Shown here: positions 1-64,000 of the stretch, in pieces
Layout of the letters: every line of letters begins with the position of its first letter
Position numbering within the stretch: the stretch's first letter is position 1
NCBI GenBank assembly: GCA_024274785.1
Contig: JAJSAM010000026.1
Coordinates: 47,048 to 111,047 of the forward strand
From: Planctomycetota bacterium
Lineage (GTDB): Bacteria > Planctomycetota > JAJSAM01
DNA: 64,000 nucleotides
Direction of reading: 5' to 3'
Position numbers and translations under genes: made by a program
The notes under the pieces: model-generated
Told to the model about the DNA's origin: nothing
Database searches by the model: none
Seen by the model: only the letters and a program-made list of their open reading frames with translations

Positions 1-3000
1 CTTCGCCCCGATGGTGTCGAGGTTCACGACGCGCTCGACCAGCGTTCGGTCCACGGTCGTGGCGACCAGTTGGCTGCCGCGCAGCCCCCATTCCTCGGCG
101 CCGAAGAGATAGATCCGGACGGGGCGACCGAGCAGATCGCTTCGATCCGAGAGCAGGCGCGCGGCCTCGAGGAGCGCCGCCACTCCGGAGGCGTTGTCAT
201 CGGCCCCGGCATGCCCTTCGCCGAGGCCGTCGAAGTGCGCCGAGAGCAGCGGACCGGCGCCATCGACCCGGCCGCGGCGATCGGGAATGACTCCGGCCAG
301 GTTGGCCGTCTCGATCACCCTGGTGTCGAATCGCACCCGCAGCAGCACGTCGGCGGAGCCTTCGCCACCCGGCGGCAGAATGTCGGTGTTCAGGAAAACA
401 ACCGGAGTCGATCCGATCGATGCAAAGGGTGGGATCGCCCGGGCCTGGACGCCGGCGGCGGCGCGCCAGGGAGTTTTCGAGTCGGTGAGCCGGCTGGGAT
501 AGGCGACCAGGTCCCCGAGTCTCCGGTCCTTTCCCTCGAGGACCGACATGGGGATGGCCACGGCGGCGGGCCCGGAAGCCGCCGCGGTCGCGACCAGCAT
601 CATCAGCCCGTCCGCATTGGTCTCCGGCGGGAGCACCACGAGGGTCTCGCCATCAACTGCCTTACCGTACGTCACGATCTTCAGGATGCGAACGCCGTCC
701 GGCTTTTCGGGAGACCAGATCGCCGGCACCACCGCGCCCGGGAAGGATGTCTCCCACTTTGTGGCGCCGTCGGCAAGCGTCCCCTGCGACACGGTCCAGG
801 CGTCTTCGTCGGTGTGATCGCGGACGGTGAACGAGAAAGGCTCTTCGCGGACCTCGCGGACCCCGGAGGCCTTCAGGCGGTCGAGCAGGAGTTTCCTGGT
901 CCTGACATCGCCGGTCGACCCGGAGAGGCGGCCACCCAGTTCCGGGTCGGTCAGCGTGCGGAGGGTGTTCTTCACGTTTTCGAGCGATGCCGGCAGCGCA
1001 AGCGAACGCATCGTCCCCGGATGGACTTCGGTGAAATCCCCACGCGCCAGAGGCCGGCCACCGCCGTAGACGACGTATCCGTCCCAGCCGAAGTGGAAGA
1101 TCAACCGGGCCCGGGCGAGGGCGGCCTCGGAGACGCCGAGGAACACCGTCACGAACTTCGTCTGATCTTTAGGGTGCCGCGTGGAAAGCAGGAGCCAGAG
1201 GTCGTCCCCCTCGTACTTCTTCCCCTTCACCTTGATGGAGTTGCCCTCGACCTCGACCCCCGCCGCGGCGAGCACCTCGGCCACCACCGGGTTTTCCGCG
1301 GGAGTGCCGAACAGAACGCTGTGCCCCTTCGGCAAGCCGTCCGACGCCTTTCTCATCTCGCCGCCCTTGCGCCCCTTCGCCGACATGGCCAGGCCGAGGT
1401 ACGCCTGGCCCTCATCCGGGAGAACGTACGTCTTGTCCCGGCACTCGAGCGTCAGGTTCAGGCAGGGCTGGATTTCCGAAAGGGGCACGTTCCTGAACAG
1501 GTGGAACCGTTTGTCCACAGAAACCGAGAGCGGCATCGATGGGGTGACGATGGTGAAACTCGCCCGGTCGGTTTCCAGGCGGATCGACTTCACGGTTTCG
1601 CCGGAAGTGTGCTCGACGGAGACCGGCACGGCGAGTTTCCACGGCTTCCCGGTTTGCAGGATCTCGCCCTTCACCTCGAACAGACCGTCGTCGCGGCGGG
1701 TTGCCGTGAAGTCGCCCACGAAGAGCTGAGGCGCACCGGTGCGCGTCAGCCACTGGTCGAAGAACCAGGACAGGTCCTGCCCCGCGGCTTTCGAGAAGGC
1801 CGCCTGAAAGTCCTGCCACGACGCTTTCTTCCCGCCGAAGTCGGAGACGATGCCGCGAAGCGTCTTCCAGAAGACATCCGTGCCCACCTCCCGGCGAAGC
1901 ATGTGGAAGATCATCATCACCTTGCTGTAGCCGATGTCGTTGTCGAAGTCCTCGGTCTTGCCCCGGAATTCGCGGACCGGGTAGTCGTTCTCCGGCGTGA
2001 CCCGGATACCGAAGTTCGTTGTCGCCTTCTGCCGGTGGGCCGTCGCGGCCTTCACGCTCTGCCGCTCCTTCATCAGGTAGTTCGAGCAGTAGGTGGTCAG
2101 GCCCTCGCACCAGTTTCCGGTTTCGTAATCCGGGTAGACGTAGTTGCCCCAGTAGCAGTGGACGAGCTCGTGATCGACGAAGCCCGGAGGCAGGTTTCCG
2201 CCGTAACGAGGCGCCATGCGGACCATGACCTCGACGACGTTCGCGCCGAGTAGCGTGTAGCTCGGCATCCCGTAGCCGGTCGTGAAGAAGTTCTCCACGA
2301 TGTCGAACTTCGGCCAGGGATAGGGTCCGAGGATTTCGTTGTAGAACCGGATGTACTTTCCGACCTGCTCCAGCAGGAACGGGGCGTGTTTCGCATGGTC
2401 CGCGAACAGGTAGGTGGAAATCGATACGCCTTCCACCTCGCGCGTCGCGACCTCGTACTTTCCGGCCTGCAACGCCAGACCGTCCACCGGGATGTTACTC
2501 TCCCAGACGGTGATTTCGCGGCCGTCTTCGACCCTCCGGGAAACCAGGCCTCCCTGGGTCACTGCCCGGAAATCCTCCGGGACGTTGACGGTGATCTTCG
2601 AGAAGGTCTGCACCCGGTCCGTGATCGTCGGGTACCAGCCCGAGGAGGCGACGAGGAAGATCCCCTCGGTTCCGATCACCCCGCGCGTGTTGTCGCCGAC
2701 GATGAATCCGAGCGCGCCGGACTTCTTTACGGCGTCATAGATGGTCCCCTCGTAGCGGACCCGGATGCGGGGCGTCGCTTCTCCCTTCGGCAACTCCGTG
2801 GTCGCTCTGCGCCAGGGCCCGTCCACCTCACGCTGCTCGAGGGGCAGGGGCACGGACCTTGCCCCGAGAAGCTCGATCGAGGTGATCCGGATGTCCCCGG
2901 AGGTGTCGAGGGAGAGCTTCCGGGAATCGGTCACTTCGAGGGTGAGCACCGCTTCACCGAAGATCCGGTGCTTTGCCGGCTCGAAGCGGACCTCGAGTTC

Positions 3001-3087
3001 CTGGGCGACGATTTCCGGGCTCCCGGCCACGGCCGTGGATGCGAGGAGCGGAAGCAATGCGAGCGACAACGCGAACGATCTGGTCAT
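1..3087 (-). CDS. Secreted multidomain zinc metallopeptidase. N-terminal M1-aminopeptidase-like domain fused to a C-terminal PA/M28 aminopeptidase domain. The C-terminus runs off the window start.
   Basis: Hand translation of the minus strand from 3087 downward gives an MTRSFALSLALLPLLASTAVA signal peptide. An HELVHCYWGNY zinc motif (HExxH) follows, and a C-terminal HFDGLGEGHAGADDNASGVAALLEAARLL block is typical of M28 peptidases. The minus frame stays open from 3087 to position 1. The plus-strand ORF 70..2253 in the track is an Arg/Gly-rich antisense shadow. Confidence 0.7.
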   Translation of the reverse strand, partial: MTRSFALSLALLPLLASTAVAGSPEIVAQELEVRFEPAKHRIFGEAVLTLEVTDSRKLSLDTSGDIRITSIELLGARSVPLPLEQREVDGPWRRATTELPKGEATPRIRVRYEGTIYDAVKKSGALGFIVGDNTRGVIGTEGIFLVASSGWYPTITDRVQTFSKITVNVPEDFRAVTQGGLVSRRVEDGREITVWESNIPVDGLALQAGKYEVATREVEGVSISTYLFADHAKHAPFLLEQVGKYIRFYNEILGPYPWPKFDIVENFFTTGYGMPSYTLLGANVVEVMVRMAPRYGGNLPPGFVDHELVHCYWGNYVYPDYETGNWCEGLTTYCSNYLMKERQSVKAATAHRQKATTNFGIRVTPENDYPVREFRGKTEDFDNDIGYSKVMMIFHMLRREVGTDVFWKTLRGIVSDFGGKKASWQDFQAAFSKAAGQDLSWFFDQWLTRTGAPQLFVGDFTATRRDDGLFEVKGEILQTGKPWKLAVPVSVEHTSGETVKSIRLETDRASFTIVTPSMPLSVSVDKRFHLFRNVPLSEIQPCLNLTLECRDKTYVLPDEGQAYLGLAMSAKGRKGGEMRKASDGLPKGHSVLFGTPAENPVVAEVLAAAGVEVEGNSIKVKGKKYEGDDLWLLLSTRHPKDQTKFVTVFLGVSEAALARARLIFHFGWDGYVVYGGGRPLARGDFTEVHPGTMRSLALPASLENVKNTLRTLTDPELGGRLSGSTGDVRTRKLLLDRLKASGVREVREEPFSFTVRDHTDEDAWTVSQGTLADGATKWETSFPGAVVPAIWSPEKPDGVRILKIVTYGKAVDGETLVVLPPETNADGLMMLVATAAASGPAAVAIPMSVLEGKDRRLGDLVAYPSRLTDSKTPWRAAAGVQARAIPPFASIGSTPVVFLNTDILPPGGEGSADVLLRVRFDTRVIETANLAGVIPDRRGRVDGAGPLLSAHFDGLGEGHAGADDNASGVAALLEAARLLSDRSDLLGRPVRIYLFGAEEWGLRGSQLVATTVDRTLVERVVNLDTIGAK

Positions 3088-3314
3088 GAAGAGCCTCCGA
3101 ATGGACCCGGGAATTGTACAAGGGACGGGTCAGATTGCGATTTCGGGATGGTCTGGGATTATCGGGGGATTTTCTGAACCGATTCTCAACTTCGCGGCAC
3201 GTAACCCGATGAGAACGATGAGCACCAACCAACCTGTCGCCGGCCCATCGTCGTCGAGGAAGGACTGACGAATCGCTCGACCCCGGCCGGCAGCTTTCGA
3301 CCGTCGGCCCGGGA

Positions 3315-4010
3315 ATGCTATCATCCGTCATGGTCTCGAAAACCACGCTTCTCCGGTCCCTGTCCCTGCTCCTGCCTCTCCTTCTCCCGATCCCCGCCTG
3401 CTCCGATGGCGGCGGCAATGCCAACAACTTCGTCTTCTACAAGGCGCCGATCCGGATGGTGGACGGCCGTGGCTGTTCCCGGACCCTGATGGTGACCGGC
3501 GCCGGGGCCAACCTCTGCGTCGAACAGAACTCGCGGGGCGCACTCCGGGTTCTGCTGGCGGAGGTCGGCGTCGAGGAGATCCGGGCGCTCATGACCGACG
3601 TCTGGAACTCACGAAGGGTCCGGAAGAAGGCCGCCGGCGGCGATCCCGGCTCTGGTGTCTACCAGGTCTCGGCCCGCATCGACCGCGAGGAGTTCTCGTT
3701 CCGGAGGTACGTCGATGAACCGGTCTCGAAAGAGGTCGTCGCCGTGCGAAATCGCCTGGACGGGATCCTCGGAAAGCTGGCCGAGGTGGAGGATCCGGTG
3801 GCGGCGGTCGCGCCGTATCTGTCGAGCAGGATCGCGCGCATCCGCGGGTTCGCGGTGAATGTGCTGCTCTCCGCCTGGCGCAGTCCGATGGTGAGCGAGG
3901 ACGATCGAAATCGGGCCGAAGCTCTTCTTCTCACCCACCAGTCCGTGGAGAGCAACCACGAGATCAAGAAGACGCTGCACCAGGCGCTGAAGAAACCGAC
4001 GCCGCGATAA
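3315..4010 (+). CDS. Hypothetical secreted protein or putative lipoprotein.
   Basis: Good GC3 codon bias. The N-terminus is hydrophobic (LLRSLSLLLPLLLPIPACSDGGG), with a Cys after the hydrophobic stretch. An alternative in-frame ATG lies at 3330. No recognisable catalytic motif. Confidence 0.5.
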   Translation: MLSSVMVSKTTLLRSLSLLLPLLLPIPACSDGGGNANNFVFYKAPIRMVDGRGCSRTLMVTGAGANLCVEQNSRGALRVLLAEVGVEEIRALMTDVWNSRRVRKKAAGGDPGSGVYQVSARIDREEFSFRRYVDEPVSKEVVAVRNRLDGILGKLAEVEDPVAAVAPYLSSRIARIRGFAVNVLLSAWRSPMVSEDDRNRAEALLLTHQSVESNHEIKKTLHQALKKPTPR

Positions 4011-4155
4011 GTCCGATCCCTCGTCTCTGTCTGATATGTAGTGTTCTTTCCGGCCGCCGTTCGGCCGTTCGATCGGCGTCTCGTGAAATCCGTCGGCCGG
4101 CGGCGTAGGATGTGGCCTTAGTTTTCCGGATGGACTGGATCACCCCGAGGTTGAG

Positions 4156-5961
4156 ATGAGCAAGCGTGACACCAGATATGTCTGCCTGAGGATCGCTGGT
4201 GAGGGGGGCGAGGGCGTGATCAGCGCCGGTGAACTGCTCACGCAGGTCGCCGCCCGTCTCGGCATGCACGTGGCGACCTTCAAGACCTTCCCCTCGGAGA
4301 TCCGGGGGGGCATGGCGGTTTACCAGCTTCGCACCGGCCCGGACCGCGTGCTCTCCCAGGGGGACTACCTCGACATCCTGGTCGCCTTCAATCGCGAGGG
4401 CTACGATCGCAACATTGCGGATATGACCTCGGAGGGCGTGCTGGTGCACGACTTCGAACCGGGGGACAACCTTCCGGTGAAGCGGCGTGGCGGCGTGGAC
4501 TACCACGTGCCCATGGGGAAGCTCGCGAGAGAAGCCGGCTCCCACCGCGCGAAGAACATGGTGGCTCTCGGCGCGATCTGTGAGCTCTTCGGTTTTCCGG
4601 TGGAGGGGCTGACCGAAGGAGTTCGCCTGAAGTTCGGGAAGAAGAGCGAGAAGGTCGTCGAGGTCAACCTGAAGGCCATCGATCTCGGTGCGGAATATGT
4701 TCGTGAGAACCACGAGATCCGCCACGAACTGCACTTCAGTGAAGGTGACGGGCATGCGCGGGTCGTGCTCTCCGGGAACGATGCGGTTGCCTTTGGAGCG
4801 GTGGCCGCCGGCTGCCGGTTCTATGCCGGATACCCGATTACCCCGGCCACCGAGATCATGGAATACCTCGCCCGCGAGCTGCCCCGGGTAAGCGGGAGGA
4901 TGGTGCAGGCGGAAGATGAGATCGCCTCGATCGCCATGTGCATCGGAGCTTCCTTTACCGGGCAGAAGTCGATGACCGCCACCTCCGGTCCCGGTCTCGC
5001 CCTGATGAGCGAGGCCCTCGGCCTGGCGTCCATGGCGGAGGTGGGCCTGGTCCTGGTTGACGTGCAGCGCGCCGGTCCCTCCACCGGGATGCCGACCAAG
5101 GCGGAGCAGGGCGATCTGAACCTCGCCATCTACGGCGCCCATTCCACGGCGCACCGGGTGGTCATCGCGCCGGTGGACGTCGAGGACTGCTTCTATCAGA
5201 CGGTGAACGCATTCAACATCGCGGCCAAGTACCAGATTCCGGTGATCGTGTTGTCGGAACAGTCGCTCGGCTTCTCCAAGGCATCGATGCCGCGGCCGGA
5301 CTTTGAAAACCTCGATGTCTTCGAAGAGCAGTACGCCCGCATGCCGACCGATGGGGATCCCTGGCCGAAAGTGGACGAGCTCACGGTGGGTGAAGGCTAT
5401 CCCATGACCCCGGTCTTTCCCCGCTACCTCCGAAACGACACGGGCATTTCCCCGCGTTCGATTCCAGGCATGCCGGGGATGGAGTTTCGGGCGACCGGTC
5501 TGGAACACGACGAGTTCGCCCGGCCCCGCTACGACCCCCCGAACCGAAAGGCCATGCTGAACAAGCGCCAGGCCAAGTTCGAGGAAGTCCGGCGGGAGTA
5601 CGGCGAGCAGGTGGAGGTCATCGGTGATGACGAGGCCGAGGTGGCCATCACCGGGTGGGGTACCACCGCGGCGGTGATCCGGCACGCGGTGACCCGCGCC
5701 CTGAACGATGGCGCTTCGGTCAAGGCCATCTTCCCGAAGATCCTGAGTCCGATGCCGGACATGGCGATGCGCCATCACCTGCACGGTGTCAAGCGCGTGA
5801 TCTGCTGCGAACTGAACGACACCGGTCAGTACGCCAACATCATCCGCCACCGCTACGGCGCCAACGTCCATGCCGTCCTGAAGGACCGCGGCGTTCCGTT
5901 CGCGCCCGGAGAGATCACCCCCTATATCGAGATGGCCATCAAGGCCCAGGTGAGAATATGA
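4156..5961 (+). CDS. korA: 2-oxoacid:ferredoxin oxidoreductase, fused gamma-alpha subunit (KorA-like).
   Basis: A 601-aa protein carrying the conserved alpha-subunit motif AGYPITPATEI and a gamma-like N-terminal domain. The layout matches two-subunit KorAB-type OFORs. An ATGA overlap with the downstream beta subunit indicates translational coupling. Confidence 0.85.
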   Translation: MSKRDTRYVCLRIAGEGGEGVISAGELLTQVAARLGMHVATFKTFPSEIRGGMAVYQLRTGPDRVLSQGDYLDILVAFNREGYDRNIADMTSEGVLVHDFEPGDNLPVKRRGGVDYHVPMGKLAREAGSHRAKNMVALGAICELFGFPVEGLTEGVRLKFGKKSEKVVEVNLKAIDLGAEYVRENHEIRHELHFSEGDGHARVVLSGNDAVAFGAVAAGCRFYAGYPITPATEIMEYLARELPRVSGRMVQAEDEIASIAMCIGASFTGQKSMTATSGPGLALMSEALGLASMAEVGLVLVDVQRAGPSTGMPTKAEQGDLNLAIYGAHSTAHRVVIAPVDVEDCFYQTVNAFNIAAKYQIPVIVLSEQSLGFSKASMPRPDFENLDVFEEQYARMPTDGDPWPKVDELTVGEGYPMTPVFPRYLRNDTGISPRSIPGMPGMEFRATGLEHDEFARPRYDPPNRKAMLNKRQAKFEEVRREYGEQVEVIGDDEAEVAITGWGTTAAVIRHAVTRALNDGASVKAIFPKILSPMPDMAMRHHLHGVKRVICCELNDTGQYANIIRHRYGANVHAVLKDRGVPFAPGEITPYIEMAIKAQVRI

Positions 5962-6893
5962 GCACGTCGGCGGAAGCATCGGCGCCCCGGAACAATGAGC
6001 CCCGGAACAATGAACCCCGGGAGGATGAACCCCGGGAGGCCGGGCCGCCGAAGGAGAGGAAGGGGCACCGCAGCGACCTGAAGCCGGTCTGGTGTCCGGG
6101 ATGTGGTGACTACGGAGTGATCGCCGGTCTGGGCCAGGCGATTGATGTCCTCGGCTACGAGAGCCACCGCATCGTCTTCGTCTCCGGAATCTGCTGTTCC
6201 AGCCGGTTGCCTTACTTCTTCAATACCTACGGCTTCCACACCATCCACGGCCGCGCCGCATCGGTGGCGCTGGGTGTAAAGATGGGGAATCCGGACATGC
6301 GGGTGATTCTGGTGGGGGGAGATGGCGACTTTTTCTCCATCGGCACGAACCACTTCATCCACACCGCGAGGCGAAATCTCGATGTCCTTGCCATCTGCAT
6401 GGACAACAGCATTTACGGATTGACCAAGGGCCAGCTCAGTCCGACTTCCGGCACTGATTTCGTTACCGGCTCGAGCCCCTACGGCTCCGTGGAGCCCCCG
6501 CTCAATTCGCTGGCGCTCGCCATCACCGCTGGAGCGACTTTTGTCGCCCAGTCCTACTCCGCGAACATCAAGCACCTGAAGCAGACCCTGATCGAGGCGG
6601 AACGCCACCCGGGATTCAGCTTCGTGAACGTGATTTCGCCGTGTCTCACGTTCAACAAGGCGAAGTCGTTCGCCTACTACAAGAAGCGGGTCTCCGTAAC
6701 GGAGGAGGAGGCCCGGACGGATCGAGCCGAAGCCCTGTCCATCGTCATGAGTCGTGACGAGCAGTCGGTTCTGGGAACGTTTCTTCAGATTCACCAGCCG
6801 ACCTTCGACGCCGCACAGGCTTCGATGGCGAAAGCCGCCGCCGAGGATCGCGGCGTTCCGTCGATGGAAGAGCTGATCGAGTCGTTCGCGTGA
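5958..6893 (+). CDS. korB: 2-oxoacid:ferredoxin oxidoreductase beta subunit (thiamine-diphosphate binding).
   Basis: The start overlaps the korA stop. The sequence has WCPGCGDYG and GGDGD TPP-binding motifs. The N-terminus contains a short proline/asparagine/glutamate repeat (NNEPRNNEPREDEPRE). Confidence 0.85.
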   Translation: MSTSAEASAPRNNEPRNNEPREDEPREAGPPKERKGHRSDLKPVWCPGCGDYGVIAGLGQAIDVLGYESHRIVFVSGICCSSRLPYFFNTYGFHTIHGRAASVALGVKMGNPDMRVILVGGDGDFFSIGTNHFIHTARRNLDVLAICMDNSIYGLTKGQLSPTSGTDFVTGSSPYGSVEPPLNSLALAITAGATFVAQSYSANIKHLKQTLIEAERHPGFSFVNVISPCLTFNKAKSFAYYKKRVSVTEEEARTDRAEALSIVMSRDEQSVLGTFLQIHQPTFDAAQASMAKAAAEDRGVPSMEELIESFA

Positions 6894-7090
6894 TAGTCCA
6901 GGGGCCGGCACTCCGGACACCTGGATAGCCTTCGATCGCCGAGCCCGGACGCCCTCCCTGACCCTTCCGGCGAGTCGCGCTCCGACGATCGGCGCGCCCT
7001 TCGCGCCGGGCGCACCGTCCCTGTCCCGGAGTTGCATCTCGTACCGTCAGGCCCGCTTGAGGCGCGGCTTCGCCCTCGGCCCGGCTGCGC

Positions 7091-7972
7091 TCAACCGCGC
7101 CGCGCACCCTGGTGGGAAAAGCGGGCCAGGGCGGAGAGTCTGGATTTCCAGGCGTGCGGCTTTGCATCGAGCGCGGCAAGCCGGTTCACGTAGCGCGGAG
7201 CCTCACGCACCTGTTCGAGATAGTCTCCGATCACCGTGCCCTCGATGGCCGACCAGCGCAGCATGAACCGGTCCGCCAGGTCGTTCCGCGAGATGGGCTC
7301 GTTCAGGAATTGCTGGATGCCCCGTGGCCTCGGATCGGCGACCAGGCTGCCCACGAGGTCCAGGCGCAGCCCGACCACTTTCGCGTCTTTCACGCGGGCA
7401 CAGGTGCTCTCCGCCGCGAATTCCACGGCGCCGAGGAAGCGTTTGTAGAACGCCACGTGGCGGGGGTGCACGCCGAGCACCAGGTCCGTCTGGCCGGCGT
7501 AGATGCCGTAGAAGTAGATCCAGCGCATCAGGGAGAACTTCGTCTCCATGCACCGGCTCTTTCCGGTGCGGCCGTCCGCCAGCAGGCCGACCTCCATCAG
7601 GTTCCGGCCGGCTGCGCGGAGTTCGTTCATTTCCGTTGCGAATACATCGTCGAGCGGAAGTCCCTCACCGATGTCGGGATAGCCGCTGATGGTGGCGATG
7701 CCGATGTCCCCGGCGTCGTCCTCGAGCGCTTCGGCCGGGGGCTCCGTCATGACGACGAGCGTGGCCGGGCTCACCGCCTGGGGGACGAGGTGGATGCGGT
7801 GGGGGTTTTCGTCCACGAGGCCGTTTTTCAGGTAGCACTGGTGGACGGTTCGCCAGGCCAGAATGACCTCTTCCAGGCTCTTCGCCGGCCGGTAGGTGGT
7901 ACTGGATGAGTGTGTTCTGCTCTCGGATCTCCTGAGGAGTGGCCGGAGCCGGTTACCCTGCTTGACTGCCAT
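7091..7972 (-). CDS. Putative GNAT-like N-acyltransferase. It resembles FeeM-type N-acyl amino acid synthases and PEP-CTERM/exosortase-associated acyltransferases.
   Basis: An ORF of about 294 aa from ATG at 7972 (MAVKQGNRLRPLL), preceded by a GGGAGG Shine-Dalgarno. Codon bias is good. The family assignment rests only on overall size and layout and on a PEP-CTERM protein elsewhere in the window. It is not based on a hard motif. Confidence 0.4.
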   Translation of the reverse strand: MAVKQGNRLRPLLRRSESRTHSSSTTYRPAKSLEEVILAWRTVHQCYLKNGLVDENPHRIHLVPQAVSPATLVVMTEPPAEALEDDAGDIGIATISGYPDIGEGLPLDDVFATEMNELRAAGRNLMEVGLLADGRTGKSRCMETKFSLMRWIYFYGIYAGQTDLVLGVHPRHVAFYKRFLGAVEFAAESTCARVKDAKVVGLRLDLVGSLVADPRPRGIQQFLNEPISRNDLADRFMLRWSAIEGTVIGDYLEQVREAPRYVNRLAALDAKPHAWKSRLSALARFSHQGARRG

Positions 7973-8254
7973 GGTTGCCCTCCCATTGGCTGTGGTACGG
8001 AACTCTGTCAGTAAAGGTGCGACACCCGATCTGCCCTTCGAGTCGTTCCGGAGTCTGCCCACCACCTCAAAAGGAGCACGGAGAGAGGATTGGGGGATGA
8101 GGTCGCCCTGGAGTGGACAATCGAGGAGGGAACCCACATCGAATTCCGCGGGTGCGGGTGAGACTCGCTGCCGCGGATCGACATCGCAGGGGGGAAGGGC
8201 GCGTCACAACCTGGTGAACGGCCTTCCGTGTCGATCGCGGTCTTGCCTCCTCAG

Positions 8255-8296
8255 GGAACATCGAAGAGCAGGAACATCGAAGCGCAGGAACTCAAG
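8255..8296 (+). promoter_or_regulatory. Tandem 16-bp direct repeats (GGAACATCGAAG-N4, two full copies plus a degenerate third) in the long divergent intergenic region.
   Basis: GGAACATCGAAGAGCA, then GGAACATCGAAGCGCA, then GGAACTCAAG. They lie between the acyltransferase start (7972, minus) and the ThiF-like start (8836, plus). Confidence 0.35.
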
Positions 8297-8835
8297 TGGC
8301 ACATCGCGCCATCCGTGTGCCCCTCGAGGTTCGCCATCGGATGACTATACCCGATCCACCGAGGTGGGGGCCACCAGGCGCCGAAAACCCGCGGCTCCGG
8401 CGATCTTGCGGCGGGTCGGAGATCGGAACAAACCCTGACGGGCACACATTTTCGAGCGGACGCTCGATCGTGATATTCCTGCAAGTCGGGTAGGATTCCC
8501 CCTGGGTACTCCCGTGCTCGGGGTGCCTCTCGCGGTACCAGGCCAGGTTCGGAGGCGCCGTCCGCGGGGGGGCCGGATTCCCCCCGAAGAAGGTCTCAAG
8601 CAGACCGGCCGATATTCCGATAAGCCCATGCTCAGGAACTTGTTCTGTGCGCGTCGGCCTCTCACTTGATCGTCCGATTTCATCTGTGGAGGGGGTCGAA
8701 GATCGCGAGCCGGGCGGCTGGCCGGACCAGTCGGGCCAGGCGATCGACACGACCTTAAGCTTCGTGAAGCTCGATCACCCGGATACACTGCGGACTGCGA
8801 AGCGCTCTCGCCTCACCGAGGCGGGATCCTCGTCC

Positions 8836-9732
8836 ATGGTGGGGGCGACACCGCTGGAATTCGATCGAGACGAGGCATTCTCCCGGAACATCGGCTGGAT
8901 CACCCGGGAGGAGCACCGGACACTTGCCGAAAAAACCGTAGCCATTGCCGGCATGGGTGGTGTGGGCGGAGTGCACCTCACGAACCTGGTCCGCATGGGC
9001 ATCGGTTCCTTCCGCATCGCCGACTTCGATCGCTTTGAACTGGCCAACATGAATCGCCAGGCCGGCGCCTCGATGAGCAACCTCGGTCGAGAGAAGGTCG
9101 AGGTGATGAAAGAGATCGCCCTCGACCTCAACCCCGAACTGGATGTCCGGACTTTCAGCGAAGGCGTGACGCGATCCAATGTCGAGGAGTTTCTCGAAGA
9201 CGTGGATGTTTACGTCGACGGGATCGACTTCTTCGCGCTCGATGCGCGGCGACTTCTGTTCGCCGTCTGTGCGGAGAGGGGCATTCCGGCCGTGACCGCC
9301 GCTCCCCTTGGCATGGGGGCCAGCCTGATGACGTTCCTCCCGGGCAAGATGACGTTTGAACAGTACTTTCGCCTGAAGGGCAAGCCCCGGGTCGAGCAGC
9401 TCATTCGATTCCTGGTGGGCCTCACCCCCGCGCACCTGCATTCCTCCTACCTCGTGGATCCCGATGCGGTCAGTTTCGAAGAGGAGAGGGGGCCGTCGAC
9501 ACCCATGGCGGTGTCCATGTGCGCCGGCATGGCGGTGACGGAAGCCCTGAAGATCATGCTCGGACGCGGCAAGGTCCACGCCGCGCCCCACGGCCTGCAC
9601 TTCGACGCCTACCGGAACAAGTTCGTGCACACCTGGCGACCCGGTGGCAATGCCAACCCGTGGCATCGCCTCATGCTGGCGTTGGCGCTCCGGAAATTCT
9701 CGAGAGACGGCGTCGTCACTCCGGACTCCTGA
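8836..9732 (+). CDS. ThiF/MoeB/HesA-family E1-like adenylyltransferase.
   Basis: Carries the canonical ThiF-family Rossmann motif VAIAGMGGVGGVHLTNLVRMGIGSFRIADFDRFELANMNRQ. The length is about 300 aa. No rhodanese or JAB domain is fused. Confidence 0.75.
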   Translation: MVGATPLEFDRDEAFSRNIGWITREEHRTLAEKTVAIAGMGGVGGVHLTNLVRMGIGSFRIADFDRFELANMNRQAGASMSNLGREKVEVMKEIALDLNPELDVRTFSEGVTRSNVEEFLEDVDVYVDGIDFFALDARRLLFAVCAERGIPAVTAAPLGMGASLMTFLPGKMTFEQYFRLKGKPRVEQLIRFLVGLTPAHLHSSYLVDPDAVSFEEERGPSTPMAVSMCAGMAVTEALKIMLGRGKVHAAPHGLHFDAYRNKFVHTWRPGGNANPWHRLMLALALRKFSRDGVVTPDS

Positions 9733-9832
9733 TCTCCCGAAGATGGCCCGGTGGCCGGGCACGGACCAAAACGAGGATTCCCGGCGTTTTCCGGTAGATT
9801 CCCGCGTCCCCCGGAATCCCTGGAGTTTTCAC

Positions 9833-10195
9833 GTGCTACCGGAAAATCTGAGTCCGCAGGATGCCGTCGACCTCACCGATGATCTCGAGGGCCTGAAGCT
9901 CCTCGATGTCAGGAACCCGAACGAGTGGGAGGTTGCACGCTTGCCCGGGGCCGTCCTGGCCACGCCCGAGCTCATGCGGGAGATCCGGGACGAGTGGGAT
10001 CCGGACACGCCGATCCTCCTCTACTGCCACCACGGGATTCGCAGCATGATCTTTGGGCTGAGACTGCTCATGGCGGGGTTCACCCGGGTCTACAACCTGA
10101 AGGGCGGCATCGAGAAGTGGTCGCTGCTCGTCGATCCATCCGTGCCCCGATACCGGATGGACTCGGGGCTCGCGGTCCTCGTCCGTAACGACTGA
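9833..10195 (+). CDS. Single-domain rhodanese (sulfurtransferase).
   Basis: The active-site loop LLYCHHGIRS (CxxGxR) is followed by GGIEKW. A GTG start at 9833 has a GGAG motif 9 nt upstream. An alternative in-frame ATG lies at 9743. Confidence 0.7.
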   Translation: MLPENLSPQDAVDLTDDLEGLKLLDVRNPNEWEVARLPGAVLATPELMREIRDEWDPDTPILLYCHHGIRSMIFGLRLLMAGFTRVYNLKGGIEKWSLLVDPSVPRYRMDSGLAVLVRND

Positions 10196-10348
10196 GACCC
10201 GATCGAACGGGCATCAAAATCCCTCACCTCCGTGGGGGATATCGCCCGATCCGTGCTCTCGAGCCCTGTTTCTCCGCGATCCGGGGAATGGTACAGGAGT
10301 TGCCTTGGGGTTCTCCTTGAACGCCATTTTGCGTGGAGATTCCCTGTC

Positions 10349-11230
10349 ATGACCGACTTCCTTGGCACAAACTTCCCGATCCTCGAGGCGGAGGTCATCG
10401 GGGAGGATCTCACCTCCTACTGGATCGCGGCGCCCGACATCGTCCATGCCTACGGCCCCGGTCAGTTCGTCATCATCCGGCTCGATGAGGAGGGTGAGCG
10501 CATCCCGCTGACCATCGTCGACGTCGACCGGGAGCGTGGCGCCTTGCAGCTGATCGTCCAGGCGGTGGGGCGTACGACCGCCCAGATGGCGTTGCTGAAG
10601 GCCGGGGACACCATCCTCGACGTGGTGGGGCCGCTCGGCGAGGCCATCCCGATCGAGAAGAAGGACGATGCTTTCGTGATCGTGGGCGGCGGCGTCGGGA
10701 TCGCTCCGATCTATCCCAAGGCCAAGGCGTTGAAGGATGCCGGCAATCGCGTGATCACGATCATCGGCGCGCGGACGAAGGATCTCCTGATGCTGGTCGA
10801 TGCGATGGAGGCTGTCTCGGACGAGTTTCACCTCATGACCGACGACGGCAGCGCCGGGCGCAAGGGGCTTGTGACTGAGCCGCTCGACGAGGTGCTGGGG
10901 CGTGAAGGCACGGTGGCCGAGGTCATCGCGGTGGGGCCACCGATCATGATGAAGTTCTGCACGCTCACCGCCCTCGAGCATGATGCGCCGGTCCTCGTCT
11001 CCCTGAACCCGATCATGATCGATGGGACGGGAATGTGCGGAGGCTGCCGGGTCTCCCTCGGGGACGAGGTGAAGTTCGCTTGTGTCGATGGCCCCTGTTT
11101 CGACGGGGCGAAGATCGACTGGGAAGAGATGATGACCCGTCTCGGCGCCTACAAGGCCGAGGAAAAAGAAGCGATGGACCACTGGTGCCGGATCCGCGAC
11201 GGCGCGGCGGCCGAAGGGAAGAAGGCATGA
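10349..11230 (+). CDS. nfnA: NfnA / SudB-like flavoprotein electron-transfer subunit (FAD plus a C-terminal 2Fe-2S cluster).
   Basis: PyrK-like fold with the C-terminal cysteine cluster GMCGGCRVSLGDEVKFACVDGPCF. An ATGA overlap joins it to the next gene. Confidence 0.8.
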   Translation: MTDFLGTNFPILEAEVIGEDLTSYWIAAPDIVHAYGPGQFVIIRLDEEGERIPLTIVDVDRERGALQLIVQAVGRTTAQMALLKAGDTILDVVGPLGEAIPIEKKDDAFVIVGGGVGIAPIYPKAKALKDAGNRVITIIGARTKDLLMLVDAMEAVSDEFHLMTDDGSAGRKGLVTEPLDEVLGREGTVAEVIAVGPPIMMKFCTLTALEHDAPVLVSLNPIMIDGTGMCGGCRVSLGDEVKFACVDGPCFDGAKIDWEEMMTRLGAYKAEEKEAMDHWCRIRDGAAAEGKKA

Positions 11231-12765
11231 ACGACGACAAGTTGCCCGACTGCTGCGAGAACGCCGACTGCTGCGGCAATGGTGAGAAGAAAAGGCAGAA
11301 GAAAGAAGTCGAGCTGACCCCTTACGGCCGCATCCGTCGGAAGGGCAAGCGGGAGCGCGTCTCGGTTCCCATGCCGGAGCAGGAGCCGCTCGTTCGCGCG
11401 AAGAACTTCGACGAGGTGCCCCTCGGCTACATGGCCGAGATGGCGATGCAGGAGGCGCAGCGTTGCTTCCAGTGCAAGGGTGAACGCGCCAGGTGCGTAC
11501 CCAACTGTCCGGTCGGGATCAACATCCCCAAGTTCCTCGACGAGGTGGCGGAGGGCGACTTCCAGGCGGCGATCATGACCGTGATGGAGGACAACCTCCT
11601 TCCGGCCATCTGCGGCCGGGTCTGCCCGCAGGAAGAGCAGTGCCAGATGGAGTGCATCGGCGGCAAGCGGGGCGAGCCGGCGATGATCGGCCGTCTCGAG
11701 CGCTTCGTGGCCGACTGGTACGCGGTGCACGGTGAGAAGCCCGAGCCGATGACGCCGCCCGAAGGCGCGCAGAAGGTCGCCGTCGTCGGTTCCGGCCCGT
11801 CCGGCCTGACCGCCGCCGCGGACCTCGCGAAGAAGGGGTACGACGTCACCATCTTCGAGGCGTTGCACCGTCCGGGCGGCGTGCTGGTCTACGGTATTCC
11901 GGAGTTCCGGCTGCCGAAACGGATCATCGATCGCGAGGTGGAGAACATCAAGCTCCTCGGCGTGAAGATCTACCTGAACGCCATGATCGGGAAGCTGTTC
12001 ACCGTCGACACCCTGATGAACGAGAAGGGGTTCGAGGCGGTCTACCTCGGCGTGGGAGCGGGCCTGCCCTACATGATGAACGTTGCCGGAAAGAACCTGA
12101 AGGGCGTCTACACCGCGAACGAGTTCCTCTCGCGCGTGAATCTGATGAAGTCCTACGAGTTCCCGAAGTCGCCGACCCCGCTCAAGGTCGGTGAGAACGT
12201 TGCGGTGGTCGGTGGCGGAAACGTGGCCATGGACAGCGTCCGCACCGCGCTCCGCATCGGTGCTGAGAACGTGCACCTCGTCTACCGCCGCTCCGAGGCC
12301 GAGATGCCGGCCCGGAACGAGGAGATCCACCACGCGAAGGAGGAGGGCGTGCAGTTCCACCTCCTGACCAATCCGGTGGAATTGATCGGTGATGACGATG
12401 GCCACGTTCGGGCCGTCAAGTGTGTCAAGATGGAACTCGGCGAGCCCGACGACTCCGGCCGCCGCCGCCCGGTGGTGATCGAGGGCAGCGAGCACGAGCT
12501 CCTGGCGGACAACTTCGTCTTCGCCATCGGCCAGGGCCCGAACCCGATCCTCCCGGCCACCACACCGGGCCTGAAGACGGACAAGTGGGGCTGCTTCCTG
12601 GTGGACGACAGTCAGATGACCTCGATCCCCGGCGTCTTCGCCGGCGGGGACATCACCGGCGGCGCGACGGTCATCACCGCGATGGGTGACGGCCGGACCG
12701 CGGCGAACGGCATCGACCGGTATCTCACCGCCCGGCGGGAGGAGGCGGAGGCAGTGAGGCAGTGA
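11227..12765 (+). CDS. nfnB: NfnB / SudA / GltD-family NAD(P)H-dependent iron-sulfur flavoprotein (two 4Fe-4S clusters, FAD, NADPH).
   Basis: Cysteine clusters CFQCKGERARCVPNCP and CGRVCPQEEQCQMEC. Dinucleotide folds VAVVGSGPSGLTAAADLAKKG and VAVVGGGNVAMD. Confidence 0.85.
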   Translation: MNDDKLPDCCENADCCGNGEKKRQKKEVELTPYGRIRRKGKRERVSVPMPEQEPLVRAKNFDEVPLGYMAEMAMQEAQRCFQCKGERARCVPNCPVGINIPKFLDEVAEGDFQAAIMTVMEDNLLPAICGRVCPQEEQCQMECIGGKRGEPAMIGRLERFVADWYAVHGEKPEPMTPPEGAQKVAVVGSGPSGLTAAADLAKKGYDVTIFEALHRPGGVLVYGIPEFRLPKRIIDREVENIKLLGVKIYLNAMIGKLFTVDTLMNEKGFEAVYLGVGAGLPYMMNVAGKNLKGVYTANEFLSRVNLMKSYEFPKSPTPLKVGENVAVVGGGNVAMDSVRTALRIGAENVHLVYRRSEAEMPARNEEIHHAKEEGVQFHLLTNPVELIGDDDGHVRAVKCVKMELGEPDDSGRRRPVVIEGSEHELLADNFVFAIGQGPNPILPATTPGLKTDKWGCFLVDDSQMTSIPGVFAGGDITGGATVITAMGDGRTAANGIDRYLTARREEAEAVRQ

Positions 12766-12903
12766 GGGCTCGTCTGGAAATAAGTGCGACCGTTGCACCG
12801 AGAGCGCCGCTGCGCCCGACCCAGCAAGGCGCGAGGAGGGGGCACCTGACTGGTTTCAGCCGACGAGCAACGCAGCTTTGCGTGATGCAGCTGCCCTTCG
12901 AAC
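12766..12903 (-). repeat. Intergenic repeat family 1, copy A. It lacks the left terminal inverted repeat and starts immediately after the nfnB stop codon.
   Basis: The reverse complement aligns almost base-for-base with 20771..20933. The shared core is TTCGAGGGC.GCTGCATC...GTTGCTCGTCGGYTGAAACCAG..AGGT.C.CCCTCCTCG...GGTGCAACGG.CGCAC..ATTTCCAGACGAGCC. Confidence 0.8.
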
Positions 12904-13111
12904 ACACATCCCGGCAGTTGGCGCAACGCCAGCGGCAAACACTCTCCAACTCTCTCTCACTCCGGGGCGGACCCATCGGGCCGCCCGGATCGCACGTCTT
13001 GCTGCCGGTGCCAGTGTCCCGATGCCACCGGACCTCTGCCGTTCGCCCTGCTCCGAGCTGCGCCGGCCGGCCGCGCCGAACGCGCACCGGCCGCCCGGGA
13101 GCCGGCGTCGA

Positions 13112-13360
13112 TCACGCTTCATCCCCGATTTCGTCCTCGGTATTCAGGTAGGCCAGTCCGACGGAGAGGATCGCCGGCAATCGCGAGATCGTCTTCACGA
13201 TGTCGTCCATCGCCTCGGAGGTCTCCGTGTCCATGACCACGACGATGCTGCCTTTCTCGTCGGTGCCATGCACCTCCACCGCCGGGAACGCCGCGATGCC
13301 CTCGAGCGCCGCGGTGAGGTCTTCCGGTGCGCAGGTGATGATGAAGCCGCCGATCGGCAT
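13112..13360 (-). CDS. napD: NapD-like nitrate reductase maturation chaperone.
   Basis: An 82-aa protein immediately downstream of napA. It follows the E. coli NapD pattern (hydrophobic core, VxVxD, ISxLPxxLSVxLxY). Confidence 0.65.
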   Translation of the reverse strand: MPIGGFIITCAPEDLTAALEGIAAFPAVEVHGTDEKGSIVVVMDTETSEAMDDIVKTISRLPAILSVGLAYLNTEDEIGDEA

Positions 13361-13455
13361 GGAATGGCCTCTCGTGGTAGGGAAGAGGGGAGGCGGGGGC
13401 GGGAGAGATCCGCCCCCGGTGGTTCCTGGTCCGCATTTCTCATGAGAAAAGCGGG

Positions 13456-15858
13456 CTAGAGCTGGACGATGACGGGCGAAAGGCGCTTCGGCCCGGAGAC
13501 CCGCCTGATCCGGCAGGCGCAGATCTTGAACTCCGGCTGCTTGGAACCGGGGTCGAACGCATCCACGCAGACCTTGTTCACCATCCGGTCCTCGGCCATG
13601 TCATGCATGTAGGCGAAGATCATGCCCTCCATCGGACCCGACCGGATCCGCGCCGGCATGACGATCTTCCCGCGCCGGGATTCGATCTCCACCATGTCGC
13701 GGTTCCTGATGCCGTAGGCCTTGGCGTCCTTCGGGTTGATCTCGACGAACGAGTAGGGGTTCCCACGGATCAGTTCCGGGATGCGGCCGGTCATCGTGCC
13801 GGTGTGCCAGTGGTCGATGATGCGGCCGGTGGAGAAGTAGATCGGGTAATCGGCGTCCGGCTCCTCCGCCGCACCCTGGAATGGCCGGAGCCACACCCAG
13901 AGTTTCTTGTCCGGGTGAGCCGGTCCGTAGAACTGGTAGGGGAGATCGTTTTCGGAGTGCTCGTCGGCCAGGGGGTCGAAGCCCTTCACGAACTTCATCA
14001 CCGTTCCACCGGTCGCGGCGTGCTCCTTCGTGGGCGCCGGCCACTGCACGCCGTCGTGCATGGTCTTCAGAAGTTCGTAGGTCGCGCCGCGCAGATCGTT
14101 GTCCTGCCCCCTGGTCGCCTTCTGCGAGTACTCGTCCCAGATGGCCTTCGGCAGCGCGTAGTCCGGTTCCTTGCCCTCGAAATCGGCCACGCATTGACGG
14201 ATCATCGGGTCGTTCAGCAGCTTGGCGAGCCGAAGCGCCCACTCCCTGGCGATCCAAACTTCGGGCATCGCTTCACCCGGCGCGTCGATTGCCTTCGGGG
14301 TGAGTTGCGAACGGCGCTCGGTGCAGCCGTAGACCCCCGTCTTCTCGAAGTGGAAGGCCCCGGGCAGGATCAGGTTGGCGCACTCCGTGGTGCGCGTCGG
14401 GAAGATATCGGTGACCACCATGAAGAGGTCGTCGCTCCGCATTCCTTCGCGGTACGGCGTGACGTTCGGGAGGGTCTGCGCGGGGTTCGTGCAGTGGACC
14501 CAGATCGCCTTGATCTTCTTTTCGTTGACCGCCTTGAACATGGCCATGGTGTGCAGGCCGGGCTTCGACGGGAGGCGGCCCCGGGGGAAGCCCCAGATGT
14601 CCTCCATCTGGTTTCGGAGCGGCTCCTTCGCCACGAGACGGTGGCCGGGCAGGATGTGACAGAGTCCACCACCCTCGCGCACGCCGCCGCACGCATTCGG
14701 CTGGCCGGTGAGGGAGAGGCTGTCCGCGCCCTCCTTGCAGAGCTGGCCGGTGATCATGTGGAGGTTGTGGATCAGGTTGTTCGCCCACACGCCCCGGCGC
14801 CGCTGGTTGATGCCCATCGTCCAGCAACTGAGCGTGCCGTTCGACTTCGCGAACCAGCGCGCCGCCTGGCGGATGCTTTTCGCGGTGATGTTCCCGCCGC
14901 AGATCGCCGCCGCCTTCTCCGGCGTGTAGGCCTCGAGGAACTTCCGGTACGAAGAGAGATCGACCTGCTTGCTCTCCTTGCCGATCCGGAACGTGCAGTA
15001 ATTGTTGATGAACTCGTCGTCCTGCAGCCCCTCTTCGAGAATCACCTGGGCCATCGCGTTCAGCATGGCGAGGTCCGTGCCGGGACGGAACTGCATGTGT
15101 GAGTCGGCGATCCGGGAGGTGGCGGACACGCGCGGGTCGGCGTTGATGACCTTCACGAAGTCCGGGTTGTCGAGCTTCCGGCGCATCACCCGGCGGAAGA
15201 ACACCGGGTGGCACTCCGACATATTGCTGCCGATGATGAAGAAGCAGGATGCCTTCTCCACGTTGGCGTAACCGCCGATGGGCTCGTCCGCGCCCATGGA
15301 TGTCACGTATCCTCCGACCGCGCTGGCCATGCAAAGCCGCGGGTTTCCCTCGACGTTGTTCGTCTGAAGGCCGCCGCGCATGATCTTCTGGAAGAGATAG
15401 GTCTCCTCCGTCAGGGCCTGGCCGGACCCGTAGTAGGCCACCGCGTCGTTCCCGTTTGCCTTGATCGCGTCGGCGAACTCCTTCGCCGCGATGTCGAGCG
15501 CCCGATCCCAGGATATCTCCTGGAAGGGCTCACTCTTCTTCGCCCGGTAGAGCGGTCTGGTGAGCCTGTCCGGCTGGTTGCCGATCAGCTTGTGGAAGAG
15601 CATCCCCTTCATGCAGAGGTAGCCCATGCTGGTCCTGGATTTCGGGACGCCGCGGAGCGCGACCGCCTTCCCGTTCTTCACGCCGAGTTCCACGCGGCAC
15701 CCGGTGCCGCAGAGGCGGCAGGTGCCCCTGACCCATTTTTGCGCCTGGCCGGCGGCATGGGCCGTACTCGCGGGAGTCGTGGCCAGGCTCATGCCCACGT
15801 AGGATGCCGCGGTGGCCGCCGCGACCTGCTTCAGGAAGTCACGTCTCGAAACGCCCAT
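13456..15858 (-). CDS. napA: Periplasmic nitrate reductase catalytic subunit NapA (molybdopterin, Tat-exported).
   Basis: The start MGVSRRDFLK carries a Tat motif, with a GAGGAGG Shine-Dalgarno 7 nt upstream. The 4Fe-4S motif is CRLCGTGC. Long blocks match E. coli NapA (NNLIHNLHMITGQ, SLTGQPNACGG, STGRIIDHWHTGTMTGRIPEL). The 880-aa track ORF carries an unsupported upstream extension. Confidence 0.9.
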   Translation of the reverse strand: MGVSRRDFLKQVAAATAASYVGMSLATTPASTAHAAGQAQKWVRGTCRLCGTGCRVELGVKNGKAVALRGVPKSRTSMGYLCMKGMLFHKLIGNQPDRLTRPLYRAKKSEPFQEISWDRALDIAAKEFADAIKANGNDAVAYYGSGQALTEETYLFQKIMRGGLQTNNVEGNPRLCMASAVGGYVTSMGADEPIGGYANVEKASCFFIIGSNMSECHPVFFRRVMRRKLDNPDFVKVINADPRVSATSRIADSHMQFRPGTDLAMLNAMAQVILEEGLQDDEFINNYCTFRIGKESKQVDLSSYRKFLEAYTPEKAAAICGGNITAKSIRQAARWFAKSNGTLSCWTMGINQRRRGVWANNLIHNLHMITGQLCKEGADSLSLTGQPNACGGVREGGGLCHILPGHRLVAKEPLRNQMEDIWGFPRGRLPSKPGLHTMAMFKAVNEKKIKAIWVHCTNPAQTLPNVTPYREGMRSDDLFMVVTDIFPTRTTECANLILPGAFHFEKTGVYGCTERRSQLTPKAIDAPGEAMPEVWIAREWALRLAKLLNDPMIRQCVADFEGKEPDYALPKAIWDEYSQKATRGQDNDLRGATYELLKTMHDGVQWPAPTKEHAATGGTVMKFVKGFDPLADEHSENDLPYQFYGPAHPDKKLWVWLRPFQGAAEEPDADYPIYFSTGRIIDHWHTGTMTGRIPELIRGNPYSFVEINPKDAKAYGIRNRDMVEIESRRGKIVMPARIRSGPMEGMIFAYMHDMAEDRMVNKVCVDAFDPGSKQPEFKICACRIRRVSGPKRLSPVIVQL

Positions 15859-16301
15859 CACTTCGCCTCCTCTCGGTGCCCACGGAAAAGGTGGGGCGCG
15901 TGGCACTCCCAGCACTTTTTCCCCTGCTGCACGCGCGACTTCATCTGCCCCTGGTGGCAGATCGCACAGGTCGTCATCTCCGGGACTTTGCGGAAGTTCT
16001 CGTAGGTGCCGTGGCACTGGAAGCATTTCACGTTGTCGAGCCCGTGCGTGGAGTTGTACCAGTCCTCGTAGATCTGCGGAGTGGCCACCTTGTGGCACGC
16101 CGTGCAGGCGCGGTACACCGCCTCCTCCGGGATCTCCGGGTGGGGTAGAGGCTCGCTGGCGGCGGGAAGCGCCTCCTCCGGCGGGGGAGACGCCTCGGGA
16201 GCGACCGGCTCCGACGGAGAGGCGGATGGTTCGGGCATGGTGCAGGCCAGGATGCCCACGAACAGAATTGTGACCAGGGTCAGCAGGGCGGCGAACTTCA
16301 C
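15858..16301 (-). CDS. Tetraheme c-type cytochrome and probable lipoprotein, the likely electron donor to NapA.
   Basis: Four CxxCH motifs (CTACH, CFQCH, CAICH, CWECH). A GTG start is preceded by GGAAGGGAG. The N-terminal hydrophobic segment ends in ILAC, which resembles a lipobox. The stop overlaps the napA start. Confidence 0.7.
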   Translation of the reverse strand: MKFAALLTLVTILFVGILACTMPEPSASPSEPVAPEASPPPEEALPAASEPLPHPEIPEEAVYRACTACHKVATPQIYEDWYNSTHGLDNVKCFQCHGTYENFRKVPEMTTCAICHQGQMKSRVQQGKKCWECHAPHLFRGHREEAK

Positions 16302-17020
16302 GAAAATCTCCCTTCCGCGGCTGATGATGTGCTGATGCTTGGAGTGAATGTGTGCCGCTATTCTCGCCGTTGGAGCGGTGGAATTCAATTCAGGAAGGAG
16401 CCGGGAGAAGGCTGGCTATCTGGCGATGAGCGCGCGGAAAGCTCTTCGTGCCGCAGGGCTGATCCGACTGATCGCGAGGAAGGCCCGGCGACCGTCGGCG
16501 CGTTTCAGTACAGTGCTCAAACTGCCCGCGGCAGGAGGCGAATCCCGACGTTCGATCCGCTCCACGCATTCAGCGTGGAACATGGGCAGGAGGCGGCGGA
16601 TCGACTGGGCATCCACTGATTCTCCGGCGCATCGGCCGAAGGCATGGACGGCGCTCTGGAAGGCCTCGCGTGCAAGGGGGGCGGTCAATCCGTGCCGGAA
16701 TCCGGCGATCGTGACCAGCTTCCGCTGAATCTGCTCGAAGGCGATGGGCTCTGTTGAACCGGAAATGGCGACCGCTCCTTCCCGAGGCTGCGGGGTCCGC
16801 GCAGGAAGCCCGCATGGTATCGGGACTTCACTTGAGCAAGGACCATGCCGGGGAGTGGTTGCGGGGGAGTGGTCTGTCTGAAGTGATTTGTAGGTAAGGG
16901 ATTGTGTCGTCTGTTCGGTTCAGCGGGGCTGCGCACCGGGTGGACGGGCTGCATCGCCGGTTCAGAATTCTGGACGGAGAGGCTACGGGAAGCCCCCATC
17001 CTCACGGGGCACGCGGGCCC

Positions 17021-17614
17021 TCAGATGCAGATGCCCCTGGCCTTCAGGATGCCGCGGAGCTCCAGGCGGGCCGAGCGGATTCGGGAGTCGAGGGTATTCG
17101 CCTTGAGCTTCAGGCGTTTCATCAGACCGTGGCGGCCGACATCTTCCTCGATGAGCAGTTCGAAGAGTTCTCGCGCCTGAGGCTTCAATTCCTGCAGGGC
17201 TTCGACGATCCGGGTTCCGTCCTCGCGGCGGATGACCTGATCGATGACCGGCCGTGCCGTGCCGCCGCGCTCGGGTTTGAATGGCGACTCATCGATCTTT
17301 GTACTCTCTTCTGCGATTCGTTTGAGTCGATGAGTTGTCTTGATGGACTGATCAATGAACTCCAGGCACTTCTTCTTGAAGATCCCGATCAGGATGCCCA
17401 TCTGGTTCGTCTCGTTCCGGTAGCGGTGTCCGTGCTCGCAATACGCCGCAAGTGCTGTTTGGGCAATGTCTTCCGCATCACACTCTCGTATGCGGTACTT
17501 GAAGCCCGCAATGAGAATGAGGCGGCGACGCACCTCTTCGAACTTCGCTGGATTGCCGAGTTCCTCAAGCATGACCTTGTCTTCTAAGCCCTTTCCCGCC
17601 GCTTCAGCGGACAA
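17021..17614 (-). CDS. ECF-type RNA polymerase sigma factor.
   Basis: The layout is that of sigma-70 region 2 and region 4, and the length is 180-197 aa. An alternative start lies at 17572 (MLEELG). Confidence 0.7.
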   Translation of the reverse strand: MSAEAAGKGLEDKVMLEELGNPAKFEEVRRRLILIAGFKYRIRECDAEDIAQTALAAYCEHGHRYRNETNQMGILIGIFKKKCLEFIDQSIKTTHRLKRIAEESTKIDESPFKPERGGTARPVIDQVIRREDGTRIVEALQELKPQARELFELLIEEDVGRHGLMKRLKLKANTLDSRIRSARLELRGILKARGICI

Positions 17615-17741
17615 CTCGCCCCCGTGTCAGGTTGCAGGCTTGTTCCCCCTACAGAACGTTGCCCCTCGTACGTCAGACTCTCCCTTTTAATCCTCGGACC
17701 GCCCGATGTCAATCCTCGTCGTCCAGAGCTTTTTGCATCCC

Positions 17742-18287
17742 TCAGCCGTACGGGTCCGCCGCGGGCAGTTCGCCGCGGGTTCGCGAGGGGTGGTGGTACC
17801 GGCCCCGGAAGAAGAGCAGGGGCCAGAGTTCGCCCTCGAGGTCGTGGAGTTCCGTCACCTCTCCCACCACGATCCAGTGGTCGCCGCCGTCGTGCATCCG
17901 GTGGACTCGGCAAGCCATCGCGCCGATGCAGTCCGCCAGGCGTGGCGCCAGACTTTCGTCTTCCCAACGGGTGAGCGCGTACGGCTCACCCCCATCGCTT
18001 CCGAGCCCGTTGTCGCGGGTTTTCGCGAAGTGGTTGGAGACCGCTTCCTGGTGATCACCGAGGATGCTGATCGTGAATGCAACGCCTTCTTCCATGAGCT
18101 GGGCAAATCGTGACTTCTTGGAAGGACAGACGATGAGCAGGGTCGGGTCGAGCGAAAGGGAGCTGACCGCGTTGGCGGTCATCCCTCGCAACTCCCCGTC
18201 TTTTTCGGCGAGCAACACCGTCACGCCGGTGGCGAACAGGCCGATCGTCTGGCGGTAGCGCGCATGAAGCTCCTGGGAGTCGGTCAT
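17742..18287 (-). CDS. Flavin reductase-like, FMN-binding split-barrel protein.
   Basis: The start MTDSQELHARYRQ has an AAGGAG motif 6 nt upstream. The sequence matches the flavin reductase family (GLFATGVTVLL...MTANAVSSLSLDP...). Confidence 0.7.
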   Translation of the reverse strand: MTDSQELHARYRQTIGLFATGVTVLLAEKDGELRGMTANAVSSLSLDPTLLIVCPSKKSRFAQLMEEGVAFTISILGDHQEAVSNHFAKTRDNGLGSDGGEPYALTRWEDESLAPRLADCIGAMACRVHRMHDGGDHWIVVGEVTELHDLEGELWPLLFFRGRYHHPSRTRGELPAADPYG

Positions 18288-18591
18288 CTCGGTCTCCTTC
18301 CCGCCCATCGTACGGGCTCGCGTGAAAGAGCTCGCGAATCCTTCCATTGTCGATTCCGCCGGGTACATTCGCACCGACTCATCGGAGCGGAGAGTGCATG
18401 CCGAAGATCCGTGAAGACGCTCCCGAGCGTATCGACAAGGTCCGGAAGAACCGCTGAACCGGGGGATGAGAGGTGACCGTCGCGCACGAACACGCCGGGA
18501 AGAATGCGAAGCGATACCTCGAGGATCTATTCGAGTTCCTGCGGTGACCGACCGGGAGCGCCCCGCGACGCGGGCCGGGGTCCGGGCCTAC

Positions 18592-18790
18592 GGGTTTCAC
18601 TGGCCGGACCGGGATGTCCTGCTGCTGTGCGGCGGCGGCAGCATTCCCGTGGTGGCGAACATGAAGGACCTGCCCGGCCTGCCCGTGGTGCTGAATGGCT
18701 TCGGGCTCCCGGGCTGTGGGGCGCACGGTCCCGACGAAAACCTGCCGATTGTGATGTACGAGCGCCCATCGACACGTTCATCCAGTTCAT
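18592..18790 (+). pseudogene. Remnant of the C-terminal roughly 70 aa of an M20-family metallopeptidase (ArgE/DapE-like).
   Basis: The translation ...IPVVANMKDLPGLPVVLNGFGLPGCGAHGPDENLPIVMYE matches the conserved M20 C-terminal block (VxLGPG...AHxPDE). There is no room upstream for the missing roughly 300 aa. Confidence 0.4.
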
Positions 18791-18808
18791 GCGCGAGAGG
18801 GCGGGTCG

Positions 18809-20002
18809 ATGAGTGACCGCCGAAGTTCCGGAACACCGGAAGCTCCATCTGATCGGGCGAGGTTCTTCTTCGGGGGGCTGGTGGCGGCCTGGTTCATCGG
18901 CCTGTGCCTGATCCCCGATCCGCGACCGCTTGGGGCGCCGGAGTGGGCGGTGGGCCTGCTGCGCAAGGTGGCCGGGCTGTCCGAACCGATCGCGAGAGCC
19001 GGGGCCACCATCGCGCTGCGCGGGCTCGGTCTGGCGTTGATCGGCGTGTTGCTGTCGCTGACCTTCCGGCGCTTCCCCCTGAAAGTCGCCGCGCCGGTGG
19101 TACTCGTGGCGTCTCCGATCCTGGCCGTGGCCGCGCAGTGGATCAACTACGGATACTTCCCGATCCCGATGCAGCTTCAGCTTGGTCTGGCGGCCGCTGT
19201 CCCGGGAGCGCTGCTCGGGCTGAGTCTGCGCAGGAGCCGCCTGGCCCTGGCGGCGCTCGTCGTCGTTGCGATCGGTCTCTTCTCCTTTGGAACGGCGACC
19301 GGGATACCCGACGATCTCCACGAGGCTGCGCGCGCGACGGCGCGCTACGTGCTGGAGAACGCGGATGACGTCCCGAAGGGGGATGCCGGGTTCGCCCGCC
19401 TGCTTCACCTGACTTTCACCTACGCCGAGGACAACTCCCACCAGACGGGCGCCGTCTTCGCCAACCGCGCAGCCATCCTGGCTCTCGGGGTCATCCTCGG
19501 CGAGGAGTTGGTTGTTCGCGTGGCGAAGCGGCGCCTGGACTCTTCGAAGCTGGAGACGGCCAACAGCCTCGCGGGCGCCCGGAAGCTGCGGAGGAGGATC
19601 AGGCTGCGGGGCCGCGGAGACCTTTCGCAGCACTTCTGGGTCAGTGCTTCGCTGGCGGTGCTCTCCGACGACTCCCGGTCGATGACCGTGGGCATCACCA
19701 AGGAGATGATGGACGCCATTCCGGGTGGATCCGGCTTCTCCTTCTCGGACCTGGTCGCGGACCGTGCGGGGACGCTGTTTACGGTGGCCGCGACGCGGGA
19801 TGAGGAGTCGGCGCGGGCTATGCAGGCCCGGATCCGGAATGGGGTGGTAATCGATCAGTACTGCCCGAACGTGGAGGAGCTCCCGGACGGCATCCCGCGC
19901 GACGAGTTTCAGCAGGAATATGGTGGCCTGGGTGGGGTTCGGACGAAGAAGATCGTGGCCGAGATCCGGAAGCGTCTCGCCACCTGTGAAGCCCTGAAGT
20001 AG
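18809..20002 (+). CDS. Hypothetical membrane protein with an N-terminal multi-transmembrane region and a C-terminal soluble domain.
   Basis: A 397-aa protein with several hydrophobic helices in the first 170 aa and good codon bias. The minus ORF 18527..20056 is an antisense shadow. Confidence 0.6.
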   Translation: MSDRRSSGTPEAPSDRARFFFGGLVAAWFIGLCLIPDPRPLGAPEWAVGLLRKVAGLSEPIARAGATIALRGLGLALIGVLLSLTFRRFPLKVAAPVVLVASPILAVAAQWINYGYFPIPMQLQLGLAAAVPGALLGLSLRRSRLALAALVVVAIGLFSFGTATGIPDDLHEAARATARYVLENADDVPKGDAGFARLLHLTFTYAEDNSHQTGAVFANRAAILALGVILGEELVVRVAKRRLDSSKLETANSLAGARKLRRRIRLRGRGDLSQHFWVSASLAVLSDDSRSMTVGITKEMMDAIPGGSGFSFSDLVADRAGTLFTVAATRDEESARAMQARIRNGVVIDQYCPNVEELPDGIPRDEFQQEYGGLGGVRTKKIVAEIRKRLATCEALK

Positions 20003-20116
20003 CCCGCAGGCACATTCGGAACCACCCCCCGGGGGGCGGTACACCCGGGCCGCCACGCTGGGCCCGAAGCCGATCGCGATTCTGGATGCGTGGCTGGCGC
20101 GGCGGCTGTCGCGAAA

Positions 20117-20716
20117 TCACCCAACCCGCGTCGCACCGGTGCGGCGGCGGCGGATCAGCACGACGCCGATCGTCAGGCCGACGCCGAAAAGCAGCAGGGT
20201 GGATGGTTCCGGAGTCATGGAGATCAGGACCGCGCCGTCGTCGCCGGCGTTCCCGAACCAGGGCGTCCCGGACCCGGCGCTGTAGATGTAGTTTCCGCCG
20301 GAGTACGGATCGAAGGGGGATCCACCGAACAGACCGCTTCCGGTGGTCACCTGCGCGGTGATCGCGTAGACCGTGCCGGTCGTGATCGCGAGATCGGGAC
20401 TGAAACTGTACGTGCCGGCGATTGTTACTTCCAGGGGTGCGCCGGTGTAGAGCGCGGCTCCGGTGGGGAGTCCACCGGTCGTTTCGTAGACCGCTCCGGC
20501 AAAAAACAGATTGCCATCCGCGGCGACGGAGAGCAGGAATCCAAATTCGGAAAGGACGGGCCCGGCCGCGGTGAACGTCTGGCCGACCCAGTCCGAAGTC
20601 GAGACCCCCACGGCCGCGGTGCCCGGACGCGTATCGATCACGACTCCCGCCTGAGCGGTGGATGCGGCGAAAACCAGAAGCGCGAGAGAAGTCGCTGTGA
20701 CGAAACCGGTTCGCAT
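20117..20716 (-). CDS. PEP-CTERM sorting-domain secreted protein.
   Basis: The start MRTGFVTATSLALLVFAASTAQA is a signal peptide, with an AGGAGG Shine-Dalgarno. The C-terminus PEPSTLLLFGVGLTIGVVLIRRRR is the canonical PEP-CTERM exosortase signal. Confidence 0.8.
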   Translation of the reverse strand: MRTGFVTATSLALLVFAASTAQAGVVIDTRPGTAAVGVSTSDWVGQTFTAAGPVLSEFGFLLSVAADGNLFFAGAVYETTGGLPTGAALYTGAPLEVTIAGTYSFSPDLAITTGTVYAITAQVTTGSGLFGGSPFDPYSGGNYIYSAGSGTPWFGNAGDDGAVLISMTPEPSTLLLFGVGLTIGVVLIRRRRTGATRVG

Positions 20717-20770
20717 GGGGCCTCCTGTTCCGTGTGTGCCTGCTGGTGGAATTCTAGCCCGCATCTCTTG

Positions 20771-20933
20771 GGGCCCGTCTGGAAATAACTGCTGCATTCG
20801 AGGGCCGCTGCATCCCGCTACGCTTTGTTGCTCGTCGGTTGAAACCAGCAAGGTTGCGCCCTCCTCGAGCCTCGTTTCTCGGGCGCCGCGGCGCTCTCGG
20901 TGCAACGGGCGCACAAATTTTCCAGACGAGCCC
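20771..20933 (+). repeat. Intergenic repeat family 1, copy B. Full length with 15-bp terminal inverted repeats GGGCYCGTCTGGAAA.
   Basis: The left end is GGGCCCGTCTGGAAATAA and the right end TTTTCCAGACGAGCCC. The core is shared with copies A, C and D. Confidence 0.8.
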
Positions 20934-20971
20934 TGACGATTGCACGCGATCTGAGGAGCGGATCCGGTACC

Positions 20972-22897
20972 TCAACGCCCGCGATCCCCGCCCGGACCGT
21001 CCGCCGTATCCGGCCGGTAGCCTCTCGCCCCGGCCATGCGATCGAGTCTCGCGGCGATCGCCCGGTCCCCCGCGAACTCACGCATGCGGGCCAGCTCGAA
21101 CAACCCCCGCGGTGCGGCGGGATGCGTCGCACCGCGTCGGAGTCCCTTTTCCATCTGGTCGATCGCCGCATCGATGTCGTTCCGCCGAAGCTCGATCCGG
21201 ACCAGGATCAGGCGGCACGGCAGCCGGAAGGGGTCCGCGGTCAGTGCTTCGATGAGGGGCGCTCGGGCCTCCTCGTCCCGGCCGAGTTCCGTCAGGACGA
21301 AACCGAGCCCCTCCTTTGCGCCGGCGTGCATGGGCTCTTCCGCGAGGATCGCTCGAAACAGGACCTCCGCGTCTCGCGGGTGTCCGCTCTCGGCGAGGAT
21401 CAGGGCCCGGGCGGCTCGACCTTCGGTGTCCCGGGGATCGAGGCGGCGGACCTCTGCCTCGTAGTGTCTTTCCGCGCGCTGAACACGGAGCATGATCTCC
21501 CGGTCCACGAGCGGGGCGCCCTGCATTGCCGACCGGCATCGCAAGGCGTAACGGCGCTGTTCGTACGGCGTGCCGAGGTTGGTGATGACCAGCGGAACCA
21601 GGCCAAAGAGCGAGAGCGCAACCGCGCCGACGGCGGTCGCGGTGCCCCGGCGCGTCTGGAAGAGGGCGATCCCGCCGATGAGTGTCAGGGGGATACCCAT
21701 CAGGGAGAAGAGGTCCCAGTCAAGGCGGAGCGAGAAGTTCACGTTCCAGAAGTTCGGGAACAGGACGAGGAAGACCGCCGCGACGGCGACGAAGCGGACG
21801 ACCGGGTCGCGTTTTGGGAGGCCGCGGGAAAAGAGGAGCAGGAGGACGCCGGCCGGCGCGGCGAGGATGATGAGGTTCAGCACCCCCACGAAATGCTCGA
21901 GGTCGAGGATCGCGTAACGGCAGAGCACGTTGGTCGCGGTTTTCGTCAGGGGCAGAATCGGTCCGAGATCCATGCCGCCGAGGAAGGAACCGTAGCGATC
22001 CGGACCGGCGACCGGGATCGTGCCGCTCCAACTTGCGAAGAAGAGCCAGGTGTAAACTGCGACGACGGGGACGAGGAAGAAGAGGGCGGCCACGGCCACC
22101 CGTTTCAGCCGGATGGGGGAGAACCGGCCGCCGTTGGCGAGGAGTAGGAGGGACGGCAGCAGGAGTCCGGCGGATCCGTGCAGGCCGAAAGCGATTCCGA
22201 GGACCACGGCGGGAGCGATGACGGATCGATCGTCTCGGAGTGTCCGAATGCCGAGCAGGAAGTACACGGTGAGGGCGGCGGCGAGAGGGGCGTATACCTC
22301 GATGGACCCGAAGAACAACACGGCTGTGCCGCAGGTGATGAGCAGGCCGGCCAGGCCGGCGCGGGCCGCACCGTCCGGGTAGAGCTTCCTTCCGATCCCC
22401 ACCGCGGCGACCACGAAGACCATCCCGGAGAGGACCGAGACGAGGCGCACCGCTTCGGCTGGAAACAGGCTGAACAGCTCGCGGATGCCCGACTGGATGA
22501 AGCAGGTGAGGGGATTGCTGGCATAGGCTTCCCCGGTGGCTGTCCGGAGCATGGTCGCGCTCGCATCGCCCGAGAGCCGGACCGTCGGCAGGAACCAGAA
22601 GAGGCCGCCGCAGCCGAGTACCAGGATGGGCAGTCGGGCGTGGCGGGGAATGAGCCGGGTTACGCGTCCGAAGAGCGACCCGACCCGATCCGCCGCACCC
22701 GGAACCAGGAACAGGACGAGAAGGAGCGCGAAGGAACCCGAGAGCGCGAGGACTCCCGGTGCCCGCCACGCCTCGATGCCGAAGGACGCATCGAAGTCCG
22801 GTCCGCGCGGAGCGGCTGCGCCAATCGCGAAGAGCGCGGTGAGCACCACGGCGGCGATGACGAGGACGATGGCGGGACGTGAGTTCGCGCGCGGCAT
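20972..22897 (-). CDS. Polytopic membrane protein with C-terminal TPR repeats. It resembles GT39/ArnT-like glycosyltransferases or O-antigen-polymerase-like TPR proteins.
   Basis: A 641-aa protein with about 11 hydrophobic helices, followed by a TPR-like helical region (AEVLFRAILAEEP...). Two long plus-strand track ORFs inside it are shadows. Confidence 0.65.
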   Translation of the reverse strand: MPRANSRPAIVLVIAAVVLTALFAIGAAAPRGPDFDASFGIEAWRAPGVLALSGSFALLLVLFLVPGAADRVGSLFGRVTRLIPRHARLPILVLGCGGLFWFLPTVRLSGDASATMLRTATGEAYASNPLTCFIQSGIRELFSLFPAEAVRLVSVLSGMVFVVAAVGIGRKLYPDGAARAGLAGLLITCGTAVLFFGSIEVYAPLAAALTVYFLLGIRTLRDDRSVIAPAVVLGIAFGLHGSAGLLLPSLLLLANGGRFSPIRLKRVAVAALFFLVPVVAVYTWLFFASWSGTIPVAGPDRYGSFLGGMDLGPILPLTKTATNVLCRYAILDLEHFVGVLNLIILAAPAGVLLLLFSRGLPKRDPVVRFVAVAAVFLVLFPNFWNVNFSLRLDWDLFSLMGIPLTLIGGIALFQTRRGTATAVGAVALSLFGLVPLVITNLGTPYEQRRYALRCRSAMQGAPLVDREIMLRVQRAERHYEAEVRRLDPRDTEGRAARALILAESGHPRDAEVLFRAILAEEPMHAGAKEGLGFVLTELGRDEEARAPLIEALTADPFRLPCRLILVRIELRRNDIDAAIDQMEKGLRRGATHPAAPRGLFELARMREFAGDRAIAARLDRMAGARGYRPDTADGPGGDRGR

Positions 22898-23001
22898 GGG
22901 ACGCGGATTCTACCAGCAATCCGGGCTGGTCGGGCGGGGCCAATCAGAAGGCGGGGCGCCGAGAGGTCCGTCGGCCTCGAGCGAACAGGAGGGTGGCCCG
23001 G

Positions 23002-24474
23002 CTACGCGGGATCTCCGACCTTCGCGTTCAACACCGGATCGATCCCCACCCGCCGGGCCAGGTCGGAGATGAACAGGCCGTTCGGGTCGAGGCGCTTCTT
23101 GATCAGGAGGAGTTCGTTGTAGCGCGGGTAGACCCGGTGGAACTGCTCCGGGGTCAGGACCTGGTCCTTGGCGAGGTGGATCCGCCCGCCGCGCTTCACC
23201 GTGGCGTCGATGATGCGGTTCACCGCCTCCCGGCTCCGCTCTTCGTGACGCTTCTTCGGGTGGAACTCGAAGTTCAGGCTGTACCCGTTCTTCGAGAAGG
23301 AGAGCAGGCCCTCGTCGGCCTGGTGGGCGCGGAGGATCGTGGTGACCGGCGGACAGGGCGACGACTGGCAGATGGTCAGGATCTCGTCGATGGCCTCCTT
23401 CGCGCCGTGCTTCGGGAAGTTGAGCTGGACGGTGTAGCCGTGCGGTCCGCAGACGAGGTGGGCCGGCGGTACTGTGAAGCTCGCCTCGAAGTTGAAACGG
23501 AGGAACAGCTCGGAGGTGGTATTCCGGCCGGTCCAGCTCGCCAGGCGGCTCATGGTGTAGTAGAAGCGATTGAAGAGATAGAGGGCGGGGCGCTGGGCGT
23601 TCAGCATGAAGGAAAGGACCGGGCCGAACTTCTCATGCAGCGCCAGGCCGAATCTGCGGTGGTGTTCGAGGCGTCTGAACCCGGCGTCGAGGAACTCCCG
23701 GCGTTCCTCTTCGGTGTCCTCGCGATCCACCCACTGTGCGGTGTGGACGACGGATCGCCCGAGGCGCTTGCCCTTGCCGTAGGCGTCGATCCAGACCACG
23801 GCGGCGTCATGATCGTCCTTCAACTCGTCGAGCAGGGCGAGGAGCGCGTCGGTGTCGGCGGCCGGCGTGCGGAGGATCTTCACGAAGTTGGACTTGATCG
23901 GCACGAGTTGCAGCGTGGCGTCGATCACGATCCCGAGGAGTCCGATGCCGCCCATGATCGCGTTGAAGAGCTCGTGGTCGCGGTCGACCTCGACCGTTTC
24001 GCCGTCGGCCCGGAGCAGGGTCATGCGGATCACGCGCTGCGAGAAGTTGCCGTAGTGCCAGCCGTCCTTGCCGTTGACGTTGGCGCAGATGGCCCCGGCC
24101 ACGCTCGAGTGCGACTCCGTCGGGCTGCCCGGCAGGGTCAGCAGAAGGTGATGGACGTGCTCGTAGATGTCGATCAGCCGCGTGCCGGCCTCGACGGTGA
24201 TCCGCGCCCGCTCCTCGTCGAAGTCGAGGATCCGGTTCATGCCGCTCATGTCGAGGAGGGCGTGGCCGTCGTTCAGCGCCAGGTCTCCGTAGCCGCGACC
24301 GGCGCCGCGCGCGCAGATGGTCATGCCGTTGTCGCGGCACCACGCCAACGCCTCCTGGCACTGCGGGAGCGTCTTCGGGCGGGCGACGAGCGACCGCGTG
24401 GAAATGGATCCCACGAGTGAATGCAGCTCTTCCCACTGCATGAAGCTCGGGAGCGGCGAGTCTTTGGACGGCAT
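23002..24474 (-). CDS. FAD-binding PCMH-type oxidoreductase, similar to the DprE1 and alditol oxidase families.
   Basis: The start MPSKDSPLPSF has a GGAG motif upstream. The FAD-binding block is ICARGAGRGYGD. The 897-aa track ORF extends into the antisense of the neighbouring gene. Confidence 0.75.
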   Translation of the reverse strand: MPSKDSPLPSFMQWEELHSLVGSISTRSLVARPKTLPQCQEALAWCRDNGMTICARGAGRGYGDLALNDGHALLDMSGMNRILDFDEERARITVEAGTRLIDIYEHVHHLLLTLPGSPTESHSSVAGAICANVNGKDGWHYGNFSQRVIRMTLLRADGETVEVDRDHELFNAIMGGIGLLGIVIDATLQLVPIKSNFVKILRTPAADTDALLALLDELKDDHDAAVVWIDAYGKGKRLGRSVVHTAQWVDREDTEEERREFLDAGFRRLEHHRRFGLALHEKFGPVLSFMLNAQRPALYLFNRFYYTMSRLASWTGRNTTSELFLRFNFEASFTVPPAHLVCGPHGYTVQLNFPKHGAKEAIDEILTICQSSPCPPVTTILRAHQADEGLLSFSKNGYSLNFEFHPKKRHEERSREAVNRIIDATVKRGGRIHLAKDQVLTPEQFHRVYPRYNELLLIKKRLDPNGLFISDLARRVGIDPVLNAKVGDPA

Positions 24475-24609
24475 GGATATCTCCGGTTGGATCACGGTCC
24501 GGCGCATCATAACCAGATCACCGCGCCACCGGCATTTCCAACGTTCGATGAACCCGGGGGCGACACTTTTCCGTGCCGGACGCCGGGTCGGTGATACAAA
24601 GGGCGAATC

Positions 24610-25491
24610 ATGAAGACCAAATCCGCAGTTCTCGCCATCCTCGCGGCGATCCTCCTTCTGCCGGCAGTCCGTGCGGAAAACGACACTGAGAACCTCTGGG
24701 AGAAGCGGGTGGCGGCCTCGTCCGACTCCATCGTCTTCGTCCGGTTCGTCCTGAAGATCCGGATGACCCGCGGGGATGAGACACAGGACTTCGAGCGCAT
24801 GCGCGAGGTGCAGGGCATTGTGGTGAACGATCAGGGGCTCATCATGAGCTCGAATGCGCACTTCGATCCGGCTTCGACCGCCCTGCTGCCGCCGCAGTTG
24901 CGCGGAAAGGTCGAAGTGAAGGCCACGCCGACGGACCTGAAGGTGCTCTTCGGCAATGAGGAGGAGGAGTACGAGGCGCAGTTGGTCGCCCGCGACTCCG
25001 ACCTCGACCTGGCCTTCGTCCAGATTCTCGACCTGAAGGGGAAGACGGTGAAGCCGATCGACCTCACGGCCGGGGTGGAGCCGGAACTGGGACAGGAACT
25101 CTACGGTATCGCCCGAATGGGGCGTGGGTTCGATTGTGTGCCGGTTGTGGTCCGGCTCTATGTCAGCGCGAAGATCGCCAAGCCCCGCCGGATGTGGAGT
25201 GCCTCCGGCGAACTCCCCGCTCCGTCCCTGCCGGTGTTCAATCAGGACGGTGTCCCGGCCGGGATCGTCTCCCTGCAGCAGGCGTCGGCCGGTGTCGAGG
25301 GGGCGGGCAGTCGGCGCCGGCCTTTCCTGCTTCCCCTCACCGATGTCGCAAAGAGCTTCAGGCTGGCAGTCAGGCGCGCCGCGGAGGCGTTGGGTGCGGC
25401 CGGTGCCGATGACGGGGGCGATGACGGGGGCGACCGGGCGGATGAATCCGAAGAGACCGGCGAAACGCGCGACTCCGGCGAAGGCGAGTAG
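24610..25491 (+). CDS. Secreted hypothetical protein, possibly a degenerate trypsin-like fold, with an acidic Gly/Asp-rich tail.
   Basis: Signal peptide MKTKSAVLAILAAILLLPAVRA. No intact catalytic triad is recognisable. Confidence 0.55.
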   Translation: MKTKSAVLAILAAILLLPAVRAENDTENLWEKRVAASSDSIVFVRFVLKIRMTRGDETQDFERMREVQGIVVNDQGLIMSSNAHFDPASTALLPPQLRGKVEVKATPTDLKVLFGNEEEEYEAQLVARDSDLDLAFVQILDLKGKTVKPIDLTAGVEPELGQELYGIARMGRGFDCVPVVVRLYVSAKIAKPRRMWSASGELPAPSLPVFNQDGVPAGIVSLQQASAGVEGAGSRRRPFLLPLTDVAKSFRLAVRRAAEALGAAGADDGGDDGGDRADESEETGETRDSGEGE

Positions 25492-25500
25492 GCGAATCCT

Positions 25501-25878
25501 TTGCTGAACCTCGTCCTCATCGCCATCGCCGGTGGGCTCGGTGCGCTGGCCCGCTACGGATTGACCAACCTGGTGCATAGGGTGCTCGGGATGTCCCTCC
25601 CGTGGGGCACTGCGGTGGTCAATATTCTCGGGTGCCTGGTCTTCGGTCTGCTCTGGGGATTGTCCGAGAGCCGGATGGGCTTTCAGCCGGAGCACCGACT
25701 GATCGTCCTCGTCGGTTTCGTCGGCTCTTTCACCACCTTCTCCACTTTTATCTTCGAGGTGGGAATGCAGGTGCAGGAGAGCCAGTGGATCGCCGTTCTC
25801 GGCAACATGGTGGGACAGAACGTGATCGGAATCCTGGCGCTGGTGGCGGGACTCTTACTGGCGCGCCTTGCGGCGTAA
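25501..25878 (+). CDS. crcB: Fluoride ion channel CrcB (Fluc).
   Basis: Motifs GGxLGALARYG and GFVGSFTTFSTF. The length is 125 aa. Confidence 0.85.
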   Translation: MLNLVLIAIAGGLGALARYGLTNLVHRVLGMSLPWGTAVVNILGCLVFGLLWGLSESRMGFQPEHRLIVLVGFVGSFTTFSTFIFEVGMQVQESQWIAVLGNMVGQNVIGILALVAGLLLARLAA

Positions 25879-25960
25879 GACGGTGAAGGAGTGATGCCGG
25901 AACAGCCACGCGGATCTCCAGCCGGTCCGGGCTGAACCGCCACTGGTCCCGCCGCGTGGA

Positions 25961-27772
25961 TCAGTCGATCTCTTCTTCCGCGAATTGGCGGGAAATCTCG
26001 ATGTTGTAGGCGCTGAGCAGGTCGGTGTGGCGGAGCAGGCCGACCAGGCGATTGTCTTCGGCCTTCACGACCGGCACCTCACCGTACCCCGAGTGAAGAA
26101 TGGTCTGCAGCGCGCTGTGCAGATCCTGGTCGGGGAGGACGCTGACCGGGGGGCCCATGATGTCCCCGGCGAGAAGCAGGTCGTCGAGGTCCCGCTCGAA
26201 GAGCGCCGACCTGACCTGCTCGATCGAAAGGATACCCACCAGCCGGTCGCCCACCTGTCCGATCACCGGGAAGCAGATCCCCGAAGAGTGGGCGACCAGG
26301 GACCGCAGCGTGGGCAGTCTCGATGCGATGGGGATGGAGATGATCTCCCCGGCCGGGTGCATCACCTGGGAGACCTTCAATTCGCGCAGCACGTTGATGT
26401 TCAACTCGCCCTGGTGGGCGGGAGAGGCGAACTTGTTCCGCACCTGGTTCCGGAAAATGGACCATCGTGAGGTGAAGAGCACGGCGATGACCGTAACGAG
26501 CATGAGCGGGGCGATGATTCCGTAGCTCCGCGACAGTTCGAGAGTCATGAGCAGAGCGCCGAGGGGAGCGTTCGCCACCCCTGCGAAGAAAGCGCACATC
26601 CCGACGATCACCATGGCCGCGGGGTCCGGTGCGTAGCCGGGGAACAGATTGTTGGCCACCACCCCGAAGACGCCGCCCAGCATGGCCCCGATAAACAGGG
26701 TCGGTCCGAACACGCCTCCGGAGCCTCCCGAACCCATCGTCAAGCTCATGGCCACGATCTTCATGAGAAGCAGCAGGAGCATGGTCCCGACGAGCACATT
26801 GCCCTGAATGGCGTCCTGGATGAACCCCCAACCCGAGCCATATGCCCCCGGCGCGACCAGTCCCACGACGCCGACCATCAGACCGCCGATGGCGGGCAGG
26901 GCCCAGGCCGGCACATGCTTGAGCTTCTCGAACATCCCGCTGATGCCCCAGAATACCTTGACCGTGAGTGCCCCCACCGGCGCGCAGAAGACGCCGAGCA
27001 CGAGGTAGAACAGGAGTTCGTGGGGATGATTGAAAGCGAGGTCGTGCGGCAGGTTGAAGATCGGATCAAATCCGAAGATGCCCGCGAAGATCGCGTAGGC
27101 GGTGACCGAGGAGATGACGCAGGGGACCAGCGCGTCGGTTTCGATGTCTTCCCGGTAGAGGATTTCCACGGCGGTGATGGCGCCGCCCAGAGGAGCGCGG
27201 AAAATGGCTCCGAAGCCCCCCGCCGCGCCGGCGAGGAGAAGGATGCGGCGGTCCCGGGCGTTCATGTGGAACAAGCCGGCCAGCATGGAACCGAATCCGC
27301 CGCCGATCTGGGCGATGGGCCCCTCCCGGCCGGATGCTCCCCCGAAGCCCAGCGTGAACAGCGTGCCGATCGCTTTGACGAGCGGGACGCTTGGCCGCAT
27401 CCGCCCCCGCTTCTTGTGGAAGGAGTCGATCAACGCTTCCGTGCCGACACCGGCAGCCTCCGGGGCAAACCGTTGGACGATGACGCCGGAGATCAGTCCA
27501 CCGATGGCGGGCAGCAGGAAAAAGAGCCACGGCACGGGGACGAACGGCCCCGTGGCGTGGAACAGCCCCTCGCCTCCGGGGTGCGTGCGCGGGGTTCCCG
27601 CCGCCAGGTCGAAGACGAGGAAACCGGTGAGATCCAGCAGGTAGTAGAAGCCGGCCGCGCCGAATCCCGACACCGCTCCGACCAGGACTCCGTAGAGGAC
27701 CCAGCGGCCCAGGCTTCGAAAGCCCAGGGACGGCTTGAATGCTTGACGGACTTTTTGCAGCAGGGCCTTCAT
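25961..27772 (-). CDS. CLC-family anion channel or H+ antiporter with a C-terminal CBS-domain pair.
   Basis: GGASGREGP and GGVFGPTLF selectivity-filter motifs. There are about 11 helices and a C-terminal CBS pair (GILSIEQV...VGLLRHTDLL). Confidence 0.85.
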   Translation of the reverse strand: MKALLQKVRQAFKPSLGFRSLGRWVLYGVLVGAVSGFGAAGFYYLLDLTGFLVFDLAAGTPRTHPGGEGLFHATGPFVPVPWLFFLLPAIGGLISGVIVQRFAPEAAGVGTEALIDSFHKKRGRMRPSVPLVKAIGTLFTLGFGGASGREGPIAQIGGGFGSMLAGLFHMNARDRRILLLAGAAGGFGAIFRAPLGGAITAVEILYREDIETDALVPCVISSVTAYAIFAGIFGFDPIFNLPHDLAFNHPHELLFYLVLGVFCAPVGALTVKVFWGISGMFEKLKHVPAWALPAIGGLMVGVVGLVAPGAYGSGWGFIQDAIQGNVLVGTMLLLLLMKIVAMSLTMGSGGSGGVFGPTLFIGAMLGGVFGVVANNLFPGYAPDPAAMVIVGMCAFFAGVANAPLGALLMTLELSRSYGIIAPLMLVTVIAVLFTSRWSIFRNQVRNKFASPAHQGELNINVLRELKVSQVMHPAGEIISIPIASRLPTLRSLVAHSSGICFPVIGQVGDRLVGILSIEQVRSALFERDLDDLLLAGDIMGPPVSVLPDQDLHSALQTILHSGYGEVPVVKAEDNRLVGLLRHTDLLSAYNIEISRQFAEEEID

Positions 27773-27792
27773 CGGGACAGATCGGTCCTCAG

Positions 27793-27946
27793 GGGCCGCG
27801 CAAGAATAACTACGGGGTTCGAGGGCGGCTGCATCCCCTTGAGCCGCGTTGCTCGTCTGTTGAAACCAGTGAGGTTGCGCCCTCCTCGCGCCTTGCCGGG
27901 CGGGCGCATCAGCGCTCTCCGTCCTGCGAAGATATTCTTGCGCAGC
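27793..27946 (+). repeat. Intergenic repeat family 1, copy C. The core is conserved, but the terminal inverted repeats differ from copy B (GCGCAAGAATA ... TATTCTTGCGC).
   Basis: The core TTCGAGGGCGGCTGCATCCC...GTTGCTCGTCTGTTGAAACCAGTGAGGTTGCGCCCTCCTCG aligns with copies A, B and D. Confidence 0.8.
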
Positions 27947-28456
27947 CTCTTACTCCTGGTCTGGTCATGATTGTCTTCTCCAATACCGCCACCGGGAACT
28001 CCGGTGGGCCCGCTCCGCCGCGGGGCGGGACAGACCACCGCCACGATCGGCTGATCAGGGGTGGTGAGACTGGCGTACAGGCAAGCTGCCGTCACGTCAA
28101 GACGATGCCGTCATTGTCCTCTTCGGAGCAGGCGAACGAAGTTTCTCCGCAGCGCCCGGCCACGCTTCGGAAGATGGCGCCGGCATTGCCTCCCGGCGAT
28201 GGGTCCGGGAGACCTCGCATCTTCGGGTGCGCGGGGTTTCTTCCTTCGTCGGAAGGGGATGACCTTGCTCCCCCCCCCGGGACGGCGCGAGGCCGGAGAG
28301 AAACCCGGAGAGAACATGCGCAAGGCTCTTCGCATTGAGCGATCTCGGCTTACAATGGTGCCGGGTAGGGCGACTCGTGCCAGGGATGGCCTGCCGGCCA
28401 TGCGGATCCGTCGGCATGACCAGATCCGTCCTGGCAAGAGAGTGCGGGGGTCGCTC

Positions 28457-29461
28457 ATGATCAATTGCAGCAAGTGCGGTACGGCCAACTCGTCCGGCAG
28501 TTCCTTCTGCGGGGACTGCGGCGAGCCGGTACCGTCAGCCGGGGAAGCCGGAGCGCGGGGCGGGGAAAAGAGCACCCGGCCCAGTGACCGTATCGTCGTC
28601 TCTCGAGATACGCAGGGAGAGGTCTCCGTCAAGGTGGTTCGCCCCGAAGGCCGGTACCTGCGCCATGAGTGTCCCTTCTGCGGCAATTCGGTCAAGGTGC
28701 GGGAGGACGAGTCCGCCTGTCCGAAGTGTGGCGGATCGCTCCTCGGCGGCGGTGAGGAGGCCGCCGAGGACGATCCTGCGATCACGAATCCCGTGCCCCG
28801 GGGCGCCTCGACTCCCCTGGCCATCCTCTACCACCTTCTGCCGTCGGGTGAGGAGACACCCATCCCTCTCGAGAATCGCCGGAGCATCATCGGTCGGCTC
28901 CAGGGCATTCCGGAGAGCCTGATCTTCCAGCAGGATCCGTACCTCTCTCCCGTGCACGCCGAGTTCGACTACACGGAGAAGGGTTTGAGAGTCGTGGACC
29001 GGGACAGCCTGAACGGCGTTTTCGGTCAGATCCGGGGGCCCACGGTCATCGAGGACGGGCAGACGGTCCTGATGGGGGAGCAGGTCCTGCGGTTCGACGT
29101 GCTGACGGTGGGAACCCGCGGTGGGCGGTCCGGGCCGGGCGGCACGGTGCCCCTCGGGAGTGGGTTGGAGCGCCCCGGTGCCCGCCTGGTGAAGATCCTC
29201 GCCGACGGCGGAGACGGGCCGGAGTTTCACCTGGGCGGTCAGCAACGGGTCTTTGGCCGCCAGTCCGGACATTTCTCGTTTCCGGATGATCTCCTGATGA
29301 GTCAGCGGCATGCGATGGTCGAAGAGGTGGGCGGACGCTACATCGTCACCGACCTCGAGAGCAGGAACGGGACGATGGTTCGCGTGCCGGAAGCCGACCT
29401 GGGACCCGGGGCGATCGTGAGAATGGGCAGTCAGCGGTTCCGTGTCGAGTATCGGCGCTAG
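28457..29461 (+). CDS. Protein with N-terminal double zinc ribbons followed by two FHA domains.
   Basis: Zinc-ribbon motifs CSKCG...CGDCG and CPFCG...CPKCG. Two FHA cores (IGR...SPVHAEF...NGVF and FGRQSGH...SQRHAMVE...NGTMV). Confidence 0.75.
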   Translation: MINCSKCGTANSSGSSFCGDCGEPVPSAGEAGARGGEKSTRPSDRIVVSRDTQGEVSVKVVRPEGRYLRHECPFCGNSVKVREDESACPKCGGSLLGGGEEAAEDDPAITNPVPRGASTPLAILYHLLPSGEETPIPLENRRSIIGRLQGIPESLIFQQDPYLSPVHAEFDYTEKGLRVVDRDSLNGVFGQIRGPTVIEDGQTVLMGEQVLRFDVLTVGTRGGRSGPGGTVPLGSGLERPGARLVKILADGGDGPEFHLGGQQRVFGRQSGHFSFPDDLLMSQRHAMVEEVGGRYIVTDLESRNGTMVRVPEADLGPGAIVRMGSQRFRVEYRR

Positions 29462-29666
29462 CCCGCTTTTCTCACCAGTGCTCGCGCCGCGTTTTCTGGA
29501 CGGCTGAGACCGGAGACGGATGTGTCGCGTCCTGGCGGGTTGCGCCCGGGGCGTGTGTATCTGAGGAGGCAGGCGCGGATGCAGCGCAAGGAAGACCGAC
29601 GACGCGACGCCTTCCCATCTCGGAGGAGGTCTGACGCAGCGGTGCGCCACGACCGTCCCTCAGATC

Positions 29667-30374
29667 GTGGGCAATGGCGAGAAATGCGGGCTAGAAAGCC
29701 GGGAGATACTCGTGGGTGACGTTGCCAGACTCCGATTTGTCACCGGGAACACCGATGTCCTCGAGATCCCGGAAGGCCGGCCGGTCGTCGTCGGACGAGG
29801 GGAGACGGCGGACTTCCGGATTGCGAGCGACCCCTCTGTCTCGCCGAAGCATGCCCGTTTCATCCGGGAGCAGGGCACGCTCTACGTGGTGGACCTCGGC
29901 GCCGTGAACGGTGTTCTCGTGCGCGTGACCGAGCCGGTTCTCCTGGAGAACAAGGACCGCCTGCGCTTCGGCGACCATATCTTCGCATTCGAGGTCATCC
30001 CCTGGATGGATGTCGCGAAGGCCAACATCACCAAGGTGCTGAACGATCCGACGACGCAGGCAATCGGCACCAAAGGCGAGATCGCGAAGGCGCGGCTGGT
30101 GATCCAGCTCGATACCGGCCACCGCGGCAAGGAGTACTTCATCGGCGACTCGACGATCGTCATCGGCAGCGGCGACGGCACCCACAACTTCATGTCCGAC
30201 GAGACGATCAGCAAGCAGCACGCGAAGGTCACCCCGCGGCAGCAGGGCGGCTTCGTTCTCACCGATCTCGGGAGCCGGCACGGCACCTGGCGCCAGACGA
30301 GAGGTCGCGTGAAACTCAGCGAGGGCCAGGAGATTCTGATCGGCCGGCAGCGCCTGGTGGTGGAAACGGTCTGA
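29667..30374 (+). CDS. Protein with two tandem FHA domains.
   Basis: FHA cores VVGRGETADFRIASDPSVSPKHARF...NGVLV and IGSGDGTHNFMSDETISKQHAKV...HGTW. The start is uncertain. Confidence 0.7.
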   Translation: MGNGEKCGLESREILVGDVARLRFVTGNTDVLEIPEGRPVVVGRGETADFRIASDPSVSPKHARFIREQGTLYVVDLGAVNGVLVRVTEPVLLENKDRLRFGDHIFAFEVIPWMDVAKANITKVLNDPTTQAIGTKGEIAKARLVIQLDTGHRGKEYFIGDSTIVIGSGDGTHNFMSDETISKQHAKVTPRQQGGFVLTDLGSRHGTWRQTRGRVKLSEGQEILIGRQRLVVETV

Positions 30375-30404
30375 TCTCGCCGGGATCGCGGTAGGCTTCC
30401 GGGA

Positions 30405-30872
30405 ATGACCAGTCCTTATCGCCAGGAGCAGATCGAGAGCTGGGTCGACGACTTCTGCGCCTCGAGCCGTTTCCGGGATCACCCGTCTCCCGCCCGGGAG
30501 TATGCGCCGGAGGTCCTGGTCCGGTTCCTGCAAGACGCCTGCAATGCGCGCGATGTCGAGCCGGCCGCACTCGAGGAGCCGGATCTTCGGTCCGGGCTCC
30601 TCGAGGGCGTCGCGAAGATGGCGATACCCGCGCTGGTCCGCGGAGCGATCCCCGCGCTCTGCGGGGCTTTCCTCGCGGAGATGGAGGCACAGGGCCGCAT
30701 CTCCGGCGGTCGCACCATGGGCCTGTTCGTCGCAGCCCTCTCAGACGCCTTCGCGGAAGCCTCGACCCACAAGCCGAAGCCGTTCGTCTCTCCCACCTCG
30801 AAAATCGGGCGAAACGACCCGTGCCCGTGCGGAAGCGGCCGCAAGTACAAGAAGTGCTGTCAGGGCCGCTGA
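30405..30872 (+). CDS. Hypothetical protein with a C-terminal SEC-C zinc-binding motif.
   Basis: The C-terminus [19 protein letters not shown] is a SecA-type SEC-C motif. Confidence 0.6.
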
Positions 30873-30902
30873 TCGAGCGCGAATGTCGCCCCTGGGGCAG
30901 AA

Positions 30903-31739
30903 TCAGAGTGCGTTCAACTCCCGGATCTCCCTTGCCCAGATGCTGTCGTCGATCGTTTCCAGCACCATGGGGATGCCGCCGAATCGCGGGTCCTTCATGA
31001 TGAACTCGAAGCACTTCCAGCCGATGTGACCTTCTCCGAGACTGTGGTGGCGGTCCACCCGGCTGCCGAGTTCCCGCTTGGAGTCATTCAGGTGCATGCC
31101 CCGCAGGTACTGAAAGCCGACGATCCGGTCGAACTCGGAAAACGTCTTCCGGCACGCCGCCTTCGTCCTGAGGTCATAACCGGCCGCGAAGGTGTGGCAG
31201 GTGTCCAGGCAGACGCCGACGCGATCCTGGTCATCGACCCGAGAGATGATCCGGGCGAGATGTTCGAAACGATGGCCCAGGTTGCTGCCTTGCCCCGCGG
31301 TGTTCTCGATGACCGCGATGACACCCGGGACCTGCTCGTGCGCCAGGTTGATCGACTCCGCCACCAATGCGAGAGACTGCTCTTCGGAGATCTTCTTCAG
31401 GTGACTGCCGGGGTGGAAGTTCAGCAGCGAAAGGCCCAATTGTGAACAACGACGCATCTCGTCGACGAAGGCGGTCCGCGACTTCTCGAGTCCTTCCGCC
31501 TCCGGATGGCCGAGGTTGATCAGGTAGGAATCGTGGGGCAGCACCTGCGCCGGGCTGAAACCGCAGGCCTCGCAGTTACTTTTGAACGCGGCGATGCTCT
31601 CGTCGGTCAGCGGCTTCGCTGTCCACTGTCGCTGGTTCCTCGTGAACAGCGCGAACGCGGTCGCCCCGATCTCCCGGGCTTTCAGCGGAGCATTCTCCAC
31701 CCCGCCGGCGGCACTGACATGGGCACCTATGTATTTCAT
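30903..31739 (-). CDS. nfo: Endonuclease IV (AP endonuclease, deoxyribonuclease IV).
   Basis: Starts [13 protein letters not shown]. Carries conserved Nfo blocks ([30 protein letters not shown]). Confidence 0.85.
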
Positions 31740-31849
31740 CGGGACATGCTCCAGTACACGACCCCGGATCCCCAGGACTGAATGCATGGTCCCCGGTTCG
31801 CGTATGCGAGACAGGTCGCGGATCGGTATCCTGCGGGGGGAGGTCGGCC

Positions 31850-32563
31850 TTGAGCACGGAAGACGGGAGATTCATCACGACACGGTGGAGTCGCGTCCTG
31901 GCCGCGGGCCGGGGGGCTTCCGCCCTGGCGCTCGAGGAACTCTGTGCGGGGTACTGGCGTCCACTCTATGTCTACGCGCGGCGGCGAGGCGCTGGCCGGG
32001 AGGAAGCCGAGGATCTCGTCCAGGGCTTCTTCGTCGAGGTTCTGGAGAGGGGTTCGATTGGTGTGGCGGACCCCGAGCGGGGACGGTTTCGCTCCTTCCT
32101 TCTCACTGCCTTCCGCCATCACGTCGGGCGGATGCGGGAGAAGAGCGGGGCGGTCAAGCGGGGCGGCCGCGTCAGCACCATCGCGATCGACGCGGAACTG
32201 TGCGAGAGCGATCTCCGCCGAAACGGCACGACGAAGGCGACGCCCGAGCACGCGTATCACCAGGAGTGGGCGCTCACGATCCTGTCCCTGGTGATGGCCC
32301 GACTCCGCGGTTCGTACGAGGGGCGAGGCAAGGGAGCACAGTTCGACTCGTTGAAGGGCTTTCTCGACGGGAGCGCGCCGGCGGATTCCCGGGCCGCGGT
32401 CGCGCGTGATCTCGGCATGTCGGAGGGGGCGCTTCGCGTGGCATTGCATCGGCTGCGCGAGCGTTACCGGACCGCGCTCGTGCAGGAGGTGTCGGGCACG
32501 CTGCCCGAGGGAGGGAACGCGGACGATGAGATCCGGGCACTGTTTGCCGCCCTTGAAGTTTAG
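31850..32563 (+). CDS. ECF-type sigma factor of the kind usually paired with a Ser/Thr kinase.
   Basis: A TTG start is preceded by GGGGGAGG. The sequence matches region 2 ([12 protein letters not shown]) and region 4 of ECF sigma factors. Confidence 0.7.
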
Positions 32564-32604
32564 GCTGTAACGGTTGTGACGATTCTCCGGTATCCGAGAG
32601 TGCC

Positions 32605-32937
32605 ATGCACGATGAACGAACCTGCCCGAGCTGTTCCGCTCCGGTTCCGTCCGCGAGCCCGGAGGATCTCTGTCCCCGTTGCCTCCTCGCGGCCGGCCTT
32701 CGGCCGAGTTCGACTCCAGGTTTGTCGACCCGGGCGCCGGATCCCGCGGTACTCGATGCCGAGATACCGGATTACGAAGTGCTCGAACTCATCGGTCAGG
32801 GCGGGCTGGGGGCGGTCTATCGCGCGCGCCATCTCGCGAATGGCCAGCTTGTCGCGCTGAAGACGCTGCCACCCTCTCTCGATCCCGAATTCGCGGAACG
32901 CTTTCAGCGGGAGATCGAAGCACTCACCCGTCGGTAA
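32605..32937 (+). pseudogene. Truncated Ser/Thr protein kinase. Only the zinc-ribbon N-terminus and kinase subdomains I-III remain.
   Basis: Carries CPSC...CPRC, then IGQGGLGAVYRA (Gly loop), VALK and REIEAL. A stop follows. No HRD, DFG or APE motifs occur downstream in any frame. Confidence 0.5.
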
Positions 32938-32947
32938 AACCCGGCGC

Positions 32948-33391
32948 GTGCTCGAAACCTACGATGGCGGCGAGGTGTTCAGGACGCTGCGTATCGAGGT
33001 GACCGCCTGGGATACCTGGCTGAACTTCGGGCTCCGGATCCCCTGCTGGGTGATTGTCCTTTTCGGTGTCCTGATTGGCTGCTCGGCGGCGGTTGCGATC
33101 TCGGGTCGGTGGACCCCCGAATGGTGGGCTTTCCAGACCGGGTCGCTTTTCGGTCTGGCCTTTAGTCTTCTCTACCTGATCCTCGTCTGGGGGGAGCAGG
33201 AGGAGAGCATGATGCGCTTGACGAGTCACCCGGGGGTCGGCGTCTACTGCGCGGTGCTCGCATTCGGAACCATGTCGGTGGCGTCCTGGTTGCTGCGCCC
33301 GTTGTCCGGTTCCCGCGGCACAGCAAGGAAACCCTCCCGAAAGTCGGCGCGGAGGCGGGTCAAAAGGGCGGCGCGGAAGGGGAAGAGCTGA
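32948..33391 (+). CDS. Hypothetical small membrane protein with a basic C-terminal tail.
   Basis: Three hydrophobic helices and moderate codon bias. It may occupy the position of the lost kinase C-terminal region. Confidence 0.4.
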   Translation: MLETYDGGEVFRTLRIEVTAWDTWLNFGLRIPCWVIVLFGVLIGCSAAVAISGRWTPEWWAFQTGSLFGLAFSLLYLILVWGEQEESMMRLTSHPGVGVYCAVLAFGTMSVASWLLRPLSGSRGTARKPSRKSARRRVKRAARKGKS

Positions 33392-33407
33392 CGGGCAGAG
33401 GCGGCGG

Positions 33408-33923
33408 TCAGCGCGTGGCCGCGGCCATCTCTTCGATCATGCTGTTGACCGGCAGGCCGTCGATCCGGTAGCCGCCGTCTTCCGTCAGCAGGTCGTAGGA
33501 ACGCTCCACACCACGATGCCGGGTCGATCGAACGACGATCCGTCCGGCAATCGCATCGCCGGGGTGGAGGTCGGCGGCGCGGATGCCGTCGATCCGGTGC
33601 AGGTTGCTCAGCGTCACCCGCTCGCCGGTGGCGAACTCGACCATCAGGTATTCCGAGGTAGCCGGGTCCTCGACGTACTCGTGCTTCTGAAGGATCCGCA
33701 CCGGTTCGCCGGAGAGTCCGATCACCAGATCTCCGGCGCGAAGGGTCTCCAGGGGGAGGGACCCCGAAGGAGTATCCACCAGGGCGCCCTCGGGGATACA
33801 GCCGAACTTGAGTTTCACCGAGGCTGCCTGGATCCCGAGGTTGAGCAGACCGCAGCCGGAGAGCAGAACGGTGGCGGCCACCAGGCCAAGCAGCGCCAGA
33901 TGCCGTGAAGTTCTGTTCTCCAT
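33408..33923 (-). CDS. Hint-domain (Hedgehog/intein-like) lipoprotein.
   Basis: The start MENRTSRHLALLGLVAATVLLSGC is a lipobox, with an AGGAGG Shine-Dalgarno. The Hint N-terminal block is CIPEGALVDTPSGSLPLETLRAGDLVIG. The C-terminal block is YDLLTEDGGYRIDGLPVNS. Confidence 0.65.
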   Translation of the reverse strand: MENRTSRHLALLGLVAATVLLSGCGLLNLGIQAASVKLKFGCIPEGALVDTPSGSLPLETLRAGDLVIGLSGEPVRILQKHEYVEDPATSEYLMVEFATGERVTLSNLHRIDGIRAADLHPGDAIAGRIVVRSTRHRGVERSYDLLTEDGGYRIDGLPVNSMIEEMAAATR

Positions 33924-34028
33924 GGTGCCCTCCTGGCGCGGAAAAGCGCCGAGTCGAACCGACAATCTTACCTGCTTGTACCTGTTCTCATCGGCAATCC
34001 CGGGGTGAAAGAGCGGTATCCGCCGCCG

Positions 34029-35245
34029 AAAAGGATACGGAGGCAGACACCTTTCACCAACCTACGTTGAATCGTACTCAAGCAATCTGAGCGGAATTCC
34101 GTGCCCGTTGCTCCCTTTGTGCGACTTCCTTCCTGGAGGTCACCATGTCCAGACGAAGCCGCGAGGACGGACCGGATACTTTGCACCATGTCTACAACCG
34201 GGGCATTGCCCGGCGAACGGTATTCGAGAACAGGGACGACGTGCGCTACTTCCTTTCGCGACTGGCGCGGGTCCACCGCAAGGGCCTGCTGGAAATCCAC
34301 GGGTTCAGCTTCCTCACCACTCACTACCACCTGATCGTCCGAAGCCCCGTCGGCAAGCTCCCTCGGGCGATGCAGGAAACCAGCAACGCGTTCGTTCGTT
34401 GGTTCAATCGCAAGCGAAGGAGGGACGGAGCGCTCTTTCGCGGCAGGTTCGGCTCGCGACGCGTCCAGTCTCAGGCCTACCTCACCCGCCTCGTACCCTA
34501 TGTGGACCAGAACAGCACCGGTGCCAGGCTGGCAAGCCATGCCGGACTCTACCCGTACGGAAGTGCGCGGCTGTTCCAGCAGGGGCAGAGTCCGAAGTGG
34601 CATACGCGGGAGCTGATCGAGAGGCTCGCCTGCCAGATGTCCGGTTTCCGGGAATTCAGCCCATCGGTGTACCGCACCTGCTTTGGAGCCGAGCTGACTC
34701 CGGCCGAAGCCGAGTGGCTCAAGCTACGCATCCGTTGCCCGCGCGATGGCCCGGATCCGCTGGATGACCTGGTCGGGGCTGCGCCCGAGCGCGTACGGGA
34801 GTGGATGGTTCGCAAGGCGAGCCTGGCGGACGGCACCAGACCTGGTCTCCCTCTGCTGGCACCTTCAATCGCGATGGAAGTCCTGCGGGAAGGGCAACTG
34901 CGGGAACCGGATCTGCAGTTTCGGCTTCGGAGGTATTGGCGTCCCGCCTGGCTCCTATTGGCGGCCGGCTTCCTTCGAGACGAGTGCGGCTTGACCATCG
35001 CAGCTGCGGCCAGGTTCTTGAACCGACCGGCTTCCAGTGTCTCGGTCTTGGCAAATGCACACCGGGAACTGCTCATCGCCGACCCGACCTATGCTGCGCT
35101 CGCAGCGGAGTTCCTGGCGGAGGCGCTCTGGCGCCTGCACGGCTCGGCGACGGCCGGGATTCGCGCGGACGGATCCGAACGCAGGTGAGATTGCTCCGGG
35201 GCGGATGAACGTAGGTTGGTGAAAGGTGTCTGCCTCCGTATTTCC
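34029..35245 (+). mobile_element. REP-associated tyrosine transposase (RAYT / IS200-like) unit bounded by 36-bp perfect inverted repeats.
   Basis: The left repeat at 34032..34070 is ATACGGAGGCAGACACCTTTCACCAACCTACGTT. The right repeat at 35207..35243 is its reverse complement. The left flank also folds as CGGTATCC-N11-GGATACGG. Confidence 0.7.
34145..35188 (+). CDS. HUH-superfamily tyrosine transposase of the RAYT / IS200 TnpA-like type.
   Basis: The N-terminus carries HVYNRG. The HUH motif is TTHYHLIV. The C-terminal region after the catalytic domain is extended, giving 347 aa. Confidence 0.75.
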   Translation: MSRRSREDGPDTLHHVYNRGIARRTVFENRDDVRYFLSRLARVHRKGLLEIHGFSFLTTHYHLIVRSPVGKLPRAMQETSNAFVRWFNRKRRRDGALFRGRFGSRRVQSQAYLTRLVPYVDQNSTGARLASHAGLYPYGSARLFQQGQSPKWHTRELIERLACQMSGFREFSPSVYRTCFGAELTPAEAEWLKLRIRCPRDGPDPLDDLVGAAPERVREWMVRKASLADGTRPGLPLLAPSIAMEVLREGQLREPDLQFRLRRYWRPAWLLLAAGFLRDECGLTIAAAARFLNRPASSVSVLANAHRELLIADPTYAALAAEFLAEALWRLHGSATAGIRADGSERR

Positions 35246-35282
35246 CGAGTACACTCCGAACTCACCGTCACAGCGCGACCCA

Positions 35283-35390
35283 GCCGCAATGGAGGGGCGA
35301 CCTCCGGGCGACCGTGCTGGCGGTCCGGGAGCGTCACGCAGAATCTGCGAGCGCCGCGAAGATTCTGAACGTCAGTACTGCAGGGAGACG
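35283..35390 (+). repeat. Intergenic repeat family 2, copy 1, immediately upstream of the OmpW-like gene.
   Basis: About 90% identical to 59399..59502 (GCCGCAATGGAGGGNCGACCTCCGGGCGAC.GTGCTGG.GGTCCGGGAGCG.CACGC.GAATCTGCG.GCGCCGCGAAG.TT..GAACGTCAGTACT). Confidence 0.75.
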
Positions 35391-35393
35391 ATC

Positions 35394-35930
35394 ATGAAGC
35401 GATTGGCCATCCTCGCCGTGGTGTTCGGTCTTGCCGCCTGCTCCGTCACGCCGAGCGAGTTTTCACGTTCCGGTCTCTATGCCGGGGCTTCCGTGATCGG
35501 TGCCGCTTCGGACTTCGACAACATTTCTGTCGTGGACGATCTCGACAAGGTCGACTACACCGCGGGCATCGGCCTCCGCGGCGGATACCGGTTCCTGGAT
35601 CGTTTTGCCATCGAAGCCGCTTACGAGGGGGGGATGGACTGGCGGAAGCACGACGTCAGGATGCAGACCATCGCCCTCCAGGGGAAGGTCTACCCGCTCA
35701 CCGGCGCGGTCCAGCCGTATGGTCTGATCGGCGGTGGCTACGCTTCGGGGAAGGTCTCGGGTACCAACCTGGATGACCGTGCCGCATTCTGGCGCCTCGG
35801 TGCCGGCCTCGAGGTCTACATCCTTCCGTTCCTGCCGCTGTTCTTCGAACTGGACTATACGTTGCCGACCGGCGACCTCTCCGATCTGCCGTACGCCACC
35901 GGCCATCTCGGAGCGCTGTTCCGCTTCTGA
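35394..35930 (+). CDS. Small outer-membrane beta-barrel protein (OmpW/OmpA-like), probable lipoprotein.
   Basis: The start MKRLAILAVVFGLAACS has a GGGAG Shine-Dalgarno. The sequence shows alternating hydrophobic beta-strand patterning and a C-terminal aromatic residue (LFRF). Confidence 0.65.
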   Translation: MKRLAILAVVFGLAACSVTPSEFSRSGLYAGASVIGAASDFDNISVVDDLDKVDYTAGIGLRGGYRFLDRFAIEAAYEGGMDWRKHDVRMQTIALQGKVYPLTGAVQPYGLIGGGYASGKVSGTNLDDRAAFWRLGAGLEVYILPFLPLFFELDYTLPTGDLSDLPYATGHLGALFRF

Positions 35931-36033
35931 GAGCGGCATCCCGCGCCAGGTTCATGATGCCGGATCCTGCGAATTGAATCCGGCACGATGACGGGGTCCG
36001 CGTCCGCAGGCAGCGAACCCCGACTGACCCCTT

Positions 36034-37608
36034 TCAGTCCAGCGTGTACGTCGTCGGGCGCAGGATCTTGCCCTCGGCGAGTTGCTCGCGCTCCCATTTC
36101 ACGAAGTCCGACCGGACGCCCATCACGTGGGAAAAGCGCTGGGAGTAGTGGACGATGTCCTTCTCCATCAGATCGTCGGAGAGTTCGCGGTCCTTTTTCT
36201 TCAGCTCCGGGAGCCTGGCGCGGAACTCCTCGCGGTCCATCGCCTCGAGCTTCTCGACCAGGTCGGCGTAGATCTCCCGGCTCTTCCAGTCGGAGCGGGC
36301 GTTCACGTACCAGTGGCAGAAGACCGCCAGCTTCTCCAGGTAGAGATTGTGGGCATCGTCGAACCGCAGGCAGCTCGCGTCGAAATAGTTGCCCATCGAC
36401 TCGGCCTTCTCGAAATCGATGAGCCCCATGTCCTTGCTGATCGTGTAGCCGGCAGTGCCCGGAAAGGGGTAGAAGAGCGCCCAGCGGAAGCGGCCCATCT
36501 TGATCGTGGCGCAGATGTCGAGCGTTTCCTCGACCTCCTCGCGGGTTTCGGTGGGCAGGCCGATCATGACGAAGGCCGAGGTGTGCAGGTCGTAGCGCTG
36601 CGCGGACTCGAAGCTATCAACGATCTTGTCGTTTTTCATGAACCGCCAGAGCACTTCCTTGCGGACCCGGTCGCTCCCCGACTCGAGGCCGAACTTGGCG
36701 ATCAGGCAGCCTGAATCCTTCAGGGCGAAGGCGATCTCGTCGTCGAAGACCTGCACGTGAGCGTTCACCACGTAGGGGAGGGTCAGGCCCGCGGCCTTCC
36801 AGGCGGCGCAGAACTCGAGGACGAACGCCTTGTCGAGGGTGAAGAGGTCGTCGTCGAAGATCACAGTCTTCAGCAGATCCGGGTAGCGCTCCCTTATCGA
36901 GACGATCTCCTTGAGGATCCGGTCGATGTCGTAGCGGCGCAGGTACTCCTTCCGGCTCTTGCTCCCGCCCTCGTCCTGGTAGAGGTCCACGATCTCCTTG
37001 TTGAAGCAGTACGTGCACTTGAAGGGGCATCCGCGGCTCGTCAGCACCGAGATCCATCCGTTCTTCACGGTGAGGATCTTCTCGATGTCGAAGAGGTCGT
37101 AGTCCTTTTCGGGCATGGCCTTGAGATCGGGGTAGGCGCCGACCGCATTGTGGAAGGTCAGTTCCTCGCTGGTCTTCCTGGTACCGGGAACCGTGGTCAG
37201 GTCGCCGCCGTTTTCCAGCCGCGTCACATACTCGAGAAACGAGTAGTCCGCCTCGCCGACGAACATGAGATCCCACCACGGATCCGCCGCCACCTCGTCC
37301 GGGACCATCGTGCAGTGGACGCCGCCCACCACGATCGGGACCTCGACTCCATGCTCCCGCAGGCCCCGGGCGATCTCGGACGACCAGCCGTACTGCTGCG
37401 TCATCGCCGAGAATCCGATCACGCCGGGCTCATACTCCTCGACCATGGCCCGCACGTCCTCGAGCGTGGGAATCGGCGCCAGCCCCTCGTTCACGTGGAT
37501 CAGGGAAGTCTCGTGGCCCTCGGCCTTCAGAATCCCGCTCATGGCCGCGAGCCCGTGATTGAAGCCCACCGGACAGTCGATGGATGGATAGATGAAGAGA
37601 ACCTTCAC
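36034..37608 (-). CDS. B12-binding radical SAM enzyme (class B cobalamin-dependent rSAM).
   Basis: A GTG start is preceded by GGAGG. The N-terminus is a B12-binding Rossmann domain (VKVLFIYPS...VVGGVH). The radical SAM cluster motif is RGCPFKCTYC. Confidence 0.8.
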   Translation of the reverse strand: MKVLFIYPSIDCPVGFNHGLAAMSGILKAEGHETSLIHVNEGLAPIPTLEDVRAMVEEYEPGVIGFSAMTQQYGWSSEIARGLREHGVEVPIVVGGVHCTMVPDEVAADPWWDLMFVGEADYSFLEYVTRLENGGDLTTVPGTRKTSEELTFHNAVGAYPDLKAMPEKDYDLFDIEKILTVKNGWISVLTSRGCPFKCTYCFNKEIVDLYQDEGGSKSRKEYLRRYDIDRILKEIVSIRERYPDLLKTVIFDDDLFTLDKAFVLEFCAAWKAAGLTLPYVVNAHVQVFDDEIAFALKDSGCLIAKFGLESGSDRVRKEVLWRFMKNDKIVDSFESAQRYDLHTSAFVMIGLPTETREEVEETLDICATIKMGRFRWALFYPFPGTAGYTISKDMGLIDFEKAESMGNYFDASCLRFDDAHNLYLEKLAVFCHWYVNARSDWKSREIYADLVEKLEAMDREEFRARLPELKKKDRELSDDLMEKDIVHYSQRFSHVMGVRSDFVKWEREQLAEGKILRPTTYTLD

Positions 37609-37854
37609 GGAAGCCTCCGGGGTGGTGACCTGGGGGCCCATTCTTGCCCCGAAACGGCCCGGTTTCGAGGGTATTCCTGGCATAATTCGGACACTTATGT
37701 CAAGATTAGCTTCGATACCGAGAGAGCCTGGCCCGCAGCGGGCCGAAAAAGTTGGTTGCCGGAAGTGGCCCCCACTAGGATGTTCGCTTCACCCCCGGCG
37801 ACCGGATCTCCCTGCTTGCAGTCCGGTCCCTAACCACCAATGAGGACGGCTCTT

Positions 37855-38238
37855 ATGGGTGCAGAGCTAAACGACTATCTACCTGTCCTCCTCACGATTC
37901 TCATCGCGGGAGGCCTTGCCGGCGCGTTCATCGTCCTTTCGGCGGTGATCGGCAAGAGGGCGAGGAATGCCAGTCCCCGTCGCGACACCCCCTACGAGTG
38001 CGGCATGCCCATCATCACCGATGCGCATTCCCGCTTCTCGGTGAAGTTCTACCTCGTGGCGATGCTGTTCATCCTGTTCGACATCGAGGTGGTCTTCCTT
38101 TACCCCTGGGCGGTGGTCTTCGACGACCTGCCGGCGACCCTGATCTTCACGGAGATGGCCGTATTCATCGTCATCCTGCTCGCGGGATGGCTCTTCATGG
38201 TGAAGAAAGGAGTCCTCCGATGGGAGAAGGCGGAGTGA
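37855..38238 (+). CDS. nuoA: NADH-quinone oxidoreductase subunit A.
   Basis: LNDYLPVLL...YECG...FLYPW motifs. An alternative ATG lies at 37840. Confidence 0.85.
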
Positions 38239-38759
38239 CGAAGACGACGATCAAGGACGTGAGCGTTTCCGGGCCGGCCCAGGAGGGCGGGTTCATCATG
38301 ACGACCGTGGATGCGGTGATCAACTGGGGCCGCAAGAACTCCATCTGGCCGTTGCCGATGGGGCTCTCCTGCTGCGCCATCGAGTTCATGGCCACCGCAT
38401 CCTCCCGGTTCGACATGGCGCGGTTCGGCGCTGAAGTCGCGCGCTTTTCCCCCCGCCAGGCCGACCTCATGCTGGTGGCCGGAACGATGACCTACAAGAT
38501 GTCCGGCGCGGTGAAGCTGCTCTGGGAGCAGATGGCCGAGCCGAAGTGGTGTATCTCGATGGGCGCCTGTGCCAGCACCGGCGGCATGTTCCGGTCGTAC
38601 CCGGTGGTGCAGGGGATCGACCAGATCCTGCCCGTGGACTTCTACATCCCCGGCTGCCCGCCTCGGCCGGAGATGGTGCTGAATACCCTGATGCAGTTGC
38701 AGAAGAAGATCTCGAGGGAGCAGCCCCACCTGGACTCGCTGCCCCTGTTTTCGAAGTAG
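38220..38759 (+). CDS. nuoB: NADH-quinone oxidoreductase subunit B.
   Basis: Motifs GLSCCAIE and GACASTGG, then CPPRPE. The start has an AAAGGAG Shine-Dalgarno. Confidence 0.9.
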
Positions 38760-38814
38760 ACCGGTTGACCGGGCGGGAAGGGCGAGTCGGGACGAACCTG
38801 GTGACGAGGAATCG

Positions 38815-39348
38815 ATGGCTGAGGAAAAAGTGAACAAGGGAGTCGCCCTGGTGATGGAGAAGTTCGCGGATGCGGTGGTTTCGCAGCGCGAGTTTCACGG
38901 CCAGGAGTGGGTGACCGTCAAGGCCTCCGCGGTGCATGACATCGCGAAAGCCCTGCGCGACGAGGCCGGATTCGATTTGCTCGAGGATCTGACCGCTGCC
39001 GACTACCTGGACCGGCCCGAGGTCGAGGGGCGTTTCCGGGTCGTCTACCACTTCCTGGCGGTCTCCCGGGCGGAGCTTCTCCGCCTGAAGGCACTGGTGC
39101 CCGACGATACCGTCGAGGTACCGACGCTCTCGGACCTCTACCCCGGAGCCGACTGGATGGAGCGGGAGGTCTACGACATGTTCGGCATCCGCTTCACGGA
39201 TCACCCGGATCTCCGGCGCATGCTGATGCCGGAGGACTGGGAGGGCCACCCCTGCCGGCGCGACTACGATGTCAGGGGGCCGATCCCGATCGAGGATCCG
39301 ATGCGCGAGGGTGACTTCGAGCGAAAGGTCGCCGCGGACCCGTCCTAG
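38815..39348 (+). CDS. nuoC: NADH-quinone oxidoreductase subunit C (30 kDa), encoded separately from D.
   Basis: The sequence block EREVYDMFGIRFTDHPDLRRM is typical of the NuoC family. Confidence 0.85.
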   Translation: MAEEKVNKGVALVMEKFADAVVSQREFHGQEWVTVKASAVHDIAKALRDEAGFDLLEDLTAADYLDRPEVEGRFRVVYHFLAVSRAELLRLKALVPDDTVEVPTLSDLYPGADWMEREVYDMFGIRFTDHPDLRRMLMPEDWEGHPCRRDYDVRGPIPIEDPMREGDFERKVAADPS

Positions 39349-39370
39349 GGACGCGAGCGAGGAGCAGGAA

Positions 39371-40618
39371 ATGGCGGAAGAGAAGACGATCGAAGCTGCG
39401 ATCCCGGAGGCCGACGAGGACGTCCTGGCTTTCGAGCAACAGGTCGATATCGAAGACCACATGGTCCTCAATATGGGCCCGTCGCACCCCTCCACGCACG
39501 GTGTCCTCCTGATCATCCTCACCCTCGCCGGTGAGGAGGTCATCAAGGCCGAGCCCGACCTCGGATACCTGCACCGTGGGATGGAGAAGATCGCCGAGGG
39601 GCATGGCTACCACAAGTTCATCCCCTATACCGACCGGTGGGACTACCTCGCCCCGATCGCGAACAACATGACCTACGTCACCGCCATCGAGCGGCTGATG
39701 GGCGTGCAGGCCCCCGAGCGGGCCGAGGCGCTCCGGGTCATCTGCTGGGAGATCGGGCGGATCCAGAGCCACCTGCTCGGTCTCGGCGCGTTCGCCATGG
39801 ACATCGGGGCACTGACGATCTTTCTGTGGACCTTCCGCGAGCGGGAGCTTCTCTACGACCTGATCGAGCGGCTCTGCGGCGCGCGGTTCACGACGAGTTA
39901 CGCCCGCATCGGCGGGGTGGACCGTGATCCGCCGGCGGACTGGCTTCGGGACCTCAAGGCCTTCTGCACGGAGTTCCCGGATCGCATCGACGAGTACGAA
40001 CTGCTCCTCACCCGGAACCGCATCTGGGTGGATCGGAACCAGGGCGTCGGGGTGATCAGCAGGGAGGATGCGCTGGCCTACGGACTCACCGGGCCGATCC
40101 TTCGCGGCAGCGGCGTCGAGTACGACCTCCGCAAGGAAGAGCCGTATGCCGGTTACGAAAAGTACGAGTTCGACGTTCCGATCGGCAAGCACGGCGACTG
40201 CTATGATCGCTACCTCTGTCGCGTCGAGGAGATGCGGCAGTCGGCGAAGATCATCCTGCAGGCCATCGAGGGACTGCCCGAGGGGCCGGTCATCCTCGAC
40301 GACTACAAGTCCTCCATCCCCGAGAAACAGGGCGTTCTGACGGGCATGGAGCAGCTCATTCACCAGTTCATCGTCATCACCGAGGGGCCGAAGGCCGCGA
40401 AGGGTGGCGAGTACTATTTCCGGGCGGAGAACCCCAAGGGAACGCTGGGCATCTACGCCGTCGGGGACGGGACGAACCATCCTCAGCGGCTGCGGATCCG
40501 GGGGCCCTCCTTCATGAACCTGTCGATCCTTCCGAAGCTCCTGCCGGGGCATATGCTCGCCGACGTGGTGGCTATTCTCGGCTCGTTCGACTTCGTGATG
40601 GGTGAGGCCGACCGGTAG
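39371..40618 (+). CDS. nuoD: NADH-quinone oxidoreductase subunit D (49 kDa).
   Basis: NMGPSHPSTHGVL, GYLHRGMEK and a C-terminal RIRGPSF block. Confidence 0.9.
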   Translation: MAEEKTIEAAIPEADEDVLAFEQQVDIEDHMVLNMGPSHPSTHGVLLIILTLAGEEVIKAEPDLGYLHRGMEKIAEGHGYHKFIPYTDRWDYLAPIANNMTYVTAIERLMGVQAPERAEALRVICWEIGRIQSHLLGLGAFAMDIGALTIFLWTFRERELLYDLIERLCGARFTTSYARIGGVDRDPPADWLRDLKAFCTEFPDRIDEYELLLTRNRIWVDRNQGVGVISREDALAYGLTGPILRGSGVEYDLRKEEPYAGYEKYEFDVPIGKHGDCYDRYLCRVEEMRQSAKIILQAIEGLPEGPVILDDYKSSIPEKQGVLTGMEQLIHQFIVITEGPKAAKGGEYYFRAENPKGTLGIYAVGDGTNHPQRLRIRGPSFMNLSILPKLLPGHMLADVVAILGSFDFVMGEADR

Positions 40619-40651
40619 CGGATCAAGACTTTCTCATTGAGGGCGATTGAG

Positions 40652-41146
40652 ATGGCAGAGGGAAACGGGGTTTTCCCGCCGGATAATCTGAAAGCCGAAT
40701 TCGACGGGATCGTGGCGCGATACCCGAAGAAGACCGCGGCGCTCATCCCGATCCTGATGAGGCTCCAGGAGGAGTTTCAGCACATCACGACCGAGGACAT
40801 GGACGGCCTGGCGGCGTATCTCGATACGACGCCCGCCCACGTGCTCGGGGTGGTGACCTTCTACACGATGTTCTCCCAGAAGAAGCGGGGGAAGCATCAC
40901 ATCTACCTCTGCAAGACGCTCTCCTGCCACATCCGGGGTGCGGAGGAGTTGCTCTCCCTCTTCGAAGAGAAGCTCGGAGTGAAGGCTCACTCCGGCGACG
41001 CCTCCGGGGACGGCGAGTTCTCCATCGACACCGGAGAGTGCCTGGGGCTCTGCGAGCAGGCGCCGTGCGTGCTGGTGGATGACCAGGCGATCGGGAACAT
41101 CACCCCGGAGATGGTGGATCAGATCATCGAGGAGCTTCGAGGATGA
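40652..41146 (+). CDS. nuoE: NADH-quinone oxidoreductase subunit E (24 kDa, 2Fe-2S).
   Basis: CKTLSCHIRG...GECLGLCEQAP cysteine pattern. Confidence 0.85.
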   Translation: MAEGNGVFPPDNLKAEFDGIVARYPKKTAALIPILMRLQEEFQHITTEDMDGLAAYLDTTPAHVLGVVTFYTMFSQKKRGKHHIYLCKTLSCHIRGAEELLSLFEEKLGVKAHSGDASGDGEFSIDTGECLGLCEQAPCVLVDDQAIGNITPEMVDQIIEELRG

Positions 41147-42426
41147 GCCTCAAGCCGACGAATATCCTCCTGAGGGGCATGGAGAAAGAGAGCTCCGCCA
41201 CCATCGAGAACTACATCTCCGAGGATGGCTACAAAGCGCTCGAGAAGGCTCTGAAGGAGATGAAGCCGGAGGAGATCGTCGCGGAGGTGGCCAAAGCCCG
41301 GATCCGGGGGCGCGGAGGGGCGGGATTCGAAGCCGGCCGCAAGTGGGGCTTTCTGCCGAAGGGCGTCGACAAGCCGGTCTACCTGGCCTGCAACGCCGAC
41401 GAATCCGAGCCGGGCACCTTCAAGGACCGGCACATCATGGAGCACTGCCCCCACCGCCTGCTCGAGGGCTGCCTGCTCGCCTGCTACGCCATCGGCAGCA
41501 AGACCGGTTACATCTACGTCCGCGGCGAGTTCCCGGGGGCGCAGCAGTCGCTGTGGCGCGCCATCGACGAGGCCCATGAGAAGGGCTACATGGGCGAGAA
41601 GATCCTCGGCACCGACTTCTCCTGCGAGATCTACGTCCACACCGGCGCCGGCGCCTACGTCTGCGGTGAAGAGACCGGCATGCTGAGTTCCATCGAGGGC
41701 GGTCGCGGCCACCCCCGGCTCAAGCCGCCGTTCCCGGCCGTCGAGGGGCTGTTCCGCTGCCCGACGATCGTGAACAACGTGGAGACGCTCAGTAACGTCC
41801 CGTTCGTCATTCACGAGGGGGCCGACGCGTTCCTGGCGCTCGGGACCGACGATACGCCCGGCCCGAAGCTGTTTTGCGTTTCCGGCCACGTCGAGAAGCC
41901 CGGCTGCTACGAGTTCGAAGCCGGCGCGAACCTGAAGGAACTGCTCGAGCACTGCGGCGGCGTCTGGAAAGGCCGGAAGCTGAAGGGCATCATCCCCGGC
42001 GGGGCCTCGGCCCACATTCTGAAGCCCGACGAGATCGATGTCTCGATGGACTTCGGGAGCATGGCCCGGGCGGGTTCCATTCTCGGATCCGCCGGGATGA
42101 TCGTTTTGGACGAGACGACCTGCATCGTCGAACTGCTCCGGAACGCTCTGGAGTTCTTCGCCCACGAGTCCTGCGGCCAGTGCACACCCTGCCGCGAGGG
42201 CACCGGCTGGGCGAAGAAGATCGTCACGCGTATCGAAGCGGGCGAAGGGACGATGGAGGACATCGACAAGCTCTGGGAGGTGGCGGATAACTTCGAGGGT
42301 ATGGGTGGAAAGACCATCTGCGCCCTCGCCGATGCCGCGGCCTGGCCCACGAAGTCATACGTCGAGAAGTTCCGTGACGAGTTTGAGGAGCACGTGCGGC
42401 TCGGTCGCTGCCCCATGAAGGGGTGA
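41143..42426 (+). CDS. nuoF: NADH-quinone oxidoreductase subunit F (51 kDa, FMN and NADH binding, 4Fe-4S).
   Basis: GRGGAGF and ESEPGTFKDR motifs. The 4Fe-4S motif is CGQCTPCREG. The start forms an ATGA overlap with nuoE. Confidence 0.9.
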   Translation: MSLKPTNILLRGMEKESSATIENYISEDGYKALEKALKEMKPEEIVAEVAKARIRGRGGAGFEAGRKWGFLPKGVDKPVYLACNADESEPGTFKDRHIMEHCPHRLLEGCLLACYAIGSKTGYIYVRGEFPGAQQSLWRAIDEAHEKGYMGEKILGTDFSCEIYVHTGAGAYVCGEETGMLSSIEGGRGHPRLKPPFPAVEGLFRCPTIVNNVETLSNVPFVIHEGADAFLALGTDDTPGPKLFCVSGHVEKPGCYEFEAGANLKELLEHCGGVWKGRKLKGIIPGGASAHILKPDEIDVSMDFGSMARAGSILGSAGMIVLDETTCIVELLRNALEFFAHESCGQCTPCREGTGWAKKIVTRIEAGEGTMEDIDKLWEVADNFEGMGGKTICALADAAAWPTKSYVEKFRDEFEEHVRLGRCPMKG

Positions 42427-42448
42427 GTGCCGATCGCGGAGTGAACAT

Positions 42449-44017
42449 ATGCCGACGCTGACGATTGACGGCAGGGAAATCACCGTCGACCCGGGTACGA
42501 CTGTCATCCAGGCGGCCGAGGAGCTCGGGATCTACATCCCGCGCTACTGCTGGCACCCCGGTTTGAAGATCGCCGGGAACTGCCGGATCTGCCAGGTCGA
42601 GGTGGTGAACCCGAAGCTCAAGTTCCCGTGCACGATCGCCTGCAACCTGATGTGCGGCGACGGTATGGTGATCGAGACGGACTCCGACGAGGCGAAGAAG
42701 GCCCGCGCCGATGTCATGGAGTTTCTGCTGATCAACCATCCGCTCGACTGCCCGATCTGCGACCAGGCCGGGGAGTGCACCCTGCAGGAGTTCTCGTACG
42801 AATACGGCCACGACAAGAGCCGGTTCACCGAAGAGAAGGTGCACAAGTCAAAGCGCGTCCAGTTCTCCGACCAGGTGAGCTTCGACGGCGAGCGCTGCAT
42901 CCTCTGCACCCGCTGCGTCCGGTTCTGCCGGGATGTCGTCGGGAACGAGGAACTCTGCCTCGTCGAGCGCGGCGATCATGAGGAGATCGCCGTGGCGAAC
43001 GGCGGGGGGCTGACGAACCCCTACTCGATGAACGTCATCGACCTCTGCCCGGTGGGAGCGCTGACCTCTTCCGACTTCCGGTTCAAGAGCCGGGTGTGGT
43101 TCCTCGAGGAGACCCCCTCGGCCTGCACCTCGTGCGCCCGCAACTGCGCGGTGGATATCGGCACCCGCTGGGACAAGGTCATGCGGCTCAAGCCCCGCGA
43201 GAACGAGCACGTCAACAAGTGGTGGATGTGCGACGAGGGGCGGCTCAACTACCATTACGTCAACGCCGCCGACCGCCTGGGCTACGCCTACGTGCAGCAG
43301 GGCGGAAAACTCGTCCGCACGAGCGTCGACGATGCTGTGGCGATGGCCCACGAACTCATCGGCAAACTGCCCGCGGAGAAGCTCTACGGCCTCATCTCCG
43401 CGAGGCTCACCAACGAGGAGATCTTCCTCGCCAAGCGCTACCTCGATCAGGTCGCCGGCGCTGCCGGGGTCGGGTTCCTTCCGAGGATCGGCGAGGGCGA
43501 CGACTTCCTCATCAGTGCCGACCGGAACCCCAACGCCCGGGGGGCGGGCCTTATCGGCGTGAGCGCCGCGAAGGGGCTCGCCGCGGACATCAAGGCCGGC
43601 AAGGTCAAGGGGCTGGTGATCTTCGGCGACAGCTTCGATCACGACGAGGAACTGATGGGGGCGCTCGCCGACCTCGACTTTTTGGTGGTGATGGACTACC
43701 GCCTGTCGGAGACCGCGAAGCAGGCCGACGTGATCCTGCCGGGCGTGACGTTCGCGGAGAAGGAAGGCTCGATCACCAACATCGACGGCTGGGTCAGCAA
43801 GTTGAATCCGGCCTTGCCGCCACCCGCCGAAGCGCGCCGGAACCTCGACCTGCTGGCCGGGCTCCTCGGCAGGGCGGGCCAGGACGTACCCGATACCGCC
43901 GAGGGCGTTTTCCGGCTGCTGGCCGAGACCGTTTCGGCGTTCACTGATATCTCGTACGGGGAGATCTTCGCAGCTTCCCGTCAGGTGGCCACGGATGCCG
44001 TGGTCAAGGCCGACTGA
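42449..44017 (+). CDS. nuoG: NADH-quinone oxidoreductase subunit G. This is a short 522-aa form with only the iron-sulfur domains and a reduced molybdopterin-like region.
   Basis: N-terminal 2Fe-2S ferredoxin domain (CWHPGLKIAGNCRIC). CPICDQAGEC and CILCTRCVRFC motifs. Confidence 0.85.
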   Translation: MPTLTIDGREITVDPGTTVIQAAEELGIYIPRYCWHPGLKIAGNCRICQVEVVNPKLKFPCTIACNLMCGDGMVIETDSDEAKKARADVMEFLLINHPLDCPICDQAGECTLQEFSYEYGHDKSRFTEEKVHKSKRVQFSDQVSFDGERCILCTRCVRFCRDVVGNEELCLVERGDHEEIAVANGGGLTNPYSMNVIDLCPVGALTSSDFRFKSRVWFLEETPSACTSCARNCAVDIGTRWDKVMRLKPRENEHVNKWWMCDEGRLNYHYVNAADRLGYAYVQQGGKLVRTSVDDAVAMAHELIGKLPAEKLYGLISARLTNEEIFLAKRYLDQVAGAAGVGFLPRIGEGDDFLISADRNPNARGAGLIGVSAAKGLAADIKAGKVKGLVIFGDSFDHDEELMGALADLDFLVVMDYRLSETAKQADVILPGVTFAEKEGSITNIDGWVSKLNPALPPPAEARRNLDLLAGLLGRAGQDVPDTAEGVFRLLAETVSAFTDISYGEIFAASRQVATDAVVKAD

Positions 44018-44038
44018 AGTCTAAAGGGACACTGACTT

Positions 44039-45088
44039 ATGGACTTCTGGATCGACGACATAGGCTGGCCCTTCATCAAGATCTTCATCATCGCCAATGT
44101 GGCGCTGATGATGGTCGCGCTCCTCGTCTGGGCGGAACGGCGCGTCGCCGCGCTGATCCAGGACCGGCTCGGTCCGAACCGGGTCGGCCCCCTGGGGTTG
44201 CTCCAGCCGGTGGCCGACGTGATCAAGCTCTTCCTGAAGGAAGACCTGACGCCGGGGCACGTGAACAGGCCCTTCTTCATCATTGCCCCCGCGCTGACCA
44301 TGATGCCCGCTATCATCAGCCTGGCGGTGATCCCGTTCGGCGCGAGCCTGATCATCGCCGACCTCGACATCGGGATCCTGTTCATCTTCGCGATCAGCTC
44401 GCTCGCGGTCTACGGCATCACGATCGGCGGCTGGGCCAGCAACTCGAAGTACTCGCTGCTTGGTGGGATCCGTTCCACGGCGCAGATGATCTCCTACGAG
44501 ATCTGCCTCGGTCTTTCCGTGATCGGCGTGTTCATGCTGTCGAAGAGTCTTCGGCTGCAGGACGTCGTCCTGATGCAGGGTGACGGGATCTGGCTCTTCG
44601 GTGAGCACTACACCGGGATCATGGGCAAGATCCTCGACTGGAATATCTTCAAGCAGCCGATCGGCTTCATCCTGTTCATGATCGCCGGTTTTGCCGAGAC
44701 CAACCGTACGCCGTTCGACCTCGCGGAAGCCGAACAGGAGCTGGCGGCGGGGTTCCACACCGAGTTCTCGTCCATGAAGTTCGCGTTGTACTTCCTCGGC
44801 GAGTACGCGGCGATGATCTCGATCGGCGCCATCACCGTGACCCTCTACCTGGGTGGCTGGACGTTCTTCGGCCTGGAGAACCTCGGCGGTTCGTTCTCCT
44901 GGCTCACCCAGATCCTGATCTTTGCCGTGAAGCTCCTGGCGCTGCAGTTCTTCTTCATCTGGGTGCGCTGGACGATCCCGAGGTTTCGATACGATCAGCT
45001 CATGCGGCTCGGCTGGCAGGTTCTCCTGCCGATCGGGCTCGCGAACATCCTGCTGACGGGCGTTCTCAAGCTGATCTTCAAGGTGTGA
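44039..45088 (+). CDS. nuoH: NADH-quinone oxidoreductase subunit H.
   Basis: ADRKVAALIQDRLGPNRVGPLGLLQP is the typical NuoH/ND1 N-terminus. About 8 helices. Confidence 0.9.
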   Translation: MDFWIDDIGWPFIKIFIIANVALMMVALLVWAERRVAALIQDRLGPNRVGPLGLLQPVADVIKLFLKEDLTPGHVNRPFFIIAPALTMMPAIISLAVIPFGASLIIADLDIGILFIFAISSLAVYGITIGGWASNSKYSLLGGIRSTAQMISYEICLGLSVIGVFMLSKSLRLQDVVLMQGDGIWLFGEHYTGIMGKILDWNIFKQPIGFILFMIAGFAETNRTPFDLAEAEQELAAGFHTEFSSMKFALYFLGEYAAMISIGAITVTLYLGGWTFFGLENLGGSFSWLTQILIFAVKLLALQFFFIWVRWTIPRFRYDQLMRLGWQVLLPIGLANILLTGVLKLIFKV

Positions 45089-45089
45089 T

Positions 45090-45629
45090 ATGGCTTACAA
45101 GCTCGTAGAAAGGCCGGACCTGACGCTCGCCGAGAGACTCTACCTCCCGGCGGTGATGAAGGGCTTGTCGCTGACGCTCAAGTACTTTTTCAAGCGGAAG
45201 AAGTTCACCCGGGAGTACCCCGAAGAGCCGACCACGGTTCCCGAGGGTTACCGCGGGCTGCCGGCCCTGGTTACGGACGACGAGGGGCGGACGAAGTGCG
45301 TGGCATGCTCGATGTGCGAATGGGTCTGCCCCCCGGAGGCCATTCGGATCATCCCCGGTTCCCTCGAGGAGGGCAACCCGGTGGAGAAGGGGCCGAAGGA
45401 GTTCACCCTCGACACTCTGAGGTGCATCTTCTGCGGACTCTGTGAGGAAGCCTGCCCCGAAGAGGCGATCTTCCTCACCGATCAGTACGAGTTCTGCGGG
45501 GAGTCGCGCGAGGAGATGATCTTTACGATGGACAAACTCCTCGAGATCGGTGGTACCCGGATCAAGGGTGTGAAGAAGTGGAAGAAGGAGTCGGATGCCG
45601 GCTTCCACAACAAAGGTCCGATCAGATAG
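45090..45629 (+). CDS. nuoI: NADH-quinone oxidoreductase subunit I (two 4Fe-4S clusters).
   Basis: CVACSMCEWVCP and CIFCGLCEEACP motifs. Confidence 0.9.
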   Translation: MAYKLVERPDLTLAERLYLPAVMKGLSLTLKYFFKRKKFTREYPEEPTTVPEGYRGLPALVTDDEGRTKCVACSMCEWVCPPEAIRIIPGSLEEGNPVEKGPKEFTLDTLRCIFCGLCEEACPEEAIFLTDQYEFCGESREEMIFTMDKLLEIGGTRIKGVKKWKKESDAGFHNKGPIR

Positions 45630-45715
45630 ACGCGGTGCTCCCGGTGCGGAACCGGGCTCCGCGGGAACATCAGTGGCAGTAAGGGCAAGGACCGGCCGCC
45701 TATTGCGGCCAACCA

Positions 45716-46300
45716 GTGCATGAACCAGACATGGTGGGCGGGCTCATGGAACCCATCTTTCACGATCTGCTGGCGGCGGGTGGAGGTCACGCGGTGGCCT
45801 TCTACGCTTGCTCTGCAGTGACGATCGCAGCGGCCATTCTGATGGTCATGAAGAAGAACCCCGTGGCGAGCGTGATGTGGCTCGTCCTGTCCTTCATCGG
45901 ACTCGCGGGAATCTACGTGACGCTGCAGAGCTACTTCATCGCCGTGATTCAGGTGCTGGTGTACGCGGGCGCGATCATGGTGCTCTTCCTCTTTGTGATC
46001 ATGCTGCTGAACCTGCGGCGTGAGGATATTGCGAAGATGGAATTGCCGAAGGTCCCGTTTGCGGGAGTGATTGCCGCGATCCTCTTCTTCGTTTCGGTGT
46101 TCCTCGTCATCAAGGCGAGCACACCCGCATTCGAGAAGCCGGTCGACGCGCTCCTCGGGGAACCGGCCCTGGCCGGCGACTCGGTGAGGGCTATCGGCAT
46201 TCCACTGTTTTCGCAGTGGCTGCTGCCGTTTGAGATCACGAGCGTTCTACTCCTGGCCGCCATCGTCGGCGCGGTGGCCCTGACGAAGAAGAAGCTCTAG
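45716..46300 (+). CDS. nuoJ: NADH-quinone oxidoreductase subunit J.
   Basis: The hydrophobic helices and length match NuoJ. The start is uncertain, with an alternative ATG at 45743. Confidence 0.8.
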   Translation: MHEPDMVGGLMEPIFHDLLAAGGGHAVAFYACSAVTIAAAILMVMKKNPVASVMWLVLSFIGLAGIYVTLQSYFIAVIQVLVYAGAIMVLFLFVIMLLNLRREDIAKMELPKVPFAGVIAAILFFVSVFLVIKASTPAFEKPVDALLGEPALAGDSVRAIGIPLFSQWLLPFEITSVLLLAAIVGAVALTKKKL

Positions 46301-46306
46301 GGGGCC

Positions 46307-46615
46307 ATGATGGAAATCCACATAGCTCACTACCTGATCGTGGCCGGGATCCTGTTTTCGATCGGCCTCGTGGGTGTGGTGGTTCGGCGGAACGCCATCG
46401 TCGTGCTCATGTGCCTCGAGTTGATGCTGAACGCGGCGAACCTGGTGTTCGTGGCGTTCGCCAGGATGCACGGAAACATGCAGGGCCGGATTTTCGTGTT
46501 CTTCGCCATCACGGTGGCGGCGGCGGAGGCGGCGGTGATGCTTGCGATCATCATCGCGGTCTACCGACAACGCGAGACCGTGAATACTGACGACATGGAC
46601 ATCATGCAGGGATAG
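46307..46615 (+). CDS. nuoK: NADH-quinone oxidoreductase subunit K.
   Basis: A 102-aa protein with three helices. The sequence LMCLELMLNAANL is the NuoK signature. Confidence 0.85.
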   Translation: MMEIHIAHYLIVAGILFSIGLVGVVVRRNAIVVLMCLELMLNAANLVFVAFARMHGNMQGRIFVFFAITVAAAEAAVMLAIIIAVYRQRETVNTDDMDIMQG

Positions 46616-46621
46616 ACCGCA

Positions 46622-48628
46622 ATGGATGACAATACGGTCGCGACCCTCGCCTATGTGATCCTGTTCGCCCCCGTTGTGGCGGCGATCCTGATCACACTGT
46701 TCACCCGCAAGTCGAAGGGAATCTCGGCGTTCCTCTCGGTCGGTTCGGTGGTTACCGGCGGCATTCTCTCGGTGATCCTCCTTTTCGACCAACTCGCCAA
46801 GGGGCCCGGCACTCCTCCGGTCATCTCCCAGTTTGAATGGGCGGCGGCCAGGGACAGTGCCATCGGGGACATCGTCCTCAACATCGGCGTGCAGGTGGAC
46901 TTCATCTCCATTCTCATGTCGACGATCGTCGGCGTGGTCGGCTCGTGCATCTTCGTGTACGCGCTCGGTTACATGAAGGGGGATGAGGGGTGGTCGAGGT
47001 TCTTCGCGAAGTTCGCCTTTTTCGCCTTCTCAATGCTCGGCATCACGTACGCCACGAACTTCGTCCAGATCTTCATCTTCTGGGAGTTGGTCGGGGTCTC
47101 GTCCTACCTCCTGATCGGCTATTTCTACCAGAAGCCATCGGCGACGGATGCGGGCAAGAAGGCGTTCATGACGAACCGCATCGGCGACTTCGGCATGACA
47201 CTCGGCATCCTGCTGCTCTTCTTCGCGGTGCGGGATGTCTTCGGCGCGGTCGACGGGTTCTCGTTCGTGGAACTTCAGCGGATCTTCACCGACGAGGCCA
47301 GCCGGACGCTGCTCTTTGACGCGATGGGGTGGAAGGCCGGACTCGGCGCCTTCCTGATCTTCGTCGGTGCGATGGGCAAGTCGGCCCAGTTCCCGCTGCA
47401 CGTCTGGCTGCCGGATGCCATGGAAGGTCCGACGCCGGTCTCGGCTCTCATGCACGCCGCCACCATGGTGGCCGCGGGCGTGTACATGATCGTTCGTTGC
47501 TACTGGCTGTTCGCCTGGGCCGAGAGCGCCATGATCGCCATCGCCTGGATCGGCGGTATCACCGCGCTGATGGCCGCGACGATCGCGGTGGTGCAGAACG
47601 ATATCAAGAAGATCCTCGCCTACTCCACCCTCTCGCAGCTCGGCTATATGGTCATGGCCTGCGGGATGTGGGGCGCGGGTGCGGGGATGTTCCACCTCGC
47701 GACGCACGCCTTCTTCAAGGCCCTGCTCTTCATGGGCGCCGGCTCCGTGATCCACGCCTGTCACACCAACGACATCTGGGAGATGGGCGGGCTCGCGAAG
47801 AAGATGAAGCATACGACGTGGACATTCATCGCGGGCACGCTGGCCCTCGCCGGCATCTTCCCGCTGGCGGGTTTCTGGTCGAAGGACGAGATCCTCTCCG
47901 CCTCCCATCACATCGCGCCGCTCTACTGGATCGGCGTCGGCGTGGCCTTCCTCACCGCCTTCTACATGGGCCGCTGCGTGTTCACCGCGTTCTTCGGCAA
48001 GTACCGGGGAGACGGTCATCCGCATGAGTCCCCGGCAGTGATGTGGGTGCCGCTCGCGATCCTCGCGATCTTCGCCATCTTCGGCGGGTGGGTGGGGGCG
48101 CCCGCGGACCTGAACCCCTTCGGTGAGCACGGGCTCCAGAGCTACCTGCTCGTGGCCTACACCACGGTCGCGGAAGGTGCGCACCAGCAGGTGATCAACT
48201 GGCCGACGGGACAGGGTCACATGGCGAAATCGCTCCACATGAATGTGGCGGTGATCGGCACGCTGGTGGCGGTGGCAGGCCTGTTTGTTTCCTACCTCTT
48301 CTACGGGAGCAGGAAGTTCTCGGCGGAGAAGGCGAAGAAGATGTTCGGTCCGATCTACACCCTCGTTTCGAACAAGTACTACATCGACGAGTTCTACCTG
48401 TTCCTCGTCAAGAAGGTGCAGCAGGGCTTTGCCAACCTGTGCAGCATCGTGGAGCAGCACATCATCATCGGGATCTTCGTCAATGGGCTCGCGGGCGGCG
48501 CTCGCGAGGCGGGCGACAAGTTCCGGAAGATGCAGACCGGCCGGGTCAACACTTACGTCACGATGATCCTCGGCGGGCTGACGCTGCTGGTGTTCCTCTT
48601 CGTGGTTGGCAAAGAGTTCTGGGGGTAG
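46622..48628 (+). CDS. nuoL: NADH-quinone oxidoreductase subunit L.
   Basis: A 668-aa antiporter-like subunit with the long C-terminal helical extension typical of NuoL. Confidence 0.9.
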   Translation: MDDNTVATLAYVILFAPVVAAILITLFTRKSKGISAFLSVGSVVTGGILSVILLFDQLAKGPGTPPVISQFEWAAARDSAIGDIVLNIGVQVDFISILMSTIVGVVGSCIFVYALGYMKGDEGWSRFFAKFAFFAFSMLGITYATNFVQIFIFWELVGVSSYLLIGYFYQKPSATDAGKKAFMTNRIGDFGMTLGILLLFFAVRDVFGAVDGFSFVELQRIFTDEASRTLLFDAMGWKAGLGAFLIFVGAMGKSAQFPLHVWLPDAMEGPTPVSALMHAATMVAAGVYMIVRCYWLFAWAESAMIAIAWIGGITALMAATIAVVQNDIKKILAYSTLSQLGYMVMACGMWGAGAGMFHLATHAFFKALLFMGAGSVIHACHTNDIWEMGGLAKKMKHTTWTFIAGTLALAGIFPLAGFWSKDEILSASHHIAPLYWIGVGVAFLTAFYMGRCVFTAFFGKYRGDGHPHESPAVMWVPLAILAIFAIFGGWVGAPADLNPFGEHGLQSYLLVAYTTVAEGAHQQVINWPTGQGHMAKSLHMNVAVIGTLVAVAGLFVSYLFYGSRKFSAEKAKKMFGPIYTLVSNKYYIDEFYLFLVKKVQQGFANLCSIVEQHIIIGIFVNGLAGGAREAGDKFRKMQTGRVNTYVTMILGGLTLLVFLFVVGKEFWG

Positions 48629-48637
48629 GAGAGAGCG

Positions 48638-50269
48638 ATGCACCTATCACTCGCAACCCTGATCATTCTGGTGCCGGCGCTCACGACCCTGCTCCTGTTC
48701 TTCGTTCCGGCGAAGAAGGTGCAGGTCGTCCGCTGGCTTGCGGCCGGCGGCGCATTCTGCACGGTCATCATCTCCATCACCATGATGGCGACCTACGACA
48801 AGGCCGTCGGCGGTTGGCAGTTCACGCAGGTCGTCACCTGGGTCGAAGACCTGGGTATCTCGTGGAACGTGGGTGCCGACGGCATCTCCGTCGCGATGCT
48901 GCTCCTGACGTCCCTCGTGATCATGGCCGGCACGCTGGTCTCCTTCAAGGTTACCGACCGTCCGAAGGAGTTCTACATCCTGCTCATGGCCCTGGTAACG
49001 GGCGTGTTCGGGGTGTTCGCCGGCCGCGACATGTTCTTCTTCTACTTCTCGTATGAGCTGGCCGTCATCCCCATGTATCTCCTGATCGGGGTCTGGGGTT
49101 CGACGAACAAGGAATACGCCACGATGAAGCTCACGCTGTTCCTGACAGCGGGAGCGGTCGTGGCCCTGATCGGCCTGCTGCTGCTGTACTGGCACACGAA
49201 GGAGTTCTTCGACGCGAATCCGGCGCTCCTCGAGGCGTTCCGGAACGCGCATCCGGACTTCAGCGATGCGACGTCCAGTTCCTTCAACCTGCTGCAGGTG
49301 CAGTACGCCGCGAAGCACGCCATGGAGATGGGGGGGCCGGCGAGCCGGGAGTTCTTCTCGCTCGGCTTCCAGCTCTGGGTGTTCCCACTGATCCTGCTCG
49401 GCTTCGGCGCCATCGCCCCGATGTGGCCGCTGCACACCTGGTCGCCTGGCGGTCACGCCGCCGCGCCGTCCGCGGCCTCCATGCTGCACGCCGGCGTGTT
49501 GATGAAGCTCGGTTCCTACGGCATCATCCGCATCGGCCTGACCTGTCTGCCGGAAGGCGCCGCGAAGATCCTGCCCATCGTCGCCGCGCTCTGCATGATG
49601 AACATCATCTACGGCGGCATGGTGGCCATGGCCCAGAAGGACCTGAAGTTCGTGATCGGCTATTCGTCGTCGAGCCACATGGGCTATGTGCTGCTCGGGA
49701 TCGCCTCGATGAATGTCATCGGGCTGAACGGTGCGGTGTTCCTCATGTTCGCCCACGGCATCATGACCGCCCTCGCTTTCGGTCTCATCGGGTGGTTCTA
49801 CGACCAGACGCACACCCGAATGCTTCCGGACCTCGGAGGTCTGGCGAAACAGATACCGTTTATCGGGGTCTGCTTCACCATCATGGCGCTGGCCTCGGCC
49901 GGCCTGCCGGGCTTCGCCAACTTCGCCTCCGAGTTCATGGTGTTGATCGGCTCCTGGCAGGAAGCCGTGCGCGGGAACAGCTGGTTCTTCCTCTACACCA
50001 TCCTGGCGGTGTGGGGCATCGTGATCAGCGCCACCTATCTCCTGCGCGCGGCGCGCTGGGCCTTCTTCGGCCCGCTGAACCCGTGCTGGGAGGGGAAAAT
50101 CAAGGACGCCGACACCTGGTTCTGGCGCGCGCCCTTCATCATGCTGATCGCCGCGCTGGTGCTCTTCGGTTGCTACCCGAAGCTGCTGATCGACGTGATC
50201 GCCACCGGTACCGGACCGATCGTCGATATCATCGAAAACGCTCGTCAAGCCGTCGCGGGGATCAAGTGA
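48638..50269 (+). CDS. nuoM: NADH-quinone oxidoreductase subunit M.
   Basis: A 543-aa antiporter-like subunit. WPLHTWSPGGHAAAPSAASMLHAGVLMKLGSYG is the NuoM signature. Confidence 0.9.
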   Translation: MHLSLATLIILVPALTTLLLFFVPAKKVQVVRWLAAGGAFCTVIISITMMATYDKAVGGWQFTQVVTWVEDLGISWNVGADGISVAMLLLTSLVIMAGTLVSFKVTDRPKEFYILLMALVTGVFGVFAGRDMFFFYFSYELAVIPMYLLIGVWGSTNKEYATMKLTLFLTAGAVVALIGLLLLYWHTKEFFDANPALLEAFRNAHPDFSDATSSSFNLLQVQYAAKHAMEMGGPASREFFSLGFQLWVFPLILLGFGAIAPMWPLHTWSPGGHAAAPSAASMLHAGVLMKLGSYGIIRIGLTCLPEGAAKILPIVAALCMMNIIYGGMVAMAQKDLKFVIGYSSSSHMGYVLLGIASMNVIGLNGAVFLMFAHGIMTALAFGLIGWFYDQTHTRMLPDLGGLAKQIPFIGVCFTIMALASAGLPGFANFASEFMVLIGSWQEAVRGNSWFFLYTILAVWGIVISATYLLRAARWAFFGPLNPCWEGKIKDADTWFWRAPFIMLIAALVLFGCYPKLLIDVIATGTGPIVDIIENARQAVAGIK

Positions 50270-51816
50270 TGGATGCCATGAACCTCCACTTGATGCTCCC
50301 GGAGATCTACCTGGTCCTCCTGGGGCTCGTCATTCTGATCGCGGACCTCTACCTGGCCCCGGAGAAGCGCTTCAACCTGGGTTGGTGGACGGCCGGCGGC
50401 CTTTCTGTGCTGGCGGTCTGGCTCTTCGCCACGCCGACTCCGGAGACCGTCGAGTTCGCCGGATTCGGCCTGTACCGGGCCGATGGTTTCGCGCTCTTCA
50501 TGAAGAAGGTGTTCGCGCTGACCGGCATCCTGGTCGCGGTGATGAGCACCGGATACCTGAAGCGCTACGGCCGCGGTCCGGGTGAGTTCTTCAGCCTCGT
50601 GATCTTCGCGCTCACCGGAATGTTCATGGTCGCCAGCGTCAACGACTTCATGTCCCTCTTCGTGTCACTCGAACTCGTCACTCTCTGTCTGTTCATCCTG
50701 GCCGCCTACCGCCGCCACGACAAGTTGAGCGGTGAAGCCGGCATCAAGTACATCATCGTCGGGGCGATGGCCGCGGGCCTGATGCTCTTCGGTATGGCTT
50801 TCATCTACGGCGCCACCGGAGAGGTGCGCTTCACGTACATGGGGGCGGACGGCCAGTTGGTCCTGCTCTCCCAGACCGTGGCGAACCTCGAGAGCGGCTG
50901 GCAGATGACCGCGCTCTTCGGCTTCACGGTGTTGCTGGTGGGGCTCGGTTTCAAGGTCGCCGCGGTGCCGTTCCACGTCTGGGTACCGGATGTCTACCAG
51001 GGCGCTCCGACCCCGGTTACCGCCTTTCTTTCGGTGGGCAGCAAGGCCGCGGGCTTCATCCTGATCATCCGGGTGATCACTCTGGTCGTCCCAACGATTG
51101 CGCCGGGCGCCGATCTCGCGCTGGTCGATCAGCTGGTGAAACTTTTCGCCCTGATTGCCGGCCTGACGCTCTTCTACGGAAACCTCGCGGCTATCCCGCA
51201 GAAGAACCTGAAGCGCCTGATGGGTTTCTCTTCGATCGGCCACGCCGGTTACCTGTTGCTCGGCATCGTTGCGGTTCTCGCCATGAAGGCGGCCGGCGAG
51301 GAGACGATGAACGGCGTCTCGGCCATCGCCTTCTACCTGTTCGCCTATGTGTTCACGAACATGGCGATGTTCATCGGCATGGTGATCTTCACCCAGGGCT
51401 CCGAGGACAGTCACGCGATCGACGACTACGCGGGTCTCGGCAAGCGGGCGCCTCTGTTGGCGCTCTGCATGACCATCGCACTGCTGTCCCTGGCCGGAGT
51501 TCCGCCGCTGGCGGGTTTCTTCGGGAAGTTCTACCTGATCTCATCGATCGTCGAGGCGGCGCGGCTTGATGGTTACGGCTGGTTGCTGGTGCTCGCCGCC
51601 GCCGGCGCGGTGAACGTCGTGATCTCCATGTACTACTATCTCTGCGTCGTGAAGCGGATGTACATGCTGGAGCCGACGAGCGACGAGCCGATCCACCTGC
51701 CGCCACCGGCCAAGATCGCCATGGTGGCCTGCATCGTGCTGGTGGTGGTGATCGGCATCTTCCAGGGCCCGTTCGTACAGATGGCAACGGGTGTGCTGGC
51801 GACGCTGGGGTTCTGA
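50269..51816 (+). CDS. nuoN: NADH-quinone oxidoreductase subunit N.
   Basis: The start overlaps the nuoM stop (ATGA-type). The block VAAVPFHVWVPDVYQGAPTPVTAFLSVGSKAAGF is typical of NuoN. Confidence 0.9.
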   Translation: MDAMNLHLMLPEIYLVLLGLVILIADLYLAPEKRFNLGWWTAGGLSVLAVWLFATPTPETVEFAGFGLYRADGFALFMKKVFALTGILVAVMSTGYLKRYGRGPGEFFSLVIFALTGMFMVASVNDFMSLFVSLELVTLCLFILAAYRRHDKLSGEAGIKYIIVGAMAAGLMLFGMAFIYGATGEVRFTYMGADGQLVLLSQTVANLESGWQMTALFGFTVLLVGLGFKVAAVPFHVWVPDVYQGAPTPVTAFLSVGSKAAGFILIIRVITLVVPTIAPGADLALVDQLVKLFALIAGLTLFYGNLAAIPQKNLKRLMGFSSIGHAGYLLLGIVAVLAMKAAGEETMNGVSAIAFYLFAYVFTNMAMFIGMVIFTQGSEDSHAIDDYAGLGKRAPLLALCMTIALLSLAGVPPLAGFFGKFYLISSIVEAARLDGYGWLLVLAAAGAVNVVISMYYYLCVVKRMYMLEPTSDEPIHLPPPAKIAMVACIVLVVVIGIFQGPFVQMATGVLATLGF

Positions 51817-51819
51817 CCC

Positions 51820-51880
51820 GCAACTCTCACCGGTGCGGACGATTCGAGGGTGGTCGCGGGGCATGTACCGGTGAGGGAAG
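51820..51880 (+). terminator. Possible stem-loop just after nuoN (CTCACCGGT ... ACCGGTGAG).
   Basis: A 9-bp perfect inverted repeat separated by about 33 nt. No U-tract follows, so it is not a canonical intrinsic terminator. Confidence 0.2.
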
Positions 51881-51984
51881 CGGGCGAGAGGTATCCATGC
51901 GTCTCCGGTTTGCCCCCCTGGAGGATTCCGACACTCGACCTGAGTTGGCTTGATACTCCCGGTGCGGGCTAGAATGCTCCGGCC

Positions 51985-52290
51985 ATGGCAGAGCTACGAA
52001 TCAGACGGGACAGTTGCATTCGCGTTCCCGAGGAGATCTACGACGCCCTCGGCATGTTCCCCGGCACGAAGATCCGGGTGAATCTCGTGGGAAAGCAGAT
52101 CATCATCGAGAAGGTGGAGATGGCTGACGACCCCTTCGCCGCCGCCGCGGAAGGCCCGGACACCTCGGCGATCGAGAAGATCCAGCAGCAACAGAAGGAC
52201 GCGGCCCGGAGAGCGCGGGATCTCTTCGAGGAGATGATGGAGAATCCCCCGGAGATCAAGCCGGAGGACAACCCGGACCTCTGGCGCTGA
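51985..52290 (+). CDS. AbrB/MazE/SpoVT-family DNA-binding protein (antitoxin-like) with an acidic C-terminal tail.
   Basis: The N-terminal 45 aa (AELRIRRDSCIRVPEEIYDALGMFPGTKIRVNLVGKQIIIEKVE) fit the swapped-hairpin fold. No adjacent toxin gene is present. Confidence 0.55.
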   Translation: MAELRIRRDSCIRVPEEIYDALGMFPGTKIRVNLVGKQIIIEKVEMADDPFAAAAEGPDTSAIEKIQQQQKDAARRARDLFEEMMENPPEIKPEDNPDLWR

Positions 52291-52369
52291 TCGGAGTCGT
52301 CGGAAAGATCCTCCAGCGTTTTCCTGTTCCACTCGCCACGGCTCCGGCGTGGTCCGGGCTCGCGGCCCC

Positions 52370-52936
52370 TTACGAGTGGCGCTCTTCCTCGAATGGATCG
52401 GCGCTGCTCGAGTAGCCTCGCATCTCCCAGAATCCGGGGCGGTCCTCGGCGATGAACTCGATGGAGCGGACCCACTTGGCGCTCTTCCACGAGTACTTTT
52501 TCGGCAGCACCAGGCGGACCGGGAAGCCGTGCTCCGGGGTGAGGGGTTCGCCGGCGAGGCTGTCCGCCAGCATGGCATCTGGGTCGCGGAGGTCATCGAG
52601 CGCCACGTTCGTCGTGTAGCCGCCGTCGCACTGGATGAAGACGAACCGGGCCGTGGGCATCGGGTGGACGCGGCCCAGGATGTGGGTCATCGAATCCCCA
52701 CCCCACTCGAGGTCGTATCTCGACCAGGTGGTGACGCAATGGAAGTCGGACTTCCGGGTCACCCGCGGAAGCAGCCGGAAGGCGCGATAGTCGAACTCAC
52801 AGGGAGACTCGACGAGTCCTCCGACCCGGAGGTCCCAGGTTTCGGCAGAGAAATGCGGGATGGAGCCCACGTGCAGGACGGGGAGATCCTTCGTCAGGTA
52901 TTGTCCCGGGGGGAGTCGGTCCTTCTGCTCAGGCAT
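52370..52936 (-). CDS. Small cytoplasmic molybdopterin-dependent oxidoreductase of the sulfite-oxidase / YedY-like fold.
   Basis: The start is MPEQKDRLPPGQY. It matches the Mo-binding domain of the sulfite oxidase family (HFSAETWDLRVGGLVESP...CVTTWS). No Tat or signal peptide is present. The track ORF extends 65 aa upstream without support. Confidence 0.65.
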   Translation of the reverse strand: MPEQKDRLPPGQYLTKDLPVLHVGSIPHFSAETWDLRVGGLVESPCEFDYRAFRLLPRVTRKSDFHCVTTWSRYDLEWGGDSMTHILGRVHPMPTARFVFIQCDGGYTTNVALDDLRDPDAMLADSLAGEPLTPEHGFPVRLVLPKKYSWKSAKWVRSIEFIAEDRPGFWEMRGYSSSADPFEEERHS

Positions 52937-53096
52937 GACGGGATTGTATGGAGGAAGTCCCTCGCACCTAGCAAAAGGTTCCCGAATGATCGTTTGACCG
53001 GTCGAGGATTCGATTCTCGTTTGGCAGCCCGGCCATCCGGCCCTACAATCCCTCCATGGGCGAGCAAACACCTCCCACTGACAGCGGGGCAAAGGC

Positions 53097-53672
53097 GTGA
53101 AAAAGGACGAGCGGCTCGGGCAGATCCTCAAGCACGCGGCGCAGGTCTTCTACGACAAAGGGTATGACCGCGCCTCGATCCGGGATATCGCAAGACAGGC
53201 CGATATGAGCCTGGCGGGGCTCTATTACTACTTCCGGTCGAAGGAAGAGCTGCTCTTCCTGATCCAGAAGCACGTCTTCACGGAGTTGCTGGATGCGGTC
53301 CGCGGTGAACTCGAGTCGACGACCGATCCGGTCGGGCAACTCGAGATCTTCATCCGCAACCACCTCCGGTACTTCATCGGCAACCTGGTGGAGATGAAGG
53401 TGCTCAGTCACGAGTTCGAGTGTCTGAAGGGCGACTACCACGACAGCATCGCCGGATTGCGCCGCGACTACTACGAGGTGGCCGAGGGCATCGTCGCGAA
53501 GATCACGGAGGCGGGAGGCGGTACGGAGGTCAAGCCCCGGGTCGCCGTGCTCGGGATGTTCGGGATGATGAACTGGCTCTACACCTGGTATCGCCCGGAA
53601 CTCGATGGCACCGCGGACGACCTCGCTGCCCAGATGAGCGTTTTGTACCAGAAGGGCCTGGCGGCGGGCTGA
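53097..53672 (+). CDS. TetR-family transcriptional regulator.
   Basis: The N-terminal helix-turn-helix (ASIRDIARQADMSLAGLYYYFRSKEEL) is a TetR signature. The start codon is GTG. Confidence 0.8.
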   Translation: MKKDERLGQILKHAAQVFYDKGYDRASIRDIARQADMSLAGLYYYFRSKEELLFLIQKHVFTELLDAVRGELESTTDPVGQLEIFIRNHLRYFIGNLVEMKVLSHEFECLKGDYHDSIAGLRRDYYEVAEGIVAKITEAGGGTEVKPRVAVLGMFGMMNWLYTWYRPELDGTADDLAAQMSVLYQKGLAAG

Positions 53673-53679
53673 GTCACCG

Positions 53680-54552
53680 ATGGGGAAGGTGGTCATTCTC
53701 GACGGAGAGGTGCTCTCCGCGGCCGATGCCCGGATCTCCGTGTTCGACCACGGTTTTCTGTTCGGGGACTCCGTGTACGACGTGGTCCGGACTCGTCAGG
53801 GGGTGCCGTTCCTCCTTCAGCCGCACCTGGCGCGGCTGAAGCGCAGTGCCGTCGAGATCGGCCTCGAGATCCCGGCCACCGACCTCGAACTGACGGAGCA
53901 GGTGGACCGGGCTATCGCCGCGGCCGGTAACGAAGAGAGCTACGTCCGGATCGTCGTGACCCGTGGCGTCGGAGACCTCGAACTCTTCCCCGGCACGTGT
54001 GGCCGACCGACCCTGATCCTGATCGCCCTGCCGCTGCGGCTGCCCGCCCCTCACGTATACGAGCGGGGCATCCGCCTGGCCGTCGTCGACCGCCGCCGGA
54101 ACGACCCCCGGGCGCTCAATCCGGATGCCAAGACCGGGAACTACCTGAACAACGTCCTGGCCATGTCCGAGGCCCGGAAAAGGGGTGCCGACGATGCGGT
54201 GATGCTGAACACCGGCGGTTTCCTGACCGAATTGACCACCGCGAACCTGTTCTTCGTCAGGGACTCCGTGGTCCACACTCCGGCGCTCGACTCCGGCATC
54301 CTGAACGGCATCACGAGATCCCTGGTGATGCGCATGCTCGGGGAGGAGGGGGTGGATTGCCGGGAGGGACGCTACACCCGGGCGGACCTCCTGGCCGCAG
54401 AGGAGGTCTTCCTCACCTCGACGACGCGCGATGCGGTTCCGGTGCGGCAGGTGGACGATCAGGTGATCGGGGAAGGGGCGGCGGGTCCGGTGGCGCGGTT
54501 GCTCTTTGCCCGCTTCGGGGCCCTCACACCACCGACATTCGTCGGGCCGTGA
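53680..54552 (+). CDS. Class IV (fold-type IV) PLP-dependent aminotransferase, of the branched-chain / D-amino acid aminotransferase / ADC lyase family.
   Basis: FGDSVYDVVRT, the catalytic-Lys region, and TGNYL...EAFLT are typical blocks of the family. Confidence 0.8.
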   Translation: MGKVVILDGEVLSAADARISVFDHGFLFGDSVYDVVRTRQGVPFLLQPHLARLKRSAVEIGLEIPATDLELTEQVDRAIAAAGNEESYVRIVVTRGVGDLELFPGTCGRPTLILIALPLRLPAPHVYERGIRLAVVDRRRNDPRALNPDAKTGNYLNNVLAMSEARKRGADDAVMLNTGGFLTELTTANLFFVRDSVVHTPALDSGILNGITRSLVMRMLGEEGVDCREGRYTRADLLAAEEVFLTSTTRDAVPVRQVDDQVIGEGAAGPVARLLFARFGALTPPTFVGP

Positions 54553-56215
54553 TCAGCGAGTAGATCAGCAACGGCAGCGCGATCACACCCATCAGCACCA
54601 GGGAAAGGGATGCCACGTTCGCTTCGTAGGCGATGTGGACCCAGGTGTAGATCTTCATCATGGCGGTGCGGTTGCCGGACTGAATCAGGACGATCGTATC
54701 GAGTTCCCGCAGCGAGAAGATGAAGCCGAGCACGAACCCGGCCGCGATGCCCTTCCAGGCCAGCGGAGAAACCACCGCCACCATCCGGCGCAGCCACGAC
54801 GCTCCGGCGACCGCGGCCGCATCCTCGTAGCGGGGATCGGATCGCTTGATGCTGGTCATGATCGCCGCCAGCGCGAAGGGCAGGTACTTGCCGGCCAGCA
54901 TCACCACGACGATGCCCCAGGTGTCGTAGATCGGGTTGTGCCGATCGATTTCGAGCCAGGTCTGATTCCAGGTGCGGATCAGGCCGGAGCCGAAGAGGAT
55001 TGGCCCGAAGGCCAGCGGCAGGAACGCCAGAACGAAGAACAGCGACTCCCGGCGGGGACCCTTGCGCACCGCGTAATGCCCGATGACGAGGGCGAGCGCC
55101 ACCATGAGGAGTGCGGCGAGGCCGGAGTACTTCAGGCTGTTCAGGAGGTCCATCAGGCCGCCGTCGGTGCTGGGGGCGAGTGCCCGTTTCATGTTGCCGA
55201 TGAAGTCACCCTCGTGGCCGATGGCCATGTTTCGGCCGATCGCGCCCACCACGGTCTGGTAGACCGGGATGCCAACGCTCACCGCCAGGGCCGAGAGGAG
55301 GAAGATGAACCCACCCGTCCGCAGCAGGAGCTTCGTGGCCAGCCGGGCACCCTCCTCCACGTCGCGGGGACGGCGATGGCCGCTCGTGATGCTCGCATAC
55401 CGGCCCTTGCGCAGGAGACGGGCGATCAGCAGCAGAAGCCCGATGGACAATACGGCTACCGGGGCGCAGAGCGCGGCGGCTTCGCGCCGGCCGGCCTGCT
55501 GTACGTAGTTCGTCGAGAACGCGGAGAACGCCTCGAAGGTGTAGGCGTTCACGCGATCCTTCACGGGGAAAATGGTGGAGAGGTAGTCCACCACCGCGAA
55601 GTCGGAAATGGAGAACAGGAAGACGAAGAGCGCCCCGGCCAAGATGCCCGGCGCGGCGAGCGGCAGGGTCACGCGCAGAAATGCCCGCACCGGTCCCCCG
55701 TGCACCCGGGCCGCTTCCTCCAGACCCGCGCCGAGTTCCAGGAATCCCTTGCGGGCGAAGAGCACCACGAAGGGGAAGTAGGAAAGGCCGAACAGGAAGG
55801 CCGAGCCCTTGATGCCGCCGAGGCTCCGCTCCAGGCCGCCGCCGCCGGCGCTGGAATCGCTCTGCGACGTCAGGAACTGGGTCCACCCCATGGCCATCAG
55901 GAGAGGCGGCAGGACGAGCGGCAGGATGTAGACTGCCGAGAAGATCGATCGGCCCGGAATCCGGACCCGCGTGCAGAAGAAGGCATAGGGCAATCCGATC
56001 AGGAGCGCCAGCAACGTCGCCAGGGTGGCGAGCCCGATCGAAGTCCCGAGCACCTTCATGCGGTAGCTCGGCGCAAAGGCCGAAATGTAGTGCGCGAGTG
56101 TGAGCCCACCATCCTCGGACAGGAACGAGTCCCCGACCACGATGAGCACCGGGACCACGCACAGGATGGCGAGAACGAGAATTGCGCCGACGAGGATAGC
56201 CCGCATCCTGTTCAC
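54524..56215 (-). CDS. ABC transporter permease with duplicated transmembrane domains (iron(III) / thiamine FbpB/ThiP-like).
   Basis: A 563-aa protein with two repeats of the binding-protein-dependent permease domain. It overlaps the aminotransferase 3' end by 29 bp (convergent). The plus ORF 54506..56239 is a shadow. Confidence 0.8.
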   Translation of the reverse strand: MNRMRAILVGAILVLAILCVVPVLIVVGDSFLSEDGGLTLAHYISAFAPSYRMKVLGTSIGLATLATLLALLIGLPYAFFCTRVRIPGRSIFSAVYILPLVLPPLLMAMGWTQFLTSQSDSSAGGGGLERSLGGIKGSAFLFGLSYFPFVVLFARKGFLELGAGLEEAARVHGGPVRAFLRVTLPLAAPGILAGALFVFLFSISDFAVVDYLSTIFPVKDRVNAYTFEAFSAFSTNYVQQAGRREAAALCAPVAVLSIGLLLLIARLLRKGRYASITSGHRRPRDVEEGARLATKLLLRTGGFIFLLSALAVSVGIPVYQTVVGAIGRNMAIGHEGDFIGNMKRALAPSTDGGLMDLLNSLKYSGLAALLMVALALVIGHYAVRKGPRRESLFFVLAFLPLAFGPILFGSGLIRTWNQTWLEIDRHNPIYDTWGIVVVMLAGKYLPFALAAIMTSIKRSDPRYEDAAAVAGASWLRRMVAVVSPLAWKGIAAGFVLGFIFSLRELDTIVLIQSGNRTAMMKIYTWVHIAYEANVASLSLVLMGVIALPLLIYSLITARRMSVV

Positions 56216-56322
56216 CTCTTCACGTCGCGCGCCGTATAGTTGGTGGTCGCCGGAGCGGAAGTGACACTCCGGCAGGAGGACGGATAACCTCCAACCGGAA
56301 GTCTATCAGAGGACAGAGCCCC

Positions 56323-57189
56323 ATGCGGAACAAAGCCCTGCCATTCGCACTCGCCGTGATGACCGTGTTCGCCGCCTCCTGCGATTCGGGGGCGGAAAAG
56401 GCCGCTTTCGACAAGTACGAGGCGGCGGTGAGCGACGTCCTCGAGGAGGAGGCCGAACTCCGGAAGCGTTACGAGGAGGAGTTCGCGAACATGCAGGCCT
56501 ACAACAGCCAGGATGCCTTCGACCTGCTCGTGCGGCAGAAGATGATCCCGTTCTACGAGGAGATGAAGAAGACGGTCGGAGCGGTCTCCCCGGAAGGGGA
56601 TGAGTTGAAGAGGATTCACGGTCTGCTCATCCGGTACGCCGGACTTTGCAGCGAGATGGTGAAGCTCGACACGAAGAGTGTCACCATCAGCGAGATGGAG
56701 AAGCCCGCCCTCGATCGCCTGAACAGGGCCATGAGTGAACGGGAAAAGGCCACGCGCGGCTTCAACGACGCGCTCTCGTCCCTCCCCGAACTCATGCAGA
56801 AGCTGGCCGCGATGTTCACCACGGAGCAGCAGGCCGCGCTGACGGTGGTGCAGAGCCTGCAACTCGTCCGGAAGGGGGAGGTCTCCCCGGCGGATTTCCT
56901 GAAGTACCTGGACGATCAGATCGACCCATTCTACGAGAAACTCGTGACCGCTCTCGCCGAACTCCAGGTTTCACCCGCCGAGCAGGCCGCCATGTTGAAG
57001 GCCAAAGCCTACGTGGGCACGACGATGGCCCTCTTCATCGCCGCCCGCGAGATCGCGTCGGTTCGCCCGAAGATGCTCGAGGAACTGGCGCCGCTTCGGG
57101 AACGGCTGGCCGAATTGCAGGTCGAGACGACCGGGCTGCTCGACGACTACCGGAAAGAGGCCCGCGCCTACCGCGACAGCCTGCGCTGA
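56323..57189 (+). CDS. All-alpha hypothetical lipoprotein.
   Basis: Signal peptide with lipobox MRNKALPFALAVMTVFAASC. A coiled-coil-like Glu/Lys/Ala-rich body. Confidence 0.6.
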   Translation: MRNKALPFALAVMTVFAASCDSGAEKAAFDKYEAAVSDVLEEEAELRKRYEEEFANMQAYNSQDAFDLLVRQKMIPFYEEMKKTVGAVSPEGDELKRIHGLLIRYAGLCSEMVKLDTKSVTISEMEKPALDRLNRAMSEREKATRGFNDALSSLPELMQKLAAMFTTEQQAALTVVQSLQLVRKGEVSPADFLKYLDDQIDPFYEKLVTALAELQVSPAEQAAMLKAKAYVGTTMALFIAAREIASVRPKMLEELAPLRERLAELQVETTGLLDDYRKEARAYRDSLR

Positions 57190-57674
57190 CCCGACCCGCA
57201 GCGCGTGGGGCTCCGGGCCAGTGACCTGGTTTGGACCGGCGGGAACACCCCGCTCGCCCGGTACGGCCCGAAGCCCCACGGGCTGCGCATCCTCTACCAA
57301 CGGGAAACCCGACGCAGGGTTCGATCTCCCGCGCGGGCTGGCCGCTTCGAGGTGTGATCTACCCCATCATGGTTCTTGATGAAGGGGGGAGCCCTGCATG
57401 GATGACGTTCGCGATACCAACGTGAAGGTCGATGGCGCGCCGGTGTGGGAACAGTCCGACCCTGCTCCGCCGCGATGGTCCAGGCGCGCTCGCCCCCGGC
57501 ATTGCGCGTCCTCCGGAGGGTGCCGCTCCGGGTCTGGCCCGTTCGTGGTTGGATCCCCGGCTGTGGAGAACGGCCATCGCGATGTCGCGTTCGTCCAACG
57601 TATCCTGAATTGCCGGTAACATCAGCACCAATGCGACGTTCAATAAGGGTGACTGGGACCCGGAGGACCGTGTC

Positions 57675-58916
57675 ATGCCCTTGAAGACCATGTTGATTTT
57701 CGCCATCCTGGCCGGGGTCGTGCTGCCCGCCGCCGCGCAGGATGTCGTGCTTTTGAAGAATGGCGACCGGCTTGCCGGAAAGGTCACCGACGGGATGCTC
57801 GAGGTCCGCCTCGATACGCCCGCCGGCGAGGTGGCCCTGCCCTGGAGCGAGATCGAGAAGATCGACCGCGCGAAGTACGTCCGCGAGCTCTACCGCGACC
57901 GCGCGGGCGAGGTCGATCGCCAGGATGTCCAGTCCCACTACCTCCTGGCCCTCTGGTGCCGTCGCCAGGGACTCGGCGAGGAGATGCGGAAGGAACTGGA
58001 ACTGATCCTCGCCATCGATCCCGGCCACCGGGCCGCCCGCTCCGCCCTGGGCTTTGAGAAGGTGGACGAGAAGTGGGTGGCCGGAGACCAGATCAAGAAG
58101 GCCAAGGGCTTCGTCAAGAAGGGCAACCGCTGGATTCTCGAGGAAGAGGCCGCCTTCGAAGAGATGGTGAAGGAGCGCAACCGGCAGCTCTCCGCCGAGG
58201 AGTTGAAGGCCTCCGATCTGATCATCAAGGCCGCCGACGAGAACGTACGCGCCCGCAAGTACGCCGTAAAGGCGCTCTCCGCCATGTCTTTCAACGAACT
58301 GCGCGTTCCGCTGTACCGCGCGCTTGGCGACAAGCGCGAGGAGGTCCGGGCCGCGGCCGTGGCCGAACTCGGCAAACTCGGCGAGTTCGAGGCGGTGCGC
58401 CCGATGATCCGTACCGCGGTCCTCGATACGTCCGGGATGGTGCGCGGCGAAGCGGTTCTGGCGCTGCGGGAACTGGGTGGACCCGGCACCGTGGTTCCGT
58501 TCATCCGCGCCCTCTCCTCCCCGAATCCCCAGATCCGGATGAATGCCGCGCAGGCGATCGGCGACCTCGGGGACATCCGCGGCGTCGAGTACCTGATCAC
58601 GCAACTCGGCCAGAACTGGGGCCCCACCGGCAGAAACAACATCTCGGTGATGAACCAGGTCTCCTACATCCGCGACTTCGACGTGGAAATCGCCCAGGCT
58701 GCGCAGATCGGCGACCCGATCGTGGGTGTGCTCCGCGAAGGCGTGATCCTCGACGTGATGGTCGTCGGCGTGAGCCGCAAGATGACGACGGTGGAGCGCC
58801 GCTTCATCCGCAAGGCTCTGGTGAAGCTGACCGGTGAGGACCTCGGCGACGGGGAACCGGCCTGGTCGAAGTGGTGGGGGAAGAACAAGGATCGCTTGCT
58901 GGCTGATGCGGATTGA
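57675..58916 (+). CDS. Secreted HEAT/PBS-lyase-repeat protein.
   Basis: The start has a GGAGG Shine-Dalgarno. It has a signal peptide and tandem HEAT-like repeats (EVRAAAVAELGKLGEFEAV...VRGEAVLALRELGGPGTV...IRMNAAQAIGDLGD). Confidence 0.7.
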   Translation: MPLKTMLIFAILAGVVLPAAAQDVVLLKNGDRLAGKVTDGMLEVRLDTPAGEVALPWSEIEKIDRAKYVRELYRDRAGEVDRQDVQSHYLLALWCRRQGLGEEMRKELELILAIDPGHRAARSALGFEKVDEKWVAGDQIKKAKGFVKKGNRWILEEEAAFEEMVKERNRQLSAEELKASDLIIKAADENVRARKYAVKALSAMSFNELRVPLYRALGDKREEVRAAAVAELGKLGEFEAVRPMIRTAVLDTSGMVRGEAVLALRELGGPGTVVPFIRALSSPNPQIRMNAAQAIGDLGDIRGVEYLITQLGQNWGPTGRNNISVMNQVSYIRDFDVEIAQAAQIGDPIVGVLREGVILDVMVVGVSRKMTTVERRFIRKALVKLTGEDLGDGEPAWSKWWGKNKDRLLADAD

Positions 58917-58992
58917 AGCAGGCCTCCCGGGTCTTGCCTGTATTCCTCACCATGCGAACGGCCTGAGGGGCGGTCGCGGCTCATCGCCGGAA

Positions 58993-59043
58993 GGTGCCCC
59001 GGACTTCCTGGTGCCCCGGATTTCTTGGCGCCCCGGGCCTTCA
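58993..59043 (+). promoter_or_regulatory. Three tandem 17-bp direct repeats (GGYGCCCCGGRYYTYCT) upstream of the small basic protein gene.
   Basis: GGTGCCCCGGACTTCCT, then GGTGCCCCGGATTTCTT, then GGCGCCCCGGGCCTTCA. They lie about 40 bp upstream of the 59084 start. Confidence 0.4.
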
Positions 59044-59083
59044 TCACTAAGATCGGCGCTTTCGTCGACTGGAGGGCGGAGAA

Positions 59084-59290
59084 ATGTCCGTACACAAGAG
59101 TCTGAAGGTCCGCGGGATGCTGGTTCGCGCGCGCAACGTCATGACCCGCGCCGAACGCATCGCGATGATGGAACAGAACCGCACCTGGAATGAAGGTGAC
59201 GCGGTCTACGGCCTGCCGAAGACCAAGGTTCCGAAGATCAAGAGGGGCGGCAAGAAGAAGAAGAAGGAAGAAGAGAAGGAAGAAGAGTAA
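59084..59290 (+). CDS. Small (68 aa) lysine-rich basic protein of unknown function.
   Basis: A GGAGGG Shine-Dalgarno 7 nt upstream and strong GC3 bias. The C-terminus is KRGGKKKKKEEEKEEE. Confidence 0.55.
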   Translation: MSVHKSLKVRGMLVRARNVMTRAERIAMMEQNRTWNEGDAVYGLPKTKVPKIKRGGKKKKKEEEKEEE

Positions 59291-59347
59291 GGGCCCGTCT
59301 GGAGTTAACTGCCGCATTCGAGGGCCGCTGCATCCCGTCGTCCGTCA
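59291..59347 (+). repeat. Intergenic repeat family 1, copy D. It is a 5' fragment only (left terminal inverted repeat plus the first core block).
   Basis: GGGCCCGTCTGGAGTTAACTGCCGCATTCGAGGGCCGCTGCATCCCG matches the first 57 bp of copy B. It then diverges into unrelated sequence. Confidence 0.7.
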
Positions 59348-59398
59348 TTCCCCCTGCCCCGACTCGCTGCAATCTGAATCTCCGCGCACTGCTGCCCG

Positions 59399-59502
59399 GC
59401 CGCAATGGAGGGTCGACCTCCGGGCGACTGTGCTGGTGGTCCGGGAGCGCCACGCCGAATCTGCGTGCGCCGCGAAGGTTTCGAACGTCAGTACTACAAG
59501 AT
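59399..59502 (+). repeat. Intergenic repeat family 2, copy 2.
   Basis: About 90% identical to 35283..35390. Substitutions are spread across codon positions. It lies between convergent genes. Confidence 0.75.
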
Positions 59503-60393
59503 GCGGTTTCGCACCATCGTGACCGCGAGCCGCAGCGCACAGAGCATCGAACTCTCATCCGCGACACCACGCCCGGCGATGTCGATGGCGGTGCCGTGAT
59601 CGGGTGAGGTGCGCACCACCGGCAGCCCGATGGTGATGTTCACGCCCCGGCCGAACGACAGCGCCTTGAACGGCCCGAGTACCTGGTCGTGGTACATGCC
59701 GACGATCGCATCGAATTCGGCGCGCGCGCGAGGGGCGAACGCGACATCCGCCGGGTGCGGCCCGGATATTCTCGGGCCGCGTCCGGCGATACCCCGAATG
59801 GCGGGGGCGATCATGTCGATCTCCTCGGTGCCGAAATGTCCTCCCTCCCCGGCGTGTGGATTGAGTCCGAGGACACCCACGTGCGGATCACGGATGCCGA
59901 AATCCCGGCTCAGGCTCTCGAGAGTCGTCAGGATGCGGTCCGAAATCAGCTCGAAGGACAACTTCTCGGCAACTTCGGCCAGCGCGAGGTGAGTCGTGAC
60001 CGGAACGACCCGGAGATCGTCCGCGGCGAGCATCATCGCGTGGTCCGGCGTCTCGAATCGCTCCGCGAAGAACTCGGTCTGGCCCGGGAAACGGAAACCG
60101 GCGGCCCGGAGCAGCGCCTTGTGGACCGGTGCGGTCACGATGGCGTCGGCCTGGCCGGCGAGAGCCAGTTCCGCGGCGCGTTCGAGCGCGGCAAGAGCGG
60201 TATTCGCCCCTTCGACCTCCTCGATCTCGACTGGCGGTGGGACGTTGAGATCCGCCGCGGTCCGGGACAGTTCTTCCGGGTCCCCGATGACCAGGAGCGA
60301 GACGTCCTCCGGCGCCCGATACTTCGCCAGGGCTTTCAAGAGGACTTCCGGTCCGATGCCGGTCGTCTCTCCCTGCGTGATCAGAACCTTCAT
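59494..60393 (-). CDS. pdxA: 4-hydroxythreonine-4-phosphate dehydrogenase.
   Basis: MKVLITQGETTGIGPEV and TAPVHK motifs. The metal-site pattern is HxGxEGxxG. A GGAGGA Shine-Dalgarno lies upstream. Confidence 0.85.
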   Translation of the reverse strand: MKVLITQGETTGIGPEVLLKALAKYRAPEDVSLLVIGDPEELSRTAADLNVPPPVEIEEVEGANTALAALERAAELALAGQADAIVTAPVHKALLRAAGFRFPGQTEFFAERFETPDHAMMLAADDLRVVPVTTHLALAEVAEKLSFELISDRILTTLESLSRDFGIRDPHVGVLGLNPHAGEGGHFGTEEIDMIAPAIRGIAGRGPRISGPHPADVAFAPRARAEFDAIVGMYHDQVLGPFKALSFGRGVNITIGLPVVRTSPDHGTAIDIAGRGVADESSMLCALRLAVTMVRNRIL

Positions 60394-60788
60394 CTGCCGA
60401 TCCTCCGTACCGCCACATCCAGGGGGAGCAGGCCGAGCGCCACGAGCAACAAGGGAAGGTGCACCGGCTTTTCACCAGGCCGCCGACGGTCCTTCGGAGC
60501 TTCCGGAAGCCCCGATCCGTCCTCGCTCGAGGCCAGGACCAGAGTGCTGATGGTCTCCTCGTCGACGCCGGTCGTGAGATCCTCCCGGGACCGGCCGGCG
60601 ACCGCGACCGCTCCCGCCATCTTCCCATCCGCGGCGGTCAACGTCACTCGGATGAAGGACCCCGCGGGGGACGGTGGCAAGTCCGCTTCATACAACCCCG
60701 GCCCCGTACGGGCAAAGGAAAGCGGCGCCTCCTGACCGTCGATCATCGCACGGCCGTCCCGAGGCGGCTCGGGAGTGCGCGCCACCAC
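60390..60788 (-). CDS. Small hypothetical protein with a C-terminal transmembrane helix. It is translationally coupled between the BatA-like gene and pdxA.
   Basis: A GTG start lies 9 nt after the upstream stop. Its TGA stop overlaps the pdxA ATG (ATGA), and its 3' end contains the pdxA Shine-Dalgarno. Codon bias is moderately good. Confidence 0.4.
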   Translation of the reverse strand: MVARTPEPPRDGRAMIDGQEAPLSFARTGPGLYEADLPPSPAGSFIRVTLTAADGKMAGAVAVAGRSREDLTTGVDEETISTLVLASSEDGSGLPEAPKDRRRPGEKPVHLPLLLVALGLLPLDVAVRRIGR

Positions 60789-60797
60789 TCGCCGTCC

Positions 60798-62927
60798 TTA
60801 GATGATCACCGTGGTGCCAGACTCACCCTCCTCGTCTTCCGCCCCGGCGAGCTGCCGGCTGAGCTGTGCGAGGAAGCGCGGGTAGTCTTCCCAATTCTGC
60901 CAGGCGATCAGTTCCCCGGCGAAGTGCGCCACCCGGCCTTCACCGAAGCGCCAGACCGTGAGTGCCGGTGAGCCGTCCCCGGTGACCAGGGCGGTCTGCG
61001 CCGGAAAGCGGGGCTCCACCGGCTCGATCTCCGGGAGTTCGGGAAAGGTCAGGCCTTCGAGAAAGGGCAGAGGGGCGGCGGCGGTCACCGATACCGGCTC
61101 GGATAAATTCGGCTGGTCGGGGGCGTCGGGTTCGGCTTCGGGCGGTTCGCCGGTACCCGCGGTCACATCCGGAGAGGGTTCGGTTTCCGGGGGCCGCTCG
61201 GCTTCGATGACGCGCTGCGTATCGAGGGTCACCACCCGGGGCAGTTCGCGCGGATCGTTGGCGGGGTAGAAGCGGCCCCGGCCCCAGCGAGCGAGGGAGC
61301 CGAGGAGTCGCGGCTCGTAGTCGTTCCCGACTCCCACCGTGGAGATGGTGATGCGGTCCCTGACCATCCGGGTGATCAGCTTCCGGAAGCCCGCGAGCAG
61401 GTCCTGGCCGTCGGAGACCAGGATCACGTGCTTGATGCCTGACTTCTCCTCCCGGATGCCGGCGTAGGCTTCCTTCAGGGCGACGAAGATCTCCGTTCCA
61501 CCTCTCGGCTGAAGCCTTCCGAGCGCACGCCGGAGCCCCAGCAGGTCTCCCGCCGCGGTGGGGCGGCGGATCCACTGGACCTCGTCATCGAACGCCAGAA
61601 TGCCGATGCGATCTTCCTTGGGCAGGGTCTGGGCCGCGGCCAGGCAGGCGGCTTTGGCCACCGCCATCTTTCCGCCCCGCATCGAGCCGGAGCGGTCGAT
61701 GACCAGCAGCAGCGTGATGGTCAGCGCGTCCTTGTCGACCTCGGCCGGGCTCGCGCCCTCTTCGGGAGGCTTCTCCTCGGGAGGCCTCTCTTCCGGAGGC
61801 GGCGGGGTGATTTCAGGGGGAGCGGGCATTGCGGCGGCGGGAAGCAGGTCGGTGACGGGGGCGTTCTCGTAGCGGGACAGTCCGCGGGGCGCGCCGGTGG
61901 CCACGAGCAATCCGCCGCCCTCACTCACATAGGAGAGAAGTTTTCCTCCCGAGGGGGGCAGTGCGAAGCCCGCCAGGATGATCACCACTCGTGCCTCGGC
62001 AAGGCTCGGCACGACCGGCCCGGCAGAATCGACCGCCGCGACCGAAAGCCCCTGCGCGGCGAGCGCCCGGGGTACCGGCCCGTCCTCCGGGGACCCGAGG
62101 ACGAGCACCTTGAGCGGCCCTTCGACCGTAACCATTTCGGCCGCGGCCGCAGAGCCTCCCGGGCCCCGGACGACGGCAGTGATCTCATGGGGGCCGGCGG
62201 CCATGGTCACGCCGCCGAGTTTCGCGATGCCGTCGTTGAATTCCGCGTGTCCGGCGGGCTCTTCGTCGATGCTGATGCTGACTTCCCGGGCCCCCGGGGC
62301 GGAAACCCTGATCGAAACCGGGGCGCCTTCCCGGATGGGGCGGGGGACGGAGATGGTCGGGACACCGGGAACTGTGGCGGGTTGCTCACCGCGCTCGGCA
62401 TCGATGGGGCGGACGCCGATCGCGCGGCCTGATGCGGCGAGGTCCGAGAAAAGCCCGGCCGCGTCGGCGTCGAGGTGTCCGTCGGTGGTCAGGATCACGC
62501 GGTCCGCGGCGTTTGAGGCCGCCGTCAGGAGAGCACTGCGAGCGTCGGTGGAGTCTTCGTCGCCGAAAGGCAGGACCGCGGTCAGCCCTTCCTCCCGGAG
62601 GACGGAGACGAATCCGTCTACTTCCGCCCGGCCTTCCCGGGAAACGGATCCCGACACATCCGCGAGCACGATCGTCCCCCGCGCTTCCCGGGTCTCGAAG
62701 GCCCGGAACGGCCCGGCCGCCGCCACGATCAGCAGCACGATGATCGCCGAGCGCAATACCGTCGCGGTCACCCGCCGCAGCGCCGACCCGGTCCGCTTTC
62801 GCCCGAGCACGGCCGCAACGAGAATCAGCAGCAGCGCCGCGGGAACGGCGTAGAGATACTCAGGACGTGCAAACGAGACATCACCCATGCGCGGAGGAAT
62901 TGTACGCGAGGACGGGTGCCAGCCCAC
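60798..62927 (-). CDS. BatA/BatB-like aerotolerance-family protein: an N-terminal double-transmembrane domain and a von Willebrand factor A domain with an MIDAS motif.
   Basis: The N-terminus is PEYLYAVPAALLLILVAAVLGRKR (BatA-type). The vWA MIDAS motif is DRSGSM. There is a Pro/Glu-rich linker. An alternative ATG start lies at 62888. Confidence 0.7.
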   Translation of the reverse strand: MGWHPSSRTIPPRMGDVSFARPEYLYAVPAALLLILVAAVLGRKRTGSALRRVTATVLRSAIIVLLIVAAAGPFRAFETREARGTIVLADVSGSVSREGRAEVDGFVSVLREEGLTAVLPFGDEDSTDARSALLTAASNAADRVILTTDGHLDADAAGLFSDLAASGRAIGVRPIDAERGEQPATVPGVPTISVPRPIREGAPVSIRVSAPGAREVSISIDEEPAGHAEFNDGIAKLGGVTMAAGPHEITAVVRGPGGSAAAAEMVTVEGPLKVLVLGSPEDGPVPRALAAQGLSVAAVDSAGPVVPSLAEARVVIILAGFALPPSGGKLLSYVSEGGGLLVATGAPRGLSRYENAPVTDLLPAAAMPAPPEITPPPPEERPPEEKPPEEGASPAEVDKDALTITLLLVIDRSGSMRGGKMAVAKAACLAAAQTLPKEDRIGILAFDDEVQWIRRPTAAGDLLGLRRALGRLQPRGGTEIFVALKEAYAGIREEKSGIKHVILVSDGQDLLAGFRKLITRMVRDRITISTVGVGNDYEPRLLGSLARWGRGRFYPANDPRELPRVVTLDTQRVIEAERPPETEPSPDVTAGTGEPPEAEPDAPDQPNLSEPVSVTAAAPLPFLEGLTFPELPEIEPVEPRFPAQTALVTGDGSPALTVWRFGEGRVAHFAGELIAWQNWEDYPRFLAQLSRQLAGAEDEEGESGTTVII

Positions 62928-63073
62928 GATTGCCGCCCGCGTCCGCTTTCAGGACCATCGCGGCGCCCCGGTAAACGGTACGGTGGGTGTGGTCGAGATG
63001 GCGCTCGACCCTCCGATGCGGGACTGGCGGGCCACCCCGCGCGCTTGACTTCGACATGGGGCGGGACTGGCCG

Positions 63074-64000
63074 TCACTTGATCAGCATCGGCTCCAGCCA
63101 GTTCGCGAAGTCGCGCACGAAGTCATCCACGTAGTGGACCTTCAGGGTCAGACGCTTTGCCCCGGCGATATTGATCGGAGGGATCCGCGGGGGTTCCTGG
63201 CCGGTTTTCAGGCGCCGGATCACGTCGCTGATGAAACGGGATTTGCCGTCCACGAGCACCTCGAAGCGGACGTCGCCCTCCTTCAGGGCGGTGTCGTCGA
63301 GGGCGATGCGGGCGGTGAACAGGCGATGGCCACCCGTGAGTTTCCAGGTCATCGCCGTGCCGGAGATCACGCCGAGCCCCTTCAAAAAGCCCTCCCCGCC
63401 GGAGAGCAGCGGAGTGTCGAGGAACGAGCGGTCGGTGCGAGGACGATCCCAGGCGTAGGACTCCCCGATCCAGGGGACGATCTTCACCTCTTCGGGCGTG
63501 AAGTCGGAGAGATAGGTGAAGCGCCCGCCGGTCAGGTACAGCGCTAGGACATCGGCCAGCGGAAGCTTGATCCTCGTTCCCCGGATCGTCGTGCCGGAGA
63601 CGGTCTTGCCGTCGGACGTCACGTCCGAAAGGGTGAGGCGGCTTCCGTCAGAGATGCGAATCACCGCAAGACGTCCCTCCGGGGCCTTGGGAGTGGGGGC
63701 GTCGGCGATCCGGATCAGGAGGAGGTTCTCGAAGGGGATCGGGTGGCTGTCGCCGATCTGGCCCTGGACCACGACGTTGGTCCGGGTGAGCTTGAGTAGC
63801 GTTCCCTTCACGTGGTCGAGGTGCCGGTAGTAGAAGATATCCCATTCATTCTCGTCATCTCTCGTGGCGGGGAGTTCGACCGCTTCCCGCCAGGCGGAGA
63901 CGAAGCGGATCTCCGCCACGTCGTCGATCCCGAAGCGGACCGGCCCGACGAACCGGGAGTGGATCGCGATCTCCTCCGCTTCGCTCACCCCGAGCCGCCC
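63074..64000 (-). CDS. NPCBM/NEW2-like carbohydrate-binding-module protein. The N-terminus lies beyond the window end.
   Basis: The C-terminal block FLKGLGVISGTAMTWKLTGGHRLFTARIALDDT...VRFEVLVDGK matches the NPCBM-associated domain pattern. The frame stays open to position 64000. Confidence 0.5.
   Translation of the reverse strand, partial: GRLGVSEAEEIAIHSRFVGPVRFGIDDVAEIRFVSAWREAVELPATRDDENEWDIFYYRHLDHVKGTLLKLTRTNVVVQGQIGDSHPIPFENLLLIRIADAPTPKAPEGRLAVIRISDGSRLTLSDVTSDGKTVSGTTIRGTRIKLPLADVLALYLTGGRFTYLSDFTPEEVKIVPWIGESYAWDRPRTDRSFLDTPLLSGGEGFLKGLGVISGTAMTWKLTGGHRLFTARIALDDTALKEGDVRFEVLVDGKSRFISDVIRRLKTGQEPPRIPPINIAGAKRLTLKVHYVDDFVRDFANWLEPMLIK

Follow-up and report, generated by a model that had tools for sequence, protein, structure and literature searches.

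The finding of an open reading frame for an HUH-type transposase between two inverted repeats raised the question of what such an enzyme would act upon: REP hairpins dispersed in the genome or the unit carrying its own gene. The original prediction, made on the 64-kb window (the whole stretch of DNA analysed here), favoured the first possibility. We propose instead that the locus is probably a TIRtron, that is, one TIRYT-class gene lying between the terminal inverted repeats of its own enzyme. Its features are listed in Table 1.

Table 1. Coordinates, in the window, of the predicted TIRtron and of its parts (a hyphen in tip sequences marks the edge of the unit).
Feature	Position	Strand	Basis
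Whole mobile unit (TIRtron), TACGG... to ...CCGTA, 1205 bp	34036..35240	+	Similarity span of the L003 copy
Left terminal inverted repeat, perfect part; tip A-TACGGAGGCAG	34035..34068	+	
Left repeat, imperfect inner continuation including the inner box AGCAATCT (34081-34088)	34069..34099	+	
Predicted gene of a Y1 HUH tyrosine transposase or nuclease, TIRYT class, 347 aa, stop codon included	34145..35188	+	
Catalytic HUH/Y1 domain, residues 1-145	34145..34579	+	Invariant columns, Foldseek, profile alignment
Helical middle module, residues ~148-235	34586..34849	+	
C-terminal DNA-binding domain (predicted), DnaA domain IV-like fold (HTH), residues ~240-335	34862..35149	+	
Right repeat, imperfect inner continuation; inner box CCGGAGCAATCT (35188-35199, - strand)	35177..35207	-	
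Right terminal inverted repeat, perfect part	35208..35241	-	

The 347-amino-acid open reading frame was recovered with the two motifs previously noted, HVYNRG at residues 15-20 and HYH at residues 60-62, and a ribosome-binding site (GGAGG) is located 8 nt upstream; a consensus scan for promoters and terminators between 33850 and 35450 found none. In alignment A1 (42 sequences), H60 and H62 of the HUH motif and Y119 and N123 of the tyrosine motif (Y119-x3-N123) are invariant, and S140 is the conserved serine of the GSA motif. The AlphaFold model (pLDDT 94) has as its best Foldseek match in the PDB 4er8_A (E 2.8e-6, TM-score 0.75 on the target), the complex of E. coli TnpA_REP with a REP hairpin, followed by the TnpA proteins of ISDra2 and IS608 (2xma and 2vjv being among the matched structures). 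The family profile also aligns to 4er8 over the HUH and Y motifs. A phmmer search of the protein against PDB sequences returned nothing, and the NCBIfam model REP_Tyr_transpos (NF047646) gave 42 bits (E 8e-11), below its cut-off of 80. The original prediction had named the lack of a Y1_Tnp hit as an outcome that would speak against it. The Pfam scan of the window protein indeed produced no match at E<=1, Y1_Tnp (PF01797) included, yet this family is matched by 37 of the 42 homologues, and the miss is therefore a failure of sensitivity. Given the fold and profile evidence, we take all the missed curated HMM thresholds as a sensitivity limit. Because of its homologues, the match of its model to 4er8 and the four invariant residues, the protein is a Y1 HUH tyrosine transposase from the RAYT side of the IS200/RAYT superfamily, in agreement with the initial assignment.

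A repeat does bracket the gene, but it had been described as 36 bp and perfect (34032-34070 and 35207-35243), whereas its perfect part is 34 bp and the 36-mer carries two mismatches. No match equal to this inverted repeat was obtained in 100 shuffles. It extends imperfectly into arms of 65 nt (80%; 34035-34099 and 35177-35241), the inner continuation on the right overlapping the stop codon of the transposase. Each repeat, of sequence ATACGGAGGCAGACACC..., is a bipartite unit of ~55 nt composed of an outer tip box and an inner box. The left tip fits the family consensus R-TACSGWGYC, and all through the protein family the outer box (R-TACGGAGGCAG...) is kept. The inner box, common to both arms (34081-34088 and 35188-35195), matches CCGGAGCAA, which is found at the inner end of ~50-nt units in a sister assembly and is common to the closest lineages.

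The same repeats had been thought to form hairpins. As single-stranded DNA, the single arms fold no better than shuffled sequences (z -0.76 and +0.04), and the local fold claimed for the left flank (CGGTATCC...GGATACGG) amounts to a 6-bp stem with a z of -0.77. The flanking units are not palindromic and are therefore terminal inverted repeats, not REPs. The suggested relation to the other repeat families of the window is not supported either, as those families have different termini; insertion of the unit into a copy of these other repeats was tested and ruled out, and a search of Rfam over the whole window gave no match.

Inverted repeats no shorter than 20 nt flank the gene at ~55 of the 83 homologous loci, nearly all of which belong to Planctomycetota, the phylum to which the family is almost confined. 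The tip consensus R-TAC(G/C)G(A/T)G(Y)C, in its longer form R-TACSGWGYCNG, is found on both arms in 49 of the 65 elements examined, with a purine at position -1 in 105 of 107 arms and G, G, C and G at positions 5, 7, 9 and 11. Gene and repeats are inherited together, with a conserved tip, and the inner repeat sequence varies with the protein, yet the two arms stay matched. In Engelhardtia mirabilis Pla133, a cultured carrier, the homologue lies between palindromes of 156 nt. A small hairpin adjacent to the tip was considered as a defining feature of the family and rejected, at least five of its six pairs being present in 21 of 83 distinct arms; its covariation is weak, and four of the six pairs are present in the window.

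Mobility of the unit was addressed by comparing loci. A copy with 86% nucleotide identity (L003) is similar to the window exactly from tip to tip while its flanks are unrelated, which reveals a discrete unit that has moved. The neighbouring genes also differ among L001, L004 and the window. Comparison of the flanks of all repeat units with all the fetched loci found no empty site: apart from pairs sharing an insertion, it returned a single orthologue (L089), which differs in its downstream context too. None was found either through orthologues of the neighbouring lipoprotein gene, for which synteny was insufficient. Scanning for the tip sequence returned 78 loci, mostly from one assembly of a sister lineage (SWCD01). 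Repeat units number at least 178 in this assembly; among them are 48 hairpin-forming doublets, each exactly 87 nt long (32-bp stem, z -6.5), from the SWCD01/Ga0675941 population, and only one homologous gene is found among these repeat-bearing loci.

It could be argued that the window copy is resident, either domesticated or dormant, as a vertically kept single locus that serves a host DNA-processing role or is silent, with nothing being mobilised. While the single gene with a dispersed population is seen in SWCD01, where up to three doublets occur in a 15-kb stretch of a 20-kb contig, the window has the two flanking units only, and queries of 36 and 16 nt (up to 3 mismatches each) revealed no further copy in its 64 kb. 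The exact 34-nt repeat has no match in the GTDB species-representative genomes, and the nearest unit in the metagenome loci searched for window-type repeats has at least 4 mismatches in 33 nt. The plasmid collection gave no full-length match to the family, only matches of at most 34% identity, nearly all to the N-terminal domain alone. Copies within the same genome are all old, diverged paralogues (67-77% nucleotide identity), which is more in keeping with a gene that is mostly resident than with an insertion sequence actively copying itself. However, the repeat search covered 64 kb of the genome, the 34-bp repeats are perfect, a ribosome-binding site precedes the gene and the copy with 86% identity lies in other genomic surroundings, so that we regard a locus where nothing is mobilised as unlikely. 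In the window copy the open reading frame is intact, as are its catalytic residues and both repeats, and large populations of dispersed repeats occur in close relatives; the idea that the unit might be an inert relic is thus unsupported.

The next question was whether the enzyme is a classical RAYT, the flanking repeats being REP hairpins and the mobilised DNA being REPs or REPINs rather than its own gene, as originally predicted. Several features are shared with the classical systems (E. coli TnpA_REP, 4er8; Pseudomonas RAYTs of groups 2 and 3): the fold and the catalytic residues, E. coli TnpA_REP being the best structural match of the catalytic domain; the cognate repeats flanking the gene in inverted orientation; the sister lineage with a single gene alongside no fewer than 178 dispersed units, of which many are doublets that form hairpins; and the diverged paralogues of a same genome, each with its own repeat type. 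Yet classical REPs are palindromic units 20-40 nt long whose 5' tag is GTAG or similar, whereas the single units of the window family are not palindromic, do not fold (z -0.8 to +1.1), have the tip hairpin mentioned above in 21 of 83 arms only and carry RTAC in place of GTAG. The gene-carrying unit has itself been transposed or transferred as a block, and the enzyme has a long tail predicted to bind DNA. The catalytic domains are also only distantly similar. When the TIRYT and RAYT sequences of supplement 5 of PMC3733652 were scored by hmmsearch with profile A1, the 13 published TIRYTs obtained 97-136 bits and the classical RAYTs 10-60, with 19 for E. coli. These scores place the protein among the TIR-associated TIRYTs rather than the classical RAYTs, and with the lack of palindromic units they make the mobilisation of REP hairpins improbable.

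The TA found at both sides of every unit (R-TA...TA-Y symmetry) would suit a TA target duplication, an event unexpected of HUH chemistry, and one may ask whether the repeats and the 87-nt doublets are those of a DDE transposon that targets TA (IS630/Tc1 type), the Y1 gene being a passenger. TA is palindromic and could equally be part of the repeat, there is no DDE gene within the unit, and the gene stays associated with repeats across ~55 loci with proteins of 36-86% identity, its arms remaining matched as the inner repeat changes with the protein; this makes a passenger gene very unlikely. Hardly credible is an insertion sequence of the IS200/IS605 type with subterminal hairpins: the fold matches to the TnpA of ISDra2, IS608 and IS200 are significant, and the HUH/Y1 fold and a presumed 5'-phosphotyrosine chemistry on single-stranded DNA are shared, but the motif is Y-x3-N (class 2 or RAYT-like) and not Y-x3-Q (Table 1 of PMC6006769), the ends are long symmetric inverted repeats in place of asymmetric subterminal hairpins, tnpB is absent and the paralogues at 67-77% identity do not form a set of multiple near-identical copies.

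The window element is thus best described as a further TIRYT/TIRtron, on a long Planctomycetota branch of a kind that is already known (Di Nocera et al. 2013, PMC3733652) and is equated with TnpA_Y1 subclass 2.1 (Quentin et al. 2018, PMC6006769) and with RAYT group 1 of Bertels (PMC5581495). As in the published TIRYTs, the catalytic domain at the N terminus resembles that of RAYTs, starting with M.R.PR...HHV.NRG and containing the N/T-H-[YF]-H, G.LF/W.GRF and Y-[IV]-x-x-N motifs followed by the WSS/GSA serine, and long terminal inverted repeats, not REPs, are found beside the gene. Common traits also include a HTH or DnaA_C-like C-terminal tail, few gene copies per genome and, in some genomes, dispersed repeat families present as dimers. 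The differences are that the window protein, with 347 aa, is ~100 aa longer than the published ones (216-255 aa, median 238), that the tip is R-TACSGWGYC and lacks the GGGGWSAS of most, not all, TIRYT repeats, and that the family is limited almost entirely to one phylum. An additional conserved middle module (DPLDDLVGAAP..V..WM.RKA.LADGT) is only partly common to the two groups, its start (profile positions to ~200) being present in some published TIRYTs.

The C-terminal extension had been estimated at ~150 aa and judged unusual. It does exist, but is ~200 aa long and is kept family-wide, the tail module being present in 763 clusters (E<=1e-10) and preceded by a ~147-aa N-terminal domain in every full-length protein among the matches listed; moreover, a HTH or DnaA_C-like tail had already been described for subclass 2.1 (PMC6006769). 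The structural modelling that had been advised points to a fold like DnaA domain IV, as the DnaA DNA-binding domains 3pvp and 1j1v were matched by Foldseek with TM-scores of 0.72-0.74 on the target and probabilities up to 0.98, although with weak E-values. The match of the family profile to DnaA domain IV is equally weak (E 0.58), and homologues match Pfam Sigma70_r4_2 and HTH_23, so that the C-terminal HTH characteristic of the TIRYT class appears to be present here, with weak E-values throughout.

A possible mechanism can be outlined for the TIRtron. The protein would dock on its own repeats, with the HTH tail most likely recognising their duplex or stem portion, perhaps the inner box. Tyr119 and the HUH site may then nick single-stranded DNA at the conserved tip, forming a 5'-phosphotyrosyl link before the strands are rejoined; both the site of cleavage and the strandedness are proposed here. 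If so, any segment between two inverted copies of the repeat could be excised and reinserted, which would apply to the 1.2-kb gene-carrying unit and to the 87-nt hairpin doublets devoid of gene. By analogy with IS608 and RAYT, single-stranded DNA at replication forks would be the most likely setting. Neither PMC3733652 nor PMC6006769 describes catalytic activity, biochemical or mobility evidence for any TIRYT.

A bolder proposal, which we consider doubtful, is that the long-form TIRYTs of Planctomycetota are a mechanistically distinct HUH system, where the DnaA-IV-like tail reads the bipartite repeat and the Y1 domain cuts a conserved palindromic RTAY tip, driving both the 1.2-kb unit and a MITE/REPIN-like population of 87 nt. 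If true, it would be the first clear case of an HUH element bounded by TIRs, perhaps with duplication of TA, and would offer a tractable model of the origin of REPIN-like populations from an autonomous element. TIRYTs and TIRtrons were catalogued in 2013 and 2018 (PMC3733652, PMC6006769), and what the window family adds is a clean comparative picture: exact tip-to-tip boundaries, a family-wide tip motif, a bipartite repeat and a sister lineage in which one gene is found alongside ~50 uniform 87-nt hairpin doublets. The family is for this reason a good candidate for testing whether a HUH enzyme is able to act on terminal inverted repeats and what role the DnaA-like tail has. As for the annotation of the window, the outcome is an ordinary one, a single intact mobile-element gene plus its ends.

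At the level of individual motifs, the agreement with subclass 2.1 as defined by Quentin et al. (2018) is partial: NH[YF]H of the subclass corresponds to T/N-H-[YF]-H in the window family and Y[IV]xLNP to Y[IV]DxN[PSA], while the W[EQ] motif has F-R in its place.

The transposase gene, whose ATG lies 8 nt downstream of a GGAGG motif, is bracketed by an inverted repeat that was matched in none of 100 shuffles. The original prediction had described perfect 36-bp repeats that form hairpins: the repeat itself was found, its perfect part being 34 bp (the 36-mer contains two mismatches), while the hairpins were not borne out, since neither arm, taken as single-stranded DNA, folds by itself (z -0.76 and +0.04) and the local stem proposed in the left flank is not better than shuffled sequence (z -0.77). 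Beyond its perfect part the repeat runs on imperfectly, for a total of 65 nt at 80%, and this extension includes an inner box, the right-hand copy of which adjoins the transposase stop codon. No further copy of the repeat was found in the 64-kb window using queries of 36 and 16 nt, with up to three mismatches each.

Features of the transposase locus and of other repeats and motifs in the window
Feature	Position	Strand	Description
Transposase ORF	34145-35188	+	encodes 347 aa
Left perfect inverted-repeat arm	34035-34068		34 bp
Right perfect inverted-repeat arm	35208-35241		34 bp
Inner box, left	34081-34088		8 nt, AGCAATCT, within imperfect repeat extension
Inner box, right	35188-35195		8 nt, AGCAATCT, within imperfect repeat extension
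MITE-like copy	20771-20933		
MITE-like copy	27785-27943		
MITE-like copy	12765-12902		inverted, truncated
MITE-like copy	59291-59337		left 47 nt only
104-nt segment, first copy	35279-35382		ends ~12 nt before ATG 35394
104-nt segment, second copy	59395-59498		ends 2 nt before ATG 59501
Motif CATCGGCAATCCC	33990-34002		upstream of the lipoprotein gene
Hint-domain lipoprotein gene	33408-33923	-	

Alignment with the closest relative, the homologue locus L003 (86% identity), spans 34036-35240, exactly from tip to tip, and outside the tips both the flanks and the downstream genes are unrelated. The neighbouring genes differ again at L001 and L002 (70% amino acid identity) and at L004 (64%). L001 and L089 have an orthologous upstream gene, and their similarity ends at its stop codon, one base 5' of TACGG. 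These comparisons show a discrete unit that has changed its location. No empty site was found when the flanks of the repeat units were compared with the fetched loci, or among loci with orthologues of the neighbouring lipoprotein gene. The window copy retains an intact ORF, ribosome-binding site, catalytic residues and perfect repeats, and may be active, dormant or domesticated. The L003 copy may be decaying: its N-terminus is apparently disrupted (1058-1125), the called gene starting at 1126 (327 aa) and an upstream ATG at 1059 running into a stop, and its right arm also has mismatches.

The enzyme class proposed initially, a RAYT-type HUH transposase, was correct, as were the HVYNRG (residues 15-20) and HYH (residues 60-62) motifs. 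A Pfam scan of the window protein gave no match at E<=1, and the NCBIfam model REP_Tyr_transpos matched residues 22-138 with an E-value of 8e-11 and 42 bits, below its cut-off of 80. Among the candidates scored, 197 proteins were homologous at E<=0.001; most of the 120 listed have lengths of 310-390 aa, and coverage of the query is ~95% for most; many are named 'REP element-mobilizing transposase RayT' at source, and about half carry a precomputed PF01797 match. Scanned singly, 37 of the 42 aligned sequences matched Y1_Tnp; invariant residues include H60, H62, Y119, D121, N123 and S140. AlphaFold2 modelled the protein with confidence (pLDDT 94, pTM 0.91), and the top-ranking structure in the PDB is E. 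coli TnpA_REP in complex with a REP hairpin (4er8_A; E-value 2.8e-6; target TM-score 0.75), followed by the ISDra2, IS608 and IS200 transposases. Searching PDB sequences with a profile likewise retrieved 4er8 (E 0.0065), in an alignment where the HUH motifs and the tyrosine motifs coincide. The HUH/Y1 active site is intact.

The C-terminal extension had been considered unusual. A tail-only profile retrieved 763 clusters (50% identity) at E<=1e-10 from 1.84 billion representatives, and in every full-length protein listed a ~147-aa N-terminal domain precedes the tail; the extension is thus a constant component across a large family and not a peculiarity of this copy. It carries the conserved motif DPLDDLVGAAP..V..WM.RKA.LADGT, and HTH families were matched within the 42-sequence alignment (Sigma70_r4_2 in 13 members, HTH_23 in six). 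Modelled separately (residues 148-347, pLDDT 82, above 90 for the last 100 residues), the tail resembles the DNA-binding domain of DnaA (3pvp, 1j1v) with TM-scores of 0.72-0.74 on the target and probabilities up to 0.98, the E-values being weak; the family profile matched DnaA domain IV marginally (E 0.58). The tail is thus predicted, from its model, to bind DNA.

Comparison of 83 homologous loci, in which the named genomes are nearly all Planctomycetota, including Engelhardtia mirabilis Pla133, showed that in about 55 the gene lies between inverted repeats 20 nt or more in length. When 107 arms were aligned on their outer ends, with TAC as anchor and thus not an independent count, position -1 was a purine in 105 and TAC was followed by S, G (106), W, G (94), Y, C (103), N and G (83). 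The inner sequence varies by lineage, and both arms of any one element stay matched. The repeats thus accompany the gene and retain a conserved tip. A terminal TA occurs on both sides with R-TA...TA-Y symmetry, and may either belong to the repeat itself or represent a duplicated target. A 6-bp tip-adjacent hairpin seen in some lineages (GGAGCC-A-GGCTCC, GGTGTC-A-GACACC) was rejected as a defining feature, since only 21 of 83 distinct arms form at least five of six pairs, pairing scarcely exceeds the expectation from independent columns and the window arms form four of six.

Several loci show more elaborate ends. In the chromosome of the cultured planctomycete E. mirabilis Pla133 (L052), an identical 156-nt near-perfect palindrome of nested inverted repeat units lies on either side of the homologous gene (1266-1421 and 2528-2683), and similar doublets of 77-91 nt occur at each end of the homologues in L037 and L078. 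In L070 the homologue lies between 300-bp inverted repeats (1151-1450 and 2500-2799, 99.7% identity) whose sequence resembles the coding region of a different insertion sequence, suggesting that the arrangement is composite. At L104:7470-7515 the repeat tip is tandemly duplicated (32 nt, GAGTACGGAGGCAGACACCTTTTTCCAGACTC twice), including three flanking bases, GAG.

Scanning metagenome contigs with the tip TACGGAGGCAGACACYTTT yielded 78 loci, most from SWCD01, a sister-lineage assembly that also holds the gene with 70% identity to that of the window. All these loci together contain a single homologous gene. Allowing up to three mismatches, they comprise 178 units: 48 pairs in convergent orientation, each exactly 87 nt long (a ~32-bp stem and a 23-nt loop with CCGGAGCAA), a small number of 53-60-nt pairs, and 68 unpaired units, mostly ~50 nt and terminating in CCGGAGCAA. 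The 87-nt doublet folds (-25.9 kcal/mol, z -6.5) and looks like a deletion derivative keeping one full and one truncated unit. The element has discrete ends, and gene-less derivatives exist in many copies beside a single gene. The homologues of a genome with several of them are old paralogues, 67-77% identical in nucleotide sequence, and every one has a repeat variant of its own. This distribution is the RAYT/REPIN pattern, with inverted repeats in place of REPs as its building blocks; the REP reading of the flanking units, whose single arms do not fold, is not supported. A separate family of palindromic doublets with a related tip (TAYGGAGGGAGACGCCTTTTTAAAA...TTTTAAAAAGTGTCTCCCTCC), most copies being ~60 nt long, occurs in other metagenome contigs (L090, L120, L123, L142), with no gene of the transposase family within the fetched stretch.

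RAYT-like genes with terminal inverted repeats instead of REPs have been described, the proteins as TIRYTs and the units as TIRtrons, some of whose repeats make up dispersed families, in many cases arranged as dimers (Di Nocera et al., PMC3733652). Most TIRYTs fall in TnpA_Y1 subclass 2.1, whose long proteins carry the motifs NH[YF]H and Y[IV]xLNP and a C-terminal HTH resembling Bac_DnaA_C, HTH_23 or HTH_28, and which lacks REPs and corresponds to Bertels' group 1 (Quentin et al., PMC6006769), one of the more IS-like RAYT groups (Bertels et al., PMC5581495). Scored with the window-family profile, 13 published TIRYTs rebuilt from supplement 5 of PMC3733652 reached 97-136 bits over profile positions 1-145 (for some up to about 200), whereas classical RAYTs reached 10-60 bits (E. 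coli 19 bits); on these scores, the window locus can thus be classified as a TIRtron. The element belongs to this known kind, on a long-tailed Planctomycetota branch. Compared with published TIRYTs, the window protein is ~100 aa longer and has a conserved middle module that they share only in part, its repeat tip is RTACSGWGYC instead of the reported GGGGWSAS, its family is almost confined to Planctomycetota and no full-length member was found among PLSDB plasmids. It is chiefly useful as a well-resolved example for comparison from a class for which no experimental characterisation has been reported (PMC3733652, PMC6006769).

By analogy with IS608, ISDra2 and E. coli TnpA_REP, Tyr119 would nick single-stranded DNA at the repeat tip and then rejoin it, the mobile segments would be those bounded by two inverted repeats, and the HTH tail would recognise the repeat, perhaps through the inner box.

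The suggested relation to other repeats of the window was not supported: these have different ends and are unrelated. They include a MITE-like family of ~160 nt that has a terminal inverted repeat of its own, GGGCYCGTCTGGAAA, and no relationship to the repeats of the transposase; copies are also present in metagenome loci L099, L124 and L151 (82-92% identity). The motif CATCGGCAATCCC is conserved in the distant orthologous loci L162 and L166, the intergenic sequence around it being not conserved. Finally, a 104-nt segment occurs twice at 89% identity, the first copy beginning 37 nt past the right transposase repeat, outside the element; both copies end just before start codons, and the segment may thus represent a common leader or regulatory sequence.

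Follow-up and report, generated by a model that had tools for sequence, protein, structure and literature searches.

A lineage-restricted, non-coding repeat of about 106 bp, probably placed by insertion, abuts gene ends in a Planctomycetota genome

Introduction

The window analysed here, a 64,000-nucleotide stretch of DNA from a Planctomycetota bacterium, contains the same short segment at two places, which raises the question of whether this repeat is a mobile element, an RNA, a small gene or the leftover of a rearrangement. We refer to it as family 2, to distinguish it from another repeat of the window, family 1. The reading that we favour, with moderate confidence, is that family 2, about 106 bp long, is a non-coding interspersed repeat that is restricted to its lineage and was placed by insertion, as a small non-autonomous mobile element or its relic. 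Insertion is suggested by the sharp ends of the element, by its presence at a third, unrelated locus, by its absence from the orthologous sites of relatives and by homology of neighbouring genes that stops at the element edge.

Copies and boundaries

Copy 1 (35279..35385, plus strand, about 106 nt) scores 131.8 bits against a covariance model, and copy 2 (59395..59501, plus strand) was recovered both by this approach and as a BLASTN match to copy 1. The two agree at 93 of 104 ungapped nucleotides (89%, BLASTN E 2e-35), and 8 of the 11 differences are transitions. These values confirm a sequence-only reading of this DNA, which had described two copies of ~105 bp with ~90% identity and had located both correctly, apart from a 5' end that was off by 4 nt. 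The ends are sharp on the 5' and the 3' side and coincide in both window copies to within a few bases. Outside of them the flanks are dissimilar, as semi-global scores compared with shuffles gave no significant similarity either in the 37-49 nt upstream (p=0.35) or in the downstream flanks (p=0.59), and a candidate extension of the match upstream of 35279 was rejected as not significant.

Within the window, BLASTN with word size 7 detected no further or degenerate copy, and a covariance model built from the two copies and run with filters off detected no further one. A weak model match at 33886-33975, which mirrors copy 1 across a neighbouring transposase unit, was discarded, as it has no sequence similarity to the element. 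With the copy on another contig described below, at least three copies of family 2 are known, all about 90% alike.

Sites of the three copies

Copy 1 lies between a transposase unit and an outer-membrane gene. It starts 37 nt from the unit (34035..35241, plus strand), which carries a RAYT-like Y1 transposase gene (34145-35188) flanked by inverted repeats of 34-65 nt that are its own (34035-34099 and 35177-35241) and differ from family 2. The possibility that family 2 is part of this unit was rejected: homology with the related locus L016 stops at the inverted repeats of the unit, and L016 has no family 2. The words CTCCGGG and TGAACGT, which the transposase repeat shares with family 2, are within chance by estimate, and TGAACGT is not kept in the L017 version of the transposase repeat. 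On its other side, copy 1 runs up to a beta-barrel gene (PF13505; 35394..35930, plus strand) with a lipoprotein-type signal peptide, whose Shine–Dalgarno (SD) sequence, GGGAG (35383-35387), sits at the 3' edge of the element. The start at 35394 is supported by the length of the database protein and its orthologs (178-181 aa), and homology with the relative L008 begins at GGGAGACGA, that is, at the SD and element edge. The sequence-only reading had placed copy 1 in the leader of an OmpW-like gene; the leader position is right, but the Pfam matches are to OMP_b-brl and, weakly, to the OmpA transmembrane domain, and not to OmpW. The related possibility that family 2 belongs to the leaders of envelope genes is not supported, since only copy 1 precedes a gene, copies 2 and 3 being at gene 3' ends, and since the leaders of the barrel orthologs in L008 (66% aa identity) and L011 (52%) show no trace of the element, by alignment or by model match.

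Copy 2 lies, as had been proposed, between convergent genes: a small basic protein gene upstream (TIGR04137; 59084..59290, plus strand; 84% identical to the L012 gene) and pdxA (59494..60393, minus strand). On the minus strand, pdxA ends inside the copy, the last 7 nt of which (59494-59500) provide the closing Leu codon and stop of this gene. The homology of PdxA to its counterpart in the relative L012 stops at ...VRNR, exactly at the edge of copy 2; thereafter the window protein ends in IL*, which comes from the element, and the L012 protein in three other residues, RQS*, as read from DNA. L012 has no family-2 sequence; downstream of its small basic protein gene stands a classical terminator, a hairpin plus a T run. 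The promoter-plus-gene cassette of the small basic protein is inverted in the window relative to L012, and copy 2 sits at the rearrangement junction and marks this local inversion.

The gap before copy 2 also contains a truncated family-1 element, namely its first 47 nt (59291..59337, plus strand; 94% identical to 20771-20817), which begins on the base right after the small basic protein stop codon and is followed by a 57-nt spacer (59338..59394) unrelated to families 1 and 2. From the stop codon to copy 2, the DNA is unusually unstructured (z +2.75). The family-1 fragment had been reported at 59291 and 50 bp from copy 2, as part of a composite; the position stands, the spacing is 57 nt, and the composite is real as geography but statistically uncompelling, with a chance of roughly 15-30% for a shared gap, an estimate based on the number of family-1 copies (four) and of sizeable gaps between genes (about 25). 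Because the site is a rearrangement junction, the pile-up is better explained by that than by a designed composite. Kinship of family 2 to family 1 was rejected as not significant, and so was a relation of the spacer, or of the HEAT-sbp junction, to either family.

When the element was compared in six frames with 5.8 billion proteins, a third copy emerged on another NCBI contig, where it is fused to an unrelated gene, that for protein P0007, at the 3' end. The last 32 residues of this protein, PAAMEGRPPGDRAGSPAASRRICERCEDCERQ*, correspond to the translation of the element in the frame of its plus-strand ATG, with 4 amino-acid changes, and the 5' end of the copy coincides with that of the window copies as far as the peptide shows. 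Homologs of P0007 stop ~3 residues past its residue 227, so that a tail of about 38 residues is an add-on; judged by its peptide sequence, this tail is element-derived.

At all three sites, the element thus lies directly against the outermost conserved base of an adjoining gene, and two of the three copies supply the final codons and stop of that gene. Once inserted, the element would be transcribed together with its neighbours, copy 1 in the 5' leader of the barrel gene, and copies 2 and 3 in the 3' tails of the small basic protein gene and the third gene, respectively. Its three stem-loops could work there as 3'-end or stability structures, as those of other bacterial intergenic repeats do. 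If the insertion reading is true, a poorly studied phylum gains a further family of small interspersed repeats, and the three sites show insertions that are tolerated only directly at the ends of genes: in one case a stop codon is replaced, in another a protein acquires a tail, and in a third the element makes up the entire leader of a gene for an outer-membrane protein. No long-standing question is opened by it.

Distribution outside the window

Family 2 appears to be narrowly distributed. A search of the window against Rfam gave no match at the gathering threshold, and the surroundings of copy 1 had none even when hits up to E 10 were allowed. A core-pattern scan of 185,579 representative genomes returned 7 hits, all attributable to chance, which matched the 24-nt pattern only; a mixed pattern scan of JGI metagenomes returned 0 hits; plasmids and phages gave no match; and pattern scans of viral contigs gave a single chance hit. 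The element is absent from the orthologous sites in both comparable relatives, and the covariance model found no copy across some 60 kb from relatives (L008-L011, L012 and L016-L018). A hit of 18.8 bits in L017 was rejected because of its position within a MoeA gene. With aa identities of 66-84%, the relatives used for comparison are distant, and the absence of the element from them therefore also fits a young lineage-specific RNA gene.

Stem-loops and the RNA reading

Each window copy can form three separate stem-loops. H1 (U-GGAGG / GGCGA / CCUCC-G; 35290..35306 in copy 1, 59406-59422 in copy 2) differs between the copies only at one position of its loop. H2 (GACCG / UGCUGG / CGGUC; 35310..35325 and 59426-59441) has two differences, each of which yields a G.U pair on the plus strand; in copy 3, one of its pairs is probably broken, judging from a Gly-to-Ser change. 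H3 (CAGAAUCU / 13-nt loop / AGAUUCUG; 35339..35367 and 59455-59483) is a perfect 8-bp stem in copy 1; in copy 2, two of its pairs are G.U and one is broken. The motif GGAGG-N5-CCTCC that underlies H1 occurs exactly twice in the window, once per family-2 copy (expected 0.18); the sequence-only reading had assigned this hairpin to both repeat families, but it is absent from family 1.

These features suggest as an alternative that the copies are paralogous small RNA genes or a cis-acting RNA module that arose by duplication, with the three stem-loops under selection; an SD/anti-SD hairpin (GGAGG...CCUCC), for example, might control the translation or stability of neighbouring messages. Several observations are in line with this proposal: folding favours the plus over the minus strand by 6.5-8.5 kcal/mol, the four single stem differences are all G.U-compatible on the plus strand only, all three copies are co-oriented with an upstream gene, and the element is the first stable structure past the small basic protein gene, given the unstructured stretch between. 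However, the folding energy is no better than that of shuffled sequence (z -0.6 and +0.2), the covariance check found no compensatory double changes between the window copies, in which one pair is even broken, and Rfam has no match for the element. Neither a sigma-70-like promoter nor an intrinsic terminator (GC-rich hairpin plus T run) was found in or next to either window copy, although a terminator does follow the same small basic protein gene in L012. Moreover, the element is not conserved at orthologous sites, and two unrelated open reading frames extend into it and have their ends altered by it, which points to insertion rather than to a gene of its own. We therefore regard the RNA reading as unlikely.

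Duplication and coding alternatives

The copies might also be scars of recombination or duplication, that is, leftovers of segmental duplication or gene conversion at rearrangement junctions that have neither mobility nor function of their own. The location of copy 2 at the junction of the inverted cassette, beside a truncated family-1 element, fits this explanation, as do the short distance of copy 1 from the transposase unit and the low known copy number. Yet random scars should vary in extent, and the window copies share both end points, with the 5' end of copy 3 in agreement; in addition, nothing else is duplicated around the copies, and their three contexts are unrelated. On this evidence, we consider a scar very doubtful.

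Both window copies contain an ATG (35289 in copy 1, 59405 in copy 2) that heads an open frame, as had been observed from the sequence, and this frame is open in all three copies. Its course differs at each site: it continues into the barrel gene from copy 1, extends for another ~40 codons from copy 2 and terminates at ...ERQ* in copy 3. The 11 differences between the window copies are spread 4/3/4 over the codon phases, in agreement with the earlier statement that substitutions show no third-position bias, and pN/pS lies between 0.48 and 0.70 across the three forward frames, so that none is distinguished. The earlier preference for a DNA or RNA element over a peptide is thus supported by the even phase spread, the flat pN/pS and the three different ends of the frame. 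A small conserved protein of about 35 aa (MEGRPPGD...) is accordingly highly improbable, in spite of the shared ATG and open frame, as the pN/pS of the ATG frame (0.48) is not below that of the others (0.56-0.70), copy 3 has accumulated amino-acid changes, the ATG has no preceding SD, with GGAGG coming only after it, and the 5.8 billion proteins hold no such family apart from the P0007 fusion tail. In annotation, the open frame should be called neither a gene nor an N-terminal extension of the barrel protein.

Ends of the element and a possible mode of movement

Under the favoured reading of family 2 as an inserted repeat, its ends bear on how it might have moved. There are no terminal inverted repeats, the ends CCCRGCCGCAATGG and GTCAGTACTRCARG not being complementary, and no overall dyad symmetry; an integron attC-like or other whole-element palindrome was rejected for the same lack of complementarity, and no inverted repeat ≥10 nt occurs in 59200-59600. 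Nor is there a target-site duplication, as the flanks contain no direct repeat (GCGCGA / GAGACG for copy 1, CTGCTG / ATGCGG for copy 2). H1 and H3 lie 12 nt from the 5' end and 18 nt from the 3' end, respectively, with stability not above shuffled sequence. A C precedes the shared CCC in both DNA copies (n=2), where it is inseparable from the element itself. GC skew is positive across the window, and both window copies are on the G-rich strand.

Movement as single-stranded DNA by an enzyme of the HUH/Y1 type, in the 'peel and paste' manner of IS200/IS605, would be more likely than the action of a DDE transposase, because terminal inverted repeats, target duplication and dyad are all missing, the stem-loops are subterminal, and the window copies, two in number for this orientation argument, share the G-rich strand. 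A more specific proposal is that family 2 represents an undescribed kind of oriented PVC miniature element that a Y1/HUH enzyme recognizes by its subterminal stem-loops and moves in single-stranded form, with a preference for gene ends, where it rewrites last codons and gives new UTR structure; this remains speculative and, taken as a whole, quite unlikely.

Relation to known repeat families

Among the closest parallels are IS200/IS605-derived miniature elements (PATEs), which likewise lack both terminal inverted repeats and target duplication. PATEs have stem-loops slightly inside each end, and H1 and H3 lie in comparable positions, although they are no more stable than shuffled sequence. The strand-specific pairing, the shared G-rich strand of the window copies and the presence of a Y1-family gene in the genome also match HUH-Y1 'peel and paste' movement. 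However, neither a transposase nor an autonomous parent (tnpA, alone or with tnpB) that has matching ends was detected in the window or the relatives' loci compared, and the sole Y1 gene in view is bracketed by other repeats, so that membership of family 2 in PATEs is not established.

Miniature inverted-repeat transposable elements (MITEs), which DDE transposases mobilize, carry terminal inverted repeats and usually target duplications. Family 2 resembles members of this class, such as Correia, ERIC, RUP and the family 1 of the window, in size (~100-160 nt), intergenic location and low divergence, and in that co-transcription and fusion to the ends of open reading frames are possible; it differs in having neither terminal inverted repeats, which family 1 does have, nor target duplication. 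Rickettsia palindromic elements (RPEs) are small repeats that are tolerated in-frame in genes, palindromic and often gene-internal. The fusions at the P0007 tail and the pdxA end recall them, but family 2 is not palindromic, has no sequence relation to RPEs and occurs in a different host phylum.

Finally, family 2 shares with REP and BIME sequences that it is extragenic, non-coding, equipped with stem-loops, near stop codons and beside a RAYT-like gene. REPs are single imperfect palindromes of 20-40 nt with a GTAG or CGTC head (PMC3733652), and RAYT transposases include a type flanked by terminal inverted repeats, 'TIRYT' (Di Nocera et al, 2013, PMC3733652). By comparison, family 2 is 106 nt long, with three separate short stem-loops and no palindrome, and the repeats that really flank this RAYT-like gene belong to another family. 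GTAG occurs on neither strand of family 2, and its one CGTC (35332-35335) reads CGCC in copy 2.

Distribution of family 2

The best-supported reading of family 2, a repeat of ~106 nt, is that of a lineage-restricted, insertion-derived interspersed repeat, which would make it a new family within a known general kind of element. The sequence-only reading had described two near-identical stretches, and both were recovered after a coordinate correction of four bases: copy 1 lies at 35279-35385 and copy 2 at 59395-59501, both on the + strand. They align without gaps at 89% identity (BLASTN E 2e-35), with 11 differences over 104 nt, 8 of which are transitions. Similarity stops sharply at either end (37-49 nt upstream, p 0.35; 45 nt downstream, p 0.59; both against shuffled sequence), and no further copy was found in the 64-kb window by BLASTN with 7-nt words or by a covariance model with filters off. 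The host is a member of the PVC group and probably a verrucomicrobium; G+C is 64.6%. GC skew is positive across the window, so both copies are located on the G-rich strand. The motif GGAGG-N5-CCTCC occurs only twice in the whole window (0.18 expected), once in each copy; the same hairpin had also been ascribed to family 1, a separate repeat family of the window, but is absent there.

Copy 1 is flanked by a RAYT-like Y1 transposase gene (34145-35188) and a PF13505 beta-barrel gene (35394-35930, +), and copy 2 by a small-basic-protein gene (sbp, TIGR04137; 59084-59290, +) and convergent pdxA (59494-60393, -). Searching all six frames of both copies against 5.8 billion predicted proteins returned a single match, P0007, a 268-aa protein encoded on another NCBI contig (184,970 bp). 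The 32 residues at its C-terminus, PAAMEGRPPGDRAGSPAASRRICERCEDCERQ*, correspond to the translation of the ATG-headed frame of family 2 with four amino-acid changes and represent copy 3. In a library of 1.84 billion proteins, homologs of P0007 stop about three residues past its residue 227, which identifies ~38 residues as an added tail whose end and stop codon come from family 2. Apart from this C-terminal tail, P0007 is lipoprotein-like, and its domain, which has no Pfam match, is widespread and also found C-terminally in very large proteins (2,000-3,000 aa). At the nucleotide level, the core pattern of family 2 gave 7 matches in 185,579 representative genomes, all limited to the 24-nt pattern and without related sequence, and 0 matches in JGI metagenomes; no related sequence was detected in viral contigs, or in plasmids and phages by BLASTN.

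Folding and coding potential

Three short stem-loops are possible in family 2 (in copy 1, H1 at 35290-35306, H2 at 35310-35325 and H3 at 35339-35367), and folding of the + strand is favoured over that of the minus strand by 6.5-8.5 kcal/mol. These features could suit a small or cis-acting RNA family, which we nevertheless consider unlikely. Folding of the two window copies does not surpass that of shuffled sequence (z -0.6 and +0.2), Rfam gave no match even at E 10, and no sigma-70-like promoter or intrinsic terminator was found in or beside either window copy. The stems of H2 and H3 take 6 of the 11 differences: four single transitions each leave a G.U pair on the + strand, a double change disrupts one pair, and compensatory changes between copies 1 and 2 are absent. 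One H2 pair is probably broken in copy 3 as well, judging by a Gly-to-Ser change. The fold favoured by RNAalifold differs in part and includes a long-range stem that likewise depends on G.U pairs. Just upstream of the copies, 59285-59400 (z +2.75) and 35185-35285 (z +2.34) fold worse than 200 of 200 shuffles and are unusually unstructured.

Family 2 is non-coding, as had been proposed in preference to a peptide. Its differences are spread 4/3/4 over the codon phases, and pN/pS is 0.48-0.70 across all three forward frames, so that the ATG-headed frame (0.48) is not distinctive and a small protein is highly improbable. A long frame running from 35226 through copy 1 was also rejected as an N-terminal extension of the barrel protein, because a length of 178-181 aa and a signal peptide at the start are common to the identical database protein and all orthologs, in agreement with a gene start at 35394.

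Proposed insertion sites

The suggested role of family 2 as an envelope-gene leader is not supported, since barrel-gene orthologs at two related loci, L008 (66% aa identity) and L011 (52%), have leaders unrelated to that of the window. In L008, homology sets in from the ribosome-binding site, GGGAGACGA, and this site coincides with the 3' edge of copy 1.

For copy 2, the related metagenome contig L012 encodes counterparts of the window's small basic protein (84% identical) and PdxA (78% identical), and contains neither family 1 nor family 2. Homology ends at the sbp stop codon, where a truncated family-1 copy starts, and within PdxA at ...VRNR, after which the window reads IL* from the last 7 nt of copy 2 and the L012 DNA encodes three other residues, RQS*. 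The classical hairpin-plus-T terminator that follows sbp in L012 is missing from the window. The gene order is pdxA(+), sbp(+), HEAT-repeat gene (-) in L012 and HEAT(+), sbp(+), pdxA(-) in the window, which indicates inversion of a promoter-sbp cassette with respect to the flanking HEAT-repeat gene and pdxA (window about 59008-59290; L012 about 1265-1546). Its putative promoter, TTGGCG-N17-TAAGAT, is conserved with L012; at 58993-59036, 2.6 tandem copies of a 17-nt unit (GGTGCCCCGGACTTCCT) overlap its -35 region.

With such a rearrangement beside copy 2, a recombination scar might be considered, but we regard it as quite improbable. All three known copies touch a gene's last conserved base and two of the three rewrite a gene end, the hallmark of inserted DNA tolerated only at harmless positions.

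Family 1 comprises elements of ~160 nt whose terminal inverted repeats of ~15-24 nt (GGGCYCGTCTGGAAA...) make them MITE-like. Its copies lie at 12762-12925 (-), which is inverted and may be missing from the sequence-only list, 20771-20933, 27791-27950 and 59291-59337; two start at or directly past a stop codon (12765, 59290). The proposed family-1/family-2 composite is a real juxtaposition, but may be no more than two repeats in one permissive gap that has been rearranged: only 47 of ~160 nt remain of the family-1 piece, the spacer is related to neither family, and with four family-1 copies among ~25 sizeable gaps, we estimate that chance co-occurrence is not unlikely.

Possible mobilisation and the neighbouring RAYT unit

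Neither terminal inverted repeats, flanking direct repeats nor similarity to family 1 were found in family 2. For an element that lacks inverted repeats and target duplications, and has potential subterminal stem-loops and strand asymmetry, single-strand (HUH/Y1-type) mobilisation would be a better candidate mode than DDE-type MITE transposition. No parent element was found in the window or in the related loci compared. Once inserted, family 2 would be co-transcribed with neighbouring genes, and its stem-loops may mark the 3' end of a transcript or contribute to its stability.

The RAYT-like gene next to copy 1 matches NCBIfam REP_Tyr_transpos below the family cut-off (E 8e-11), and its homologs carry the JGI name RayT. 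It is bracketed by its own, different inverted repeats, perfect over 34 nt and 80% identical over 65 nt, so family 2 is not its cognate repeat. These repeats and homology to a related locus, L016, delimit a 1.2-kb unit at 34035-35241, which is 85.6% identical to L016 949-2157; the repeat ends are the exact limits of the homology, and the flanking sequences are different. At another locus, L017 (RAYT 70% identical), the repeat of the unit (~50 nt) occurs in at least 5 dispersed copies within 21 kb. The unit is of the REPtron/'TIRYT' type reported by Di Nocera et al. (PMC3733652). That it lies next to copy 1 is best interpreted as mobile DNA gathering in a permissive gap. Immediately to its left, an ORF at 33408-33965 (-) shows weak similarity to the Hint_2 (intein/hedgehog-like) domain, with an E of 1e-5 that does not reach the Pfam cut-off.
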